Shown here: positions 1 to 64,000 of the stretch, in pieces | How the letters are laid out: the number at the start of each line of letters is the position of its first letter | Numbering within the stretch: the stretch's first letter is position 1 | Source of the DNA: Candidatus Micrarchaeota archaeon | GTDB taxonomy: Archaea > Micrarchaeota > Micrarchaeia > Norongarragalinales > SBBD01 | Direction: 5' to 3' | Assembly: GCA_018819225.1 (NCBI GenBank) | Contig: JAHJQN010000001.1 | Location: forward strand, 70,527-134,526 | DNA: 64,000 nt | Notes under the pieces: generated by a model | What the model was told of the DNA's origin: nothing | The model's database searches: none | What the model saw: only the letters and a program-made list of their open reading frames with translations | Made by a program: the position numbers and the translations under genes

Positions 1-689
1 GCGTCATCCTCGTTTTGAAGGGAAATGCGCACCGTGCCGCCGTTTGCTTCAATATCGGCTTTGGTGAAGCTCATCAGCTTATCCACGAAACCGGAAGCCG
101 TAACTTTTACCGTGACGTGATTGGGAAGGGAAGGAAGAACAAACGAGGCAATGCCGGAGAACTCGGAGAACCCGTCGTGGGACGTTCCATCATCCATCGT
201 TAAGGTGACGGATGCACCCGTGATGGCACGTTCATTTTCATCGGCAACAAGCACGGAAAAGAATTCTTTCTGGTCTTCGAAACTCAGCGGATCGCCCAGC
301 GGAATGTTCGTGGTATCGAAGGAAATGCGTCGGTCGAGCTCGTCAAACACCGCATTCGCGTCGGTTACGCGTATTCGAAGGCGCGCTTCAGTTGAAATGC
401 CTTCGAACGAGACTTTTCCTTCATCGTCGGATTTCGATGACGCCAGTTCGTCCTCATCATCGTATAAAACCACATTCAATCCCGGAATCGCGTTTCCCTG
501 GGCATCCGTAATGGTGAACGCGACGGTTTGCGTTCCGGGTGCAAAGGATTGGTAGGCGAGGAATGCGATGCCCGCAATTAATACCAGCACGACGGCGGGA
601 ATGAGCACGCGGGGATTGGGAACGCCTTGTTCTTCGAGATTCTCGATAAATTCGTCATATTTTTCCCTGACTTCTTCGAATGAGGCCAT
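1..689 (-). CDS. Membrane-anchored surface protein with carboxypeptidase-regulatory-like beta-sandwich repeats (5' part only; runs off the window start)
   Basis: Absent from the ORF track because there is no in-window stop. Manual translation from ATG at 689 is open to the edge: MASFEEVREKYDEFIENLEEQGVPNPRVLIPAVVLVLIAGIAFLAYQSFAPGTQTVAFTITDAQGNAIPGLNVVLY... It has one N-terminal TM helix followed by 'TxTDxxGxxIxGxxVxL' repeats, like the N-terminus of the 1590-10370 protein. Confidence 0.85.
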   Translation of the reverse strand, partial: MASFEEVREKYDEFIENLEEQGVPNPRVLIPAVVLVLIAGIAFLAYQSFAPGTQTVAFTITDAQGNAIPGLNVVLYDDEDELASSKSDDEGKVSFEGISTEARLRIRVTDANAVFDELDRRISFDTTNIPLGDPLSFEDQKEFFSVLVADENERAITGASVTLTMDDGTSHDGFSEFSGIASFVLPSLPNHVTVKVTASGFVDKLMSFTKADIEANGGTVRISLQNEDD

Positions 690-763
690 GAAGGGACTAA
701 TGCGTTGACGCGTTTAAAACCCTTATCCTTTTTAAATCTCGAGAGGAAGAATTGTTGCTCAAT

Positions 764-882
764 AGCCCCGTCGTATAGTGGTCAAGTACTTCAGCCTCTG
801 GAGTTCATTTTCAATGCAATTTAATTGCTTGAGAAAGAGCAGGAGAAAGCTGAAAACAGCGGTTCGAATCCGCTCGGGGCTA
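764..882 (+). tRNA. tRNA-Gln(CTG) with a 46-nt intron at canonical position 37/38 (intron 802-847)
   Basis: Acceptor stem AGCCCCG(764-770)/CGGGGCT(875-881); D arm GTATAGTGGTCAAGTAC; anticodon stem TCAGC/GCTGA with CTG at 798-800; T arm AGCGG-TTCGAAT-CCGCT. The intron folds into a hairpin with a relaxed bulge-helix-bulge junction. TTTTAAA box near 730-736. No encoded CCA. Confidence 0.93.
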
Positions 883-930
883 CTTAATCATTTCTTTGGT
901 CGGGCTTTCTTTCTAAGAAAGGTCGTTCAA

Positions 931-946
931 AATCCGCTCGGGGCTA
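931..946 (+). repeat. Exact 16-bp direct repeat of the tRNA-Gln 3' end (att-like scar)
   Basis: AATCCGCTCGGGGCTA occurs at 867-882 (inside the tRNA) and again at 931-946; both copies are preceded by GTTC. Confidence 0.85.
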
Positions 947-1019
947 TTCAAATTCTGACTTCGGGCCGGCTACCAATTATTATTAATCCCTCTCGCGTGA
1001 CTGTTTCGGGTGCTCGCAC

Positions 1020-1562
1020 ATGAAAGTAGGCTTCCTGGACTCGATTTTCAATTACGCGGATGTTTTTGAGACCGCTGCGGATACGCTGCATGAAAAAATC
1101 GCGAATTGTTCCGTAGAACGCTTTACGACGCCGCATTTGCTGAAGATTCCGGTTTGCAGCAAGCTGCTTTTTGATAAAGGCTGTGATGCAATACTCGTGT
1201 TCTTGACCGCGCTTCCGGACGATTTCGACGAGATCCGGTTGGTGCAGGAGAAGATCATTGATTTGGAGGTAGCGGAAAAAAAGTTCGTGTTCTTCACGGT
1301 TGTGAGCGACTCGGAGTTTAAGAATGAGGAGCGTTTGATTGAGTTGACGAAGGAGCGCGTGGCCATTATTGCGGATGCGCTTCAGAAAGTGGTGCAGGCG
1401 CCTTCCGAACTCGCCGGGAACATTGCGGACAACAGCATGACGAACGCGATGGACATGTTTTCCGTTCCTTCGGCGGAGACTCAAGACCCGTTGTCCAGCG
1501 ATTCAGCGGAGGACGCAATGAGTTCGGTTCTCGGGGAAGAAGAAGGGAAGAGCTTGTTTTAA
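1020..1562 (+). CDS. Divergent archaeal riboflavin synthase / lumazine synthase-fold protein
   Basis: MKVGFLDSIF...RFTTPHLLKIPVCSKLLFDKGCDAILVF aligns by eye with archaeal RibC (MKVGIxDTTF...RxTVPGIKDLPVACKKLxxxxGCDIV). Conserved residues are altered and there is an acidic C-terminal tail. Confidence 0.6.
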   Translation: MKVGFLDSIFNYADVFETAADTLHEKIANCSVERFTTPHLLKIPVCSKLLFDKGCDAILVFLTALPDDFDEIRLVQEKIIDLEVAEKKFVFFTVVSDSEFKNEERLIELTKERVAIIADALQKVVQAPSELAGNIADNSMTNAMDMFSVPSAETQDPLSSDSAEDAMSSVLGEEEGKSLF

Positions 1563-1589
1563 AATGCTCGTACGAATACGATTCCCAAA

Positions 1590-4500
1590 CTACTTGCATT
1601 GTTTGAAACCGTCGTAACGATCGTATGACGAGGGGTAACCCTGATCCGTGCAACAGCCATTCGTTCCGCAGGCATTATGCCCGTTATGACACCATGCACT
1701 TTCTCCCCATGGAACGAATGAAAATACGTTCGGGTAATTGTCAATGTTGTAGGGAAGAACGATGTCAAAGGAAGCGCTACGCGTTTTCTTCCCAGCCAAC
1801 CCGCAGCTTCCTCCGCTTTTACCCCATCGAGCTAAACGAGACAAGTACACACTTAGGAATTGATTGGAATTCTGGGACGCCGGATGAACCATAAACCAGT
1901 AGTTCGTATTATATTGCATGTTTCCCATACCGTCATCAATATTCAGGAATCCCATTTTTCTCCAGTCAGAAGTAACATCGACCGTCTTAAAGTGTTCGAA
2001 CTCGTCTCCATCCGTCTTTGGTTTTCGAATTGGATGATCCGCTCCCCTATAGTCGGGAACAATGGGCCACTCGAAGGCGAAACAGTTCGTCTGCAAATTA
2101 TCGAATTCATTTCGTAAAGCTCCCGTGCCCCAGGTTCCGCCTGGCGTGATTCCAGCTGCTGCAGGATCAAACAAGTTGCATGCCTTAACGGCACCGCACG
2201 GATCATCGTCCCCGCTTCCTCCTTCGGGCGCGCCGTCATCCGTCCAGTAACGCGGATAATTCGTTTGGAGCATCAAGGGATCGATATGGTACTTGTATTG
2301 GCCGCTGTACTGCCATACCTCTCCATCTTGGGAACGCGTTTGCAGGTTGTAGACACCCAAGCGCGCCGTACAACGGGGATTATCGTTGCGTAACTGATTG
2401 ACGTTCGTGGAATAATCGACGTCATGCAGGTCTTGAAGTGCATTGAATAATTCGTTTCCGGATGCCTGGAAGGCCATGGAAAACTCGAAGGGTTTGGCTG
2501 CCGGACTGTTCACGAAATACTTGTACGGAGATTGCGGGTCGATTTCAAACGCATCCACTAAAATTTCGTGGAGAGCCGTTTCATTCAACCACGTAAACAC
2601 GTAAATGGGTTCGAGTTCGACGGTCTTGTATCCGTCGGGACGGCATTCGCTGCACAAACCGACGTCTCCGCAGTAATCATTGGATTCTAGAACGTCTTTT
2701 CCTTCGCACGGAATGTAGCAGTTACCATTTTCTTCACTGATTTGACAATCGAATGGAAGGAATTCCGGGGGTTCGTCGTCGGGTCCGCTGGCGGGAATTT
2801 CCCGGAAGAAACTGAACGAACCGGAGGCGGGGGGGTGGGCGGCTACGCATTCAAAAGTGTACTCGTACTGGGATGGAGAATTGGGGTCATAGTCGGGATC
2901 TCCAGGACAGTTGCCGATGCATTCTTCATGGATATTGCAATCCACTCCCAGCATGAATTGGGGGGTAGCCGTATCATCGACCATCGCGCAGTAATCAGTC
3001 GTGGAAACCAGATCGCATTCGATGCCGTTATTATCATCACAACGGATGTCGCAATAATCGAGTTCCGCGGCGGTTGGATTCTGCCCGTACGTATTCGCGT
3101 ACGTATCGTGACAGAACGTGCACGGCGCTTCAATGGTTCCCGTATCCACGATCAAGTCCTGCCAATCCTCGACCAAGGAACGGCAAATATCGGTGTTGAA
3201 GTAATCCGCGGGCACAAGCTCATCGGCCGGTTTAGTGCACCAAATGGAATAACCATAGGCTCTCCGGAATGCGGTCTTTCGAGAGACCTCGCGCGCGTAA
3301 TCCGTAAAGTCGTCTAACACGTTTTTCATGTATTGAACTTCGTCAAGGTCTTCTTCGGGATTCGGAGGCAACTCGTCGGGATGATCCACGTAACATTGAA
3401 GAGAGCACTGATTTCGTTGCCAGCTACACGTACCACGATGTGCGTCCGGTTGGTCCATACATTCTAGGAAATCAGCATCACATCCTGCAAGACAGCGTTC
3501 CAAATCGGTTTGCCAGCCCGCGCCATAGTATGCGTCAAGCGCCGCCTGCTGGTGGATTTTTCGGGACAGACTTTCTTCGGCATAAGGGACGGTTACCGTT
3601 TTAATTTTGGGCGTGCGATCTCCAGCGACCACATTGCTTCGTGGGTTTAAGTACGCGCCAAACGACGATTCATCGTCCTTGTTCCAAGTAAACAGGGAAG
3701 TTCTTCCTTGATCGGAACGGTACGCCGTCGGTCCCTCGAACAAATATTTGTTTCCGGACGGAACGTATTGACCGACTTTGACGATGTCGCCTTGTCCCTT
3801 CAACTGGCGGTTATCAGTAACGTAAACGGTTCGAAGCGGGGACTCGGACTCGCGGTTGTAATCATAATATGAATAGGGATGCGGAATGATTCCGGTATAG
3901 GCATCCTTATATCCAATAGTCGAAATGTCAATGGCGGGAACGGATTCAACCGTACTTCCTTTAACGATTTCGATGTCGATGGTCTTGAGAACTTCTCCGT
4001 TCAATTCGCATTTTACTTGCATCTCCACATTTCCTTCCAATAATTCCATGGAATGGGAATTGAACGCGCATCCTGCATCATTCGTGGGATGGTAGCGAAT
4101 CGCATCTCCGCCCATGCCCGTTCCCATGACAAAGCACGTGTGCACGGGTTTTTGCAGATCGCCGTCCTTGTAGAACTTGATGTAACTGGTTCCTTCGCAC
4201 AAACCGGGTTTGTACAAGCCGGAAAAGTCGGCTTTGATGGCGTCAGCCGGGAAGATCGAGTCGACTTGGAACACTATTTTTTCGCAACTGCTTTCAATGT
4301 ACGGGCCGCGCGGGCCGTTGATTGCAACTAAAGTTAATTCGTTGCAGGAAAGGTAGTTCTCAAGAGGAGAAGGATTGCGTTGCGGCGTTCCTTCCATTAC
4401 GGCAAGATGCGTCGGGAATTCCGTGATGCGGGTGGGATTTTCTGGATCATAAAATCGTGCAGTGAACGCGACGCGCGTCGTTGGCTCCCAAGGCGTTGCG

Positions 4501-7500
4501 AAAAGCGTTCCCGTCAAACAATCCGGATTATTCAAAGGAATTTCAATGGAGTCTTCCCCAATGTCGATAGATTGACCGCCGCCGCACAGTCCATGCGTGA
4601 AGCGTAAGAAGGGATATGGACGGGCATCGAAATCGAACGTGAGAATCTGGGAATCGCCGAGTTGGTATGGCTCGATCACGTACCGGATCCGGAGCTGGCG
4701 TTCATCACAACGTTCGGAATCACAGTTCTTCATGCTGTGCGCCTCGAACCCCGGCCCGCCTCGTCCGTTCGTAGGTACCAACTGGCACGAACCGGTTTGC
4801 GATTGATCGGGATCCGTGCACTGTTGATATTGAGAGAAGTAAATCGTGATGCAGTTGCCGAAACGGCAGAGCGTGTTGCCGACCTCGCATGCTCCAATGT
4901 TATCGTCCGGAACGCTTCCGCCGAACGGGTCTTGTCCGAAAGAGGCATTGAGGGTATCGCAAACCAAGTCGTCGGAAACGCAGGAGTCGCTTCCGCAGCA
5001 TGGACCGGTCTCGTAACCGCACGCAGAACAAATTCCGAGGGGAATGGTTTCATCGGATACAATACAACGGAAGTTCGTATTGTCGCAGGGTTGAGGAGCA
5101 TTGGGATCGCATAATTGGTTGTTGCCGCCAAGCTCGCAGTGCTCGCCATCGCAGGTTTTGCACGCGGGATCGTTATTGAGGTTGACGGAATCGCAGTACT
5201 CGTTGATTTCGCAGTATGGATCGCATTGGCGGATGTCATTGCATGCGTTTTCCAAGACGCACTCGCCGGCATGGGAACCAGAACCGCAGCAAACGGTTTC
5301 GCCTAGACATTCATTTTCAGAGGATCCGCAGAACGTGGGCGATGCGCAGATGCGCCCATCGGGATCCGAGGGGCCCCAGCACTGGTAGCCGGCACCGCAC
5401 GCGGGACCAAAGTCACAGCATTGCTGACCGAATTCCCCGCAATCCACACAATACGCATCCTGGTTGCACAATAAGAATTGGTCGCAGGCATTGGCTTGCC
5501 GGCAGTATTGGTCTAATGCGGAACAAATGGGTTCTGCATCCTTGCATCTTCCATTTACGCCAGTGGAATCGCAGTACTCGTCTTCCAAGTCACATACGGG
5601 AGTGCATTCTGACACCGTGAAACCTCCAGTACATTGAGCTGCAGGAGTACACGATTTGGCACCACCGGACTCGCAGCAGACTTCATTATCTTGACAAGCT
5701 TCAGATGAATCTCCGCAAACAGTAGGATAAGTGCAAGATCCTCCGATGCATTGCATCCAGTAATCACAAGGATCGGCTCCAGAACAACACGCTTCCGAGA
5801 ATCCTCCGCATTCCGTTGGCGGTGGTCCGACGTCTTCCACGCATTCCACTAAATCGGGATCGCAGTGGAAACCGGGATCGCATATCTCGATGTCGTCACA
5901 CGTAATGTCCCTGCAGACCCATCCATCACAAAGCTGGTTTTCCTCGCAATCCGTGCTGACCAAGCACTGGTACCATTCAGGCGCGCAAACTCCTTCCGCG
6001 CAAACAAACGTTTCGTTATTCATCCACTCTCTGCACTGCTCATTGGTTGAGCATTCGGGAATGTCGACGCATACGCCGCGCACGTAAGGCGGTTGGTCAT
6101 CGCGTTGGATGCACCGGTAATCCGGCGAGTAACCGTATTCGGGACTGATGCATTGCTCGGTTTGATAGCATTCCTCGCAGAAGTTGGCGCCATTACAGTA
6201 ATAGTTGGGACCAAAGGTTCCGCAATCCGCGCTTTCCGTGCATTCGAGTTCCAAGGGCGCGCAAACATTCTCAGTTGTGCAGAACTCATCAGTACTGCAC
6301 GTGCGATGCGAGTCGTCGCAATAAAAGTCGGCGCAGAAAAGCTGGAACATGGGATGGTTCATTGGAAGCGTGGAGCAGTGCACGCAAGCCGCTTCTGTTG
6401 GAGGTCCCAGGAATACCTGACAGAAGTCTTGATTGTTGGCTGCTTGGCATGCGGGATCGCATTCGAAAGGTCCGAGGATGCACGCGTTGAGATCCGTGGT
6501 GCAAGTGAGCCCGCCTTGCGTCAAACAACACTCTTCTTCTCCGGAACAAACGTCGTTTCCGCACGCAATGCGTTCCGCGCAAATACTATCCGATGTACAG
6601 AAGAGATTGTCGCCTTCGCAGATGGAGCGCTCGCTTTGGTCTTGGGCAATGGGACAACAGTCTTGGCCTTCTTGACCGCACTCCTGGCAAATGCTTCCTT
6701 CCGGATAATGCGGGCAATAAAATTGCTGGCCGCCTTCGGGTTCGCAGTAAAGCGTTCCGAACACGTTGCAATAGCCGGGACAAACGTCTCCGATTTGATC
6801 AGGGTTCTCGCGCAATAAATCGGCGCACGGAGCGCATGAAGCCGGTAGTTCGGTGGCATCGCAATACGTTATTCCGGTGCAGGGAGGTTCGCATGAAGAT
6901 AATACGCCGTCGCAAGCCGCTTCGTTGGCAACGCACTCGCCTTCACCCGTCTGTTCGTCCGTAATGCAGCAAAGCGGAACGTCGGGAGTGCAAATTTCTT
7001 GGGAGATTCCGCAGACTGTTGGGGTAGTGCAAACATATCCGTGCTGCGAGTCTTGGCAGGTAAGCGGCGCGTCGCAAACGTTTCCGGGACAACAGGCTTC
7101 ATCCATTCCGCCGCACGTCCCGCACTGGCCGTTCACGCACTCTAAGCCAAGCGAACACGAGTCGCCGGCGCAACACGCTTGATTGTCCTGTCCGCAAGGC
7201 GTGCAGGTTCCCAGCTCGCTGCCGGGATTCTGTAAACAAATGTAGCCGGAAGGACACGCGTTTTGTTCTGATGGATCGCACATGCCGCCGGGCTCTCCGA
7301 GAGGGCAGTGCTCGGCATCGCACGCGCGGCATAATGGGTTCTCCAAATCGGATGCGTCGCAGTATTGGTCTTCGGAACATAAGGGATCGCAAATAACGGG
7401 ATCATTGCAAACGGAATGCAGCGTGCATTGTCCGAGGTATTCCTCGTCTTTGCAGCAAACCGTTGCGCCAACGCACGCATTTTCTTGCGAGCCGCAGAAT

Positions 7501-10370
7501 GTTGCAGAAGTACATTGGTTTCCAATGCACTGCATCGTATCAGAGCAAGCGTCCGAGGGATTGCTTTCGCTCCAAGAGCAGCAGACTTGATCGAACAATC
7601 CGCAAGCAGTGCATTCGCCGTTGTCGCAAATGAGGCTTTCATCGCACGAGTTGCCGCCGCAGCAGCTCTCTCCTTGTTCGCCACAATCCTCGGTCCGGCA
7701 AATGCCTCCTCCTTCCGGTTGAGAGGAATCGCAGAATTGCTGCAGGGGATCGCAAACCGGAACGCATTGCGCGGGATCGCTGCAGGAATCCGAGGGCTCG
7801 CAGCTCTTGCTGCCTCCATCCTCGCAGCACACATCGTTATCCGTGCAGTAGAGAGACGTCGAACCGCACGAGGTGGGGAACGTGCAAATGTCGGAAAGGC
7901 ATTGATAGCCGGCATCGCAAGCGAAATCGGGTGCGTCGCGCGTGCTGCAACACGCCTGGCCGAATTGCCCGCACGAAAGCACGGCAAAGTTTTCGGACAA
8001 CGTGTTGGCCGCGCACCACGGCCGGCCTTCGATCCCGTAATGGTTTCCGAGCCCTTCATCTTCCGGAGTGCGGTAGTAAACGCCGCTATCGGATGCGTAG
8101 GCTCGGTAATGAACGGATAAGTTCTCCATGTTTTCGACGTCGGGTTTCACGCGGATCCAGTACGCGACCTCTCGCGGGCCCGTGAAATCGTATTCCGCGT
8201 TCACCCAAGCGAGTTGATACGCGGCTCCTCCCGTATAATCAATGGAACAAACGCTCGAGGAAACGTTGCCGGAGAAGTTGCCGTCACCGCGAAGCACGAA
8301 CGAACCCGATACGTTTAAGGGAATTTCTTGGTGAGAGTGATTCACGATATGCCCGACTTCCTCATAATCAGGGGTTTGCAGGCGCACGAAAACGCCGCGC
8401 GTACTCACCCCTTCCCGGAAGTACACGGAGAATTTCGCAAGGTAGTACTGATCCGCAATCAATTGGGTAACGGGGTCCAATGAGGCGTCACTCATGCCCG
8501 CGAACGCGATGCGAACAATGCTGTCATCGTCCAAGCGAATTAGAATAGCGGTTTGTTCGGATACGTTGTCCGCGGGAACGGTTTTCGCGGGAATGTTTTT
8601 CCTCCACTCGCGGTAAAGCGGCGCGTTAACCGTGAGATTCAAGCGCTTGTCCACGCGCACGAGCATGTCGCAAGACTCTGCATTGGCGGCTTCGCAGCTC
8701 GCGTGCAGCGCGCTTTCGCCCGTGCCGGCAAGATAGACGGCTGCCGAAAACGTGGTAATCGTGTTGTTGTCAAAATCCTTGGCGTAGACGCGAATGGTTC
8801 CGCGCGGGTTGAGCAACGTGAGATTGATGTCATCGCTTCCCGAAGAAAGGTCCGCTGAAGCATTACCTTTCAGGGAACCGTACGAGCCTTTTACGGTTAA
8901 TAGGGAGCGCGGCAATCCTGCAATGGTATCCGAGCCGCGTGTGATGCGCACGTTGAAGGGAGGAATCCATTCGTTATCGGTATCAAAGAACGCGATGGAA
9001 ACGGATTTCGTTATTTTTTGGCCGTCTTCATCATAAGTGGAAATGGTGAGGTTGCCGGAATTCAAGGAAGTGGCTTTGGCGAGCAGAATGGTCTTGGATT
9101 CTCCTGCAAAGAAGCGCAGTGTTTTTCCGGGAAGATACCCGTCCTTGTAGGCGACCGCGTAATACGAGCGAGCGGGAGCCAAAATAGCCGAGAGTTCGGA
9201 TTTGCCGGTGGTTTCTTTCGCGACCGTGAAATTGCCTTCGCCTTCGCCGGCTTCAATAATGGCGATGTATGCGGTAATGGATTTGCCTTGCTCGTCCTGA
9301 ATTTTGATGAGCGAACGTTCGCCGCCGACCAAAGGAAGCAACGTGAGTGAAACCGTCATGCTGCGTTTCAACGTCACGGTTTTCACCGCGCGATCGTAAT
9401 CATCCAATTCGGCAACGATCTTGACTTCGGTGCCGACATCCAGCGAAGTAACGGTGGCGGTTCCGAAACGCGTATCCGTTTCAGCGAGCAACGCGTTGGT
9501 TTCCGCGTCGCGAATCACGACGTGCGCATCCAAGGCATTTCCATCATCGTCTTTCGTGTTGATCGTGATCGTGGCCCGGTCGGAGGGCTCGGAAGGCGGG
9601 GGATTCGGGCCGTCGTTGCGTTCTTGCCGCATGAAAATCTTTTTCGAAAGCCCTTCATCGGCCGTAAATGAAATCGTCTTGGTTTCATAGCCTTCAAGGG
9701 ACGCGGTAACGGTGACCGTGGCGCCAATGATTACGTGGATAACGGCTTTGCCTTCCAAGTTCGCTCGCTCGCTGTTGGAAACCAATTGACCGGCATTGTT
9801 CGCGTACTCGAACTGAAGTTCCACTTGCGGCAGAGGACGCTCTTGGAAATCAGTGACAAGAAGCGTCACTCCGACGATGTTGCTTTCAAGATTGAAAGAG
9901 AGAGAGTTGCGTTGTCCGATGACGAAGAATTGTTCGACCTCGCGGAAGCCCGATTTGGATACCTTGATGGTGACCTTCTCGCCTTTCGGCAAGCCCGCGA
10001 ACTCGACTTCGCCGTCAATGGTTTCCCCCGAACGCTCGAATTCCGTGCCCGTGAGTTCCACGAGCGCGCCATTGACTTTTCCTTCCTCGGACAACACGGT
10101 GATTTTAACGCTGGAGGATTGGGAAAGCATGGGCCCTAGAAGAACGAACATTACCGTTCCGAAAAACAAGAGAACGATGAGCGCAAAAATCGGGAAGGAG
10201 GGAATGCCGCGTTTTTCAAAAGGCTCGAGAAAGAAACGCGCGAAAGGAATGTGATGCGCTTCCAGCCACTCCGCCATCTTGTAATACTGTTCTTCCACGG
10301 ATTCGTAAGCTCCTTTGACCCGAATCGATAGATCATTGAATGCGTTTTTGAGTGTCTCTTGAGGATCCAT
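1590..10370 (-). CDS. Giant (~2,926 aa) membrane-anchored, cysteine-rich surface protein
   Basis: Long ORF (track start 10379 TTG; ATG at 10370 preferred). N-terminal TM (PIFALIVLLFFGTVMFVLLG), several carboxypeptidase-regulatory-like repeats, a ~1,000-aa Cys-rich repeat region (about 4890-7973) and a Cys-containing C-terminal region. Confidence 0.9.
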   Translation of the reverse strand: MDPQETLKNAFNDLSIRVKGAYESVEEQYYKMAEWLEAHHIPFARFFLEPFEKRGIPSFPIFALIVLLFFGTVMFVLLGPMLSQSSSVKITVLSEEGKVNGALVELTGTEFERSGETIDGEVEFAGLPKGEKVTIKVSKSGFREVEQFFVIGQRNSLSFNLESNIVGVTLLVTDFQERPLPQVELQFEYANNAGQLVSNSERANLEGKAVIHVIIGATVTVTASLEGYETKTISFTADEGLSKKIFMRQERNDGPNPPPSEPSDRATITINTKDDDGNALDAHVVIRDAETNALLAETDTRFGTATVTSLDVGTEVKIVAELDDYDRAVKTVTLKRSMTVSLTLLPLVGGERSLIKIQDEQGKSITAYIAIIEAGEGEGNFTVAKETTGKSELSAILAPARSYYAVAYKDGYLPGKTLRFFAGESKTILLAKATSLNSGNLTISTYDEDGQKITKSVSIAFFDTDNEWIPPFNVRITRGSDTIAGLPRSLLTVKGSYGSLKGNASADLSSGSDDINLTLLNPRGTIRVYAKDFDNNTITTFSAAVYLAGTGESALHASCEAANAESCDMLVRVDKRLNLTVNAPLYREWRKNIPAKTVPADNVSEQTAILIRLDDDSIVRIAFAGMSDASLDPVTQLIADQYYLAKFSVYFREGVSTRGVFVRLQTPDYEEVGHIVNHSHQEIPLNVSGSFVLRGDGNFSGNVSSSVCSIDYTGGAAYQLAWVNAEYDFTGPREVAYWIRVKPDVENMENLSVHYRAYASDSGVYYRTPEDEGLGNHYGIEGRPWCAANTLSENFAVLSCGQFGQACCSTRDAPDFACDAGYQCLSDICTFPTSCGSTSLYCTDNDVCCEDGGSKSCEPSDSCSDPAQCVPVCDPLQQFCDSSQPEGGGICRTEDCGEQGESCCGGNSCDESLICDNGECTACGLFDQVCCSWSESNPSDACSDTMQCIGNQCTSATFCGSQENACVGATVCCKDEEYLGQCTLHSVCNDPVICDPLCSEDQYCDASDLENPLCRACDAEHCPLGEPGGMCDPSEQNACPSGYICLQNPGSELGTCTPCGQDNQACCAGDSCSLGLECVNGQCGTCGGMDEACCPGNVCDAPLTCQDSQHGYVCTTPTVCGISQEICTPDVPLCCITDEQTGEGECVANEAACDGVLSSCEPPCTGITYCDATELPASCAPCADLLRENPDQIGDVCPGYCNVFGTLYCEPEGGQQFYCPHYPEGSICQECGQEGQDCCPIAQDQSERSICEGDNLFCTSDSICAERIACGNDVCSGEEECCLTQGGLTCTTDLNACILGPFECDPACQAANNQDFCQVFLGPPTEAACVHCSTLPMNHPMFQLFCADFYCDDSHRTCSTDEFCTTENVCAPLELECTESADCGTFGPNYYCNGANFCEECYQTEQCISPEYGYSPDYRCIQRDDQPPYVRGVCVDIPECSTNEQCREWMNNETFVCAEGVCAPEWYQCLVSTDCEENQLCDGWVCRDITCDDIEICDPGFHCDPDLVECVEDVGPPPTECGGFSEACCSGADPCDYWMQCIGGSCTYPTVCGDSSEACQDNEVCCESGGAKSCTPAAQCTGGFTVSECTPVCDLEDEYCDSTGVNGRCKDAEPICSALDQYCRQANACDQFLLCNQDAYCVDCGEFGQQCCDFGPACGAGYQCWGPSDPDGRICASPTFCGSSENECLGETVCCGSGSHAGECVLENACNDIRQCDPYCEINEYCDSVNLNNDPACKTCDGEHCELGGNNQLCDPNAPQPCDNTNFRCIVSDETIPLGICSACGYETGPCCGSDSCVSDDLVCDTLNASFGQDPFGGSVPDDNIGACEVGNTLCRFGNCITIYFSQYQQCTDPDQSQTGSCQLVPTNGRGGPGFEAHSMKNCDSERCDERQLRIRYVIEPYQLGDSQILTFDFDARPYPFLRFTHGLCGGGQSIDIGEDSIEIPLNNPDCLTGTLFATPWEPTTRVAFTARFYDPENPTRITEFPTHLAVMEGTPQRNPSPLENYLSCNELTLVAINGPRGPYIESSCEKIVFQVDSIFPADAIKADFSGLYKPGLCEGTSYIKFYKDGDLQKPVHTCFVMGTGMGGDAIRYHPTNDAGCAFNSHSMELLEGNVEMQVKCELNGEVLKTIDIEIVKGSTVESVPAIDISTIGYKDAYTGIIPHPYSYYDYNRESESPLRTVYVTDNRQLKGQGDIVKVGQYVPSGNKYLFEGPTAYRSDQGRTSLFTWNKDDESSFGAYLNPRSNVVAGDRTPKIKTVTVPYAEESLSRKIHQQAALDAYYGAGWQTDLERCLAGCDADFLECMDQPDAHRGTCSWQRNQCSLQCYVDHPDELPPNPEEDLDEVQYMKNVLDDFTDYAREVSRKTAFRRAYGYSIWCTKPADELVPADYFNTDICRSLVEDWQDLIVDTGTIEAPCTFCHDTYANTYGQNPTAAELDYCDIRCDDNNGIECDLVSTTDYCAMVDDTATPQFMLGVDCNIHEECIGNCPGDPDYDPNSPSQYEYTFECVAAHPPASGSFSFFREIPASGPDDEPPEFLPFDCQISEENGNCYIPCEGKDVLESNDYCGDVGLCSECRPDGYKTVELEPIYVFTWLNETALHEILVDAFEIDPQSPYKYFVNSPAAKPFEFSMAFQASGNELFNALQDLHDVDYSTNVNQLRNDNPRCTARLGVYNLQTRSQDGEVWQYSGQYKYHIDPLMLQTNYPRYWTDDGAPEGGSGDDDPCGAVKACNLFDPAAAGITPGGTWGTGALRNEFDNLQTNCFAFEWPIVPDYRGADHPIRKPKTDGDEFEHFKTVDVTSDWRKMGFLNIDDGMGNMQYNTNYWFMVHPASQNSNQFLSVYLSRLARWGKSGGSCGLAGKKTRSASFDIVLPYNIDNYPNVFSFVPWGESAWCHNGHNACGTNGCCTDQGYPSSYDRYDGFKQCK

Positions 10371-10415
10371 ACGAGCCAAACCAACGCAAAAGTTGAAACG
10401 AATTTATCAAATGGG

Positions 10416-10438
10416 TTATAAAGTTACCCTTTATAAAG
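10416..10438. promoter_or_regulatory. Back-to-back TATA-like boxes between divergent genes
   Basis: TTATAAAG-TTACC-CTTTATAA(AG) is an inverted repeat lying between the starts at 10370(-) and 10470(+). Confidence 0.55.
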
Positions 10439-10469
10439 CTTGTAAGAGAGCGAAACGCGGGGAAACGGA

Positions 10470-11909
10470 ATGGACAATGATTTTTCTGTAGAGACGACGA
10501 AAGAAATCGCTATTCCGAAGGATCCGCTGGGCCAAGTGATTGGACAAGAGCAGGCCGTGCGCATCGCCAAAATCGCGGCCAGGCAGCGAAGACACTTGTT
10601 ATTAGTGGGCCCGCCCGGGATCGGGAAAAGCATGATCGCGCAAAGCATAGCGTATCACTTGCAGCCGCCCACGCAAGAAATCTCCGTGCTGCACAACCCC
10701 GGCAACCCCGAACGCCCGCTCGTGGAAGTGAGGGACGTGAAAGACATTGCAAAGGAGAAGAACCTCGAGAAAAGCATTCAAGGCAAGTTCGTGGACGGCC
10801 AACAAATTCCGGCATTTGTGGCCGAGAAACTGGGATTCCGCTGCCGGAAATGCGGTCGCGCTGGAAAAGCAACCGAGGATTCGTGTTCGCATTGCGGGGC
10901 AGAAAAATACCGTCAGGAATATTCTCCGTTTGGGGATTTGTTGTTCGATCGATCGCCGGCGCCGCAACATCCGCAACGCGTGCACACCACGCGCATGAAC
11001 GAGGATGGAAGGGAAGAAGTGATCGTGTACGAGCGGATGGGCGAGCGCGTGCGCATCCTGGATCAACGAGCGCTCGAACGCATGGACGCCTTGAAGCAAC
11101 GAAAACCGCGCAAAGTGATTATTCCGCTGGAGCGCAACAACTTCATCATTGCGACCGGGGCTTCGGAAACCGAATTGTTGGGAGACGTGCGTCATGATCC
11201 GTACGGAGGCCACCATCAAATCGGGGTGCATCCGTACGCGCGCGTCGTGGCTGGCGCGATTCACGAGGCGCACGAAGGCGTGTTGTTCGTTGACGAACTG
11301 TCGACCATGAACTACTTGCAGCGGTTCTTGTTTACGGCCATGCAGGAACGAAAGTATGCGATTGTGGGAAGAAATCCGCAAAGCAGCGGGGCGAGCGTGA
11401 AAGTCCCGGACGTTCCATGCGAGTTCATGATGATCGCGGCCAGCAACATCAACGACCTGCAATACATTCTCCCTCCCTTACGCTCGCGCATCGTGGGAAG
11501 CGGGTATGAGGTGTTGTTGGATACGTACATGCCGGACACGAAAGAAAACCGGGCGAGCCTGCTTCAGTTTATTGCACAGGAAATTCGAAAGGATGGAAAG
11601 ATCCCGCACGCGTCCATTGAAGCCGCCGAACGCATCATTGAAGAAGCGCGGTTGAAAGCACTCCATAATGATGATGCGACGAATTCGTTAACGCTGCGTT
11701 TCCGTGATTTGAGCGGTATCGTGCGATTGGCAGGAGACATCGCGGTCGTGGAAGATGCGGAGAAGATTGAGAAACCGTTTGTTGAAACCGCTATCGAGCG
11801 CATGAAAAGCATTGAAGAGCAATTAAAAGACAAGTACGGGAGCATATGGAAAGCAGGCGCTAGCGAATTTGCCAAGCCGGACAAGCGCGACTTGACGGAA
11901 GTGAGATAG
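10470..11909 (+). CDS. Archaeal LonB-family AAA+ ATPase lacking the protease domain, with a Zn-ribbon insert
   Basis: N-terminus ETTKEIAIPKDPLGQVIGQEQA; Walker A GPPGIGKS; LLGDVRHDPYGG; GAIHEAHEGVLFVDE; GRNPQSSGA. CRKC...CSHC sits where LonB has TM helices. The ORF ends before any Ser-Lys protease domain. Confidence 0.88.
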   Translation: MDNDFSVETTKEIAIPKDPLGQVIGQEQAVRIAKIAARQRRHLLLVGPPGIGKSMIAQSIAYHLQPPTQEISVLHNPGNPERPLVEVRDVKDIAKEKNLEKSIQGKFVDGQQIPAFVAEKLGFRCRKCGRAGKATEDSCSHCGAEKYRQEYSPFGDLLFDRSPAPQHPQRVHTTRMNEDGREEVIVYERMGERVRILDQRALERMDALKQRKPRKVIIPLERNNFIIATGASETELLGDVRHDPYGGHHQIGVHPYARVVAGAIHEAHEGVLFVDELSTMNYLQRFLFTAMQERKYAIVGRNPQSSGASVKVPDVPCEFMMIAASNINDLQYILPPLRSRIVGSGYEVLLDTYMPDTKENRASLLQFIAQEIRKDGKIPHASIEAAERIIEEARLKALHNDDATNSLTLRFRDLSGIVRLAGDIAVVEDAEKIEKPFVETAIERMKSIEEQLKDKYGSIWKAGASEFAKPDKRDLTEVR

Positions 11910-12739
11910 TGGTCGTGACAAGAAACGAAGAGGAGGGAAGAAGGGACCACGCGCAGGCATTGGCGAAACGATTGTTGGAAAGTGGTCTTGAAAAAGAAAT
12001 CGCGGTCTCCGTTCCCCTGAAAAAAAGGGCGGGTGGCGGAAACGCTACGTTTATTTACAAAGTGGTACAGCGCACCCCCCGGTTCCTCATTGTTCGCGGG
12101 GAAAGGCGCCGTAGGGCCGGTCATACGCTCGCGGAATCCGAATTCAGCGATGACGTGCGGCCCGTATTTTTTTATATGCCCGCCGACCTCCGACAGGCGA
12201 ACGCCATGGTCAACGTATCACATCGCAGCGATCTCTCGGATGTGAACCAGTTCTTGGCCCCATTCGCGATCGGCTTTTTTCGTGCTCATGAGCGCTATCA
12301 CTCCCTGGAGATCCGCGAAGTGCAGGGGAATTTCGTTCCGCGACATTTAGACTCGAATTCCAGAAGAACGGTTCGCGCCCATTCGGGATGGCGGCACCGG
12401 CTGTTTTGCCACGCCGTCCAATATGCGGATGCGAGGAACAAGCGCTTGGTATTGGATTTGGCGGGCATTCACCGGGAAATGGAACTCGACCGCAACAGAA
12501 AAACGGCAACAGTGATTTCGGGAAGCAAGGACGTTCTGCGACAGTTCAAGTCGGCGGTGGAACGAGAAAAAAGGGGTATTGAGTATGGAGAAGTTCATGC
12601 GAACGAGAAACAATATGAAAGATACCGGGTGAAACGCGGATTCAGTGCCGGTACGCTTTTATACATCATGAACACCATTTTCAAACGAGAAATTCCGAGA
12701 ATAACGGTCATTCGACCGCAGGAAGAAGGAAGCGATTAA
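11909..12739 (+). CDS. Hypothetical Arg-rich protein
   Basis: 276-aa ORF whose GTG overlaps the Lon-like stop codon and whose stop overlaps the purE stop, filling the gap exactly. No family recognised. Confidence 0.6.
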   Translation: MVVTRNEEEGRRDHAQALAKRLLESGLEKEIAVSVPLKKRAGGGNATFIYKVVQRTPRFLIVRGERRRRAGHTLAESEFSDDVRPVFFYMPADLRQANAMVNVSHRSDLSDVNQFLAPFAIGFFRAHERYHSLEIREVQGNFVPRHLDSNSRRTVRAHSGWRHRLFCHAVQYADARNKRLVLDLAGIHREMELDRNRKTATVISGSKDVLRQFKSAVEREKRGIEYGEVHANEKQYERYRVKRGFSAGTLLYIMNTIFKREIPRITVIRPQEEGSD

Positions 12740-13176
12740 AGTTTCTTCTTATACGATACGAGTTTCGCGCGCAATTCCTTATCGTGCAAGGCAAACATTT
12801 TCACGCATGCATAAGCGGCATTCTCGGGTTCTAAAATGGTGACGACGCCCATGTTCGAGGGCATGCGCAGAGAAGAAAGCACGTCCAACCCCGCATATTT
12901 CTCGGAATACGGAGGGCAGTTGATGACCGGGTTAAGGGTATTGCCTTCAATGACGCCTCCGAGAGCGTTCGAGCGACCGGCAACGGCTATGTAAACGACG
13001 TGGTTCGCGGAGGCGTCATGCTTTTCCACCAATGCCAACGTTTTGCGCGTGTTCTTGTGCGCGCTCGCGACGTGCATTTCGCTCGGAACGCCAAATTCAG
13101 CGAGTTTTTTTTCAATGCGCTTTCCGTGACCTTCATCGGAACGCGATCCCAACACGATAACGACCTGGTAATTCAT
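12736..13176 (-). CDS. purE: AIR carboxylase (class II PurE-like)
   Basis: LGSRSD, VASAHK, IAVAGRSNALGG, PVINCPP, SSLRMPS and PENAA motifs. Confidence 0.93.
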   Translation of the reverse strand: MNYQVVIVLGSRSDEGHGKRIEKKLAEFGVPSEMHVASAHKNTRKTLALVEKHDASANHVVYIAVAGRSNALGGVIEGNTLNPVINCPPYSEKYAGLDVLSSLRMPSNMGVVTILEPENAAYACVKMFALHDKELRAKLVSYKKKL

Positions 13177-13187
13177 TCCCGTTCACC

Positions 13188-13919
13188 TTATTCAACGAAT
13201 TTTCTCGAAATTTCAGTTGCTTTCTCGAAACCCTTGAGCACCGCATCCATGCCCGCGACCCCGTCGCGGTAAAGCTGCTTGTCCAGCATGTTCTCTTTCT
13301 TTCCGCCCGGCCAGATGCGCCAGCTATTGTTCGTAATGTCGTCCCCGATTAACAGCTTTCCTTGCGCATCGCGTCCGAACTCGATTTTGAGATCCACGAG
13401 CGAAATAGTTTGTTTCGCAAACGCTTTTTCGATGATCTCGAACACGCGCAGCGCCGTCTTTTTAATTTCCTGCAGTTCTTCTTCCTTTGCCACGTTCAAC
13501 GAAACCGCGTGATCGTTGTTGATGAAGGGATCGTGCCGGGCGTCATCCTTCAAGAACAATTCAAACACGAGGGGATCGAAGCGCTGGCCTTCTTGGAACG
13601 GAAGGCGTTTGATCAAAGAGCCCGTGGCGAGCCTCCGGGAAACGCATTCCAACGGAATCATCTTCATTTTTTTTACGATAAGGTATCCGGGTTCAGGGGC
13701 TTCGACATAATGGGAAGCCATTCCATTTTTCTTCAATAGCTCGAATACATTTTTGGTTGTTTCCCAATCCAAAATTCCTTTTCCTTTCAACACGTCGTGT
13801 TTCGCACCGTCTCCCGCCGTAATATCGTCTTTAAAGAACATGATCGCCAGATCAAGATCAGAGGGGTGAGCGTAAATGGCTTTCGTTTTTCCTTCGCCGA
13901 GTTTTTCTCCGAATGGCAT
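13188..13919 (-). CDS. purC: SAICAR synthetase
   Basis: EGKTKAIY, FKDDITAGDG, MIPLECVSR, KDDARHDP, LVDLKIEFG, SWRIWP and DKQLYR motifs. Start placed at ATG 13919, after a GGTGA SD-like sequence. Confidence 0.95.
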   Translation of the reverse strand: MPFGEKLGEGKTKAIYAHPSDLDLAIMFFKDDITAGDGAKHDVLKGKGILDWETTKNVFELLKKNGMASHYVEAPEPGYLIVKKMKMIPLECVSRRLATGSLIKRLPFQEGQRFDPLVFELFLKDDARHDPFINNDHAVSLNVAKEEELQEIKKTALRVFEIIEKAFAKQTISLVDLKIEFGRDAQGKLLIGDDITNNSWRIWPGGKKENMLDKQLYRDGVAGMDAVLKGFEKATEISRKFVE

Positions 13920-13924
13920 GCGAA

Positions 13925-15211
13925 TCACCTAAAAAGCGTTTGGTCCCTCTTGGGGCCGTATGAAATGGAAAGCGCGGGAATCCCCAGTTCTTTTTCGATG
14001 TACCGAACATAGTTCTGCGCGTCCTTGGGTAGAGATGAAACCCCTTTGCCGGAAAGCGCCTGCGGTAATTCGAAACCCGGGTGCTTTTCATAAACGGGTT
14101 TCGCGTGCTCGAGATCCGCCATGTTCGCCGGGAATTCCGGAATGCGTTTTCCTTTAACCGTGTAGTGCGTGGCCACGTGAATCTCCGGCAACCCCGAAAG
14201 CACGTCAAGTTTAGTTAAATGAAACCCGTGCAAGCCGTTTACGCGCACCGCGTATTTCAGTAATGGAAGGTCCAGCCAGCCCACGCGACGCGGTCGTCCC
14301 GTCGTGGTGCCGTATTCGCCGCCTTGCTCGCGCAATTGATCCGCTAACTCGCCGGATATCTCGGTTGGAAACGGGCCGTTGCCGACGCGCGTCGTATACG
14401 CCTTGATAACGCCTTCCACTTTTTCAAGCGATCGGGCCGGAATGCCGGCGGAGGAAGCGGCATGGGAAGCAAGGGTTCCCGTAGAAGTAACAAACGGATA
14501 GGTTCCGAACCGGTTATCGAGGAAAGTGCCTTGCGCGCCTTCGAATAAAATGCGTTTGTCTTTCTGAATGGCTTGATGAATCTCCGTCGAGACATCACAG
14601 GCGTACGGCACCAATTTTTTCGAAAATGCTTCGAGCTGGCGCACGACTTCCCATTCCTTGTCCTTTTCCGCCAACGGAGTGCGATAGGCTTTTTCGAGCA
14701 GCAAATGATAGAATGCGTGGGCGTCATGCACGCGGCGACGCAAGCGCTCGGAATCCAGGAAATCCTCTAAACGCAATCCGATGCGCGAAGCCTGGTCCGC
14801 ATAACACGGCCCTATTCCTCTTCCCGTGGTTCCGATTTTCTCCGCGGCCTGCGCTTCCTTCGCGGCATCCGCGAGTTTGTGCCAAGGAAGGACAATGGAG
14901 CAGCGGTAATCAATACCTAATTGTTTCGGGGTAACGCGAATGCCTCGTTCCTCGAGATCTTGAATCTCTTTTACGATCGTCTCGGGATCAAGGGCAACGC
15001 CTGAAGCGAGCAGGCTGCGCGTTTTGGAGTGCAAAATCGCGGAGGGAAGCAAATGCAGTTTGTATACTTCTTCTCCGACAGAAACCGTGTGGCCTGCATT
15101 GGCGCCTCCGTTAAAACGCACCACGAGATCGGATTCCGCAGCAAGCACGTCAACGAGTTTTCCTTTTCCTTCGTCGCCCCACTGAGTGCCTATGAGTACG
15201 CTGACCGGCAT
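13925..15211 (-). CDS. purA: Adenylosuccinate synthetase
   Basis: QWGDEGKGK, GGANAGHT, IGTTGRGIGP, FEGAQG and EYGTTTGRPRRVGWLD motifs. Confidence 0.98.
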   Translation of the reverse strand: MPVSVLIGTQWGDEGKGKLVDVLAAESDLVVRFNGGANAGHTVSVGEEVYKLHLLPSAILHSKTRSLLASGVALDPETIVKEIQDLEERGIRVTPKQLGIDYRCSIVLPWHKLADAAKEAQAAEKIGTTGRGIGPCYADQASRIGLRLEDFLDSERLRRRVHDAHAFYHLLLEKAYRTPLAEKDKEWEVVRQLEAFSKKLVPYACDVSTEIHQAIQKDKRILFEGAQGTFLDNRFGTYPFVTSTGTLASHAASSAGIPARSLEKVEGVIKAYTTRVGNGPFPTEISGELADQLREQGGEYGTTTGRPRRVGWLDLPLLKYAVRVNGLHGFHLTKLDVLSGLPEIHVATHYTVKGKRIPEFPANMADLEHAKPVYEKHPGFELPQALSGKGVSSLPKDAQNYVRYIEKELGIPALSISYGPKRDQTLFR

Positions 15212-15378
15212 TCGAACCCCTCAATACTACCTCATTGCGCGCAAATTAAAAAGGCTATGGAAAAACGCCGCGTATCCTTTTACAAAAGCCTTAAAAAAGG
15301 GCGGAAGCAGAATCACCCTATACTGCTTCTGAAGGAGCAAACAAGCTAAAAGATAGAATGCGAGACAGGTTGAACAGT

Positions 15379-15564
15379 ATGGTTACAAAATGCGATCGGT
15401 GTCACAAGGACGCTCACTTCCTTGAAGGATGCATGACGTGCCAGTTGAATATTTGCCGCGCGTGCCAAAAAAGCACGAAGAATGCGGCGAACCACAAGCG
15501 GGCCGTCATCTGCAAGACCTGCTGGGGAATAATCCCCAAGCGCAAGCAATGGGAACAGGCTTAA
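15379..15564 (+). CDS. Small Cys-rich zinc-finger protein
   Basis: MVTKCDRC...CMTC...CRAC...CKTCW: four CxxC pairs in 61 aa; ends 3 bp before the next gene. Confidence 0.75.
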   Translation: MVTKCDRCHKDAHFLEGCMTCQLNICRACQKSTKNAANHKRAVICKTCWGIIPKRKQWEQA

Positions 15565-15567
15565 ACC

Positions 15568-16332
15568 ATGTTCGAGCCGTTCGCGCTCTTCATTGGATTG
15601 CTCGCGGGCCTCACTTCAGCGCTATTCGGAATCGGCGGAGCCGTCATCGCCATACCCTTATTGTACTTGGGGCTGGGATTCACCGCGCAAACCGCAGTCG
15701 GAACCGCGATTTTTCTTGTTGTATTGAACTCGGCAATCGGAGCCTATAAGTACAATAAGCGCGGGCTCGTGAACAAGAAGTTTGCTTTAACGGCCGGAGT
15801 TACCGGTATCTTGTTCGCGATTGCTGGAGCGTGGTTGACTGCAGGAGTCAAGCAAAGCCTCGTGGTGTACGCGGTCGCATTCGTTACCATGGCGTTCGCG
15901 GGACTCTCTTTTTACGGGGAACAAATCAAGAAAATGAAGTGGACGAATAAAGTGCGCGAGAAAAAGCGTTGGGCTTCCATGCTCGGAGCGTTCGTGGGGC
16001 TCGTGAATGGATTCACGGGAATTGGAGGAGGCGCGGCATTAACCTCGTTGCTGGGATCCGTGTTTGGTTTGAGCGTGCACGCCGCAGTAGCGACTTCATT
16101 GGCAACCATACTCTTTTTCTCGATTCCAAGTGCATTAACGCATTATTCGTTGGGGCATACGAATGTTTCGGTACTCTTACCGCTACTGGTAGGCGCAGTC
16201 ATTGGATCCACCATCGGAGTGCGCGTGGCAATGGCTTTGAAAGACAATAAGCTGAGGGCGTATACTTCGATATTCTTCTTCTTGATCGGGTTGTGGCTCG
16301 CCGTATCGGAGTACTTGAAAATGAGCGGTTGA
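15568..16332 (+). CDS. TSUP (TauE/SafE) family permease
   Basis: Two hydrophobic halves, each with a GIGGA/GIGGG motif, and AVGTA/AVATS motifs; multiple TM helices. Confidence 0.92.
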   Translation: MFEPFALFIGLLAGLTSALFGIGGAVIAIPLLYLGLGFTAQTAVGTAIFLVVLNSAIGAYKYNKRGLVNKKFALTAGVTGILFAIAGAWLTAGVKQSLVVYAVAFVTMAFAGLSFYGEQIKKMKWTNKVREKKRWASMLGAFVGLVNGFTGIGGGAALTSLLGSVFGLSVHAAVATSLATILFFSIPSALTHYSLGHTNVSVLLPLLVGAVIGSTIGVRVAMALKDNKLRAYTSIFFFLIGLWLAVSEYLKMSG

Positions 16333-16347
16333 AAAAATAAGAAGATA

Positions 16348-16367
16348 GGCCGGAAAAATGCCCGGCC
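16348..16367. terminator. Hairpin between convergent genes
   Basis: GGCCGG-AAAAATGC-CCGGCC flanked by A-runs (T-runs on the minus strand). Confidence 0.4.
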
Positions 16368-16401
16368 TCGAACCAGAAAAAAAGCGCTTAAAGTGAATCC
16401 T

Positions 16402-16545
16402 TTAAGCTTTACCGATGATCTTGAACATGGAAGTTCCGCACGTGGCGCACTTGCCTTTCATGGCCTTCATGCCGTTCTTCATGATGACTTCCTTCGTGTC
16501 CTTCATGTCGCGATCCGTTTTACATTTCATGCAGCGTCCTTTCAT
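16402..16545 (-). CDS. 47-aa basic Zn-ribbon protein (DUF5679-like)
   Basis: Below the ORF-track cutoff. MKGRCMKCKTDRDMKDTKEVIMKNGMKAMKGKCATCGTSMFKIIGKA, with a GAGGTGA SD 6 nt upstream and a CxKC...KNG..A.KG.CxxCG pattern. Confidence 0.85.
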   Translation of the reverse strand: MKGRCMKCKTDRDMKDTKEVIMKNGMKAMKGKCATCGTSMFKIIGKA

Positions 16546-16686
16546 AACATCTCACCTCTAGCTATAAGCGTCAGAAATCCTAAGCGCTATGGGTTTATAA
16601 AATCCTTCGATGGATTGCTGCTGAACCCGAAATGAAAAAGTGTTATTAAAATGAGGGGTCCTCTCTTCTCTGTTTCAAGGGGGATA

Positions 16687-18312
16687 ATGATCGTGGAATC
16701 GTTTACGAAAGAAGAACAAGAACGTCTTTCACCGTTTGTTACTAATCTGGACCAGCCCGTATTCGGCTTGCGCAATTTGCCGGAAGTCGTGATGGGCGCG
16801 TTGTTTTCGCGATATAGCCGGAGCACGAAGAGCTTGCGAAGAATGCTGCTGGAAGAGTTCATGAAGAACAAGGAATCCGGATTTCAGGAGATCGTGGGAA
16901 CGCCTTCAGGAAACAGCGCGGATCAGATGGTGGCCGTCAAGAAAGCCGAGGATTTCTACGAACGCGTGCTCGTGGGATACGGAGATGATTCCGTGGCCGA
17001 GTTGGGGGGCGCCCACATGGCCATTGAAGGGATATCGAACATCGCCACCAAGTTTATCGAGGATGCGCGCATCGGCATTTCGCCGCTGGAAAAGAGCACG
17101 CGATACGTATTCTTTCACGAAAAAGAGAATGGGAAGTATACGTATTATCGCGAACTCGCGATCATGAAAAGCGCTCATGCGGCATTGTACGAAAAAACGT
17201 GCGACCATCTGTTTGACACGTATACGCGATTGATTGAACCCCTTTCCGCGTTTCTGGAAAAGAAATACCCGAAAGAGGAAGGAACCAGCGAACGGGCGTA
17301 TCGAGCGACCTTAAACGCGAAAACGTGTGATGGGCTACGGGGGTTATTGCCGGCGAGTACGAAGACGAACGTGGGCTTGTACGGGAACGGAAGAGCATTC
17401 GAGTATTTGTTGAGCAAGATGTACGCATCGGATTTGCAGGAAGTGCGGATGACGGCTAAACAAATGGAGGAGGAGCTGAAAAAACTGATTCCCGCTTTCG
17501 TGAAAAGAGCGAACAACGCGCACGGAAAGGCCTTGCAGACCTTCCTGAAGAATACAAGGGAAGGGTTGAGGAAGGAGCGCATGGAGTACAGCGAGCGTGG
17601 AATAGAGGAGGAAGTGACGCTCGTGGATTGGGACGAACAGTTGGAGGAAAAGCTGATCGCTGCAGCGTTATACCCGCATTCCGAAGTCTCTTTGAAGGAA
17701 ATTCGGGAGCGCGTGAAGAAAATGAGCGCGGAAGAGAAGGCGCGGGTTCTGGAAATGAGTTGGAGCCATCGCACGAACCGGAGGCACAAGCCGGGAAGAG
17801 CGTTTGAAAACGCGTTTTACACGTTTGACGTGCTCGGAAACTACGGGATTTACCGCGATCTGCACCGGCATCGCGTGCTCACGCAAGAGCGACAATTGCT
17901 TTCGACAAGGCATGGATTCGACGTGCCCACGGAATTGAAGGAAGCGGAATTGGAGGAACCGTTCGTGGTCGCATTAGGGCAGGCAGCGGAAGCGTACGAA
18001 AAAATGCGAGGCGAATTACCGGATGAAGCGCAGTACGCGGTTCCCCTCGCGTACAAACTTCGTTGGTACATCACAATGAATGCGCGTGAAGCCGTTCATT
18101 TTCTGGAGCTTCGAACGCAACCGCAAGGCCATGCCGACTACCGGAGAGTCGCGCGGAAGATGTTTGAAGCCATTCAGCGCGTGCACCCCGCCGTGACCCA
18201 AGCCATGCCGTTCATTGATTTGAAGGAAACGCGTTTAGAGCGCTTGGATGCGGAAAAGCGCACGGATAAAAAGCGGGAAGCCCTTGAACGCAAGTACGCG
18301 AATCACCGGTGA
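16687..18312 (+). CDS. thyX: FAD-dependent thymidylate synthase, tandem (double) ThyX-domain form
   Basis: SRYSRS, GYGDDSVAEL and EKSTRY in the N-terminal half; RDLHRHR and ELRTQPQGHADYR in the C-terminal half. About 540 aa, twice the usual ThyX length. Confidence 0.93.
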   Translation: MIVESFTKEEQERLSPFVTNLDQPVFGLRNLPEVVMGALFSRYSRSTKSLRRMLLEEFMKNKESGFQEIVGTPSGNSADQMVAVKKAEDFYERVLVGYGDDSVAELGGAHMAIEGISNIATKFIEDARIGISPLEKSTRYVFFHEKENGKYTYYRELAIMKSAHAALYEKTCDHLFDTYTRLIEPLSAFLEKKYPKEEGTSERAYRATLNAKTCDGLRGLLPASTKTNVGLYGNGRAFEYLLSKMYASDLQEVRMTAKQMEEELKKLIPAFVKRANNAHGKALQTFLKNTREGLRKERMEYSERGIEEEVTLVDWDEQLEEKLIAAALYPHSEVSLKEIRERVKKMSAEEKARVLEMSWSHRTNRRHKPGRAFENAFYTFDVLGNYGIYRDLHRHRVLTQERQLLSTRHGFDVPTELKEAELEEPFVVALGQAAEAYEKMRGELPDEAQYAVPLAYKLRWYITMNAREAVHFLELRTQPQGHADYRRVARKMFEAIQRVHPAVTQAMPFIDLKETRLERLDAEKRTDKKREALERKYANHR

Positions 18313-18318
18313 AACGAA

Positions 18319-18984
18319 TTGGCGGAAACGAAGGATGAAAAAAAGAAAGCGGACGCGCCCGCTCCCGCAGCAGCGCCTTCCACTCCAGCGCAGGACGAGA
18401 AAAAGAAATATTCGTTGCGGCAAATCACGGCAGTGGCCATGGCCCTCGTCGTATTGATCGTGGGAGGGTATTTCGGCCTGGACCTGATGGGGTGGCTGCC
18501 GAAATCGGGTCCGGATTACCACGCGCATGCGGACTTCAAGGTCTACATCATGGGGAAACCGTTCAATTTCTCGCAAGACAAGTATATGACGAAGGAAGCA
18601 TGCGGGCCGGAATCGGGAGCGCATGCGCATCTGCATGATGGAAACGGGGAAGTGGCGCACGTGCACGAGGAGGGAATCACGTGGGGCGATTTTTTCTGGA
18701 GTCTCGGAATGAAGTTGAACGTGACGTGTTTTATTTTGGACACGGAAGAGACGTATTGCGACGATAGGAAAAACACGCTGAAGTTTTACGTGAACGGGAA
18801 GAAGAACTTCGAGTTCGAGAAGAAAGAGATCTGGGATTTGGATCGCGTGCTCATCAGTTACGGTCCGGAAACCCCGGAAGAGATTTTGTGGCAGTTCGGA
18901 ACGGTTTCGAACAACGCGTGCGCGTACTCGGAAAAGTGTCTGGAGCGCAAGATTCCGATTTCCCCGGATCACGATTGCACGTGA
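18319..18984 (+). CDS. Membrane-anchored His-motif protein of unknown function
   Basis: Single TM followed by HAHADF...HAHLHD..GEVAHVH..GITWGDFF..DLDRVLISYG; several Cys. Confidence 0.8.
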   Translation: MAETKDEKKKADAPAPAAAPSTPAQDEKKKYSLRQITAVAMALVVLIVGGYFGLDLMGWLPKSGPDYHAHADFKVYIMGKPFNFSQDKYMTKEACGPESGAHAHLHDGNGEVAHVHEEGITWGDFFWSLGMKLNVTCFILDTEETYCDDRKNTLKFYVNGKKNFEFEKKEIWDLDRVLISYGPETPEEILWQFGTVSNNACAYSEKCLERKIPISPDHDCT

Positions 18985-18989
18985 AGAGG

Positions 18990-20225
18990 TCAGAATATGC
19001 TGCTGCGCGAGCCTACGAGCGAAATCAAGAGCGCCGTAAAGATGAATGACGGGGGAACGATGAGCACGGATGCGCCGACATAAATGAAAGCGGCTACAAC
19101 GCCTTCCGCCCAACTGAACTTGTTTCCGACAATGAACAGCTCGGCGAAGAAACCGATGGCCGCAACCAGCAATAATAGGATGAAGAAGACGTTGTTGGGA
19201 CCGTAACTCAGGAAACGGCTGTTATCCAGAAGAACAAAAAGAATGACCAGCAGATTGACGATAATGGCGAGAATAACCGCGCCGATGAAACCCGAAACGG
19301 CGACGCGCATAAAATTGAATTCTTCCTTCTTTTTGGATGGCGTAAACCACGAGAACGAGCTCATGAACGAAGTGATGGATGGAAGAACGAATTGCTTGCC
19401 CGCATAAAGAAGGAGGACAATGACGATCAGCGAAAGAAGGATTTCCGTTAAATAGAGCCGCCACGACTCGGTGGCGTACGATCCGGATACGTGAAATACT
19501 TCATGCGCCTCCAGATTCCGTTTATCGCGCACCAATCCGCTTGCGGTTCGAACGCGTTGGGCGATGGAAGCGATTTCCGAACGCTGGCGGTCATATTCGG
19601 GAGACGCCCACGCATCCTTTGAAATGGATTGAACGCCGGATGCCTCGAGCGCCCCAAACGTGGTCTGGTAATCCGTGCGCACCTCCCCGCCTTTCAAGTG
19701 CAAGTTAGAGTCTACTGAAATCGCTACTCGAGAATAGGAAATGTCAAAAGGCAAATCAATGGTTCGAAAATCATAATCATAGGCGAAGGGGGTCTGGGAA
19801 ACATAGCCTGCCGCGCGATAATATATTATAACAGTGGAGGCGGACTGTTGGAGTACGGGAACGTCGAGTTTAATGCGGTATACGTTGCGGGTTACGGGCT
19901 TGACATCGAGAATATTGGGATTCGTGGGAGAAAAAAGTTGGAGCGCATATTTCAGGTCCACATCCGCGTCCGGAAACGTAACCGTAAATTCGGTGAGGGG
20001 TTCTGAGGCGAGGTTGCGCAAGTCAATGGTGGCTAACGTGAATGCGCGCCCACCTTCGTCTAAAAACACTTGGTAGTAAGCGGCTTGTTGGAATCCGCCG
20101 GAAGAAGAAGGTTCACGAGGCATCGCAATGGCCATGTCCACTCCCACTTGAGCGGAAAGGAAGGGAGAAAAAATAATAAACAGGAATGCGAACGCAACAA
20201 ATTTGGAGATGTCCAAGGGTATCAC
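18990..20225 (-). CDS. Hypothetical membrane protein (signal peptide, extracellular beta domain, C-terminal TM helices)
   Basis: 411-aa ORF with a hydrophobic N-terminus and about four C-terminal hydrophobic segments. Confidence 0.8.
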   Translation of the reverse strand: MIPLDISKFVAFAFLFIIFSPFLSAQVGVDMAIAMPREPSSSGGFQQAAYYQVFLDEGGRAFTLATIDLRNLASEPLTEFTVTFPDADVDLKYALQLFSPTNPNILDVKPVTRNVYRIKLDVPVLQQSASTVIIYYRAAGYVSQTPFAYDYDFRTIDLPFDISYSRVAISVDSNLHLKGGEVRTDYQTTFGALEASGVQSISKDAWASPEYDRQRSEIASIAQRVRTASGLVRDKRNLEAHEVFHVSGSYATESWRLYLTEILLSLIVIVLLLYAGKQFVLPSITSFMSSFSWFTPSKKKEEFNFMRVAVSGFIGAVILAIIVNLLVILFVLLDNSRFLSYGPNNVFFILLLLVAAIGFFAELFIVGNKFSWAEGVVAAFIYVGASVLIVPPSFIFTALLISLVGSRSSIF

Positions 20226-20292
20226 CTTACGGGAACCAATAGTTGAATCCTATAATAAACCGCCGGATTTGCTTAAGCGCAAGAACGGGAAG

Positions 20293-21462
20293 CTACCAGC
20301 CGTACTTGCTGGCGCGCGAGTACTGGAACGCTTTTAATGCGTCCAACGCGCCTTTGGCGAGCAACGCCGGTTTTTTAGTGAGTAATCCGAGCCCAACGCC
20401 CGCCTTCCCCGTCAGACCCATATTCGTTAAATCGCTGGGTAGCAAGGACGCGAGGTCGTTGAGTTCCGATTCGGATAACGCGTACAAATCGTTTTTGCCC
20501 TTGATGAGTTTGGCATAATCGGGAAACTCGGCTTTCCAGAGTTGTTCATATTTCGAGAGTTTGGAAGCAGTAACGTCGTTGGAATCAATGGCTTCTTTAG
20601 CCACTTGAGCGGCAAATTGGCCGGACTGCATGCCCAAATGCGAGCCCCCTTCAAATAAAGGGGACGTAAAGCCGGCGGCGTCGCCGACGAGCATGAGGCC
20701 ATCCGCAACCGTATGCGGCACTGGCCCGGAAGCGGGAATTAAGCCTCCGAAGGTTTTCACGCGCGGCTTGTTCTCCCAACCCATTTTCTTGAGAAAGAGG
20801 TCGAGAAAGACTTTGGCTTTGCTTTTCTGGTTGGTGACTAAACCCACGTTCGCCCGACCGTCTTTTTTCGGGATCATCCACAAGTATCCATGCGGGGCAA
20901 GCTCGGGCCAAATGAAGAAATCAATGTAACCTTCATTCGGGATCTCGCGTAGCTCGTGTTGCATGCCGATCACGTCGCTGAAGCGAGGATTCAATTTCAA
21001 CTTGAGGGACGCAATGGCAGAGACTCCCGAGGCATCCACCAACAACTTGGATTGCACTTCCCTCGAAGGGGTTTTCAGTTTCCAAATGCCGTTTCGCTGG
21101 AATTCCGTCACTTTACTGGAGAGCGATATCTCGGCGCCCGCTTCCTGAGCTTGGGATGCCAGCCATTGCTCAAACAAGTGCTTCTCGAGCACGTAGCCGG
21201 GTTCGTTGAGTATCGGGGAATAACCGGACGGGAAGATGACGCGGATGCCTTTCACGCGCAATCCGATGGAAGGCCCGGGAAGCTGTTTGAAAAACTTGTC
21301 GACTGCGAGTCCCGAGAGACATTCTCCGCAATGCACGGGCTCGCCAACGGAGGCGTGTTCCTCGAGCACGACGGTTTTGAGACCCAGTTTAGCGGCATGT
21401 AACGCCGTGGAGCCTCCCGCGGGTCCGGCACCCACAATAGCAAGATCGTACGTATCCATCAT
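20293..21462 (-). CDS. Geranylgeranyl reductase-family FAD oxidoreductase
   Basis: YDLAIVGAGPAGG, CGECLS, APHGYLWMIPK and LVGDAAG..PLFEGG motifs. Start moved to the MM at 21462. Confidence 0.92.
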   Translation of the reverse strand: MMDTYDLAIVGAGPAGGSTALHAAKLGLKTVVLEEHASVGEPVHCGECLSGLAVDKFFKQLPGPSIGLRVKGIRVIFPSGYSPILNEPGYVLEKHLFEQWLASQAQEAGAEISLSSKVTEFQRNGIWKLKTPSREVQSKLLVDASGVSAIASLKLKLNPRFSDVIGMQHELREIPNEGYIDFFIWPELAPHGYLWMIPKKDGRANVGLVTNQKSKAKVFLDLFLKKMGWENKPRVKTFGGLIPASGPVPHTVADGLMLVGDAAGFTSPLFEGGSHLGMQSGQFAAQVAKEAIDSNDVTASKLSKYEQLWKAEFPDYAKLIKGKNDLYALSESELNDLASLLPSDLTNMGLTGKAGVGLGLLTKKPALLAKGALDALKAFQYSRASKYGW

Positions 21463-21475
21463 GTATTTCCCTCGT

Positions 21476-21796
21476 TCAGCGCATGCGGCTTTCCAGGTAT
21501 TTTCCGGCAAATATGGTTATGACGTATAATACGACGCCGATGCCAGCAAATGCAAAAAATACCGTGAACATCTTAGATATATCCGTACTCGGAATTAAAT
21601 CGCCGTAGCCCACGGTCGTCAGGGTCATGGCGGCAAAATAGAACGAATCCACGTAATTCCAGCCTTCGTATATGTGATAGAAGAGGGTGCCAAGCAGCAA
21701 TAAGCCGCCCACGGACGAGAGACCGACAAATAAGCCGAGATCCCGGTCCCGGGAGTTCGTATGGTGAGATTTGGGTTTTCGAATGGCGGCTTCCAT
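21476..21796 (-). CDS. Two-TM potassium channel pore protein
   Basis: DSFYFAAMTLTTVGYGD selectivity filter between two TM helices. Confidence 0.95.
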   Translation of the reverse strand: MEAAIRKPKSHHTNSRDRDLGLFVGLSSVGGLLLLGTLFYHIYEGWNYVDSFYFAAMTLTTVGYGDLIPSTDISKMFTVFFAFAGIGVVLYVITIFAGKYLESRMR

Positions 21797-21955
21797 AAGA
21801 CTAACGACAAGTCTTTGCAAGGAACGGGTTAAAAAATTCTCGCTTGAAGGGAAAAAAGGAGGCGACGGATTTAAAAATTCTCACGGCGTATTGAGCCACC
21901 CCATGAACGCGGAATTTCTGAATCAGGATGGGCAGAAACCCGCGAAACAGCAATG

Positions 21956-22023
21956 TTTATATAGGGAATCAGGATATAGCATGGGTTGTGGTATTTAACG
22001 CACATAACTACCATATCTAGTAT
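21956..22023 (+). promoter_or_regulatory. Putative nrdJ promoter (TTTATATA) with downstream NrdR-box-like elements
   Basis: TTTATATA at 21956-21963. CTACCATATCTAGTA (~22008-22022) and a weaker reverse-strand copy near 21968-21982 resemble the NrdR-box consensus. GGAGGTGA SD at 22031-22038. Confidence 0.4.
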
Positions 22024-22043
22024 GTCCAGAGGAGGTGAATGGA

Positions 22044-25000
22044 ATGAAACAGCCGACCGCGAGAGCTCAGACTCTTTCAGCTAACGAACCCGTTTTCCAG
22101 CGATATTTCACGGAAAAAGGCCTGAATCCCTTTGATGCCATTGAATGGGAAAAACGGAATGCCACGATCTCGGATGCCCGAGGCAACGTCATCTTCAATC
22201 AAGATCAGGTGGAGATCCCGAAGGCGTGGAGCCAAACCGCTTGCAACATCGCCGTATCGAAATACTTCCGCGGGAGATTAGGAACCCCGGAACGCGAAAC
22301 CAGTGCAAGAGACATGGTCGGGAGGGTCGCGCAAACCATTGCCGGCTGGGGGAGCAACAACGGATATTTCAGGAGTACGGAAGAAGCGGAGACCTTTGAG
22401 CACGAGCTGGCTTACTTGTTAGTCAACCAATACGCCGCGTTCAACTCGCCGGTATGGTTTAATGTCGGAGTGGAAAAGAAGCCCCAGTGCAGCGCGTGCC
22501 AGCCATATAACGCCTTGGTGAATACGGTGCGCGGTTTCGTTCCCATTGGAGAAATCGTGGAAAAAAACGAGATTGGATTGCCTGTTTTTGACGGGGAAGG
22601 CTTGACCCAAGTCGTTGCCGTAAAAAATAACGGACGCAAACCCGTATACCGCATTCGGCTCAACGATGGATTTTTCATTGAAGCGACCGGTGACCACGTG
22701 GTGTGCGCTCACGCGGTGCGCCGAACGCAGTCCATGGAATGGAAGCGCGTGGACCAATTAAAGGCAGGCATGCATATGCGGGTTTACCCCCGTGCGACCG
22801 CCGTTTCTCTTCCCGCGACGGAGAGGCAGGTGGCCGAAGCGGCCTTGGCGGGGTGGCTGCAGGCCGATGGATTCGTTGGGCAATACGAAACAGGCACCAA
22901 TCAATCCCTAACCCTGGAATTCATGACCGTCAATTCATCGGAATACCGATGGATCGTTACGCATTTGGATACCGTATTTCCCAACATTCACCGAAAGACA
23001 CGCGAGTTCAAGACCAAGAACGAGCAGTTGGAAGGAAAGCGAATTCGCCTTTACGGTGAAGCATTGAGGCCCTTCGCAGAGAAATACGAGTTGTTGAAAC
23101 GCGGGCACGCCATGCGCGCTCCTTCCATCATGTGGACGGCACCCAAGGAAGCGGTGGCCGCTTACCTCAAAAGCATTTTCCAGTCGGAAGGATACGCCAC
23201 GATGCATGGGAAAAGTGCACACCTCGCAATTTCCATGATTTCTCAACAGCTCGTGGAAGACGCGCAGCTGCTCTTAACGAGACTCGGCGTTTATTCGAGA
23301 GTACGAAAGAAACTGGAAGCGAGACCGGATCGAAGGAATTTGTTTGAACTCGACATCAGCGTGCACAGCGAGAGAGAAAAATTCCTTCAAGAAGTCGGCT
23401 TCGTGGATTCGCACAAGAATGGATTGTTGTCACAAAGCGTCATGTTACAAGGAACGGATTGCCCCGATATCAGGTACTCGGAAATCGTTTCCATCGAACC
23501 CTTGGGGGAAATGGAAGTATACGATATCCAGACACAAAGCGGCCGATATCTTTCCAACTCGGCACTGGTCCACAACTGCTTCATCAATTCCGTTAAAGAC
23601 GATATGCGGTCCATTCTGCAGCTCGCGGTTACCGAAGGCATGCTATTCAAGTACGGTTCTGGGACCGGCACCAACTTGTCCGTACTCCGGTCCTCCAGAG
23701 AACACTTGTCATTTTCATCGGGTAAAGCCTCGGGCCCCGTGTCGTTCATGAAAGGATTTGATACGTTTGCGGGAGTCATTCGCAGCGGGGGGAAAACGAG
23801 GCGGGCCGCCAAAATGGTTATTTTGAACGTGGATCACCCGGACATCGCGGAATTCATCAACAGCAAACCCGCCGAGGAGAAGAAGGCGTGGGTGCTCATG
23901 GACGCGGGATACGACGGAGCCGTAGACGGAGAGGCGTATGGATCCGTGTTCTTCCAGAACGCGAACCATTCCGTTCGCGCAACGGATGCGTTCATGCATG
24001 CCGTCGTGGAAGACAAGGAATGGGTGACGAAAGCGGTCACGAACGGAAAACCCATGGACACGTACAAGGCGAGGGAAGTGATGCGCATGATCTCGGAGGC
24101 CACGTACGTCTGCGGGGACCCGGGCATGCAATTCGATACGACGATTAATCGATGGCATACGTGCAAGAATTCCGAACGCATTAATGCGAGTAATCCGTGT
24201 GTTACCGGAGATACGAAGGTGCTCACTCGCGATGGAAGATGGAAGCGAATCGATCAACTTGTCGGCGAGGAAACCGAGCTAATCACGAATGTAGGCGAGT
24301 TGGCATCCGGTTATACGAAAGGATCGTTTAAAACCGGGACGAAACCCGTGTATAAATTGGAAACGCGATCGGGATACGAAGTGCAATTGACGGGAGATCA
24401 CAAAGTGTATACGGCGAATCGGAGTTTCGTACCTGCAGCCGAATTATCGAAGGATGACGTGCTTTGCCTTCCATCACACGAAGTCTCCCAAATAAACGAA
24501 ATTCCGGAAGAGGAAGCGCGGTTCCATCAACTCATCGGACTCTATATGGGGGATGGATGCGGATCGGGAAATACGGTTCAATTAACGATGGACAAGGAAC
24601 GGGATACGGAAGTACTGGAGACGATGGCGGAATACGTTACACATCATTTTGTGAAACAGACGCATACGACGCAAGCGATTCAAGTTCAGAAGACGGCTAC
24701 GAGTGCGAAACTGAATATTGTTTCTCATAGTGCGGTCGGACGCATTTCGAAATACGTGGATTTGACTCAAGAATCCCATGAAAAGACGATTTCGCAAGCG
24801 GTTTTCGGGCTTTCCTTGAGTGAAGCGAGGTACGTACTCCAAGGATTGTTTACAGCGGATGGAACCGTAGCGAATTATGGAGACAAATCGCAATACGTTG
24901 CCTTGGATTCGACGAGCCTACAATTGCTTAAGGATGTTCAAGTCCTTCTGACGGGCTTCGGCATTAAAAGCAAGATCTATCCGAACCGACGGGCGGGTAA

Positions 25001-26981
25001 AGACACGGCCGTGCTTCCGGACGGCCATGGTGGCCTGAAAGAATACGCGGTAAAAGAAATGCATAGCCTGCGCATCTCGCGTTCCAGTCGGTTATTGTTT
25101 GAGAAAAACGTTGGTTTCATGAACGAATCCTATAAGTCGGCGGCGCTTCACGAATTGAATGAGCGCGTTTCAACATATGAAGATGCGCCTTTCGATTACG
25201 TGGAACGGTTGGAGTATGTCGGGGAAAAAGAAGTTTTCGACTTGACCGAACCGTTGACGAGCTCGTTCATTGCCAATGGGCTTAGCGTGCACAATTGCAG
25301 CGAGTACATGTTCATTGATGACACCGCATGCAATCTCGCCTCGCTCAACTTGATGAAGTTCCGGTTGCCGAACGGAACCTTTAATGTGGAGGCGTACCAG
25401 CGGGCCATTGAAGTCATGATTACGGCAATGGAAATCATTGTGGGAAGCGCATCGTATCCTACGGAAGCGATTGGCGAACGCAGCGAACAGTATCGAACGC
25501 TGGGATTGGGGTACGCGAACTTGGGCGCGTTGTTGATGAGCAACGGCTTGGCGTACGATTCGGAGGAAGGACGGAATTTCTCTGCAGCGGTTACCGCGTT
25601 ATTGTCGGGACACGCGTACGCGACGTCCGCGAAACTGGCGGCGCGGAAAGGAACGTTTGAACGGTATCCCGAGAACAAGGAACCGATGTTGGATGTCATG
25701 GATATGCACCGGAAGGCCGCGAACGCGATTCCCGAGAAAGGCGTGGCGTCGGATCTCATGAACGCCGCTCGAAAATCCTGGGATGCAGCGTATGAAAAAG
25801 GGGAAACGCATGGTTTCAGGAACGCGCAGATTTCAGTGCTGGCTCCCACGGGAACCATTGGTTTTCTCATGGACTGCGATACCACGGGCGTCGAACCCGA
25901 TATTGCATTGGTGAAGTACAAGTGGTTGGTGGGAGGCGGCATGATGAAGATCGTGAACCAGACCGTGCCCGAGGCCTTGAAGCGATTGGGTTACAGCGAA
26001 CCCGAACGAAAAGAAATACTGCAGTTTTTGGAGAAGAACGATACGATTGAAGGCGCCCCGCACTTGAAAGAAGAGCACTTATCCGTATTTGATTGTGCGT
26101 TCAGGCCCAAGAAGGGAAAGCGCAGCATTGACGCGATGGGGCACATTAAAATGATGGGCGCGGTTCAGCCGTTCATTTCAGGGGCGATCAGTAAAACAGT
26201 GAACGTGCCCGAGGAAATCACGACGGAAGAAATCTCGGGCATGTACATGGAAGCGTGGAAGCTGGGAGTGAAAGCCATTGCCATTTACCGGGATGGAAGC
26301 AAGCGCACGCAACCGTTAACCACTCAAAAATCAGGGGCCCAAAAAGAAAAACCGTTATTCAAGCCCGTTCGAAGGCGATTGTTGGATGAACGCCAGAGCA
26401 TCACGCACAAGTTCTCGGTCAACAACTACGAAGGCTATTTGACCGTCGGGCTGTACGAGGATGGAAACCCGGGAGAAATCTTTATCACGATGAGCAAGGA
26501 AGGGAGTACGATTTCCGGATTGACGGATGCGTTCGCAACGAGCGTGAGCATGGCCCTGCAGTACGGGGTTCCGTTGCGCGTGCTCACCACCAAGTTTTTG
26601 AACAGCCGGTTTGAACCCTCGGGGTTCACGCACCATAAAGACATCAAGACGGCGAGCAGTATCGTCGACTATATTTTCCGTTGGCTGGCGCTCAAGTTCT
26701 TGTCCGACAACGATTTACAGGATTTGAACATGAAACGGCCAACAATAGAAAACGCGGAAACGCCGCCGACGAGGGGATTACCGGTCACGGAAGACGCGCG
26801 CATGCAACCGAAAGAGGATTCGCAGGTCACGTTTAACGCGCCATCCGTTGAAGGGGATGAGAAAGTGTCGTTTGGCGTGGACATGGACGCGCCTCCGTGC
26901 AGGGAATGCGGCTCGTTGATGGTACGGAACGGCAGTTGCTTCAAGTGTTTTAACTGCGGGAGCACGAGCGGTTGCTCTTAA
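22044..26981 (+). CDS. nrdJ: Adenosylcobalamin-dependent (class II) ribonucleotide reductase with two inteins
   Basis: FNSPVWFN, PQCSA|CF, GGKTRRAAKM, SNP|CSE, ACNLASLN and APTGTI motifs; C-terminal TSCPD-like region and CxxC...CxxC ribbon. ATG at 22044 follows the SD (track start 22035). Confidence 0.97.
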   Translation: MKQPTARAQTLSANEPVFQRYFTEKGLNPFDAIEWEKRNATISDARGNVIFNQDQVEIPKAWSQTACNIAVSKYFRGRLGTPERETSARDMVGRVAQTIAGWGSNNGYFRSTEEAETFEHELAYLLVNQYAAFNSPVWFNVGVEKKPQCSACQPYNALVNTVRGFVPIGEIVEKNEIGLPVFDGEGLTQVVAVKNNGRKPVYRIRLNDGFFIEATGDHVVCAHAVRRTQSMEWKRVDQLKAGMHMRVYPRATAVSLPATERQVAEAALAGWLQADGFVGQYETGTNQSLTLEFMTVNSSEYRWIVTHLDTVFPNIHRKTREFKTKNEQLEGKRIRLYGEALRPFAEKYELLKRGHAMRAPSIMWTAPKEAVAAYLKSIFQSEGYATMHGKSAHLAISMISQQLVEDAQLLLTRLGVYSRVRKKLEARPDRRNLFELDISVHSEREKFLQEVGFVDSHKNGLLSQSVMLQGTDCPDIRYSEIVSIEPLGEMEVYDIQTQSGRYLSNSALVHNCFINSVKDDMRSILQLAVTEGMLFKYGSGTGTNLSVLRSSREHLSFSSGKASGPVSFMKGFDTFAGVIRSGGKTRRAAKMVILNVDHPDIAEFINSKPAEEKKAWVLMDAGYDGAVDGEAYGSVFFQNANHSVRATDAFMHAVVEDKEWVTKAVTNGKPMDTYKAREVMRMISEATYVCGDPGMQFDTTINRWHTCKNSERINASNPCVTGDTKVLTRDGRWKRIDQLVGEETELITNVGELASGYTKGSFKTGTKPVYKLETRSGYEVQLTGDHKVYTANRSFVPAAELSKDDVLCLPSHEVSQINEIPEEEARFHQLIGLYMGDGCGSGNTVQLTMDKERDTEVLETMAEYVTHHFVKQTHTTQAIQVQKTATSAKLNIVSHSAVGRISKYVDLTQESHEKTISQAVFGLSLSEARYVLQGLFTADGTVANYGDKSQYVALDSTSLQLLKDVQVLLTGFGIKSKIYPNRRAGKDTAVLPDGHGGLKEYAVKEMHSLRISRSSRLLFEKNVGFMNESYKSAALHELNERVSTYEDAPFDYVERLEYVGEKEVFDLTEPLTSSFIANGLSVHNCSEYMFIDDTACNLASLNLMKFRLPNGTFNVEAYQRAIEVMITAMEIIVGSASYPTEAIGERSEQYRTLGLGYANLGALLMSNGLAYDSEEGRNFSAAVTALLSGHAYATSAKLAARKGTFERYPENKEPMLDVMDMHRKAANAIPEKGVASDLMNAARKSWDAAYEKGETHGFRNAQISVLAPTGTIGFLMDCDTTGVEPDIALVKYKWLVGGGMMKIVNQTVPEALKRLGYSEPERKEILQFLEKNDTIEGAPHLKEEHLSVFDCAFRPKKGKRSIDAMGHIKMMGAVQPFISGAISKTVNVPEEITTEEISGMYMEAWKLGVKAIAIYRDGSKRTQPLTTQKSGAQKEKPLFKPVRRRLLDERQSITHKFSVNNYEGYLTVGLYEDGNPGEIFITMSKEGSTISGLTDAFATSVSMALQYGVPLRVLTTKFLNSRFEPSGFTHHKDIKTASSIVDYIFRWLALKFLSDNDLQDLNMKRPTIENAETPPTRGLPVTEDARMQPKEDSQVTFNAPSVEGDEKVSFGVDMDAPPCRECGSLMVRNGSCFKCFNCGSTSGCS
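22497..23576 (+). mobile_element. Intein 1 in NrdJ (360 aa) with LAGLIDADG homing endonuclease
   Basis: Begins CQPYNALV, block B ATGDHVV, LAGWLQADG and LKSIFQSEG motifs, ends VYDIQT...LVHN followed by Cys. Removing it restores PQCSACF. Confidence 0.95.
24198..25295 (+). mobile_element. Intein 2 in NrdJ (366 aa) with LAGLIDADG homing endonuclease
   Basis: Begins CVTGDTKV, block B LTGDHKV, LIGLYMGDG and LQGLFTADG motifs, ends VFDLTE...SVHN followed by Cys. Removing it restores SNPCSE. Confidence 0.95.
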
Positions 26982-26992
26982 AAAAAAGAAAA

Positions 26993-27012
26993 AACGGGCG
27001 GTTTAGCCCGTT
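26993..27012. terminator. Hairpin plus A/T tract between convergent nrdJ and the next gene
   Basis: AACGGGC-GGTTTA-GCCCGTT preceded by a long A-run. Confidence 0.5.
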
Positions 27013-27455
27013 GCTTCAACGGTTGCGTCTTCGCTGGGAATGGGAAGCGATGCGTCACATTCATGCATGCCCTTCCGAAAACCGTGTCCGAATCCGCGGC
27101 CAAACCCCTTCTGGAAGCCCGTTCCATGCTGGAGGTCTTCTGGCAAGGCATCGCGGAGCTGCGAACGAATCTCGTGCGCGGTCTCGAAATCACCCGCCGC
27201 CATTGCGGCATGGGCTTCCTGCATGAGAGCAAACGACGCTTCATCCATATGCTCCATCATCTGCGGAAATCCGTTCTCCTCGTAAAACTGTTTCGCGGTC
27301 TCGTAGTCCCCCGAACCCATGATTTCGCGAAACGCGTCACGAAGACTCGAGTCGATTCCCGGCCGATCGGTATCCGTGGGATGTGCGGCGACATACCCTG
27401 CGACGCTCAAAAGGCCTACTACGGCGAGCCCGCCGAAAGCCAACCATTGATTCAT
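27003..27455 (-). CDS. Secreted Met/His/Gly-rich helical protein
   Basis: Signal-peptide-like MNQWLAFGGLAVVGLLSVAGYVAA; duplicated GD(Y/F)ETA motif; GF-repeat tail; GAGGTGG SD. Confidence 0.75.
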   Translation of the reverse strand: MNQWLAFGGLAVVGLLSVAGYVAAHPTDTDRPGIDSSLRDAFREIMGSGDYETAKQFYEENGFPQMMEHMDEASFALMQEAHAAMAAGDFETAHEIRSQLRDALPEDLQHGTGFQKGFGRGFGHGFRKGMHECDASLPIPSEDATVEATG

Positions 27456-27542
27456 TTCAATACCACCTCGCAAGGGCTTTCAGCGAATTTCGAATATATG
27501 GTTTTTCCGAAATCATACCCAAATTACCCCCGTGTTGCTTCG

Positions 27543-27974
27543 TTATTGAGTGCTAATCTTGGCCAGCACGAACAAGGCAATGGAAGAAAACACCATGGGA
27601 ATGACGGAGGTGACGCCCATTCCGCCGTGCACGCCGAACCATAAATGGACGAGGGGATTCGAGGTCAGTGCGAAGAGGAGGAAGGCCATCAAAAAAAGCA
27701 GCAACCCTCCCGTGAAAGCCGCTCGGAGCTCGAAATAATCTTTCGCGTAAATATAGAAGAGGTACACCACGAGCAGAATGTTGACGGTCGACAATATGGC
27801 TTGGAACGTGATGACGTTCATGGTAAAGTCCGACATGAACGGCATGCCTCTCCGCGGAATAAGGAGGGAGGAAAAGTAAAGCAGCAGGAGGGATAACGCG
27901 AATACGCCGATGGTCGCGCCAACGGCTTTTCCCTCGTTTCCATTCCCGTTTTTCTTCAAACGTTTTTTCTTCAT
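27543..27974 (-). CDS. Four-TM membrane protein
   Basis: Four hydrophobic segments; start overlaps the stop of the upstream regulator gene. Confidence 0.8.
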   Translation of the reverse strand: MKKKRLKKNGNGNEGKAVGATIGVFALSLLLLYFSSLLIPRRGMPFMSDFTMNVITFQAILSTVNILLVVYLFYIYAKDYFELRAAFTGGLLLFLMAFLLFALTSNPLVHLWFGVHGGMGVTSVIPMVFSSIALFVLAKISTQ

Positions 27975-28255
27975 GTCGATCGCCTCTTAAGTTTTTCAAT
28001 AAAGGAGTTTTTTGCGCTGTATTCTTCGCTGACGAAATAGGTTTTTCCGTATCCTCGACCCTGCAATTCCACCAAACCGTTTTCGTACAAGAGCTTGAGG
28101 TGGTGTTGCACCGTCTTATAATCGAGTTGCGTATCCAAAGCAAGCTTGCGCGCGTTCTTGGGGGCATGAGACAACGAAGCGAGTAGCCTGAGCCGCGTGG
28201 GACCTCCTTTCGTCGCGGTCAATAACCAATAAAATAATCGTTCACGCGCGTCCAT
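27971..28255 (-). CDS. ArsR-like winged-helix transcription regulator
   Basis: WLLTATKGGPTRLRLL...NARKLA...LDYKTVQHHLKLL..NGLV...YGKTY pattern of archaeal ArsR/HTH_20 proteins. Confidence 0.88.
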   Translation of the reverse strand: MDARERLFYWLLTATKGGPTRLRLLASLSHAPKNARKLALDTQLDYKTVQHHLKLLYENGLVELQGRGYGKTYFVSEEYSAKNSFIEKLKRRST

Positions 28256-28266
28256 GGAATTCCCCG

Positions 28267-28818
28267 TTAGGGTCCCGTATCGTGCATCCACTCCTCTTCC
28301 GCATGCTCGTTTTCCGAGTTGGCCTGTCGCGCCATGACGAACAAGAAATCGGAAATGCGGTTGAGAAACGGAAGGAGGTGAGGATTGAGGACTTCTTTTT
28401 CAGATAGAATCACCACGGCTCGTTCGGCTCGGCGGCTGACGCTGCGCGCGTGATGCAATGCAGCGGCCTGCAATGATCCTCCGGGAAGAATGAAGTGCTT
28501 GAGAGGCGGCAATGCTTTCTCTAATGCATCGATTTCTTTCTCCAATTCCATGGCATCGTTCGCCGTCATGCGTTTCATGCGCTTAGGGATTTGAAACGGA
28601 GTCGCCAGATCCGCTCCGGCAACAAATAATTTCTTCTGCAGTTTATGAAGGGCCGAATTCTTCTTGAAACGGGGATTCAACGCACGGGCGAATCCAATCG
28701 TCGAATTCAATTCATCGATGCTGCCAATGGCGTTGATGCGTACCGAACTTTTCGGAATGCGCTTGCCCCCGAATAAAGCGGTCTGACCCGTGTCGCCTTG
28801 GCGCGTATAGATTGCCAT
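28267..28818 (-). CDS. pduO: ATP:cob(I)alamin adenosyltransferase, PduO type
   Basis: IYTRQGDTGQT, GSIDELNS, FILPGG, ARSVSRRAER and LNRISDFLF motifs. Start at MAIYTR. Confidence 0.95.
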   Translation of the reverse strand: MAIYTRQGDTGQTALFGGKRIPKSSVRINAIGSIDELNSTIGFARALNPRFKKNSALHKLQKKLFVAGADLATPFQIPKRMKRMTANDAMELEKEIDALEKALPPLKHFILPGGSLQAAALHHARSVSRRAERAVVILSEKEVLNPHLLPFLNRISDFLFVMARQANSENEHAEEEWMHDTGP

Positions 28819-28880
28819 ACCCCCTTTTTCCTCGTACGATAACACGGCGCTCGGGTTATAATAAGTTGCGTTGCTTCCGC

Positions 28881-31800
28881 TCATTTCTTGCGCCGGTTGC
28901 GTTCAAACAAGAAGATCGCGGCCGCAACGGTGATGGATCCCGCGAGAAGAACCGTCGTAGTCCACCAACGGAATGCGGCTTGTTCCGCGCGCTGTTTCTC
29001 CAGTTCAAGGGATTCCGCCCCAGAAAGCGGAACGCGTCCGGTAATGGCCTGGTAAGGAAGCTTGTTCTTGGGAGCCATCAGCGGGCTACCCCCACCGGTT
29101 CCGCGTCGGATAGTCAAAGAGAACGGGTTAACCGCAAACGCCGTGTTGCCATAAACATCTTCCGCTAAACAATTCCAGTCATAATCTCCTTCACTTAAAT
29201 CGATGTGGAATTGCGCTTGCGCATTCGTTCCGGAAACGCTTTGAGCCGCCACTTCCTCAAAACCATTTCCGGATATTTCTCGGAAAACGATTTTGTGGAC
29301 GCGGCAATGGCTTCCGGATGCGCCTTCAATGCAATACAAATCGAACACGTCGCCTGCTGCAATAGAAATATCAGAAAAGGTTTGCATTGCGGCTTCGTCA
29401 TTTGGATTATTTCCGTCGGTTGTAAATCGAGCCACTTCCACATGGTTGATAAGTAACAAATAGGTGTCGCCGTCTCCGTCATCGTATTCATCCGCGTAGT
29501 AAACATCGAGATCGTACGTATTCGTTGCGTAGCTGAAGGGATTAATGGACAAGTAGCAGATCTCTCCGGAATCGTAATCGCAATAGCTGGAATGACGGGC
29601 GCAACTCGAGTAACCGGCCATGTTGCACGGTACCTCGTCCACAATACCCGTGGATGGAACTTTTTGCATGTCGACTCCGTAAACCTCGAATTCAGGCAAG
29701 GGATATCCTGGACCCCAATTGGGCGGCATGACTCGGTCAGATCCCATGTACAAAGCGATTTCGCGCAACCCCGAATCATCGAACGCGCTGCATACAAATC
29801 GCGTGTTTCCAGTCGGGAGACTCGCTCCGTTGAGAGGGGTTTCGAGCGTGACAGCAGGAGAACCGGATTCCGTGCACGCGCCAATACAGCATTCTCCGAC
29901 GGCGCAATACCCTTCAGGTTCCAAAGAGCAGACTTCGTAAAGGGTACAGTCATCTCGACAATGGCCTCCCAGGTCTTCGCACGGAATATCGGATCCGATG
30001 CCTTCGCACGCGACCGCGCAACATCGATCCGTGTCGCCTGCGGGAATCCATTGCCCGCCGGGACAGGTTTCATCCAAACTGCATTCATAACCATCTTGTT
30101 CAGCGCACGTGGGAAGCGCGTCTCCAGAGATCACGAACGTGCCGCCTCCAGTGGAACTGAATGAGAGGAGGTGCTCGTCTTCGGTTACAACGGCGTTGGT
30201 TTCAATGGCGTAGCCGTTTTGCGTCACAGCATATACTCCGGGTTCCAGATCAGCTGCATAATGTTGAAGAGACCCCGTTCCAGCAACCGAGTAAGAGAGG
30301 GTATTGGTTCGCCCGATTTTCGGAGTAATTAAGACGCGGGTTCCGAGTTTGGCACCAACCGCTTGCGGGGATTCCACTAACTCCGGGGTTACGGACGGAG
30401 TGGATTGCGCGGCATCGCTCGCTTCCAAGAACACGACGTAGTTCGCAAACGCTTGGTTGTCGACTACAAATTCAATGCGCCAGTCTCCTGCAGGGAAATA
30501 GCCTCCGCTTTCCTGTTGTCTAAATGCCGCTGAAGCCCCGTCACAGCTCGGCGGAGGATTGCCACCCGGATTGTAGTTGTTAATTTTAATGGGCATGAAA
30601 TTCGAACCCGCATAATTATCGTTCGCGTCCTCTACCCAAAACTCGTATGAAGGATTGTTGGGGGCATAACACGGATAGCCGGGGTCATGCGTTTGCTTCC
30701 ACGGATCCGCGTCTGCATTTTGACCGCCGATCTTTCGCGCGAGAACGTTGGAATGCGGGTAGAGTAATTCCCCGAACAATTTCGAGTTTTGTTGTTCCGC
30801 GAAAAAAGAGAAAGCGTTCGTTGAAGTGAAAATGCCTCCGACTCCCGGAATGCCTTCCTGCGTATTGAAGGAGCCTTGCGTGAATTGGGGCTCGAACGCC
30901 GTATGCAACAACCACTTCTTTTCGTAAGAGGGACTCACCGTATCCACGCGATCGATGATGAGGAATTGATCCGGTTGTATGAAGAAGAAGTGGCGGTACG
31001 CGCCTCCCTCGGCCCAATCCACTTTTTCCGGCAAGTACGCATGCGTCGCATTGCCTTGCGCGTACATCACTGCATTGTCGTAAAAATAGGAATTGATTTC
31101 GCCGCGGTAACCGGGTCCGATGCTGCCGGAGAAAGAGTTCGGCCAGCGCCGCTGCGCTTCCTCGGTATCGGAAACCGTTTCAAAACCCGCGTTGGGCATG
31201 GGATACGGAGTATTGTCGCCCCAATAATAGTAAGGCCGGTAAGTCCCAAAATCTTCGCCGGGCATCGTAATCGTCATGCCGTTGTGCGCCAGGTTGTTAC
31301 TGAACCAGACATCGTAGTGCGCTTGCTCTTCGCTGTTGCGCGTTCCCGTGTCTAAAGCGAGGGAATCGTCGCCGCGGTTGATGATGAAGCTGTTCGCGTG
31401 TTTGTGGCCGAGCACGATGTCGGGTACGAGAAAGAACGCGCCTTGAATCACTTCAGGATCTTGATAATTCCAGTTGCTTCGGAAAAAGATTTGGCCGTTG
31501 TTGAGAAACGCACTGGATAAAGGAAGGTCGTCGAGAGGAGCCGAGGGAAGTTGTTCGTTGTAGAAGAAGAGAAGCCACAAGTACTCGCCACTTCTGACCG
31601 TTGCATGGGATTCAAAATCAGCGACCATTTCGCTGGCCAGCGATTGAATGTACGGGTTTTGAGTGATTTGTGCCAGGTGGGCTATGAGAACGTGGCCACG
31701 GTATCCCGCGGTATTGTGCTCGCTGGGATTCTTGGAAAGACGGTAATCGAACCGCATTTTGTACGCGAGGAAGAGCGCGTGATTCTGTATGGCTCCGAAC

Positions 31801-32528
31801 GAATACCCCGCACTATCTCCTAGAGCGCTTTCAAACATTTGGGCTGTTGAAAGCACGTACTTGAATCGCGACCAAATGTAACCGTCCCACGCCCCGTCTG
31901 CAGCGAGTTCTTCCCAGGACGGCATGTGGTAATCGTAATAACGTTCTCGCGCGCAATCAAGATCTTCTGCGGCTTTAACATCATCAAAGCCTTCATTGTA
32001 AAGAGCGATGGAGACTTGGCGGGAGTTTTGTCCTTGACGGGGGAGCCACCGATAACCGCCCAGATCGCAGGGCTCGCCGCGCAAATGATCAGCCAAATAA
32101 TTTCCCAGACTTTCGCGCGTTGAAGAAGATAGTAAGTCGTAGCACCAATCAAACGCGTATGCCGGATAAGGATGCGAATAATCGTTATCTTCACCCCATG
32201 CACCCTGCGACCACGTCGCCATATGCTCGCATATCTCTGCGTTGTCGGTCAGCATCGCATAACCGGTATAAATAGTGGGTGCGTCCGAGGAAACCGTCAT
32301 TTGAGGATAATAGTAATTGACCCACGCTTCGAGTCGTTCAAAGTAATGCGCGTGAGAACCGAACTCGGGGCAGGCGCCATTGTTTTCCAAACCCGCCCGG
32401 CACTTCGCCCACGCGAGGTCATCGGAGTTGATCAGCAGGCGGGGATGGTCGGATCGAACCGTATAAGCGTAGGAAGAGGCACTCAATAAAAGCAGAAACA
32501 GACCCACTCCGTTCAGCGCCACGCGCAT
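28881..32528 (-). CDS. Secreted, C-terminally anchored heparinase II/III-like polysaccharide lyase with accessory domains
   Basis: Signal peptide; DHPRLL start of a helical domain; FFRSNW, GHKHANSFII, AHN, IIDRV and KKWLLHT motifs; then a Cys-rich linker, Ig/CBM-like region, C-terminal TM and RNRRKK tail. Confidence 0.75.
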   Translation of the reverse strand: MRVALNGVGLFLLLLSASSYAYTVRSDHPRLLINSDDLAWAKCRAGLENNGACPEFGSHAHYFERLEAWVNYYYPQMTVSSDAPTIYTGYAMLTDNAEICEHMATWSQGAWGEDNDYSHPYPAYAFDWCYDLLSSSTRESLGNYLADHLRGEPCDLGGYRWLPRQGQNSRQVSIALYNEGFDDVKAAEDLDCARERYYDYHMPSWEELAADGAWDGYIWSRFKYVLSTAQMFESALGDSAGYSFGAIQNHALFLAYKMRFDYRLSKNPSEHNTAGYRGHVLIAHLAQITQNPYIQSLASEMVADFESHATVRSGEYLWLLFFYNEQLPSAPLDDLPLSSAFLNNGQIFFRSNWNYQDPEVIQGAFFLVPDIVLGHKHANSFIINRGDDSLALDTGTRNSEEQAHYDVWFSNNLAHNGMTITMPGEDFGTYRPYYYWGDNTPYPMPNAGFETVSDTEEAQRRWPNSFSGSIGPGYRGEINSYFYDNAVMYAQGNATHAYLPEKVDWAEGGAYRHFFFIQPDQFLIIDRVDTVSPSYEKKWLLHTAFEPQFTQGSFNTQEGIPGVGGIFTSTNAFSFFAEQQNSKLFGELLYPHSNVLARKIGGQNADADPWKQTHDPGYPCYAPNNPSYEFWVEDANDNYAGSNFMPIKINNYNPGGNPPPSCDGASAAFRQQESGGYFPAGDWRIEFVVDNQAFANYVVFLEASDAAQSTPSVTPELVESPQAVGAKLGTRVLITPKIGRTNTLSYSVAGTGSLQHYAADLEPGVYAVTQNGYAIETNAVVTEDEHLLSFSSTGGGTFVISGDALPTCAEQDGYECSLDETCPGGQWIPAGDTDRCCAVACEGIGSDIPCEDLGGHCRDDCTLYEVCSLEPEGYCAVGECCIGACTESGSPAVTLETPLNGASLPTGNTRFVCSAFDDSGLREIALYMGSDRVMPPNWGPGYPLPEFEVYGVDMQKVPSTGIVDEVPCNMAGYSSCARHSSYCDYDSGEICYLSINPFSYATNTYDLDVYYADEYDDGDGDTYLLLINHVEVARFTTDGNNPNDEAAMQTFSDISIAAGDVFDLYCIEGASGSHCRVHKIVFREISGNGFEEVAAQSVSGTNAQAQFHIDLSEGDYDWNCLAEDVYGNTAFAVNPFSLTIRRGTGGGSPLMAPKNKLPYQAITGRVPLSGAESLELEKQRAEQAAFRWWTTTVLLAGSITVAAAIFLFERNRRKK

Positions 32529-32589
32529 GTCACACCACCCAAAAAAAATTGCGGCAGAATTATTAAAAGGAGGAGTTGAACGCGCGATC

Positions 32590-33819
32590 TCACATGAACA
32601 GGAGCTTGAGATAGAACACGGGGGAAATCAAACTCGTTTTGCTTTCGCGATTCGCAATCATTCCCGAGATGGTTTCGCGCAATTCTTTGTTGCGGGCGGC
32701 TTTTCCAAGCACCCAATTCAGGAGGAAGCGGTTCTTGCCCAATCGTTGCAAACGGTGAGAGGTCTTGAGATCGCTGCCGATGCACTCCCACAGAGAATCC
32801 TCGTATTCCTTGAGAACGACTTCACAGAAATCGTTTTTCTCGAAGGCTTTCTCGATGGTTTTTGCGGCGTAACTCCCGGACGTCATGGCGTTACCGATTC
32901 CCTCGCCCGAAAACGGATCAATTAAGCTGGCCGCGTCTCCGACTAACAGGAAACCGTTGCCGTGGGCTTTGCGCCGGTAGCTCCCGAACGGCAAGTTCCA
33001 TCCCTTGATGTCGCCGATCATTTTTGCGTTCTTGAAGCGTTCCTTGAACACGGGATTTTTTTCGATGACGTCCATCATCGCCTGCTTCAAGTTCACGTTC
33101 CGCTTGCGGATATCAGAGGTCACCATTCCCACGCCCACGTTGGCTTCCCCATTGGAAAGCGGGAAAATCCAGAAGTAGCCCGGAATCAGTCCGTCCAAGA
33201 AATGAATTTCAATGTGTTGCGTGAGGCCGGAAATGCCGGAATAGTAGGCGCGCAAGGCACCGCAATGGTGTTCGGGAAGCAAGAGATTCAAGCCCAGTTT
33301 GGTCGCGACAACCGAAGTCGCTCCATCAGCCCCCACGACAATTTTGGCGCGTACCTCTTCTTCTTTCCCCGTATCCAAGTGCTTTCCTTTGACCCCCACT
33401 ACAAAACCATTTTCCCGAATGATGTCGGTGACTCGAAACCGTTCCCAGACTTCCGCAAATCTTTTCGCGTTTTGGAATAGCAGATTGTCGTAAATGAAGC
33501 GTCGGCAGATGTAGCCTTGCGGATGACCGTATTGCGACGGAAAATCAACGGATACGATCGTGCCTTTAGGAGACGAGAACGTGATGCCCCACACCTCTTC
33601 GTGAGGACTTTTTTCCACGATGTCGACTAAACCGAGTTCGCGCAACACGTTTCCGGATTTACCACTCACCGCATCGCCACAGGTTTTATCGCGCGGAAAC
33701 TGCGCCTTATCCACCAATAGTACTTTTTTTCCTTGCTTGCCCAGTAGTGCCGCTGTCGAAGACCCCCCGGGGCCTCCGCCAACCACCACGACGTCGAATG
33801 CGTTACTCAAACTCACCAT
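32590..33819 (-). CDS. Geranylgeranyl reductase-family FAD oxidoreductase
   Basis: DVVVVGGGPGG, FPRDKTCGDA, VGADGA, PGYFWIFP and LVGDAA..DPFSGEGI motifs. Confidence 0.93.
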   Translation of the reverse strand: MVSLSNAFDVVVVGGGPGGSSTAALLGKQGKKVLLVDKAQFPRDKTCGDAVSGKSGNVLRELGLVDIVEKSPHEEVWGITFSSPKGTIVSVDFPSQYGHPQGYICRRFIYDNLLFQNAKRFAEVWERFRVTDIIRENGFVVGVKGKHLDTGKEEEVRAKIVVGADGATSVVATKLGLNLLLPEHHCGALRAYYSGISGLTQHIEIHFLDGLIPGYFWIFPLSNGEANVGVGMVTSDIRKRNVNLKQAMMDVIEKNPVFKERFKNAKMIGDIKGWNLPFGSYRRKAHGNGFLLVGDAASLIDPFSGEGIGNAMTSGSYAAKTIEKAFEKNDFCEVVLKEYEDSLWECIGSDLKTSHRLQRLGKNRFLLNWVLGKAARNKELRETISGMIANRESKTSLISPVFYLKLLFM

Positions 33820-33996
33820 CTCCTCGCATGATTCACGGAAAAAAACGGTTCAGAATACGGCAAGAATTTCGGTTGCTCGAATTAAAAAGCGTTTCGTTAA
33901 ATCCGGGACTCGTTTATTGACGTATAGCACTTGACGGGAATCAACCACACCTATTTATTTCATGAGACCGAATAGTCATCTCAGGATGAAACGCAA

Positions 33997-34311
33997 ATGG
34001 CAACCGTCGAACAAATCCAAAGAGTTTTGAAGAACGTCATAGATCCGGAACTCGGTATCAACATCGTGGACTTGGGGCTCGTATATCAGATCGAGGAAAA
34101 GCGCGGGCACGTGCACATCACAGCAACATTGACCACGCCGGCATGCCCCCTCGGACCACAAATCGTTCAATCCATTCAAAACGAGGTCAAACAACTGGAA
34201 AATGTGAAACGCGTGGAAGTGGAGTTTACGTTCGACCCGCCTTGGAATGAAAGTAAAATGAGCGCGGAAGGGAAAGCGGAACTGAAGGCGTTGAGGCAAG
34301 GATTCGTTTGA
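33997..34311 (+). CDS. DUF59 / SufT-like metal-sulfur cluster assembly factor
   Basis: VIDPELGINIVDLGLVY, TLTTPACP and FDPPW..MS motifs. Confidence 0.95.
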   Translation: MATVEQIQRVLKNVIDPELGINIVDLGLVYQIEEKRGHVHITATLTTPACPLGPQIVQSIQNEVKQLENVKRVEVEFTFDPPWNESKMSAEGKAELKALRQGFV

Positions 34312-34435
34312 GTGGGTGTGAACATGCCTTCAGCACATCGCGAAAGCGAATTTCGGCATTCCTGAAAAGTAGGCGACATGAAAAATCGGATTCGCGGAGC
34401 ATCGAAACCCGTGTTTTATATACCAAAGCAGTATA

Positions 34436-35308
34436 ATGAAAGGGATGGCGCGCTCGAAAAAAAAGAAAAAATTGGAAAAAAAGGTTTCCGTTAAGAGGGA
34501 AAATAGCGATACGCAGGAAAGGAAGTATAAACCCGCGGTAACGAAGAGTCTGGCGGAAGCCGGAACCACGGCAAAAGCCTATGCCGCCTACTTTGGAACG
34601 GATTGGAAAAAGATTACGGACGTGTATAAAATCGTGTACGCGGGCGACGCGAAAAACGTGAATACGGGAAGAATATCGGAAGTCACCCAATTGCTGTTTG
34701 TTGCGGGATTATTGGAGCGAAAGGAACGGGAAGCGCGATGGCCGGTATACCGCGCATCCCTCGAGTGGCTGTTCCAAGATTTTGCGGAAAGAAATGCGGC
34801 GTTAACTCCCGACGAGAAAACCGTTTTGCGGAAAGTGCTTTTTCCTTCCTCGGATCAATACAAGCAAATCTCGACATCATTTCAATTAAGTGAGGAGGAG
34901 TTAAAGGGGACGAAATCCTTTATTTCGACTCCCGAAAAAATCCGGGACTTTCTTCATGCATCGGTGACATTGGCCGTGTTCATGCTCGGGGATCCCAAGA
35001 GTGCGCTGCCGAAACCCGCCGTGTCTCATGCGCTGCTGAGAATCAAGAGAAACTTGGGCATGTACGAGGGAAAAGAGCCTGAAATACCGCAAGCGCAGGA
35101 AGAACCAGCGAAAAAGGCGGGAGGGGAAGAAGAAGTGGAGGAAGGTCCGTATGTCGAATCGTTCGCCTCCTATTTATTGCTGAAATACCGGACGTCGTTG
35201 AGAGACCATATTCCACCTCAACACACGCTTCTTTCGAAAATGGTGCGTACGCTATACGATGCGCGAACCGCGGAACTCATTTGGAGTCAAATGCAGGCGA
35301 GGGCATGA
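34436..35308 (+). CDS. Hypothetical protein with Lys-rich N-terminus and possible winged-helix domain
   Basis: 290-aa ORF with a TTTTATA box upstream (~34414); RISEVTQLLFVAGLLE...PVYRA resembles a wHTH wing. Confidence 0.65.
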   Translation: MKGMARSKKKKKLEKKVSVKRENSDTQERKYKPAVTKSLAEAGTTAKAYAAYFGTDWKKITDVYKIVYAGDAKNVNTGRISEVTQLLFVAGLLERKEREARWPVYRASLEWLFQDFAERNAALTPDEKTVLRKVLFPSSDQYKQISTSFQLSEEELKGTKSFISTPEKIRDFLHASVTLAVFMLGDPKSALPKPAVSHALLRIKRNLGMYEGKEPEIPQAQEEPAKKAGGEEEVEEGPYVESFASYLLLKYRTSLRDHIPPQHTLLSKMVRTLYDARTAELIWSQMQARA

Positions 35309-35339
35309 AACGAGTCGAAATCAAGAACGGAATGACCGG

Positions 35340-35981
35340 CTATGAGCGAGATCCGTTTCGTGGTTTGAAAACCTTGTAAGCCCAATACCCGTTCGGTCCG
35401 CTTGAATGAGTCGTCGGCGATTCGAGAAATATCCACGCGGGATCTTTTCGGACCATGCGCATACTCTTTGCCCCCTCCAGAATGAAAACCACTGCCGCAG
35501 AAAAATGTTCGCGGACAAAGGCTTCCTGCTGTTCCACGTGACGCGTGCCGAGCCGCAGTCTTTGAGAAGCGCTCTTCTGGAAATCTGGATGGACCGCCAG
35601 CCCTCCAATAAAAGCGACGTGTTCGGCGCGAATACCGGGAGAATGTTTTCGAATCTCGTCTAATAGTGTAGGTTCGAATGGGAGTAGATGGTCGGGGTTT
35701 TCTTTTAACCAGAATGGGAGAGGCGTCGAATAACTGATTCCTGCAAGGGTTTCGGTTCCTCTTCGCGGTTGAACAAATGAACCGATCACGTTCGAACGGG
35801 GATGTTCAGCCATGTGATTCAGTTCGGAACGAAGACTTCGAACCGATTCAATAGGGGTTTTAAGGTCGCGATAGGTTGGGAGCCCTCCGAGCGTGCGATC
35901 TTCCTTGAAGGCGCGAAGGGAAAGGCGCACCGCATCAACCAGATGCTCTTTTCGAAGGGGCCTGAATTCAATGCGAGGCAT
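35340..35981 (-). CDS. Hypothetical GNAT-like protein
   Basis: MPRIEFRPL...AFIGGLAVHPDFQK...LGT resembles GNAT motif A. Start moved to ATG 35981. Confidence 0.6.
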   Translation of the reverse strand: MPRIEFRPLRKEHLVDAVRLSLRAFKEDRTLGGLPTYRDLKTPIESVRSLRSELNHMAEHPRSNVIGSFVQPRRGTETLAGISYSTPLPFWLKENPDHLLPFEPTLLDEIRKHSPGIRAEHVAFIGGLAVHPDFQKSASQRLRLGTRHVEQQEAFVREHFSAAVVFILEGAKSMRMVRKDPAWIFLESPTTHSSGPNGYWAYKVFKPRNGSRS

Positions 35982-36032
35982 AGCCACATGAATGGGAAGA
36001 ATGGTTATAAAGGGTTTTTGCGTACGAGGTAC

Positions 36033-37421
36033 ATGCACGGGATGAAGGGATTGATTTTCCTCCTATTCGTTGTCAGCATATTTTCGATGCCAGCGGAAGC
36101 GAAATCATTGCAGGACGAGATTCGGGCATATTTGAATAAGGAGGAGGTGGCGTCGTATCAAGTCGTGGATTTCAATAATTCGCGGTATATTGTCGTGGAA
36201 GTGCAAGGCGACCCAAAGCTCGTATTCAATGTGGAAGCGGAACTCGTGACCGATGCCAAAGAAATCGAAGAAGTGCTGGACGCGTATTATACTCAAGTGG
36301 AGGAAGGGGCGTTCACGACGCGAGCGGCCGAAGACATGAAAGAAGAGTTCGAGGATACGTTTGCGGCGTTCCAACGATGCAATGCGACGTACTACGAATT
36401 CATTGAAACCAATTACTTGTGGGAAGGATTTCGGTGCGTGGAACCCAACGTGGGGCGGGCATGCGATGCCTCGACCGCACTACGGAAAGCGCTTTCCAGA
36501 CAATTCATTCAATTGAAAGGCTCCGTGGACGGATTACCGAATGCCATGGAAAAAGGGGCCACGGAAAATACATTGAATGCGTTGCGGACGATGGTGAGGC
36601 TGAGTAACGAAACGTACGAAAATGCGAGCGCGTGGGACCCGTACTACAAATACTTCTTTGGAAAGCGCATGGTGGATGACAACGAATGCGGATTGGATCC
36701 GTTGCGATTGAAGGGCATGGTGGACCAAATCGCGCCGTCCATTGAAACCCGTTACGTGAATCAAAGTACGAACGCGTCGGATCTCGCTCAAGAAACGGTG
36801 CGGCGGCGGGACTACTCCGCGATTCGAGGGTTGCAGGTGCGCGGAGAGGACGCCATGGATACCGCGCGTCGGAGTGCAGCGGAAGTGAAGTCGCGTTTCG
36901 GGGGATACGGATTTCCAACCGAGACGTTCGACCAAGAACTCATTCAAATGGAGCGCATTTTATTGGATTTAGAGGCCGCGCAGACTCCGGAGGAAGCGGA
37001 AGCCCATTTGAACAGCTTGTTTTCCGCGGTGGCGGAATTTAACGGATTGGAAGCGAAATACGAGTTATTGATTCCGGTGTACGCCGAATTGACGGAAAAC
37101 ATGAGAGAAACCGATCGTTTGATTACGGACACGAAACTGGGCTACGATTACGATGAGGGCGCGCTCGCTGCGTTGGAAGAGGACTTGAATTTATTGAAAG
37201 ATGAAATCGGTTTGCAGAATGAACTCGTGCGGGACGGGGGAAGTCTCGAGATTGAAACGCTGGAGGAATTGAATGCGAAAGCCGTGGTGTTAAAAATTCG
37301 GGCGGGCGGTGAAGAGGAGAGCGAGCCGTTTTGGTGGATGGACGCATTCCCCATTCTCGCCATTTTTATTGTCGCGTTGGGCGTGGCGCTCGTATATTTA
37401 TTCAAGATTCGTCGTCACTGA
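36033..37421 (+). CDS. Secreted, C-terminally anchored coiled-coil protein
   Basis: The likely start is ATG 36033 or 36042 (signal peptide MKGLIFLLFVVSIFSMPAEA). Acidic helical/coiled-coil body, C-terminal TM and KIRRH tail. Confidence 0.8.
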   Translation: MHGMKGLIFLLFVVSIFSMPAEAKSLQDEIRAYLNKEEVASYQVVDFNNSRYIVVEVQGDPKLVFNVEAELVTDAKEIEEVLDAYYTQVEEGAFTTRAAEDMKEEFEDTFAAFQRCNATYYEFIETNYLWEGFRCVEPNVGRACDASTALRKALSRQFIQLKGSVDGLPNAMEKGATENTLNALRTMVRLSNETYENASAWDPYYKYFFGKRMVDDNECGLDPLRLKGMVDQIAPSIETRYVNQSTNASDLAQETVRRRDYSAIRGLQVRGEDAMDTARRSAAEVKSRFGGYGFPTETFDQELIQMERILLDLEAAQTPEEAEAHLNSLFSAVAEFNGLEAKYELLIPVYAELTENMRETDRLITDTKLGYDYDEGALAALEEDLNLLKDEIGLQNELVRDGGSLEIETLEELNAKAVVLKIRAGGEEESEPFWWMDAFPILAIFIVALGVALVYLFKIRRH

Positions 37422-37462
37422 ACGCCGGGAATACGGAAAGCTATTTAAAGCACCCGAAAGTA

Positions 37463-37795
37463 ATGCAACGCGAGGGGTTCGTTGTGGATGTGAATCAATT
37501 CGTGGCATACGGATTCGTAGTCGGTTTAATCGCCTATTCCGTGCTCGCCTATCATGCGCACCGCAACATGCGGAACATGATCAAGGGACTCGATAAGGAA
37601 AAGCATCGCATGACCAAGCTCGAGAACCACGTCTCGGAACTCGATCGCGATGTCAAGCATTTGAAGCATTCCATGGCGCAGAAAGTCGAACGGCGGAGTC
37701 TGGAACGCATTTTTGCGGAAACCATCGAGTTCATTGAACGGAACAGCGCGAAAGTGGCCGTGGCTCAGACGCGCGTACCCGCCAAGAGATCGTGA
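37463..37795 (+). CDS. Small single-TM coiled-coil protein
   Basis: TM (FVAYGFVVGLIAYSVLAY) followed by heptad repeats. TTTAAA box at ~37444. The track's N-terminal extension overlaps the previous gene. Confidence 0.7.
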   Translation: MQREGFVVDVNQFVAYGFVVGLIAYSVLAYHAHRNMRNMIKGLDKEKHRMTKLENHVSELDRDVKHLKHSMAQKVERRSLERIFAETIEFIERNSAKVAVAQTRVPAKRS

Positions 37796-38082
37796 ATAAC
37801 ATGGCGTTCGAGGGTCTGACACTGGAGTCCATCATTCTCATCCTCCTGTTTCTGGGGGTCACGTACTGGTTAATTCACCTCATCCGCCAGCTCAACCGCA
37901 CCACCAAAAAAAGTTTTTCAGAGATCACGCACCACATGAACCGCTTGGAGCAACAATACGTGAAGATTCGTCCGGAGTTGGATGAGATGCGCGCGGTCAT
38001 GGACACGAAAGTCGATTACGATTACTTGGAGCGAAAAATGCATGAGCTCGTCAAGATCGTGATGCGCAGAAAACGCGGCTAA
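37792..38082 (+). CDS. Small single-TM coiled-coil protein, probable paralogue of the preceding gene
   Basis: GTGA start/stop overlap; TM plus coiled coil; TKVDYDYLERKMHELV vs QKVERRSLERIFAETI. Confidence 0.75.
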   Translation: MNNMAFEGLTLESIILILLFLGVTYWLIHLIRQLNRTTKKSFSEITHHMNRLEQQYVKIRPELDEMRAVMDTKVDYDYLERKMHELVKIVMRRKRG

Positions 38083-38087
38083 TTGAT

Positions 38088-39578
38088 TCACTTGAAAACT
38101 TTTGAGACGCGTAGCCACAGCTCGTCGACCGCATCATTCACTCCCCGGCTCGTGGTCACAAAGTCCTTCATGTCCTTGAGCAGGCGGTCCGAATAGTACG
38201 CCATGACCAAGAGCATGACGAGCGCGAGAATGAACGCGAGCAGGAACAAGTAGACGAAGAGCCAGCGCAAATCCAGATCAATGGAGCGGCTTGGGAACGT
38301 AATGCCCGCGTACACTTCCGTAAAGAAAGTGGCTTCGACATCGTAGTTTCCCTCCGAAGGCGGGTCTTCCCAATTCATTCGGAAATCCGTTAACGCTTTC
38401 GGGTAGACGACCATGGGATCCGACTGCAGGGTTCGAATCACGTTGCCCGCCGAATCTCGAATCGTAAATAGAACGTAAACCGGCAGCTCAATGTTTCCCA
38501 CATTCTCGAACGTGGCGTGTAAGTCAACGGATGGCGCGACCTGGTTCCGCGAAGCCACTAAGGCCCCCGTGGCTTTTCCAAGGGATTGGCCGAAATCCGC
38601 TTGAAGCCCCGTGATTTTTCCCGCGTAATGCGGTTGAGGCAACCGGTAGCCCTGCAAACGCATTTCAATGTCCTGGCGTTGCATGGCTTCATTGCCTTCC
38701 GTTCGAATCGTGCCAAATTTTACGTAAATGCGTGCGCCCGTCCGGTCCTTGATGAAGAATCCGGGGGAAGCGATGCCGTTTCCGATGCCTAACAAGTACT
38801 CGAGTCCCGCCTCATTCACGAGATTCGAGGTTTGCACGAGCGAATACGAACCGATTTCCGGTACGAGAAAGACGGCGTTCTCGCGCGCATTGAGAATCGT
38901 CAACTCGAGAATGTCACCCGTGGTAATCAATGCCTGACTCGGCTTTTCAATATTGAACGCATACGAGTTCGCGTAATAGTTGGTATCAAACTCGTCAATT
39001 CCGTTCAAGCGTTCCACGGGATAATTGCGGAGTTCGCTCATCACTTCAGGACCTAAACGGCCTATAGCGTATACGGTGGAAGGCTGGATGCGGGCCAATG
39101 ATTGAATGACGGGCTGAGGGAGCTCTCGAACGCGTTTCGCGTAAACGATGGGGGCTTGATCCACAATGGATAGATAGCGAGCTGAAAGAGCATCGAAAGC
39201 GAAATCGTCGCGCACCACGATCACGGAATCCGGTTGCAGTTTCTCCGCAAGCAATCCCGAGAGCTCGTATTGATCGACATATTCCACGTCGCGGATGTCG
39301 ATATCAAGTTGACGCAATTGGTACGTAAAACTGGGGACCGGATTGTCGATGCGGCTGTAGAGCTCGACTTGCGCAATATCCTGAGACGTTAATTCGTGCA
39401 AGGTTCCGCTGATCGAATGGATGTCTTGAACGTAACGCATGATATAGCCTTTCTGGTAAGCGTAAAGACTCGCCACGTAGGCATCCCGCCAATCGTTCGA
39501 GTTGACGAGTACCGCGGTTTGCGCGTTCGCGAGCGCTAGGAAAACGAACAGCCATCCAATGATTAACTTCGAACCCAT
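38088..39578 (-). CDS. Secreted/membrane-anchored protein with cell-wall-binding repeat 2 (CWB2)-like region, Ig-like domain and C-terminal TM
   Basis: Signal peptide MGSKLIIGWLFVFLALANAQ; DFAFDALSA...APIVY...STVYAIG...VERLNGIDEFDT resembles CWB2 (F.DALSA..PILL..RI.G.DRY.T); FENVGN beta-sandwich; C-terminal TM. Confidence 0.7.
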   Translation of the reverse strand: MGSKLIIGWLFVFLALANAQTAVLVNSNDWRDAYVASLYAYQKGYIMRYVQDIHSISGTLHELTSQDIAQVELYSRIDNPVPSFTYQLRQLDIDIRDVEYVDQYELSGLLAEKLQPDSVIVVRDDFAFDALSARYLSIVDQAPIVYAKRVRELPQPVIQSLARIQPSTVYAIGRLGPEVMSELRNYPVERLNGIDEFDTNYYANSYAFNIEKPSQALITTGDILELTILNARENAVFLVPEIGSYSLVQTSNLVNEAGLEYLLGIGNGIASPGFFIKDRTGARIYVKFGTIRTEGNEAMQRQDIEMRLQGYRLPQPHYAGKITGLQADFGQSLGKATGALVASRNQVAPSVDLHATFENVGNIELPVYVLFTIRDSAGNVIRTLQSDPMVVYPKALTDFRMNWEDPPSEGNYDVEATFFTEVYAGITFPSRSIDLDLRWLFVYLFLLAFILALVMLLVMAYYSDRLLKDMKDFVTTSRGVNDAVDELWLRVSKVFK

Positions 39579-39588
39579 TTTTCCCCTC

Positions 39589-42500
39589 TCATTCTTCAAC
39601 CCAGAAGTCGACGAAATCCTCAAGTGATTTTGGAAATGCGATCTCGTAATCGCTGGATCCGCCCTCGAAATTCGCGGCATCCGGATTTAGGTCTGCGCAG
39701 AATATAATGGTATCGCCGGCGGAAAACGCGGAAGAGTCATCCTCGTCGGAATACATGACGCCGATGTTCCAGTTTCCGTCGGTCGTAATCATGTAATTGA
39801 CGCCGGACAGCCCGCAAAGGTTCCCGCCGGAGTTATTGTAATTATTCTCCAGGAGATCTTCCACGTAAAAAAGACCCAGGCCCGAGTCTATTGCGGGCAT
39901 ATCCGCCGCATCATCTGCAGCCGTTAATTTGCTCCACGTCGGCGTGTCGCCTTGTTTCGTAATAAATACGGTTCCCGTGTTTTGCCGTTTAGCATAGGCC
40001 TCCGAGGATTCGGGGCCCGTTTCAGAATTGAGGCGTTGCGTACTAATCCCGTAAAATCCGACGTATTGACCGCTTCCCCCAATGGGGTTCGGAGGCAGTT
40101 TAACGAACACGTTCAACAACGGGAACGGATCTTCCCATCCCTCGTTTCCTTTCGTATCGTTGGCGTAGGTAGTATTGACGGTTAGGTTGCTTCCGATAAA
40201 TGAAACATTGACTTCAACGCCCCAACGATTGTCATTGGCGACTCCGGCATTGCAACCCGTATCGCTCATCGTCCAGTTTTGAGCGGTTCCGTTGGGGAAC
40301 GTTATCATGGCCCAGACGCGATCCAAACCGCCTTTGTCTCCTGCAGAAGCGTTCACGCAAATCGTGGTATTCACGGTCGCATTCGAAGTATTGACGTACG
40401 TGCTGTTCACAATCGGATAGGTTTTCACGGGGCCGAGGGGCGCAAACGGAGTGGAGTTAATGGATCCGTTGGCCCATATGCGCCACCAAACCGTCTCCCC
40501 TTCCGCTGAAACCGGTACTTCAATAGTTATGTTCGCCCACGAATTATTTTGTTCACTGAAAGAGGCATTGCTGGCATTCTCAAAACTCAGGGAAGCGTTC
40601 CATTCCAGCCAATACCATTCAAGACCGGAATCATCAAACCAATAACTGAAGAAAGTGACATTGTCAAGGACTTCGGGGGAGGAATTATCGACCCCCAAGT
40701 ATATAGGGGACTCGTTGTGGTAAGGCGCATCGTTCTTGACGGTGAAATTGAGCGCGGGCCAAGGGGATTGCTCTCCTTCATTGAGAACGGTATCATTTCC
40801 GAACGTAGTGTTTATGGTCAAGTTTCCAACAACAAGTCCTACATCGACCTCCACGCCATACCAATTATCGTCCGCTACACCTGCATCGCATCCCGTATCG
40901 CTCAAGGTTAAGTTGATTGCGGTTCCGTTCGGGTAGTTGACCATGATCCATGCCGCATCAATTCCGCTGGGGTCACCAACAGTTGCATTGATGCAAATGG
41001 TTTCATTAATGGTTACGTTTCCTTGCGTGAAATTGGCGGAGGTGGTGTTGATCGTTGGAGACTGGTTGGTGACGACAACGAAACCAAAATCAGTAGTATT
41101 CCAGATATTGTTCGAATCATTGGCGTGAAACTGGTATCCGAACGTTTTTCCTTCGCAGCCTACGGGGATAACCTTGGAGGTATTCGTCCAGTTCTGGCTC
41201 TGGAATTCCGCTTCCGTGTCATTTTGGAACCCGAGTTCACCACATTGGCTTCCGGTGGCATTCCAGGAAAAGGTGTAAAGACTCAAGTTGCTGAGTTCGT
41301 CCCACCATTGAGAATACATGAGTACCGGATCAGCGACCGTGATGGAACCCGAGGCGTTGTCTCCCAGATTCTGGTAAAGTGGCGGGAATACGTCGCTGTC
41401 GTCGTACAACACCCCAGTTGCATTGAATACGATCATGACAACGCTCTCGGGATTGTGACTCCTTTCCGTGTCGAGTACTTGATCTTCATCAATGTGCATG
41501 GATACAATAGTGCTCCACCAGTAAGGAATTACGTCGGCCAGCACGGCCCAACCGCCATTGGCTCCGGATCGAAGCGTTTGTTGAATGACTCCGGAAACGG
41601 GTTCCTGATTCAGGTTGTGCGTTACGTTGTAGTCACCGTTGTCGTGGCCGCGTACACCCGCTCCGGAAACCGCGCTGTAATTAATGCCGGCGGTATTATT
41701 GACGCCGATGGCCCAGGCGATCCAACCGACTTGTTCCGTTCCATGTAAAGTTGAACGCACTTCCGCGTTTTCCAAAGCAAGCTGGAAGCTGGCAGTACCA
41801 ACCGAATTTTCAATGGTTTCAATCCACGTGGGATCATTTTGCGTCTGTACCGAGGAGATTACCGCCGGATTCACTGAAAACGAATTGGCGTACGTGATGG
41901 TATCGTAACAAGTTCCAGGAGTGGAAGCGCCCTGCTGGCAGTTGGACGTGAAATTTCCTGCCTCGATGTAGGTGTTGGACATGTTCAGGTTGTGGCCGCC
42001 GCGCTCAACTGCCAACCAATATACGGTATCATTCCAATCCACGAGCGTTTCGTTGGGTTGTTGAATGCGGGCGTAGAAGCCCGTTCCGTTCACGTCGTAA
42101 ATACGCACGGAATAGGAATTTGGACTCGTGTGATTATGAATGGCCACGACAACAGGACGGTATAACGCGAAAGTGAAATCAACCCATACGGAAGCGTTGC
42201 TCACGGAATTAATCACACCTACTTCTCCTACGATATTGTCGCCTGGAGGAGGCTGTTGTTCCACGCTCACAACTACGTTGGGATAGGGATCCTCATAACC
42301 GAGATTTCCGAGGGTATCGTTTGAGAAGGTGGTATTGATCCGCAAAACGCCTTCAACGCTGCTGACGTTTACCGCGCCCCCATATCGGTTATCGTTTGAT
42401 CCGCCCGCATTACAACCCGTATCCGATAGAGAGATGTTGGCAGACGTTCCATTCGGGAAAGTAATCGCGGCCCAAACTTCGGAAACACCAACTCCTTGAT

Positions 42501-45500
42501 CTCCAGAAGATGCGTTGATGCAGATCAGCGTGTCCAGATATGCGGATCCCTTGTCGGAAGCCGTGGAATTGATTTCAGGGGATAAATTGGCGATCGTTAC
42601 ATAAAAGAATGACTCGGGTGTGAACACATTGAATGAGTCATTGGCCCAAGGCTTGCCGGCAATGATTTCTCCTTCCATGTTGGCCGGAACCATAACGGAA
42701 TAATTACTCCACGTATTGTTTGTTGGCGAGAACACAATGGCGGATTCGTTAGCCATACTGCCCGTGCCGTTCCATTCAAGAATGTGCGTGCTGAGAGCAA
42801 TATCATCGTACCAATAAGCGTAAAAGTCGATTTGATCCGTTGAATTGATTTCCGTATCATTGACTCCTTTGTAGACCGCATTCGGATTCGAGTAAGGGGC
42901 GTTGTTGAATACCGTGATGTTGATTGCGGGCCAAGGCGTTTGTTTGCCTTCATTACCGAGCGTATCGTTTGCGAAAGTGGTGTTGATGGTCGCCGTGCCT
43001 AAGGAATTGCCCGTATCGATTTCAAGGCCGTACACGTTATCTCCAGCACCGCCTGCTCCGCACCCGGTATCACTTAAACTCCAATTGAAAATGGACGCGT
43101 TGGGATAGGTAATGAGAATCCATACTTCATCCAAACCCATCCCCGCATCTCCTGCAGTAGCGGTCACGCAAGCGCGATGGGAGGGACGTAAATTCGTGGC
43201 GTTGGAAGCCGTGGAGTTAATGACTGGAGAAACGTTCTGGATGTAGAGATAGGTGAAGGGGGTCACGTTGAATTGATTCGCGGAATCGTTTGCCCAAATT
43301 CGTCCGGCTAAAACGTTTCCTTCCTGGATCGCTGGAATCTGCACGGTTTCATTTCCCCACGTGTCGTTTCCAAAAGAAAAGTCCGTCCACGAAACATTTT
43401 CCATGCTTCCGGACGCATTCCATTCCAGCGAATAGGTGCTGAGCAGCGCGTCGTCGTACCAATAACTGAAGAATTTTACGTTTTGCAGAGTAACGGGGGC
43501 CGTATCATCCGCACCCAAGTATGCCGGATCGTCCGGGTAGAATGGGGGTTGGTTTCCGATCGTAACGTTAAGAGCCGGCCAAGGCGTTTCTTCTCCTTCA
43601 TTGCCAAGCGAATCGTTCGCAAAAGTGGCATTGATTGTCAGATCTCCGAGAATGGTCCCGACCGCGATTTCACGGCCATAACGGTTATCACCCACTCCCC
43701 CTGCATTGCAGCCCGTGTCGCTTAAACTCCAGTTGAATATGGAACTGTTGGGATAGGTGACCGTGACCCAAACTTTATCAACCCCAACACCCAAATCGCC
43801 GGCACTCGCATTGACGCAGATGCGGCTGTTGACAATGACTCCCGAAGAATTAACTTCAGAAGAATTCAGAACAGGAGGAGCTTGTTGAACCACGAGATAA
43901 GAAAACGGGGTACTGTTGAATTGGTCCGTCGTGTCATTGGTCCAAATGTTTCCTGAAATATTTTTTCCTTCCGAACTTCCTGGAAGTTCAATACTGTAAT
44001 TTCCCCATGTATCGTTGGAGGGAGAGAAGACCGTCCAATCTTGATACTCGAAGCTTCCGGTCTCGTTCCATCTCAAAGTATACGTGCTCAACGAAACGTC
44101 GTCATACCAGTAACTGTAAATCAGCAATCGATCATGCGGATCCGGAGTACTTACGTTAGCCCCCCAGTAAACGGTATTGATTTCGTAGTAAGGAGGCGTA
44201 TCTGGAGGGACATCAATTTGCACTTGAAGCAATGGTCGTGGACTCTCGAAATCTTCATTTCCGACGGTGTCGTTTGCATACGTGGTATTGATGGTCAAGT
44301 TTCCTAAGGCGGTACCTACGCTGATTTGTCTACCCCAGCGATTATCATCGGCCCCCCCTGCATTACAGCCGCCATCCAACAGCGTATAATTGATGAGCGA
44401 ACCATTCGGGTAATTCACGAGTGCCCAGACGCGATCCAAACCGGCTCCCGCATCTCCGGCGGATGCATTAATGCAGATGAGCGAGTTTTGGTAAACGAAA
44501 TTGCTGTCCACTTCCGTTGCATTGACGAGAGGCGTTTGATTCAAGATGTTCACGAAGAAGAATTCCGTTACGTTGAATTGATTGGTGCTGTCATTCGCCC
44601 ACATTCTTCCGCCCAGAACCTCTCCTTCAATAGCGGCTGGAACGGAAATGGTGAGGTTGCCCCACGTATCATTAGAGGGAGAGAATACGACAGCGGATTC
44701 ATTGGCCATGCTTGCGGATCCATTCCATTCCAAGAAGTAAGTGCTCAACGCACTTTCATCATACCAGTAGGTGTAGAACAAGATTTGGTCCCTTGCATCT
44801 GCATCCGTAGTGTTCAAACCGCGGTAACCGTTTGTTGCATTATAATAGGGAGGCAGGTTCGGAGCAGTGATTGAAATATTCCATGCCGGCCAAGGCGTTT
44901 CCTCGCCCTCATTTCCAATCGTGTCATTGGCGAACGATGCGTTAATCGTCAGCGTTCCGGGATCCGTTCCGACGTTGATCGAACGCCCCCAGTAAATGTC
45001 TCCGGCGCCTCCGGCATTGCAACCGAGATCGCTTAAACTCCAGTTGAAAATCGAGGTGTTCGGATACGTCAGGGAAACCCAAACCTCGTCAATACCCGCG
45101 CCGGCATCGCCTGCGGTAACATTCACGCAAATTTCATCCGTGTATATCGCGACAGAATCGTTAATGCCCGTGGTATTTACCAACGGGCTTTGGTTCTGGA
45201 CGGAAACGAGGTTAAAAGCCGTAACATTGAACTGATTATTGGAATCGTTGACCCATATTCTTCCCCAGACTTCCTTTCCTTCTTGCGAAGGATCAATAAC
45301 ATCGGTTTGATTGGCCCACGAATCGTTGGTGAAGAAGAAATCGGTTTGCGAGCCATTGGTCAACGCGCCTGAGAAATTCGTTTCAAGGAAGAACGAACTG
45401 AGCGCCAAATCATCCCACCAGTAGCTGAAGAAAAGAATTTGGTCGTTCACTTCAGCCGTGGAGGTGTTGGCGCCGAGGTAAATGGGGTCAATGGAATAAT

Positions 45501-46761
45501 AGGGCAAACGATCCGATACCGTAAGGATCCCGATATCCGTGGCATTGAAAATATTGTTGGAATCGTTGGCATAAAAGCGATAACCAACCGCCTTATTCTC
45601 GCAAGCCGTCGGAACGGCTTTCGTGGTGTTCGTATAGTTTTCGCTTTGGAAAAGTTCGGGAGTGAAGTTCACCCAACCACTCGTTATTCCGCAATCGCTT
45701 CCGGACGCGTTCCAAGAGAATACGAATGTGCTTAAATCGCTTTGCACGTCCAACCACTGAGAGTAGAAAAGCGTAATATCGTTTACAAACGCCGGAGTCG
45801 TCGCATTATCTCCGAAGTTTCTCCATTCCGGCGGCGAGGCATCCGAATCGTCGTAAATGAGTCCGGTTTGGTTGAATACGATAATGGAAACGGGATTGGG
45901 GGTATGGCTCTGTTCCGCGTCGCCGACTTGGTCTTCCTGCAAGACGACGTCAATAGTAGTGGAAGTCATCGGAGTGCGATCGTCGATAACGGCCCAAGAG
46001 CCATCCGCTCCCTGGTGTTCCGTCTGCATCACTAATGCGGACGCAGGGAATACCCCCAAATCATGAATGTACTGATAATTGCCATTGTCTCTCGACCGGA
46101 CTTGGTCTGGAGTGATAATGGAGCGATACTGTAATCCGCTGTCGGAGCTGTTGATGCGCTCCCAGGCAATCCAGCCGACTTGTTCATTGCCGTGAAGGGT
46201 GGCGCGCACTTCCGCATTTTCGAGAGCGAGCTGAAAATTCGTTGCGGTAATCGTGTTAAACGTCGTATCGGTAAACGTGGGATCTTCTTGGGTCATTACC
46301 CCCGAGAATACATTGGGAGCGGAAGAAAAGGGGGAAGAATACGTAATCGTGTCAAAGCAGTCTCCGGAAGTGCTCTTTCCTTGTTGACAATTAGATGTAA
46401 CATTGTCGGCTTCAATGATGACTCCGGATTCAACAAGGGTGTGGCGTCCGACTTCGACGGCCACCCAAAAAACGGTGTCATTCCAGTTCACGTACGAATC
46501 ATTGTCCGCTTGCAAGCGCACGAAGAATCCAGTAGAGTTCACATCGAATACGCGGACCGTGTAGGGATTAGGACTGGTTTTATATTGTTCAGCCACCACG
46601 ACCGGATCAGTTAACGGAACCGTAAAGTCAATCCAAGCCGAGGTATTCCCAACCGTAGAATACGAGCCGACTTCTCCAACCACATTATCTGCGTTTACAG
46701 GTAAAGCCATTGCTAGCAATAGGAAAAATCCAAGCACAATGGTTTTTCTGTTTGAATTCAT
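39589..46761 (-). CDS. Giant (2,390 aa) secreted repeat protein / putative adhesin
   Basis: Signal peptide; two copies of a ~280-aa DN(V/I)VGEVG...YDDSD domain; seven copies of a GC(N/G/D)AG-containing module; many N-x-S/T sequons; no C-terminal TM; C-terminal domain homologous to the 46772-47398 protein. Confidence 0.9.
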   Translation of the reverse strand: MNSNRKTIVLGFFLLLAMALPVNADNVVGEVGSYSTVGNTSAWIDFTVPLTDPVVVAEQYKTSPNPYTVRVFDVNSTGFFVRLQADNDSYVNWNDTVFWVAVEVGRHTLVESGVIIEADNVTSNCQQGKSTSGDCFDTITYSSPFSSAPNVFSGVMTQEDPTFTDTTFNTITATNFQLALENAEVRATLHGNEQVGWIAWERINSSDSGLQYRSIITPDQVRSRDNGNYQYIHDLGVFPASALVMQTEHQGADGSWAVIDDRTPMTSTTIDVVLQEDQVGDAEQSHTPNPVSIIVFNQTGLIYDDSDASPPEWRNFGDNATTPAFVNDITLFYSQWLDVQSDLSTFVFSWNASGSDCGITSGWVNFTPELFQSENYTNTTKAVPTACENKAVGYRFYANDSNNIFNATDIGILTVSDRLPYYSIDPIYLGANTSTAEVNDQILFFSYWWDDLALSSFFLETNFSGALTNGSQTDFFFTNDSWANQTDVIDPSQEGKEVWGRIWVNDSNNQFNVTAFNLVSVQNQSPLVNTTGINDSVAIYTDEICVNVTAGDAGAGIDEVWVSLTYPNTSIFNWSLSDLGCNAGGAGDIYWGRSINVGTDPGTLTINASFANDTIGNEGEETPWPAWNISITAPNLPPYYNATNGYRGLNTTDADARDQILFYTYWYDESALSTYFLEWNGSASMANESAVVFSPSNDTWGNLTISVPAAIEGEVLGGRMWANDSTNQFNVTEFFFVNILNQTPLVNATEVDSNFVYQNSLICINASAGDAGAGLDRVWALVNYPNGSLINYTLLDGGCNAGGADDNRWGRQISVGTALGNLTINTTYANDTVGNEDFESPRPLLQVQIDVPPDTPPYYEINTVYWGANVSTPDPHDRLLIYSYWYDDVSLSTYTLRWNETGSFEYQDWTVFSPSNDTWGNYSIELPGSSEGKNISGNIWTNDTTDQFNSTPFSYLVVQQAPPVLNSSEVNSSGVIVNSRICVNASAGDLGVGVDKVWVTVTYPNSSIFNWSLSDTGCNAGGVGDNRYGREIAVGTILGDLTINATFANDSLGNEGEETPWPALNVTIGNQPPFYPDDPAYLGADDTAPVTLQNVKFFSYWYDDALLSTYSLEWNASGSMENVSWTDFSFGNDTWGNETVQIPAIQEGNVLAGRIWANDSANQFNVTPFTYLYIQNVSPVINSTASNATNLRPSHRACVTATAGDAGMGLDEVWILITYPNASIFNWSLSDTGCGAGGAGDNVYGLEIDTGNSLGTATINTTFANDTLGNEGKQTPWPAINITVFNNAPYSNPNAVYKGVNDTEINSTDQIDFYAYWYDDIALSTHILEWNGTGSMANESAIVFSPTNNTWSNYSVMVPANMEGEIIAGKPWANDSFNVFTPESFFYVTIANLSPEINSTASDKGSAYLDTLICINASSGDQGVGVSEVWAAITFPNGTSANISLSDTGCNAGGSNDNRYGGAVNVSSVEGVLRINTTFSNDTLGNLGYEDPYPNVVVSVEQQPPPGDNIVGEVGVINSVSNASVWVDFTFALYRPVVVAIHNHTSPNSYSVRIYDVNGTGFYARIQQPNETLVDWNDTVYWLAVERGGHNLNMSNTYIEAGNFTSNCQQGASTPGTCYDTITYANSFSVNPAVISSVQTQNDPTWIETIENSVGTASFQLALENAEVRSTLHGTEQVGWIAWAIGVNNTAGINYSAVSGAGVRGHDNGDYNVTHNLNQEPVSGVIQQTLRSGANGGWAVLADVIPYWWSTIVSMHIDEDQVLDTERSHNPESVVMIVFNATGVLYDDSDVFPPLYQNLGDNASGSITVADPVLMYSQWWDELSNLSLYTFSWNATGSQCGELGFQNDTEAEFQSQNWTNTSKVIPVGCEGKTFGYQFHANDSNNIWNTTDFGFVVVTNQSPTINTTSANFTQGNVTINETICINATVGDPSGIDAAWIMVNYPNGTAINLTLSDTGCDAGVADDNWYGVEVDVGLVVGNLTINTTFGNDTVLNEGEQSPWPALNFTVKNDAPYHNESPIYLGVDNSSPEVLDNVTFFSYWFDDSGLEWYWLEWNASLSFENASNASFSEQNNSWANITIEVPVSAEGETVWWRIWANGSINSTPFAPLGPVKTYPIVNSTYVNTSNATVNTTICVNASAGDKGGLDRVWAMITFPNGTAQNWTMSDTGCNAGVANDNRWGVEVNVSFIGSNLTVNTTYANDTKGNEGWEDPFPLLNVFVKLPPNPIGGSGQYVGFYGISTQRLNSETGPESSEAYAKRQNTGTVFITKQGDTPTWSKLTAADDAADMPAIDSGLGLFYVEDLLENNYNNSGGNLCGLSGVNYMITTDGNWNIGVMYSDEDDSSAFSAGDTIIFCADLNPDAANFEGGSSDYEIAFPKSLEDFVDFWVEE

Positions 46762-46771
46762 GGGAGAAGGA

Positions 46772-47398
46772 TCACTCCAAGTCGTACCAGATGTCGTAAC
46801 TCAAGAAGGAAGGCGTTTTCGCGACAATGATTTGATAATTAATGGTACCGAAGCCGTTCGTGGAAGTAAAGCTGCTGATGTTCGTGCAGAAAAAGTAGTT
46901 CTCGGTTCCCGGAGTAGAAGAATCAAATAATATGCCCGTGCTGCGGCTGTCCGTCGTGTTAAGCACTTTAATATCGAGATTCGAGCCGCATTGTCCGTCC
47001 GAAGCATTGGTATCGAAATGGTTTGCAGTAGAATAGTAACCCGTCAGCGAGAAGTTGCCATCCGTCGTGCTGTTCGTGGACGCGTTGACGAACGGAGCCG
47101 TTGGCGTCGCCCCTCCCTTAAGGAAATAGAGAACTCCGGACGTCACGCCCTTCTGATATAAAACGTTTCCAAGAGCAGTACTATTCCGCACTTGGGAAGA
47201 AACATTTCCGTAAAAACCGACGTATTGCTGCATGCGGCCCGTGATGTTCGTGTTATTCGCCGTGCCGTTTTCCGCGGGAACCGCCCAATTCGTGTAATCG
47301 GATTGTTCGGCAGCTGCCGCTACGTAGATGGCGCTCGCTATCACGACTGCGAGCAGCGCTCCGGCTACCGCTAATATATGCCAACTTCGCACGGCCAT
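46772..47398 (-). CDS. Secreted 208-aa beta-rich protein, putative filament/surface subunit
   Basis: Hydrophobic N-terminus, QYVGFYGNVS motif, two Cys, NYQIIV...YDIWYDLE C-terminus; N-x-T/S sequons. Confidence 0.85.
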   Translation of the reverse strand: MAVRSWHILAVAGALLAVVIASAIYVAAAAEQSDYTNWAVPAENGTANNTNITGRMQQYVGFYGNVSSQVRNSTALGNVLYQKGVTSGVLYFLKGGATPTAPFVNASTNSTTDGNFSLTGYYSTANHFDTNASDGQCGSNLDIKVLNTTDSRSTGILFDSSTPGTENYFFCTNISSFTSTNGFGTINYQIIVAKTPSFLSYDIWYDLE

Positions 47399-47416
47399 GA
47401 CCCACTCGGACCCAGG

Positions 47417-50400
47417 TTACTTTCGTTTTTTCTTCCCGGTCTTCTTGGAAGCGCGGGAAGAAAGCTTGCCCATCTTCTTGACTATAGCAGATGGGGATAC
47501 GCGTTTCTTGTTGGATGCGTTCGGTTTCACTTTGGCGTTCTTGCTTTTTACGTTCTTGGTTTTCATGGAATCCTTCAAGTTCTTGAGAATGCGATTCGCG
47601 CGTTTCTTGTGATCAAATTCGTCCTTGGAACGGTATTGGTTTCGAAGCGCCTTGATTTCTTTCAAACGCGCTTCGATGCGTTCCTCGGATTGGTCATCGT
47701 CCGCACTCGTTGCGGATATCGCATAGGATTCCGCGGTTTGCGATGCTTCCTCATCCTCTTCCTTCATGTCCTCCAGTACTTTCGCTTGTTCGCCAACGGA
47801 TTTCGAGGGAAGCGGAGCATGGGCTTTCTGGTTGTCTCGCCACGTCGTGAACGAGCGCTTGGGATCCGTTGCTTTCCGATCATCCGTTTTCAGGGGGGTG
47901 GAAGACCATGGAGACGGAGCGTTGGTCGGTTCTGGAGCGGCTGTTTTTTCCTCTGAAGGATTCACTTTCGAACCCATGCGCAACGGTTTCGAGGAGAGAA
48001 CGTTCTTGGAGGGCTTGAGTCTGTTGACGAGAGAGCCCACTGCGTTTTTCAACGGGTTGCCTGAAAGCTTTCGCTTCCCTTCCGCGATTTTCTTGACTTC
48101 CGTACGCGCTTTCTCTTCCAAACGTTTTTGCATGGCCTCCAAATCCTCTTCCCCGGCCGCTTTGGGAGCAGGAGTCGCGGTTTCGGTCGCTGCAGCCATC
48201 GTTGGAGACGGAGCGGATGCGCCCGGCTCGGGCGATGGAGACGAATCGTTCGCGATCTCGCCGTCGTGCGTCACCATGTCCGGGGAGGTAATCGCTAAGG
48301 ATGCTTCCTTCTTTTTCGGAACCTTCTTTTTGGGAGTGGAAGGGGCTTCCGCAGGCGGAGCCGCAGGGATTTCGGAAGTTTGGGAAATCGGGGCAACGGG
48401 CGCTGGCTCGCTGACGGCTTTCTCCAGACTTTGCGAGAGCTTCGCGGCCTGCAAATCTTCGGTGTGATGCTGACCGGCGATTTTCGAGAACTCTTGATGG
48501 ATCTGGTTCTCCAGCAGATTGAGGCGCTTGAGGTTCGCTTCCTTTGTCTTCTGGTAATCCGCTTCCGAAATCGCTTTCTCCAGGAATTCCTCCTCGTTGC
48601 TGGTGAGGATGAGTTCAAGGCCTTCTTTTTGCTTCTTCATTTCCTTGAGCTCGTGAGGCAGGTCGCGGCCTTGCTCGGCAAGTAGCTGTTTGGCGTGCAA
48701 TTCTTCGAGTCGCAGCTTCGATTCATCGAGTTGTTTCGTAATGTCGGATAGATCGTCTTTGGACGCGAGTTGTTCAAGCTTCGTGTTGCTGCTTTCCACG
48801 AGTTGCACCAGGTCTTTAACGCTTTCCGCCATCAGATCCTGCTTGCCTTTATACGTCATGAATTCCTCGAGGCGGCGGTTCATGTCCACGTACACGCGAC
48901 CGATTTCCTCGCTCAAGCGATCCGCTTTGTTGACCGTGCTATCGATTTTCACGACTTTCTCGGAGATTTGCTTGTTGACTTCCGAAATATTTTTGAGGCT
49001 GCCGATGCCTTCAAGCAATTCTTTCGTGCGGTTCACGTTTTTGGCGAGGTCTTGGCCCATGGTTTCTTGTTTCTCGATGCGCATCGCGTATTCCCCGATC
49101 GTGCGGTCGCGCTTTTCCAGTTCTTTCATGAGTTTCTGCGGCTCGAGTTCCTCCACCATGTCCATGAAACGCGATACTTTCGCTTCCTGTTCCTTGAGGC
49201 CGGCGTCGCGCTCGAACAACATTTGGCGCAATTCGCCCACGCTCTCCATGATGTGGCCCAAGCGTTCTTCAAGCGAGTTGCGCATCTCACCGAGCCCGTC
49301 CACTTTCACTTTCAGTTTTTCAAGCTCCATGATGACTTTTCCGCTTGCGGCTCCGCCACCCGTATCCTCTCCGCCGAGTTGCTGGGACAGCGATTTCTCT
49401 TCCGCGGGAGGGGCGACTTGCGGGGCCTGCACTTCAGGCGTGGAGCGGAACGGATCCTCCGGCGAACCCGAACCATACATCTTGGGCTCGGATGAGGAAG
49501 CCTCCGAGGGTTTGGATTCGTGATGCATTAATCCCGTTAACTTGTTCATGAAATTCGATACTTGATCGCCGCCTTTTTTCTGCGCGGGCGCCGGGGCAGT
49601 GACCGCTGAATCCGCGCGGTACACGTTCCCGGATATGGGCGCTTCCACTTCATCCGGCAAATGCTCTTCGGACTCCTCGTCTTCGAACATGCGCTTCTGG
49701 GCTTTGTGACGGTCTTTGATGTCGAGCTCGCCCATGATCGTGCGCGCCTCGTCCACAATGGCGTCCCGATCAAACGATTCGTTCAAATCATTGTAAAGGG
49801 GAGTGCGGGGTTTGGGCAGTTGCGGAGCGGGCGGCAGTTCGGGAGGCGCTTCAAAGCGCGGCTGGCGAGCGACTTTCTCGCGCGTGAGTTGCGCGAGACC
49901 CTCCACATCGAAATCATCCCCTAAGGGTTGGGACAAGCGGCGATGGGATTGGGAAGGACGCGTCATGCGGCCGTCGGTCTCCGTTTCTTCTCCGCTGTAG
50001 TCATGTTGTTGAATCAGGTGGCTCACGCGCTGCAGGCGCTTGGAGTTTTCCAGCTTGAGTTCATGATAACTCTCTTCCGAAATGCTGCCTTCGTTGTAAC
50101 TTTCCTCGAGGAATGAAAGCATGGCTTCCAGATCCTGCTGGTTCTTCGTGAGTTTGTCGAGCTGGGTCTCCATGTCTATGGATGAATCGGGCGCGTCTTG
50201 CTCGTAACTTTCCTCATAGGAAGAGGAGGGGACCGGGGGCTTCTGACGGATTTGATCCAGTTTCTGCAGGGACGCCTGCGTGACCTCGCGATAGCGATCA
50301 TCGGATATGGTGCCGCGTTTGTAACTGTGGCCTAAGAACGAGAGCAGGGCGAGAATGCCGTGTTCCATGCTCTTGGAATCGTAATCCTCGGTGCGCGCGT

Positions 50401-50509
50401 GCGATTGATGCGTTCCCGGAATGATGCGCTCGGAAAAAGCGACGGGCGCTTTCACTGGACGAGCTCCTTTCAGCCGACGCGTTCCAATCCCACTTTTTGG
50501 CATACCCAT
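47417..50509 (-). CDS. Large cytoplasmic coiled-coil protein with low-complexity linkers
   Basis: 1,030 aa, no TM or signal peptide; long central heptad region; three LxxLxxxY/FxxxxISxxxY motifs; Pro/Ala-rich spacers; Lys-rich tail. Confidence 0.88.
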   Translation of the reverse strand: MGMPKSGIGTRRLKGARPVKAPVAFSERIIPGTHQSHARTEDYDSKSMEHGILALLSFLGHSYKRGTISDDRYREVTQASLQKLDQIRQKPPVPSSSYEESYEQDAPDSSIDMETQLDKLTKNQQDLEAMLSFLEESYNEGSISEESYHELKLENSKRLQRVSHLIQQHDYSGEETETDGRMTRPSQSHRRLSQPLGDDFDVEGLAQLTREKVARQPRFEAPPELPPAPQLPKPRTPLYNDLNESFDRDAIVDEARTIMGELDIKDRHKAQKRMFEDEESEEHLPDEVEAPISGNVYRADSAVTAPAPAQKKGGDQVSNFMNKLTGLMHHESKPSEASSSEPKMYGSGSPEDPFRSTPEVQAPQVAPPAEEKSLSQQLGGEDTGGGAASGKVIMELEKLKVKVDGLGEMRNSLEERLGHIMESVGELRQMLFERDAGLKEQEAKVSRFMDMVEELEPQKLMKELEKRDRTIGEYAMRIEKQETMGQDLAKNVNRTKELLEGIGSLKNISEVNKQISEKVVKIDSTVNKADRLSEEIGRVYVDMNRRLEEFMTYKGKQDLMAESVKDLVQLVESSNTKLEQLASKDDLSDITKQLDESKLRLEELHAKQLLAEQGRDLPHELKEMKKQKEGLELILTSNEEEFLEKAISEADYQKTKEANLKRLNLLENQIHQEFSKIAGQHHTEDLQAAKLSQSLEKAVSEPAPVAPISQTSEIPAAPPAEAPSTPKKKVPKKKEASLAITSPDMVTHDGEIANDSSPSPEPGASAPSPTMAAATETATPAPKAAGEEDLEAMQKRLEEKARTEVKKIAEGKRKLSGNPLKNAVGSLVNRLKPSKNVLSSKPLRMGSKVNPSEEKTAAPEPTNAPSPWSSTPLKTDDRKATDPKRSFTTWRDNQKAHAPLPSKSVGEQAKVLEDMKEEDEEASQTAESYAISATSADDDQSEERIEARLKEIKALRNQYRSKDEFDHKKRANRILKNLKDSMKTKNVKSKNAKVKPNASNKKRVSPSAIVKKMGKLSSRASKKTGKKKRK

Positions 50510-50525
50510 TACCTCAGAATGCTTC

Positions 50526-50729
50526 TTACCCCTTCTTGAGCCGTTCCAGTTCGCGCCCGACGTCCCGACGCTTGAACACGTCTGAAATGTAGCGGTCCAT
50601 CAAGGCTTCCAGCACATCTCCAATGCGTTTCGATCGCCCGGTTTCGGGATCGCTGTCGAAACTGCATGCTCTCCGGAAGTCGTTCTGGAGTCGCTGCTCG
50701 ATTTTGACGTTGAACTGCGTCTTGGGCAC
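50526..50729 (-). CDS. Small ribbon-helix-helix-like DNA-binding protein
   Basis: KTQFNVKIEQRLQNDFRRAC...IGDVLEALMDRYI: alternating beta-strand followed by two helices. TTTTTAAA box about 25 bp upstream of the GTG. Confidence 0.6.
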   Translation of the reverse strand: MPKTQFNVKIEQRLQNDFRRACSFDSDPETGRSKRIGDVLEALMDRYISDVFKRRDVGRELERLKKG

Positions 50730-50749
50730 GGTAACCGCTAGGGTTCCGG

Positions 50750-50832
50750 GGTTTAAAAAGATAACTATCTATCGAGCTAACAAATAAAGAATCATAAGAA
50801 TCTATTTTGATATTTAGATATCTTTTTTCTAT
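50750..50832 (-). promoter_or_regulatory. AT-rich promoter/operator region
   Basis: Markedly AT-rich stretch with a TATA-like box, tandem AAGAATC repeats and several AGATA/TATCT units. Confidence 0.5.
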
Positions 50833-50834
50833 GT

Positions 50835-51377
50835 TCATGATGATTCACCTTGAGATAACCGTTTGAAATGCCCGATCGCCTCAGGCAAACGTCCGAAATT
50901 GATGAAACGTTGCGTAGGCGAAACATAGGGATGAAAGGCGTGCACTTCGATATTCCCTTTGCCGATGCGCTGAAGAAATCCATGCAACCCCGTCAACAAA
51001 CGGAAAACCTGTAATGGCGATGCATGTAAGGCCGTCGTATCGGCTGAAATCTGAATATGCCAATCCTTTCCTTTCGCAACATACCCTCTAATCACGTGCC
51101 GGTACTCAGCGGGTTTTGCATGACCTAAATGTTTGCGTACTTGATAGTAGTGGAAGATGCCGGATCCAATGGCCACCACCGGTTTTGTCAAATGAATGGA
51201 AAAACAAGATACCTTCTCGGGGTGTTTAATGACTTGACGGGACAGTACGATCTCCACACCATTCATACGTTCAATTCGATTTCCAGTGGCAAGAACGCGC
51301 GTGCGACGCCATCGACTCAATGAAGAACGAGGCTTCTCGGCGTTTTCTTTTCGTTTGCCAATAAGTGGAAAAGCCAT
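50835..51377 (-). CDS. Hypothetical basic protein (180 aa)
   Basis: ATG at 51377 (MAFPLIGKRK...) lies 5 bp after the stop of the giant ATPase gene. The longer track ORF overlaps that gene. Confidence 0.55.
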   Translation of the reverse strand: MAFPLIGKRKENAEKPRSSLSRWRRTRVLATGNRIERMNGVEIVLSRQVIKHPEKVSCFSIHLTKPVVAIGSGIFHYYQVRKHLGHAKPAEYRHVIRGYVAKGKDWHIQISADTTALHASPLQVFRLLTGLHGFLQRIGKGNIEVHAFHPYVSPTQRFINFGRLPEAIGHFKRLSQGESS

Positions 51378-51382
51378 GCGTC

Positions 51383-54300
51383 TCATCGCCTCGTCATGCC
51401 CTTGATGCGGGCGTTTACGGACTCCAAGTAATTCTGAGCCATGCGCGTCAAACCTTGTTTGAGCTTGTCGCTCGCGATGTTCAACTCCAGCTCGACGTCG
51501 TACGTATCCACGCCGTGCGACTTCAATTCCGCGAGTTGCTTGCGCGCGTCCTCGATCTGCAAACGAATCGTCGTAAACTGTTTGATTTCCTCCTCGGTCA
51601 AACTGAACGTGCTGTGCAAAAGCGGCCGGAAGCTCACGAACCACGGCTTTCCGTCATTGTATTCCGCGTTCTGGTATAGACCGGTTCCGACCGTCAATTT
51701 GGTGACGCGGTCCGCGTACTCGGCACCGTACTTCGTTTTCACTCGTCCGATGTCTCCTTCGTACCGCGTTCGCAATTGGATTTCAGAGGCAATGTTCGCG
51801 CGCACCGCGCCCTTGAAGTCGAGCAATACCTGCGAGATGAGGAAGATGCCGATTCCCCACTTTCGGAACTCCCGGCAGCCGCGCTCAATGCTCGTGTACG
51901 CGCCCTTACCCCCGTACTTGGGCAGCAAACGGTGAACCTCGTCGTAGATAATCATGGCTTTCAGCTCACGGCTTTCCTTGGGGTTGCTGTGGAAAATGCT
52001 GTCGATGCTGCGTCGCACTAAACTGTCGAGTTGCTCGGGGCGCAGCTTGTTCATGACGAAAACAGTCATTTCTCCGGGCTTGAAGTGCTCCGGAATATTG
52101 ATGTCCATGTTCGGGTCCGTGACGTCGATGATGTTGACCTTGAATCCGCGCGCGTCCTCGGGGCGCAAGCCGAAGTTCGGGTAGAGCGATAACATGCCCT
52201 TGTCCTTGTTGGGTCGGATGAAGCCCGTCCATTGAGCCGTGGGATCGAATACGACGATGGGCAGCTTGCGCATGAGCATTTCCTCGGCAATAACCTGAGC
52301 GGACACGGACTTGCCGCTCCCGGTTCCTCCTGCGGCAATGGAATGCGTCGTTAACCGCTCCATTTCCACGTACGATTTGACGTCGGTTTCCGCAATCTTT
52401 CCGGTCACAATGGAACGCGGGCCCGGCTGAGGTAGTTTCTTGAAGTCCAACGGCATGATGTAGCGCGTGACTTTTCTTTGGCGGCGGCGATAGGCCTTGT
52501 ACGCGCGGCGTCCGACAATGGCGAGGAGTAGCAAGGCAATGAGCGCGTAGGTCAGCGGCGAGGAAATGACGGTTTCCACGACTAATGCGGTGAATGGAAC
52601 GGTGACTAAGTCGAATGAATCCGCTGCAGAAGATTGCTTGCGTCCGTCGAAGTAAGTGGCGCGCGCTTGAATCACGTATTTTCCTGGTGGCGCGTTCACC
52701 GGAATCTCAAGCGCGACCAGTCGCGTAATCACGTCGCGGACACTCAACGTTTCCGTTTCGCTTACGATGGAGGTTTCGTCGTCGAGGGAAAGCACTTCGT
52801 AGACCGCGACCACGTTATCGACGAGCGACGTTTCTCCCCGGTTAATGAATGAAACTTCGGCCTTCAATTCGTTGCCGGGGGTTACGGTCTTCGTAAGCGC
52901 GCGGGCCTTCACTTCGAGCGTGGGTTCGCGGACCGATTCAATCTTTAGCGTGACGGGAGTGCGGTGCGAATAATCGCCCATGCGAATGAGTATGTCGCCC
53001 GTGTAAATGTCGGGTTCGGCATCTTCGGGAGCGAATACGGTGACGTGGACGACTTCAACGGTCCCTGCCCCAACGGAAAGCGAAACGTTGGAAAGGGAAA
53101 GATACGGTACAATTCCTCCCTCGACGGTAATCTGCGCTTGCATGTCCTCGGCAAGATTGTTGATGAGGTCCATGGAATGGACTTCGCTTTCGCCGGGTTG
53201 GAGGATAACGTAAAGTAACGTGGAGCGCACTTCGAGCGGGGCCTGCAAGGTCGGAGGCGTCGTGCCTGACCCGGGTCCGGAAACGTTGGTTCCTGCTCCG
53301 GGCGGGGCCGTTCCGGTTTCGCCTTCGGAAACGACGCCGCCACCCGGTCCGCCTCCACCGGGTACGACGGTAGCAACGGCCGTTGGAGTGACCGTGACAT
53401 TCAGTACTCCGCAATCCAAGGCGCAGTTCGATGTCGACTCGCCGTACGTCGTTTCGCATACCCCGTTACCGCAAACGTATTCGGCGAGCGCGTATCCTTC
53501 GCTCAAGTTATTGGTAAGCATCCACACCGACGTCCCGCTGGAATTCAAGTTTCCTCCAACGCGCGACCAGTTCGATCCGCAGCCTGAGAATTGCGTGTAG
53601 TTGGAGCACGTGTAAAGTCCGAGGTTGGGTTCGAAGAATCCAGAATAACCCGAGTAGTTGAGTGAAAGCCCAATCCGGTTCGTGTAGTTGAGTTTGGTTT
53701 CAATGGTCGTCCCGAAAATCGCTCCGGCGCCGATGCGTTCCGAGGGAATATGCCCGAATTTCACGGGATCGTGAACGTTTTGGTTGATCAATGAACCATT
53801 GAATCCAACCATCGTGTTGACTCCCGTCGCGATGATGCCATACGTGTTAACGAAAACCGTGCGGTTGTAATGGCCAGTGGAATTCGCGCTGAAGTTGTAG
53901 ATCACCGATCCCGATAAGTTGTAGAAATCAATTTCAGTCTTATTGTGCAGCTTCCAATCCAGTGCAATAACGGGTTTGGAATTGCTTTCTTCATCGTACG
54001 CTATTCCCGAGAAGTAGGCTGCGGCGCGGACTTCAAATGAACCGGTCGTGCTGTTGCAGTTTCCGGATACGTCGCAAGTGGTTGCGGATACGGAGTAAAT
54101 ACCTTCTCGGCTCGTATCCGAGTAGTTGGAATCGTAGTAGTAGGAGTCTCCAGACGAGTAAGCGAGCGCGTACGTGAGGCTAACAACCGTAGCGTTCGGG
54201 TACGTCAAGTTTCCGGTCACATTCGCGATGCCTCCGGTATCCGTCGCATTCACTTGAATCGGAGCTGTGAAGTTTGCAATAACGAGTGTTTCTAAAATGA

Positions 54301-57300
54301 ACGCAATGGTTGGTTTGATTTCGTCCGTGTAAACCAAAGCATCCATTTCCGCATCAGAGCGCGCGAGACTGCGGCTCGAGTCGTTGGCAGTCACGTTGAT
54401 ATCATAGCTTACACCGGTTGGCAAGTTGGGAGCCGTGAAGTTGAGTTCCCACAATCCAATGGAGGAAACGTAAGAGGAACTGGAAAGCGTGATAGGGTAC
54501 GTCGTGCCACTGACGAGGCTGAGATTGAAGGAAACGTTTTGCGTGAGGACCACGTTGGCGTAGGACACGTTGACGCGCACGGAAACGTTTTCGCCGAAAT
54601 CAACATTCGTTAATGGATTGAGTTGCGAGGGCTGCGTGATGTTCACGTAATACGGGTGTACGGTGAGGTTGACCGCGGAGGAACGCGTGGGAGGAATGGC
54701 GGTGGAATTCTGCGTGTAGACGGTGCCGATGTAGATGGAGTAAGCGGTAACATTGGGGGCGGAGTAATTGACTTGAACAACACCGGTTTGCCCAGGTGAA
54801 AGAAGGATGTTCGAGACGTTGAAGCTAACGTACGTGGATAAGTTGCTGGAAAGCAAATCGAGGAGGACAACATTGTTCCCGATATTGGTCAGCGTTAGTT
54901 CTCCGAGGATGTTCGAGGTCCCGGCAATGACTCGGGAATTGAAACTGGAAGGCGATTGCGTCCAGCTGACATTCGAGGGAACCGTAATGGAGATGTTGAT
55001 TTGATCCGAGGTGTTGCTCGTGCTGTTCGCAAAAATAATTCCGGTGTATACTCCGGTAGCGTACGCAAACGGAACCGAGATCGTGATATTGACACGCGTA
55101 TTGGTCCCTGCAGGCAACGAGGAAATGGAGTTTGGAGAGAACGCGTAACTGAAATCGCTGCATACGGTTCCGGAAGCGCACGTGAAGTTGATCGTGCTGA
55201 TGTTCGCATTTCCAACGGATGCGAGCGTCATATTCGTTGTATCTTGATCCGACGAGGAAATCGTCATGGAAATCGATTCTTCGGAGATATTGAGTACGGG
55301 ATTCGAGAGGACTTCGACGATTAGTAGCGAATAATTTTGTGCAATGCTCGCATTGCGGTTCGTCCAGTTCGCCGTTAGGTTTAACGTGTAATTACCGGGA
55401 GCCGTTCCATTTGAAATGACGGCAACCGTGTTGTTGTAACCGGTTCCGTTTGCAAGAATCGTGGCGTAATGGAGCCAGAAGGGCGATGCGGACAGATTAC
55501 TAGTTGTCGAGGAAAGGTTTGCAGAAACATTGTAGGCGCGGGCGTATCCCGTGTTGATGAGACTGATGTTTAACGGAGCGCTGCCGGATCCGCTCTGCGT
55601 GACGTTGGCAATTTGGATGAAGGTCACGTTGGTTCCAATGGAAAAGTTCGTGGTATCTGCGATAGTGAGGTTCGATACATTCGAGCAGGTTACGAGGCCG
55701 GCGGAGTCGTTGGCGCAGACTTGCATCTGATGAATTCCGGCGATACTGCTAATGTATGAAGCGTTGTAAATGCTGCCCACACCCGTCATGGTCGTGTTCG
55801 TGGTGGAGAGATCCTGCGCTACGACGTAAATCCAGGCGCCCGAAACCACGAAATTATCGGTGATGTTGGCAGTAATCGTGGTGTTTCCGTCGGTGACTTC
55901 AAATGATGGGGGAGTGGCCGTCACGTTGGTTATGATGGGGGGGATGTCGCTGACATTGAGGGTGATGGGAATCGTTCGCTCGGTCGGAGTTCCGTTCGTG
56001 GATTGAATGGAGATTTGGCCGCTGTATAATCCGGGCGTCCGGCCAGCCGGAATGACGTAGGTTACCGTGATATTTGCAGAGACTTGTTTGCCGAGATCAA
56101 TGGCAGGGGGAACAATCGTGAGGTCCTGCAAGTCGCCTTGCTTGTAGAATACGAGATCCACATCGATGTTACCGATATTCTGGATCGTGATGTTGCCGAT
56201 GGTGCCCGACGTGTTCGGCGATACGGAGATGTTTCCGAAAGTCAACGGGGATGAAATCCAGCTGCCGTTACTCGGAATGTCCAAGTTGATCAGCGAAAGG
56301 TTGGTTCCGTCGTTGCTCGAGTTGACTTGAATGTACGTCCAATACAATCCAGGGGTTTGCCCAGAGGGAACGGAGACGTTGACATCGATCGACATATTGC
56401 TTCCAGCAGGCAATGAATCCGTGGATGTCGGGAACATGATCAGCGAGCACCCCGGGCATGCCGTTGAAAGATTGCCGCCAATCGTGTCCGTGAATACGCC
56501 GAGGAGCTGATCGTTTCCGTAGGATCGAACCGACAAATTACCGAGTTGGGTTATTGCACCGTGTTGCGGAGTCGCATTGATGCCTCGGGGCTGGAGTCCG
56601 ATACGGGGGTTCGAACTGACGATTACATCCGTCGAGTTCGAGATGCTGATTTGCGTGATATCCGCGTTCATCCACGTGGCGTTGGTGGTGATCCGAATTA
56701 ATTTCGGTGGGGTTCCGGGAAGTATTGTAACATGAACGGCCCAGTAGCAAGTCACGTTAGGCTCGACTCTCCCACAATCCTTGAGGCTTTCGTTGTAGGC
56801 TATTTCGCTTGAGGAGTCGTCCGCGACCGTGAGATTCGTGTAGTTCGAAGCCACTGGGCCGGTAACCGTGTAGTTGACCAACAGATCGAATGCGTATCCG
56901 TTGTCTTGAGTCACTCCCGTTGCCGTTACAGCTAACGGGTTGATGTGCAGCGTGGCATTGGTCTGTCCCCAGACCGAGAAGTTGCCTGCAAAAGTATAAT
57001 TGGAATTGCTTTCAGGTGGCTGGTCGAATGCCCAAATCGTGGCGTTGTGCAATCCGTCGTTGTAAGGCAGGTATTCCACGAAGTACGTGTTGTTTCCGTC
57101 ATGAGTCATGTTCACATCTTCCGTTGTTCCATTAGGCAATCCAATGCGAGTAAATACGTAATCTATAGCAGTATCGTCAGTCACCACAACCGTGATGTTC
57201 GTGATGTTGAGGTTCGCTTCCAAGGAACTGTTCGGAATAATGGAGGCGTTCGTGAATTGCGGGGGCACTAAATCAAGGATGTTGATGTTCACTATACTTT

Positions 57301-60300
57301 CATTTTGGAATGCGCTGTAGAACTTTTCAGCATCGTCGAAAATAATGCAGCGAAGCGTCGCATCCCCTTTCTGGGAAGGCGTGAAGTTGACCGACGCTTG
57401 ACCCGTGCTGTTCGTTGTCGCATTTCCAATAACGTTGTATCCGGCGGTGAAGTTGGAGTAGAAGCTGACGTTGTAATTCGATACGCCATCTCCGGATTCA
57501 CTATCCGTGACGCGGCACGTGAAAGTCACATTATTGGGATAGGGGTGTTGGCTGGCATCCGGGGGGTATTCGACTTGAACGTTTGAAAGACCAAAGATTT
57601 CCACTTGAACGGTGTCGTTTCCTGAATCGTAATAGGAGAGGCTGGATTGGATCGTGAAGTTTCTCACTCCCGTCAACTGAGTGAGAAGCGGTAGAGAAAG
57701 CGGTGTGCCGGATCCTACTGCTCCGGTTTCATTGAACCAAGTGATGAGCGTAGCAGGCGTATTTCCGTTTTCATCCCAAACGCTGGCTATCAAATCCATG
57801 GTCTCGTCTTTTCCGTAAGAGGTTCCGTTCAATGGAGCCGTAATATTGGAAATGAGTACTCCTTGGATGACGAGCCAAGTCGTGTTCGTAGCGGAGTCAG
57901 ACGCATTCGTATCCGACGCGTTGAGGTAGAACGTGTAGTTACCCGGCGTGGTGGTGTCGGTTACGTTATGAAGGATGGAACAATATCCGTCGTTGTCCGT
58001 GATGCAGAAACCGACGAGAATCGGGGTCGCGTTGTAGAGCGAGACATTTGCACCAACGGCAGTAGCCAGTGCATCTTTTACGTGAACCGTGAAGTTGGCT
58101 TCGTGAGGCGAATAGGTGTCGTTGCGGTAAATCGTGGTCGGATTGATGGTGTATGAATCAATGATGAAATCTCGGTTGATGAGGATGAGCGTGGAGTTCT
58201 CGGGGTTAGAAACGTTGTAGTACTTGGCGGCATCGCCCGTCATGTTGCATGAAACATTATGGTAACCCGGCGTATCCGTGGTGGTGGACCAGAGCCAAGA
58301 CGCGGAACCATTTCCATCCGTGCTCGACGTCTGCTGCCATTGCAGGTCTTTCCAGAACTGGACTTGGTAACTGGAAATGTAGCTATTCGTATTGTTGTCC
58401 TGGATGCGGCACTCGACGGTAACGGTTTGTCCGGCAATGTATGAACTTCCATTCGGGGGAGCAATGTAGCCTACTTGGCTCCAACCGAATACGGTCAACG
58501 AACTCGAGTTGACGCCTTGATCATAATAGGAATTATTGGACGTGAGATTAACGGTCGTGAGGCCTCGCTTGTACAACGCGGGAACTTCCCACGTCGTATT
58601 TTGACCCTGCGCGAGCACTAAACCGGTTTCATTGTACCAGGTCGTGTTAGCAGCAAGAACCGGCTGCGAGCATTCATCGTTAATGGTACTATTGAACGTG
58701 AAGTTGGCTTGACGGTTCGTGTAATTGCCTTGGATCAAGGGGTTGAAGTTGCTGTAGAGCTGACCGTAGACATCAAGGGTTTGGTTCGTGGTGTTAACCC
58801 CCTTGTAACACGAGTCATCGCTTCCGCCGATCCATACTTGTCGCGCGGCATTGTAATCGCATGAGGGATCGAAATTGACCGTGCAGTTTCCTTCGCTCGT
58901 GGCGCACGTGTAATTCACGGTCAGGTTTCCTCCGTCTTTTGAGATCCAGAAATTGCCGATGCTGCCGTTCGGGTACGTGACATTATCGGAATCGTAGAAC
59001 GTGAAGCGCATGTAGGCGGAGTTGTTTGCAATTCTGCGGATAGAGGTATTACTATCTCCCATGGGCGTAATCACTACATCGTCGCGTTCGAAGTTCAAAC
59101 TATAAATCTCGGTTTCATCCGTGAAGTTGAAGGGATCCGTCGTGTTGATCTTGAAGTAATTGTATCCAAGATCCGCGCATTCGAACCGGTGGACGAAATT
59201 GACCTGCGTTTGAATGGGATTGAAGACTTGCTGCATTTCAATTAAATTCCACGAGGCGTTGTCATCGCTCTTCCATAGACTGACGTTGTTCGTGTTTTGG
59301 TCAAAGTCCGTGACGCGGACGCTGAAGAGATACGCTTCTCCCCATCCCGCCGTCCATCCTCCCGTGGTGCTGTTGATTCGGTATTCTGAAAGCCCGGGAG
59401 CGGTTCCCACGAAGAAAGCATACGGATCAATGGTGCCATTGGAGCTGTAGAAGCTCTTGGAAATGTTGAACGTGGCGTTATACCATTCGCGGGGTTGGAG
59501 CGTGGAATCCCAGGTGCAGTTGTAGGTTCCGCCCGCATTGGAGAAGTTGCTGCAGGTCTTCGGGCCTCCGAGGCCCTGGTATTGAACCACTTTCATTGCG
59601 GGAGTCGCGTTTTCAACGAGTCCGGTACAATCGTCTCGGACTTGCGTTTTGATGACAATGAGATCGCCTTGCAGATATCCATTTCCGTTGGGGAATGTGA
59701 TTTCCGGACGGAGATCGGACCAGACTTGCAGCGTAATGTTGGAAACGTTCGCGTTCTTGTAGCACGTATTGTGATCGGAACCGCCGCGCAGGTACTGCGT
59801 GCCTATGGTGTACGTACAACTGGGGTCGAAACTGTAGTTGACCCATCCGTCGGACAGGGTTCCGGTTAATGATCCGTTGTCCCACGTGGTTCCGTTGTCG
59901 TACGTAACCCAAATCGTCGCGTTTTCTCCAAGTCCTACCGTGGTATTTGTGTCGTTGTCGTAGAATCGGAGCGCTACGTCCGCGGTATCCGCGGAGCCGT
60001 TTCGGTAAACCTTCGAGTTATCGAGAGAATAGAAGTCGATGCGCGCATCATCCTGTTCGAGCGTGAAGTTCAATTCCGACGTATTGACGGAATACGAGTG
60101 GTTGTCCGAGGCCGTGAAATAGAATTCCATGTCGCCCATGTCCGCGCAGGTATAGATTTGGGTGCTGAGGGAAACGTTTTCATTCGTGGGATTGTTGATC
60201 GTGGTCGAATTCTGTTCGGTCCACGAGGGAGCGCCAATATCTCGCGTCCACAATCGTACGAACACTTGGTCCGCATCGTCATCGGTTACAATCACGTTGA

Positions 60301-63300
60301 AGAACCAGCGTTCTCCCCATCCGCCGAGATCCTTGATGGATGAAGCGTTGGATAGAACGGGCGCGGTTTCCACGAAGAATGCGTGGGTTTGGGTTGTGGA
60401 ACCATTGTTGAAGAATGCTTTGGAACCGTTGAAGACCGTCGTCCACCAGTTCGCGCTCAAGTTAGAGGTCCATTGGCTGCAGTTGTAGGCGCCGCTTCCC
60501 ACTTCTTCGATGGGTGAACACGTCGTGTTCTGACTCGAACCCTCGTGATAGGAGTCGAAACGGACGTTGGCCCCCACCACGTCTTGTCCGCAGTCGTCCG
60601 CTACCTGCGCCAGCATGGAAACGTTGTTTCCTTGTGTGACGGAGGTGCCAATCGGGGAACTGATGGAATTCGTTAAGTGGCCCCAGACGCGAGTGGAATA
60701 ATTTTCGGTGGTGTTGGCAGCCTTGTAGCAAGCGTCGTTGTTCACTCCGCCTATCCAGACTTGTGCACCCTCGCTGTAATCACACGTGGGCTCGTAATCC
60801 AAATACAAATGTCCGCTGGAATTGGTTTGGTTCGTATTCGATTCGAAGCTGCTTCCGTCGGAAGTCACCCAGAATGTTCCGTTGACTCCACTGGTCGCCC
60901 AACTGGAGTTGTCGATGTTGTAGACACGGAGGATGAGGGGCGTGGAGTTCGAACCCGTTCGGTTCACGTCGGTGTCATTACCCACGTTCTCGTAAGAAAC
61001 GTTAATATCGTTGGCTTCGACTTCAAAGCCGGTTTGGTTCGATGAATTGTCGGTGTTGGTTCCGTCCTCGAATTGGAATAACCAAACGTTATCGTCTCCG
61101 ATTTCCCCACAGGCATAATTCGTCACATTGACTTGGCAACGTCCAACGCCGCTGACAATGAGGTCGGTTCCGCGGTCCTGCCAAAGGGTGCCATTGTTTG
61201 TGGTTACGAAAAGACGGCAAGTTACGTTATCAAACTGGGTGTCGTTTACGTCCGCTTCATACGTGAAGGTTTCACTCCATCCGCCGAGTGAAGGTGAAAC
61301 CGTGTAGTTTCCGATGGAGGGCGGCGTGTTGACTAGGTTGAGCCAATCGAGGAAGAACGTGCTGTTGGAATAGTAATTGGCTTCCGTTGCATTCGAGTGA
61401 ATATCCCAAGCGCCTCCTTGGTGCTGGGACGTATCCCACGTGCAGTTGTATTGACCCGTGCTTTCATTGGCGATGGGCGAGCATTCCTCTTCCGCGTCTC
61501 CCGGAGAACGCAGGAATATTTGAGTAGACGCATTTTGTCTCGGAATCAAGCACTCATCCGTAATGTTAACCTTGATCACTTGCTGATTGCCTACCGGAAT
61601 CGTGGTGTTGAAATCGGGTTGAGTCACGTTGATGAGTAATTGTCCTACAACGGTGATGGGGAAAGTGGTGGAAGTGTTCGCGTCTTGGTAACATGAATTG
61701 TTGAGGGTGCCCGCAACCCATTTCTGCGCCATGGACTGGTGGATGCAGGAAGGATCGAAGTTGAGGTTCGCGAACGCGCTTCCGTCCGTGGTCGTAATGT
61801 TTCCGTTATCGTAGTTCACGTTATCCGTCGTCGCCCAGAACGAGACATTGACTCCGGTTCCAACATAGGCTGCCAAATCCAAGTCGTATACCTGCACTTC
61901 CAAGAACTTCGTGTCATTTCCTTCTCTGACTATGGCGTCTCCTCCGGCTCCTTGCGAGAAATCGATTCGCGGCAGGTCGGGAGTAATCGTGAATGAAACG
62001 TTGGTGGTCTCGTTCGTGTTGTTGTTGATGTCACTGGCATTGAACTTGAAGTCGTTTCCTCCAATATCAGTGCATGTAAAGCGGTTGTAGAACGAAACCG
62101 TTTCCAATCCACTAAACGTTTGCGTAGTCTGGTTAAGTAACGCCCAACTTCCGAACGACACACGTTTCCATAAGTAGACGGTGACATCGTCGCCTTCGAT
62201 ATCGATCACGGTCACGTTGAAGACGTAGCGTGCGCCCCATCCGTCGGTACTGGGACTGACCGTTGGGTTCGTGAGTACCGGTACGGCAGTCAGGTTGAAA
62301 GCAGTATTCTTCAACGCGACCGTCGTGTTGTAGAAGGTCTTGGCGCCTTGGAAAGTGACGTTGTAGGGTCCGGTAGCCATCGTGTTCGTGGAAGCAGCGG
62401 GAATCGTGCAGTTGTACGTGCCATCGCCCGAATCGTTTACGGACGAACAAATGTAGTTGCTTCCTCCCGTTGCATTCATGACAGTAGCCAAACCCGTAAC
62501 CGGATTCGGACACTCATCCGTGACATTGGCTTTCAGCAGAATATCTTGGCCGCGGAAGAATCGCTCGTAATGAGGATTCGTGATGTTAATGGTTAAAGCG
62601 GTTGTTATGTTGTACGTATTGTTGGTGGAGTTGCCGGCAACGTAACATCCGCCAGCTGGCTGAATCAGTTCAGCCAACCACGTCTGATTTCCTACACTAT
62701 AATCGCACGACGGATTGAAGATGTAGCGCATGTGGCCGGAACTATTGGTGTACGCGACTTGCGTGGCCGAGAAGTTTTCTCCGTCTTCCGTTAAATGAAT
62801 GTATCCCTCGAAGCCGGCTCCCAGCGAACTATCGGGATCCGTGTCGCTGTCCCAGATCTGGACGGTGAGACTACGGGCATCGCCTCCCGGACGATAGATG
62901 CTGACATTCCCTCCAGTTTCTAACTCGAAGTAAATTTCGTCGGCTTCCAGGGAATAATTGATGGCAGCGGTCGTATCGTTCCAGATATCGTCTTCCGTCA
63001 CGTTCCACAGGAATTCTCGCGCGTTCTCGTTCTGGTAGAAGCTGCATGAACCGAACACTTTCGTGAAGCTCACGGTTTGATTGATGCCTGAAAGCGTAGT
63101 AGAATACAAATTACTCCAGGATTGACCGGTCCGGTTTCGTTCCCAGAGGTAAACGGTCACGTTGTCCCCGTCGTTGTCACTGACCAACACGGAATAATTG
63201 AAGGTTTCTCCCCATCCGCCATTCGAAGGAGTCACGTTCGGGTTGGAAAGAACGGGTGTAGTCTCCAAGAAGAACGCGTTGACGCTGACGTTCGACTCGT

Positions 63301-64000
63301 TATTGTAGTACGTTCGGTTCGCGGTAATCGATACGTTGAAGAAGCCGACGTTGAAACCCGTCGTGTTGATCGTGCAGTTGTACGTGCCGTCGCTTTCATC
63401 CGATACCGGAGTGCATTCATTATTCGAGGCCACTTTCTGAGCCGTCAGGTTTACGGTTGAGCCGGGAACGGGTGCGGAACATTCATCCGTGACATTTGCG
63501 CTCAGCGTCACGTTCGAACCAACTAAGTATTCATCGGCATTGATGGGTGAGACCATGACGAGATGCATGGAAGCATGGACGGTGGTGTTGAAAGCAGAAC
63601 CGTTTGCGTCCTGGTAACAACTGTCGGCAATTCCTCCGGTCCACGCTTGTTTCGTTGGAGCGTAGGAACACGATGGATCGAAGGAAACATTGAAATGACC
63701 GGTCGTGTTCGTGGTCCCGTTGTTGCCGCCATCGTAACCGCTTCCGTCCGTGGAAACCCAAATCGTGGCGTTGGTACCGGGTTGGACTACGGTGTTGTTT
63801 TCCAAATCAAGTGCGCGCAGGATGAGAAGCGTGGAATTCGAGCCGCTGCGGTTGACGTCGCTGCCGTTTCCAAACGTGTAGTTAATTCCGACCAGACTTT
63901 CCGTGAAGTTCGGCCCTTGCACCACGGAAGTATTGAACGAGTTGGCGGACTCGAAATCAATAATCTCGAACTTGAAGTAGTTATCCGTACCAATCTCTCC
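51383..64000 (-). CDS. Giant (>4,200 aa) surface repeat protein fused via one TM helix to a C-terminal HerA/FtsK-type (DUF87-like) ATPase; 5' end lies outside the window
   Basis: The frame stays open from 63925 to 64000 (GEIGTDNYFKFEIID...). ~325-aa GGWGE repeats, Ig-like domains, a CGNGVCE..GE...NC..DC motif, TM PLTYALIALLLLAIVG plus RRAYKAYRRRQRK, then THSIAAGGTGSGKS (Walker A), IIYDEVH (Walker B) and REFRKWGIGIFLISQ. Confidence 0.93.
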   Translation of the reverse strand, partial: GEIGTDNYFKFEIIDFESANSFNTSVVQGPNFTESLVGINYTFGNGSDVNRSGSNSTLLILRALDLENNTVVQPGTNATIWVSTDGSGYDGGNNGTTNTTGHFNVSFDPSCSYAPTKQAWTGGIADSCYQDANGSAFNTTVHASMHLVMVSPINADEYLVGSNVTLSANVTDECSAPVPGSTVNLTAQKVASNNECTPVSDESDGTYNCTINTTGFNVGFFNVSITANRTYYNNESNVSVNAFFLETTPVLSNPNVTPSNGGWGETFNYSVLVSDNDGDNVTVYLWERNRTGQSWSNLYSTTLSGINQTVSFTKVFGSCSFYQNENAREFLWNVTEDDIWNDTTAAINYSLEADEIYFELETGGNVSIYRPGGDARSLTVQIWDSDTDPDSSLGAGFEGYIHLTEDGENFSATQVAYTNSSGHMRYIFNPSCDYSVGNQTWLAELIQPAGGCYVAGNSTNNTYNITTALTINITNPHYERFFRGQDILLKANVTDECPNPVTGLATVMNATGGSNYICSSVNDSGDGTYNCTIPAASTNTMATGPYNVTFQGAKTFYNTTVALKNTAFNLTAVPVLTNPTVSPSTDGWGARYVFNVTVIDIEGDDVTVYLWKRVSFGSWALLNQTTQTFSGLETVSFYNRFTCTDIGGNDFKFNASDINNNTNETTNVSFTITPDLPRIDFSQGAGGDAIVREGNDTKFLEVQVYDLDLAAYVGTGVNVSFWATTDNVNYDNGNITTTDGSAFANLNFDPSCIHQSMAQKWVAGTLNNSCYQDANTSTTFPITVVGQLLINVTQPDFNTTIPVGNQQVIKVNITDECLIPRQNASTQIFLRSPGDAEEECSPIANESTGQYNCTWDTSQHQGGAWDIHSNATEANYYSNSTFFLDWLNLVNTPPSIGNYTVSPSLGGWSETFTYEADVNDTQFDNVTCRLFVTTNNGTLWQDRGTDLIVSGVGRCQVNVTNYACGEIGDDNVWLFQFEDGTNTDNSSNQTGFEVEANDINVSYENVGNDTDVNRTGSNSTPLILRVYNIDNSSWATSGVNGTFWVTSDGSSFESNTNQTNSSGHLYLDYEPTCDYSEGAQVWIGGVNNDACYKAANTTENYSTRVWGHLTNSISSPIGTSVTQGNNVSMLAQVADDCGQDVVGANVRFDSYHEGSSQNTTCSPIEEVGSGAYNCSQWTSNLSANWWTTVFNGSKAFFNNGSTTQTHAFFVETAPVLSNASSIKDLGGWGERWFFNVIVTDDDADQVFVRLWTRDIGAPSWTEQNSTTINNPTNENVSLSTQIYTCADMGDMEFYFTASDNHSYSVNTSELNFTLEQDDARIDFYSLDNSKVYRNGSADTADVALRFYDNDTNTTVGLGENATIWVTYDNGTTWDNGSLTGTLSDGWVNYSFDPSCTYTIGTQYLRGGSDHNTCYKNANVSNITLQVWSDLRPEITFPNGNGYLQGDLIVIKTQVRDDCTGLVENATPAMKVVQYQGLGGPKTCSNFSNAGGTYNCTWDSTLQPREWYNATFNISKSFYSSNGTIDPYAFFVGTAPGLSEYRINSTTGGWTAGWGEAYLFSVRVTDFDQNTNNVSLWKSDDNASWNLIEMQQVFNPIQTQVNFVHRFECADLGYNYFKINTTDPFNFTDETEIYSLNFERDDVVITPMGDSNTSIRRIANNSAYMRFTFYDSDNVTYPNGSIGNFWISKDGGNLTVNYTCATSEGNCTVNFDPSCDYNAARQVWIGGSDDSCYKGVNTTNQTLDVYGQLYSNFNPLIQGNYTNRQANFTFNSTINDECSQPVLAANTTWYNETGLVLAQGQNTTWEVPALYKRGLTTVNLTSNNSYYDQGVNSSSLTVFGWSQVGYIAPPNGSSYIAGQTVTVECRIQDNNTNSYISSYQVQFWKDLQWQQTSSTDGNGSASWLWSTTTDTPGYHNVSCNMTGDAAKYYNVSNPENSTLILINRDFIIDSYTINPTTIYRNDTYSPHEANFTVHVKDALATAVGANVSLYNATPILVGFCITDNDGYCSILHNVTDTTTPGNYTFYLNASDTNASDSATNTTWLVIQGVLISNITAPLNGTSYGKDETMDLIASVWDENGNTPATLITWFNETGAVGSGTPLSLPLLTQLTGVRNFTIQSSLSYYDSGNDTVQVEIFGLSNVQVEYPPDASQHPYPNNVTFTCRVTDSESGDGVSNYNVSFYSNFTAGYNVIGNATTNSTGQASVNFTPSQKGDATLRCIIFDDAEKFYSAFQNESIVNINILDLVPPQFTNASIIPNSSLEANLNITNITVVVTDDTAIDYVFTRIGLPNGTTEDVNMTHDGNNTYFVEYLPYNDGLHNATIWAFDQPPESNSNYTFAGNFSVWGQTNATLHINPLAVTATGVTQDNGYAFDLLVNYTVTGPVASNYTNLTVADDSSSEIAYNESLKDCGRVEPNVTCYWAVHVTILPGTPPKLIRITTNATWMNADITQISISNSTDVIVSSNPRIGLQPRGINATPQHGAITQLGNLSVRSYGNDQLLGVFTDTIGGNLSTACPGCSLIMFPTSTDSLPAGSNMSIDVNVSVPSGQTPGLYWTYIQVNSSNDGTNLSLINLDIPSNGSWISSPLTFGNISVSPNTSGTIGNITIQNIGNIDVDLVFYKQGDLQDLTIVPPAIDLGKQVSANITVTYVIPAGRTPGLYSGQISIQSTNGTPTERTIPITLNVSDIPPIITNVTATPPSFEVTDGNTTITANITDNFVVSGAWIYVVAQDLSTTNTTMTGVGSIYNASYISSIAGIHQMQVCANDSAGLVTCSNVSNLTIADTTNFSIGTNVTFIQIANVTQSGSGSAPLNISLINTGYARAYNVSANLSSTTSNLSASPFWLHYATILANGTGYNNTVAVISNGTAPGNYTLNLTANWTNRNASIAQNYSLLIVEVLSNPVLNISEESISMTISSSDQDTTNMTLASVGNANISTINFTCASGTVCSDFSYAFSPNSISSLPAGTNTRVNITISVPFAYATGVYTGIIFANSTSNTSDQINISITVPSNVSWTQSPSSFNSRVIAGTSNILGELTLTNIGNNVVLLDLLSSNLSTYVSFNVSNILLSPGQTGVVQVNYSAPNVTAYSIYIGTVYTQNSTAIPPTRSSAVNLTVHPYYVNITQPSQLNPLTNVDFGENVSVRVNVSYANVVLTQNVSFNLSLVSGTTYPITLSSSSYVSSIGLWELNFTAPNLPTGVSYDINVTANDSSRSLARSDAEMDALVYTDEIKPTIAFILETLVIANFTAPIQVNATDTGGIANVTGNLTYPNATVVSLTYALAYSSGDSYYYDSNYSDTSREGIYSVSATTCDVSGNCNSTTGSFEVRAAAYFSGIAYDEESNSKPVIALDWKLHNKTEIDFYNLSGSVIYNFSANSTGHYNRTVFVNTYGIIATGVNTMVGFNGSLINQNVHDPVKFGHIPSERIGAGAIFGTTIETKLNYTNRIGLSLNYSGYSGFFEPNLGLYTCSNYTQFSGCGSNWSRVGGNLNSSGTSVWMLTNNLSEGYALAEYVCGNGVCETTYGESTSNCALDCGVLNVTVTPTAVATVVPGGGGPGGGVVSEGETGTAPPGAGTNVSGPGSGTTPPTLQAPLEVRSTLLYVILQPGESEVHSMDLINNLAEDMQAQITVEGGIVPYLSLSNVSLSVGAGTVEVVHVTVFAPEDAEPDIYTGDILIRMGDYSHRTPVTLKIESVREPTLEVKARALTKTVTPGNELKAEVSFINRGETSLVDNVVAVYEVLSLDDETSIVSETETLSVRDVITRLVALEIPVNAPPGKYVIQARATYFDGRKQSSAADSFDLVTVPFTALVVETVISSPLTYALIALLLLAIVGRRAYKAYRRRQRKVTRYIMPLDFKKLPQPGPRSIVTGKIAETDVKSYVEMERLTTHSIAAGGTGSGKSVSAQVIAEEMLMRKLPIVVFDPTAQWTGFIRPNKDKGMLSLYPNFGLRPEDARGFKVNIIDVTDPNMDINIPEHFKPGEMTVFVMNKLRPEQLDSLVRRSIDSIFHSNPKESRELKAMIIYDEVHRLLPKYGGKGAYTSIERGCREFRKWGIGIFLISQVLLDFKGAVRANIASEIQLRTRYEGDIGRVKTKYGAEYADRVTKLTVGTGLYQNAEYNDGKPWFVSFRPLLHSTFSLTEEEIKQFTTIRLQIEDARKQLAELKSHGVDTYDVELELNIASDKLKQGLTRMAQNYLESVNARIKGMTRR

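Follow-up and report, generated by a model that had tools for sequence, protein, structure and literature searches.

DPANN archaea rely on physical contact with their hosts, and the proteins that make and use this contact are largely unknown. Giant proteins with an ATPase tail have been the main contact candidates since 2019. These SPEARE or giant surface proteins have been proposed to mediate host attachment (Hamm et al., 2019, PMC6642349; Reva et al., 2023, PMC10266531). They comprise a signal peptide, an Ig-like ectodomain of thousands of residues, one transmembrane (TM) helix near the C-terminus and, behind it, a conserved P-loop ATPase that lies in the cytoplasm and carries a helical tail. 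In the original definition, at least one laminin-G domain is required together with serine-protease and toxin-like regions, and related sequences in Micrarchaeota are mentioned (Hamm et al., 2019, PMC6642349). Two of these features, the protease and endonuclease domains, have since been disputed, and a second VirB4-like ATPase has been reported downstream of the giant gene in Nanohaloarchaea (Reva et al., 2023, PMC10266531).

The locus described here belongs to a 1.37-Mb archaeon (DPANN, Micrarchaeota) and was analysed within a window of 64,000 nt, which denotes the whole stretch of DNA studied. All ten genes are found where an earlier note on this DNA had placed them (Table 1). Seven co-oriented minus-strand genes are separated by short gaps, with junctions of −4, 105, 16, 18, 10 and 10 bp, and three plus-strand genes encoding TM/coiled-coil proteins meet them head-on, both as had been claimed. 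The whole is likely a SPEARE-type cell-surface locus of a Micrarchaeota symbiont, composed of two conserved and separable modules, with host attachment as its likeliest role. Module A, which is found DPANN-wide, consists of the giant HerA-like ATPase fusion and a SHOCT/coiled-coil protein, and module B, which occurs in some genomes of the order, consists of a CWB2 protein, beta-domain proteins including a 2,390-aa adhesin, and a small TM protein.

Table 1. Features of the locus, in positions of the window.
Feature	Position	Strand	Remarks
Giant ATPase fusion	51383..>64000	-	4,205 codons, the 3' part; gene cut by the end of contig C5
TM helix of the giant	52511-52555	-	Hydropathy scan; followed by an Arg/Lys-rich stretch (positive inside)
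HerA-like (DUF87) P-loop ATPase domain	51386-52456	-	Cytoplasmic; helical tail at the end
Walker A of the ATPase	52307-52330	-	
Walker B of the ATPase	51932-51955	-	
Basic orphan	50835-51386	-	183 aa
AT-rich gap	50730-50834	-	105 bp
Small ORF	50526-50729	-	67 aa, GTG start
Coiled-coil gene	47417-50509	-	1,030 aa
SHOCT-like motifs (three)	50282-50347, 50054-50122, 48521-48586	-	In the 1,030-aa protein
Conserved coiled-coil core	48470-49342	-	~290 aa of the 1,030-aa protein
208-aa gene	46772-47398	-	Secreted beta-domain protein
2,390-aa gene	39589-46761	-	Secreted repeat adhesin
Duplicated H-type-lectin-like head of the adhesin	~45862-46689 and 41392-42240	-	H_lectin 0.0075, weak
C-terminal domain of the adhesin	39592-40149	-	Homologous to the 208-aa protein (HMM 2.2e-76)
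CWB2 gene	38088-39578	-	496 aa, counted from Met35 of a 530-aa ORF
Predicted beta-domain interface segment of the CWB2 protein	38661-38732	-	Complex model; strand of residues 283-306, counted from Met35
96-aa protein (p96)	37792-38082	+	N-terminal TM and coiled coil; converges on the CWB2 gene
~110-aa protein	37463-37795	+	TM and coiled coil; from Met45 of a 154-aa ORF
461-aa protein	36033-37421	+	Signal peptide, helical/coiled-coil ectodomain, C-terminal TM; from Met78 of a 539-aa ORF

The giant gene product runs from an ectodomain of Ig-like/beta-sandwich repeats through a single TM helix to a cytoplasmic HerA-like ATPase. The window encodes at least 3,800 residues of the ectodomain, with about six super-repeats of 320 aa and weak Pfam matches of the Ig type (Big_1, Big_3_5, Invasin_D3, NPCBM_assoc). 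The missing part of the gene probably lies on another contig of this genome, C8, which encodes a 4,722-aa N-terminal fragment with repeats like those of the giant, for a total of at least ~8,900 aa; this join of C8 to C5 is based on synteny and common repeats rather than on assembled sequence. N-glycosylation sequons are enriched about three-fold in the ectodomain (259 against 84 expected) and end at the TM helix, none being present in the 375 residues beyond it, i.e., in the ATPase domain. Likewise, the 2,390-aa protein contains 143 sequons where 42 are expected, and the CWB2 protein contains none. The topology of the surface proteins is thus supported by the distribution of sequons.

While the earlier note recognised no described system in this parts list, the giant has the published SPEARE architecture of DPANN archaea (PMC6642349, PMC10266531). 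It combines a long Ig-like ectodomain, a single C-terminal TM helix and a conserved intracellular domain homologous to the nanohaloarchaeal giants, a homology scored on ORFs from 42 genomes. ATPase-tailed giant ORFs of up to 12,145 aa are present in 27 of these 42 Nanohaloarchaeota genomes, with 40–56% identity in their C-terminal parts. More broadly, the ATPase domain is 40–66% identical to the tails of giant ORFs from Micrarchaeota, Aenigmatarchaeota, Nanohaloarchaeota, Woesearchaeota and Altiarchaeota. Many of the homologues carry ResIII and LamG Pfam matches, as in Hamm et al. (2019). Neither the window part nor the C8 part of the present giant has a Pfam match to LamG, protease or toxin domains. 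Another difference from the nanohaloarchaeal description is that no second VirB4-like ATPase lies downstream of the Micrarchaeota giant (PMC10266531).

The claim of an ATPase fusion is backed by Pfam (DUF87 8.8e-10, HerA_C 1.7e-6) and by HerA structures at E values of about 1e-9. Against PDB profiles, HerA (4d2i) ranks on top with 1.3e-9, as opposed to an E value of 0.24 for FtsK and above 0.2 for DotL. The best matches of the ATPase core are archaeal HerA (Sulfolobus 4d2i; Pfam DUF87/PF01935) and the HerA of bacterial defence systems (8wiv, 9c1m), to which the Walker A and B motifs as well as downstream motifs can be aligned. The Walker and Arg residues are invariant over 19 homologues. The domain is nevertheless distinct from canonical HerA: it scores 33 bits against a cut-off of 800 for NCBIfam HerA_Thermprot, its region before Walker A is short, and it is tethered to the membrane behind a giant ectodomain. 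Searches with Pfam and NCBIfam profiles found neither a NurA-like gene nor an effector partner in the cluster. A role in anti-phage defence was considered and rejected, as PADLOC found no more than generic similarity to HerA or mad8 in the ATPase and had no match among the remaining genes.

For the nanohaloarchaeal homologues, Reva et al. (2023, PMC10266531) offer a translocon reading. Applied to this locus, the ATPase of a T4SS-, conjugation- or Ced-like translocon would pump DNA or effectors between symbiont and host while the ectodomain makes contact. The ATPase does belong to the HerA/FtsK/VirB4 superfamily and weakly matches CedD (2.1e-6), TraC, TraB, TraD and T4SS-DNA_transf (0.0025). 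Furthermore, a MinD/ParA ATPase is encoded nearby on C8, and of the 47 loci that extend 8 kb or more downstream, 22 have a homologue of it behind the coiled-coil gene. However, CedD reaches only 26.7 of the required 600 bits and TraC 25.7 of 567, and membership in Ced or T4SS was rejected on account of matches so far under the curated cut-offs. In addition, HerA leads the profile searches while FtsK and DotL appear just at E values above 0.2, each protomer has one TM helix, and the cluster is devoid of a CagE/VirB4 N-domain, a polytopic channel of the VirB6/CedA type and a second VirB4-like ATPase. A translocon is an improbable reading of this locus.

The most constant companion of the giant is the 1,030-aa protein, which is cytoplasmic and contains disordered linkers, a Lys-rich tail and, around its coiled-coil core, three copies of a short helical motif (L..L...Y..G.IS...Y...K) resembling SHOCT (PF09851, PF20612). 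A homologue lies directly downstream of the ATPase in all 77 informative DPANN loci, i.e., those with more than 350 bp of sequence downstream of the ATPase, at a median gap of 36 nt. Pfam SHOCT or SHOCT_2 match 7–10 of 32 homologues (best 2.8e-4), and the motif is seen by eye in all homologues compared; the copies of the 1,030-aa protein itself stay below the Pfam thresholds (no match at E<=0.01). In contrast to the bacterial arrangement, where SHOCT closes a membrane protein, the motifs here flank a long coiled coil. Look-alikes of the core in the Atlas are limited to hypothetical DPANN clusters and to bacterial coiled coils of a generic kind, the latter scoring under the 0.9 lead level. A Rosetta-stone fusion between core and ATPase was also searched for and rejected: the family HMM, run with filters off, has 0 matches in 239 giant homologues, and the C-terminal extensions of some homologues must therefore be something else.

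Contig C8 adds two further genes upstream of the N-terminal fragment of the giant. One encodes a second surface protein of ~2,100 aa, whose cytoplasmic tail ends in a single SHOCT-like motif, and beside it lies the gene of the MinD/ParA ATPase. In 31 of the same 47 loci, a homologue of the second surface protein is encoded behind the coiled-coil gene, and nearly all complete tails of this family terminate in a SHOCT-like motif. The coiled-coil partner of the giant appears not to have been described before. The available passages of the SPEARE papers (PMC6642349, PMC10266531) hold no SHOCT/coiled-coil partner, SHOCT-tailed protein or CWB2 module, and full-text literature searches combining SHOCT, CWB2 and DPANN returned no paper on these partners, just as a search combining DPANN and DUF87 returned no paper. 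The sole mention of SHOCT, in one Micrarchaeota paper, refers to a copper island that has nothing to do with this locus.

In module B, the CWB2 protein begins with a signal peptide, after which come three CWB2 alpha/beta domains and an Ig-like beta-sandwich; a C-terminal TM helix and a cytoplasmic helix complete it. Its description as a CWB2-like TM protein is upheld by Pfam CW_binding_2 (2e-5; 25.5 bits against a threshold of 24.9) and by its fold. The AF2 model (pLDDT 81) shows the three alpha/beta domains, and its best real Foldseek matches are Clostridioides difficile Cwp6 (5j72, 4.6e-9) and the SLPH subunit of SlpA (7acy_B, TM 0.57 by target). The 208-aa protein is secreted and glycosylated, with a signal or anchor helix and one beta-domain in which two Cys are invariant in the alignment; it begins with MAVRSW and a long hydrophobic stretch ending in AAAA/EQ. 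Its AF2 model is all-beta at low confidence (pLDDT 57). The genome encodes four more small paralogues of it, on C8 and C3. The 2,390-aa protein, which is secreted and has seven GCxAG modules and no membrane anchor, shares the beta-domain at its C-terminus, and its orthologues likewise terminate in a beta-domain of the 208-aa family. A comparison with type IV pili and archaella yields differences: the 208-aa protein lacks a class III (prepilin) signal motif, and Pfam detects no PilB/FlaI ATPase or PilC/FlaJ platform family in the cluster. As anticipated, no pilin, PilB/TadC, archaellin or VirB family is present among these genes according to Pfam and NCBIfam profiles.

The CWB2 protein is predicted to act as a dock for the beta-domain proteins. 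A complex model of the two scores 0.81 against 0.00 for the best control, the score mark being attained by 58 out of 80 complexes with solved structures and by 2 out of 110 mismatched pairs. Separate runs share at least 84% of contacts, and the pLDDT of the partner is at least 69. The score could in part stem from likeness to solved SlpA H/L complexes. The SLPH/SLPL complex of SlpA (7acy) and Cwp6 (5j72) have the same triple CWB2 pseudo-trimer (rmsd 3.7 Å over ~316 columns), and here, too, the prediction is of a non-covalent complex in which the outer subunit is smaller and variable. The archaeal protein differs in that sequence identity to C. difficile CWB2 proteins is just 16–19%, it is encoded by an archaeon that has no peptidoglycan and no PSII, the anionic secondary cell-wall polymer bound by CWB2 proteins of C. 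difficile, and it is anchored by its own C-terminal TM helix. Moreover, the predicted interface lies beyond the third CWB2 domain and not in an N-terminal interaction domain.

These similarities bear on the possibility that module B is an S-layer or general envelope layer, placed next to the giant by chance or shared regulation and with no specific role in host contact. The fold resembles SLPH and Cwp6, the predicted two-subunit complex is akin to H/L pairing, and five small paralogues are present in the genome. Archaeal S-layer proteins commonly have a C-terminal TM anchor, and the CWB2 protein fits this pattern. However, the CWB2 gene was found in just 12 of 68 genomes of the order, together with three weak matches, and the gene tracks the orthologous giant gene, being present in all nine genomes of the order that have one. 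One of the docked proteins, furthermore, is a lectin-headed adhesin of 2,390 aa and no lattice subunit. A mere envelope layer is therefore rather unlikely. The earlier note had named a match to a known S-layer as grounds against its proposal, and the likeness of the anchor module to the C. difficile S-layer anchor goes part of the way there. The docking of beta-domain proteins by an anchor of the surface locus is retained as the preferred reading of module B, and the beta-domain family is encoded in each of the 12 genomes that have a CWB2 gene. Conversely, G005 has two small beta-domain genes, and no CWB2 gene was found there with the query used.

Two short genes follow the giant. The start codon of the basic orphan overlaps the stop codon of the giant (ATGA), and its only homologue, 54% identical and at the same position, is found in G001. 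A 269-aa ORF covering the orphan is made up of its 183 codons and an out-of-frame overlap, and the first 86 codons were rejected as a gene. The AT-rich gap that follows contains a TATA-like sequence, TTTTTAAA, ~25 nt upstream of the next start, and is likely an internal promoter judging by the archaeal TATA consensus. The frame of the 67-aa ORF behind it is conserved with an ORF of G001 at the equivalent position. The overlapping 109-aa ORF (50509-50838) in another frame is not conserved and was rejected as a gene. The 67-aa product had been described as RHH-like, a label that could not be upheld: neither it nor its G001 homologue matches Pfam (E<=10), NCBIfam or PADLOC, RHH families included, and the orphan is likewise without a match in Pfam, NCBIfam or PADLOC. 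Both genes are restricted to the closest genus.

On the plus strand, homologues of p96 adjoin those of the CWB2 gene in G001, G011, G016, G030 and genus g4, those of the ~110-aa protein occur in G001, G016, G011, G008 and G030, and the 461-aa protein has a single homologue (48% identical) in G001. All genes of the set are neighbours in five genomes, which represent three families; counts of co-occurrence overstate the support here because kin genomes are not independent. Synteny and co-occurrence thus held for the parts, with the coiled coil in 77/77 loci and CWB2 in 9/9 genomes, and did not extend to the orphan and the small ORF.

The earlier note had combined the genes into one machine. Such an integrated appendage of seven to ten components, with motor-stalk, scaffold, shaft subunit, tip adhesin and anchor, would account for co-oriented genes with gaps of 10–18 bp, for the adjacency of the full set in G001, G016, G011 and G030, and for the presence of CWB2 in all nine genomes with an orthologous giant. 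It would also fit the position of 208-aa-family genes on both flanks of the giant gene, one paralogue being divergent at its 5' end both here and in G006. Against it stands genus g4, in which the contigs carrying the adhesin, CWB2 and p96 genes are not those of the giant and its coiled-coil partner; with module B apart from module A, joint function is not required. Most DPANN giant/coiled-coil loci have no module B at all, the orphan and small ORF are limited to the nearest genus, and the likely internal promoter divides the gene row. A polymerising 208-aa protein is conjecture, as are the labels “motor-stalk” and “shaft subunit plus tip.” A single appendage is thus doubtful at best, and the notion of one multi-component machine gives way to that of two modules. 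Conserved synteny and co-occurrence of the parts do favor the more general proposal of a surface and attachment locus.

In the two-module arrangement, the ATPase would, like HerA with its rings, assemble into a hexamer beneath the membrane, and the hexamer could bundle several ectodomain chains into a long fibre. The coiled-coil protein would scaffold this ring and may tie it, SHOCT to SHOCT, to the second surface protein of C8. Hexamer, bundling and tethering are extrapolated from the behavior of the families and from motif sharing. In module B, the membrane-anchored triple-CWB2 protein would hold the secreted beta-domain proteins, namely the 208-aa protein, its four paralogues and the lectin-headed adhesin, in an arrangement resembling the C. 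difficile S-layer anchor and its outer subunits. Both modules together would most likely mediate attachment to the host cell.

A more speculative and rather improbable extension joins the giant, the SHOCT/coiled-coil protein, the SHOCT-tailed second giant and the MinD-like ATPase into a four-gene organelle shared among DPANN phyla. Here, a hexameric motor ring beneath the membrane would contact surface fibres through SHOCT motifs and be positioned by MinD. The organelle would represent the symbiont-side docking and transfer platform of host-symbiont bridges, to which the CWB2 anchor-dock would add exchangeable adhesins in some Micrarchaeota. An unidentified barrel beneath the Micrarchaeota envelope, described in a cryo-ET study (bioRxiv 10.1101/2024.05.20.594898), might be an example of such a platform.

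The core giant is already published, and the points added here concern its partners: the constant SHOCT/coiled-coil gene, the frequent SHOCT-tailed second giant and MinD, and, in one Micrarchaeota lineage, a predicted anchor-dock pair whose fold is that of a bacterial S-layer anchor. Should these partners fail to bind, the locus would be merely another giant adhesin of a known family. As they stand, the partners of the locus provide testable candidate pairs for host attachment.

The earlier note had read seven minus-strand genes of the window, met head-on by three plus-strand genes, as one unrecognised surface machine. The observation as a whole is confirmed, every gene it named having been recovered from the ORFs and their translation, and its interpretation finds support in part. 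The source genome comprises 8 contigs and 1.37 Mb (completeness 90%). Elsewhere in the window are genes of archaeal housekeeping, namely for geranylgeranyl reductases, ThyX and a class II ribonucleotide reductase that contains an intein. Three gene models were refined by comparison with G001, the closest genus (locus L018). In this comparison, 86 codons of a 269-aa ORF listing of the "basic orphan" proved out of frame, and a 109-aa ORF in another frame at the site of the small ORF showed no conservation; an internal Met is the start codon of the CWB2 gene and of two plus-strand genes. The minus-strand genes are separated by junctions of -4, 105, 16, 18, 10, and 10 bp. In the 105-bp gap, which is rich in AT, TTTTTAAA lies approximately 25 nt upstream of the next gene's start and suggests an internal promoter.

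Coordinates of the features discussed (window positions unless a contig or locus is named; C8, another contig of the source genome; G016, a same-order relative; L030 and L052, Aenigmatarchaeota loci)
Feature	Position	Strand	Remarks
Giant	51383..>64000	minus	ectodomain-TM-ATPase fusion, cut by contig end
Basic orphan	50835-51386	minus	183 aa; ATG overlaps TGA of giant
Small ORF preceding coiled-coil gene	50526-50729	minus	67 aa; GTG start
SHOCT/coiled-coil protein	47417-50509	minus	1,030 aa
CWB2 protein	38088-39578	minus	496 aa
Large surface protein	28881-32528		1,215 aa; C-terminal heparinase II domain
Class II ribonucleotide reductase	22035-26978		split by intein carrying LAGLIDADG endonuclease
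Large surface protein	1590-10379		2,929 aa; matches to CarboxypepD_reg and Big_1
tRNA	764-882		probably contains an intron, given a match of 119 bases against a 71-position model
Surface protein of ~1,950-aa family	C8:40940-47224		2,094 aa; 5' of giant's N-terminal fragment
MinD	C8:47253-48053		5' of giant's N-terminal fragment
Region with both preceding genes	C8:40940-51253		outside the window; also three small membrane proteins, 98-aa TM protein, paralogue of 208-aa gene
ATPase-tail copies	G016:C1:780195-795224		three additional copies inside 15 kb
GTPase/small-protein genes	L030:13621-14280; L052:13271-14519		between coiled-coil and second-surface-protein genes

In the window part of the giant gene (4,205 codons), about six super-repeats of 320 aa are accompanied by other domains of Ig-like or NPCBM_assoc type; one TM helix comes next, and then a P-loop domain in the cytoplasm. 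The ectodomain carries 259 N-glycosylation sequons, as opposed to 84 expected by composition, and the cytoplasmic part none, which agrees with the predicted topology. The reading frame runs past the contig end, and C8 terminates in an ORF of 4,722 codons which has a hydrophobic segment at its N-terminus. Because the two fragments share the same repeats and are both open at contig ends, because the orthologue in genome G006 is a single unbroken frame of 12,373 codons, and because a divergent paralogue of the 208-aa gene lies just upstream of the 5' end both there and on C8, they very probably represent one gene of at least ~8,900 codons. Unbroken frames ending in the ATPase domain, all from MAGs and unverified, are found in G006:C12 (L006; 12,373 codons) and in the Nanohaloarchaeota contigs G099:C8 and G088:C54 (12,145 and 10,914 codons); these exceed the 9,409 aa given for the largest protein of cultivated archaea (Reva et al., 2023, PMC10266531).

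The same order of Ig-like ectodomain, TM helix and cytoplasmic ATPase is found in published proteins. Nanohaloarchaeal giants are described as a signal peptide and ~75 Ig-like domains followed by a TM helix, a "VirB4/TraG-like" ATPase and, last, a coiled coil, and host binding and secretion have been proposed as their role (Reva et al., 2023, PMC10266531). Such giants were named SPEARE, one was shown to be made, and relatives of the conserved intracellular part were reported from Micrarchaeota, Aenigmarchaeota, Woesearchaeota, and Altiarchaeales (Hamm et al., 2019, PMC6642349). A search of 1.84 billion representatives returned 363 representative clusters of ATPase homologues (E<1e-30; 450 to 7,665 aa) in which the ATPase is C-terminal, and species genomes hold at least 578 such loci spread over DPANN phyla. 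In 27 of 42 Nanohaloarchaeota genomes, a domain of 40-56% identity closes ORFs of up to 12,145 codons. At the level of sequence, the kinship is thereby confirmed, and the earlier statement that the parts list matched no recognised system was wrong.

The ATPase domain matches Pfam DUF87 (8.8e-10) and HerA_C. A profile built from 19 homologues, in which Walker A, Walker B and several Arg are invariant, retrieves HerA structures at ~1e-9 and FtsK and DotL only at E>0.2, while NCBIfam matches to HerA, CedD, TraC, TraB, and TraD all fall far under the cut-offs. This profile evidence favours "HerA-like" over "VirB4/TraG-like" as a description. By analogy with HerA, the ATPase would form a ring and thereby bundle the ectodomains. 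Transport of DNA or effectors is an unlikely reading of the ATPase's role and lacks a channel component. The additional ATPase tails in G016 may be split or carry insertions, since each matches in two pieces.

In 77 of 80 retrieved loci, a homologue of the coiled-coil protein lies directly 3' of the ATPase (median spacing 36 nt), the three exceptions having <350 bp of downstream sequence, and a more diverged one follows the second paralogue group in this order. The family core of ~290 aa contains the motif ES.GELRS..F and has SHOCT-like motifs on either side of it (7-10 of 32 members match Pfam SHOCT or SHOCT_2); fusion to the ATPase was found in none of 239 giant homologues. Further downstream, many loci encode a ~1,950-aa surface protein (NPCBM_assoc, MG2) and a MinD/ParA ATPase, present in 31 and 22, respectively, of the 47 loci with ≥8 kb of downstream sequence, and some encode a small Ras-like GTPase. 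The 2,094-aa homologue on C8 crosses the membrane by a C-terminal TM helix, and its cytoplasmic tail closes with a SHOCT-like motif as in the coiled-coil protein, which is kept in nearly all complete homologues; by a strict pattern, only these two proteins of the genome carry it. A SHOCT-to-SHOCT link may therefore join the coiled-coil protein, as a putative scaffold, to surface proteins, and MinD would provide positioning. In some Aenigmatarchaeota loci, for example L030 and L052, a small Ras/Arf-like GTPase and conserved ~100-160-aa proteins, one with weak Peptidase_M50B likeness, hint at a polarity or positioning module. A 3.5-kb contig of an Asgard MAG, titled Heimdallarchaeota (L068, JAEOTG010000200.1), holds an ATPase tail and a coiled-coil gene at 58% identity and is probably a mis-binned DPANN contig.

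A second group of genes includes that of the CWB2 protein, modelled by AF2 (pLDDT 81) with three alpha/beta domains of CWB2 type, an Ig-like sandwich and then a TM and a cytoplasmic helix. Foldseek superposes it on C. difficile Cwp6 and the SlpA high-molecular-weight subunit (TM 0.51-0.57 by target, rmsd ~3.7-4 Å); a GH3 likeness was discarded as meaningless (rmsd >25 Å). It has no N-glycosylation sequons in 530 residues, as opposed to ~3 expected and a three-fold enrichment in its neighbours; its G001 orthologue likewise has none. One beta-domain is common to the 208-aa protein and to the final ~190 residues of the 2,390-aa adhesin, which has no membrane anchor. Six copies of this domain exist in the genome; two of its Cys are invariant, and the motifs YVGFYG, FC, and DYEI.FPK are conserved. 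Modelled as a complex, the CWB2 ectodomain and the 208-aa domain scored 0.81 (best control, 0.00), a mark attained by 58 of 80 solved complexes and 2 of 110 mismatched pairs, these counts being rough as own alignments were used. Three runs had ≥84% of contacts in common (partner pLDDT ≥69), placing a segment after the third CWB2 domain against the conserved first and last beta-domain strands. The model supports the predicted binding, and resemblance to solved SlpA complexes may contribute to its score. Across the order (68 genomes), 12 genomes clearly carry the CWB2 gene, and the beta-domain family is present in these and G005; the orthologous giant (≥61% identity) occurs in nine, all with the CWB2 gene. 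As kin genomes are not independent, these counts are suggestive only. In every lineage inspected, the CWB2 gene is met convergently by a 96-aa TM/coiled-coil gene (p96).

The giant/coiled-coil pair and the CWB2, 208-aa, adhesin and p96 genes adjoin in five genomes of three families (G000, the source, and its relatives G001, G016, G011, and G030), consistent with the proposed single machine. In genus g4 of the same order, by contrast, the pair and the adhesin/CWB2/p96 set lie on different contigs, most DPANN loci lack the second group, and the orphan and small ORF are present only in G000 and G001. From gene content and order, the row is therefore read as two conserved modules, often neighbours, rather than a single seven-part apparatus. 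The CWB2 anchor would display the lectin-headed adhesin together with the small paralogues, and the locus would serve host attachment. Its core is a new member of the published family, of which the partner genes and the modelled CWB2 dock make a new variant worth testing.
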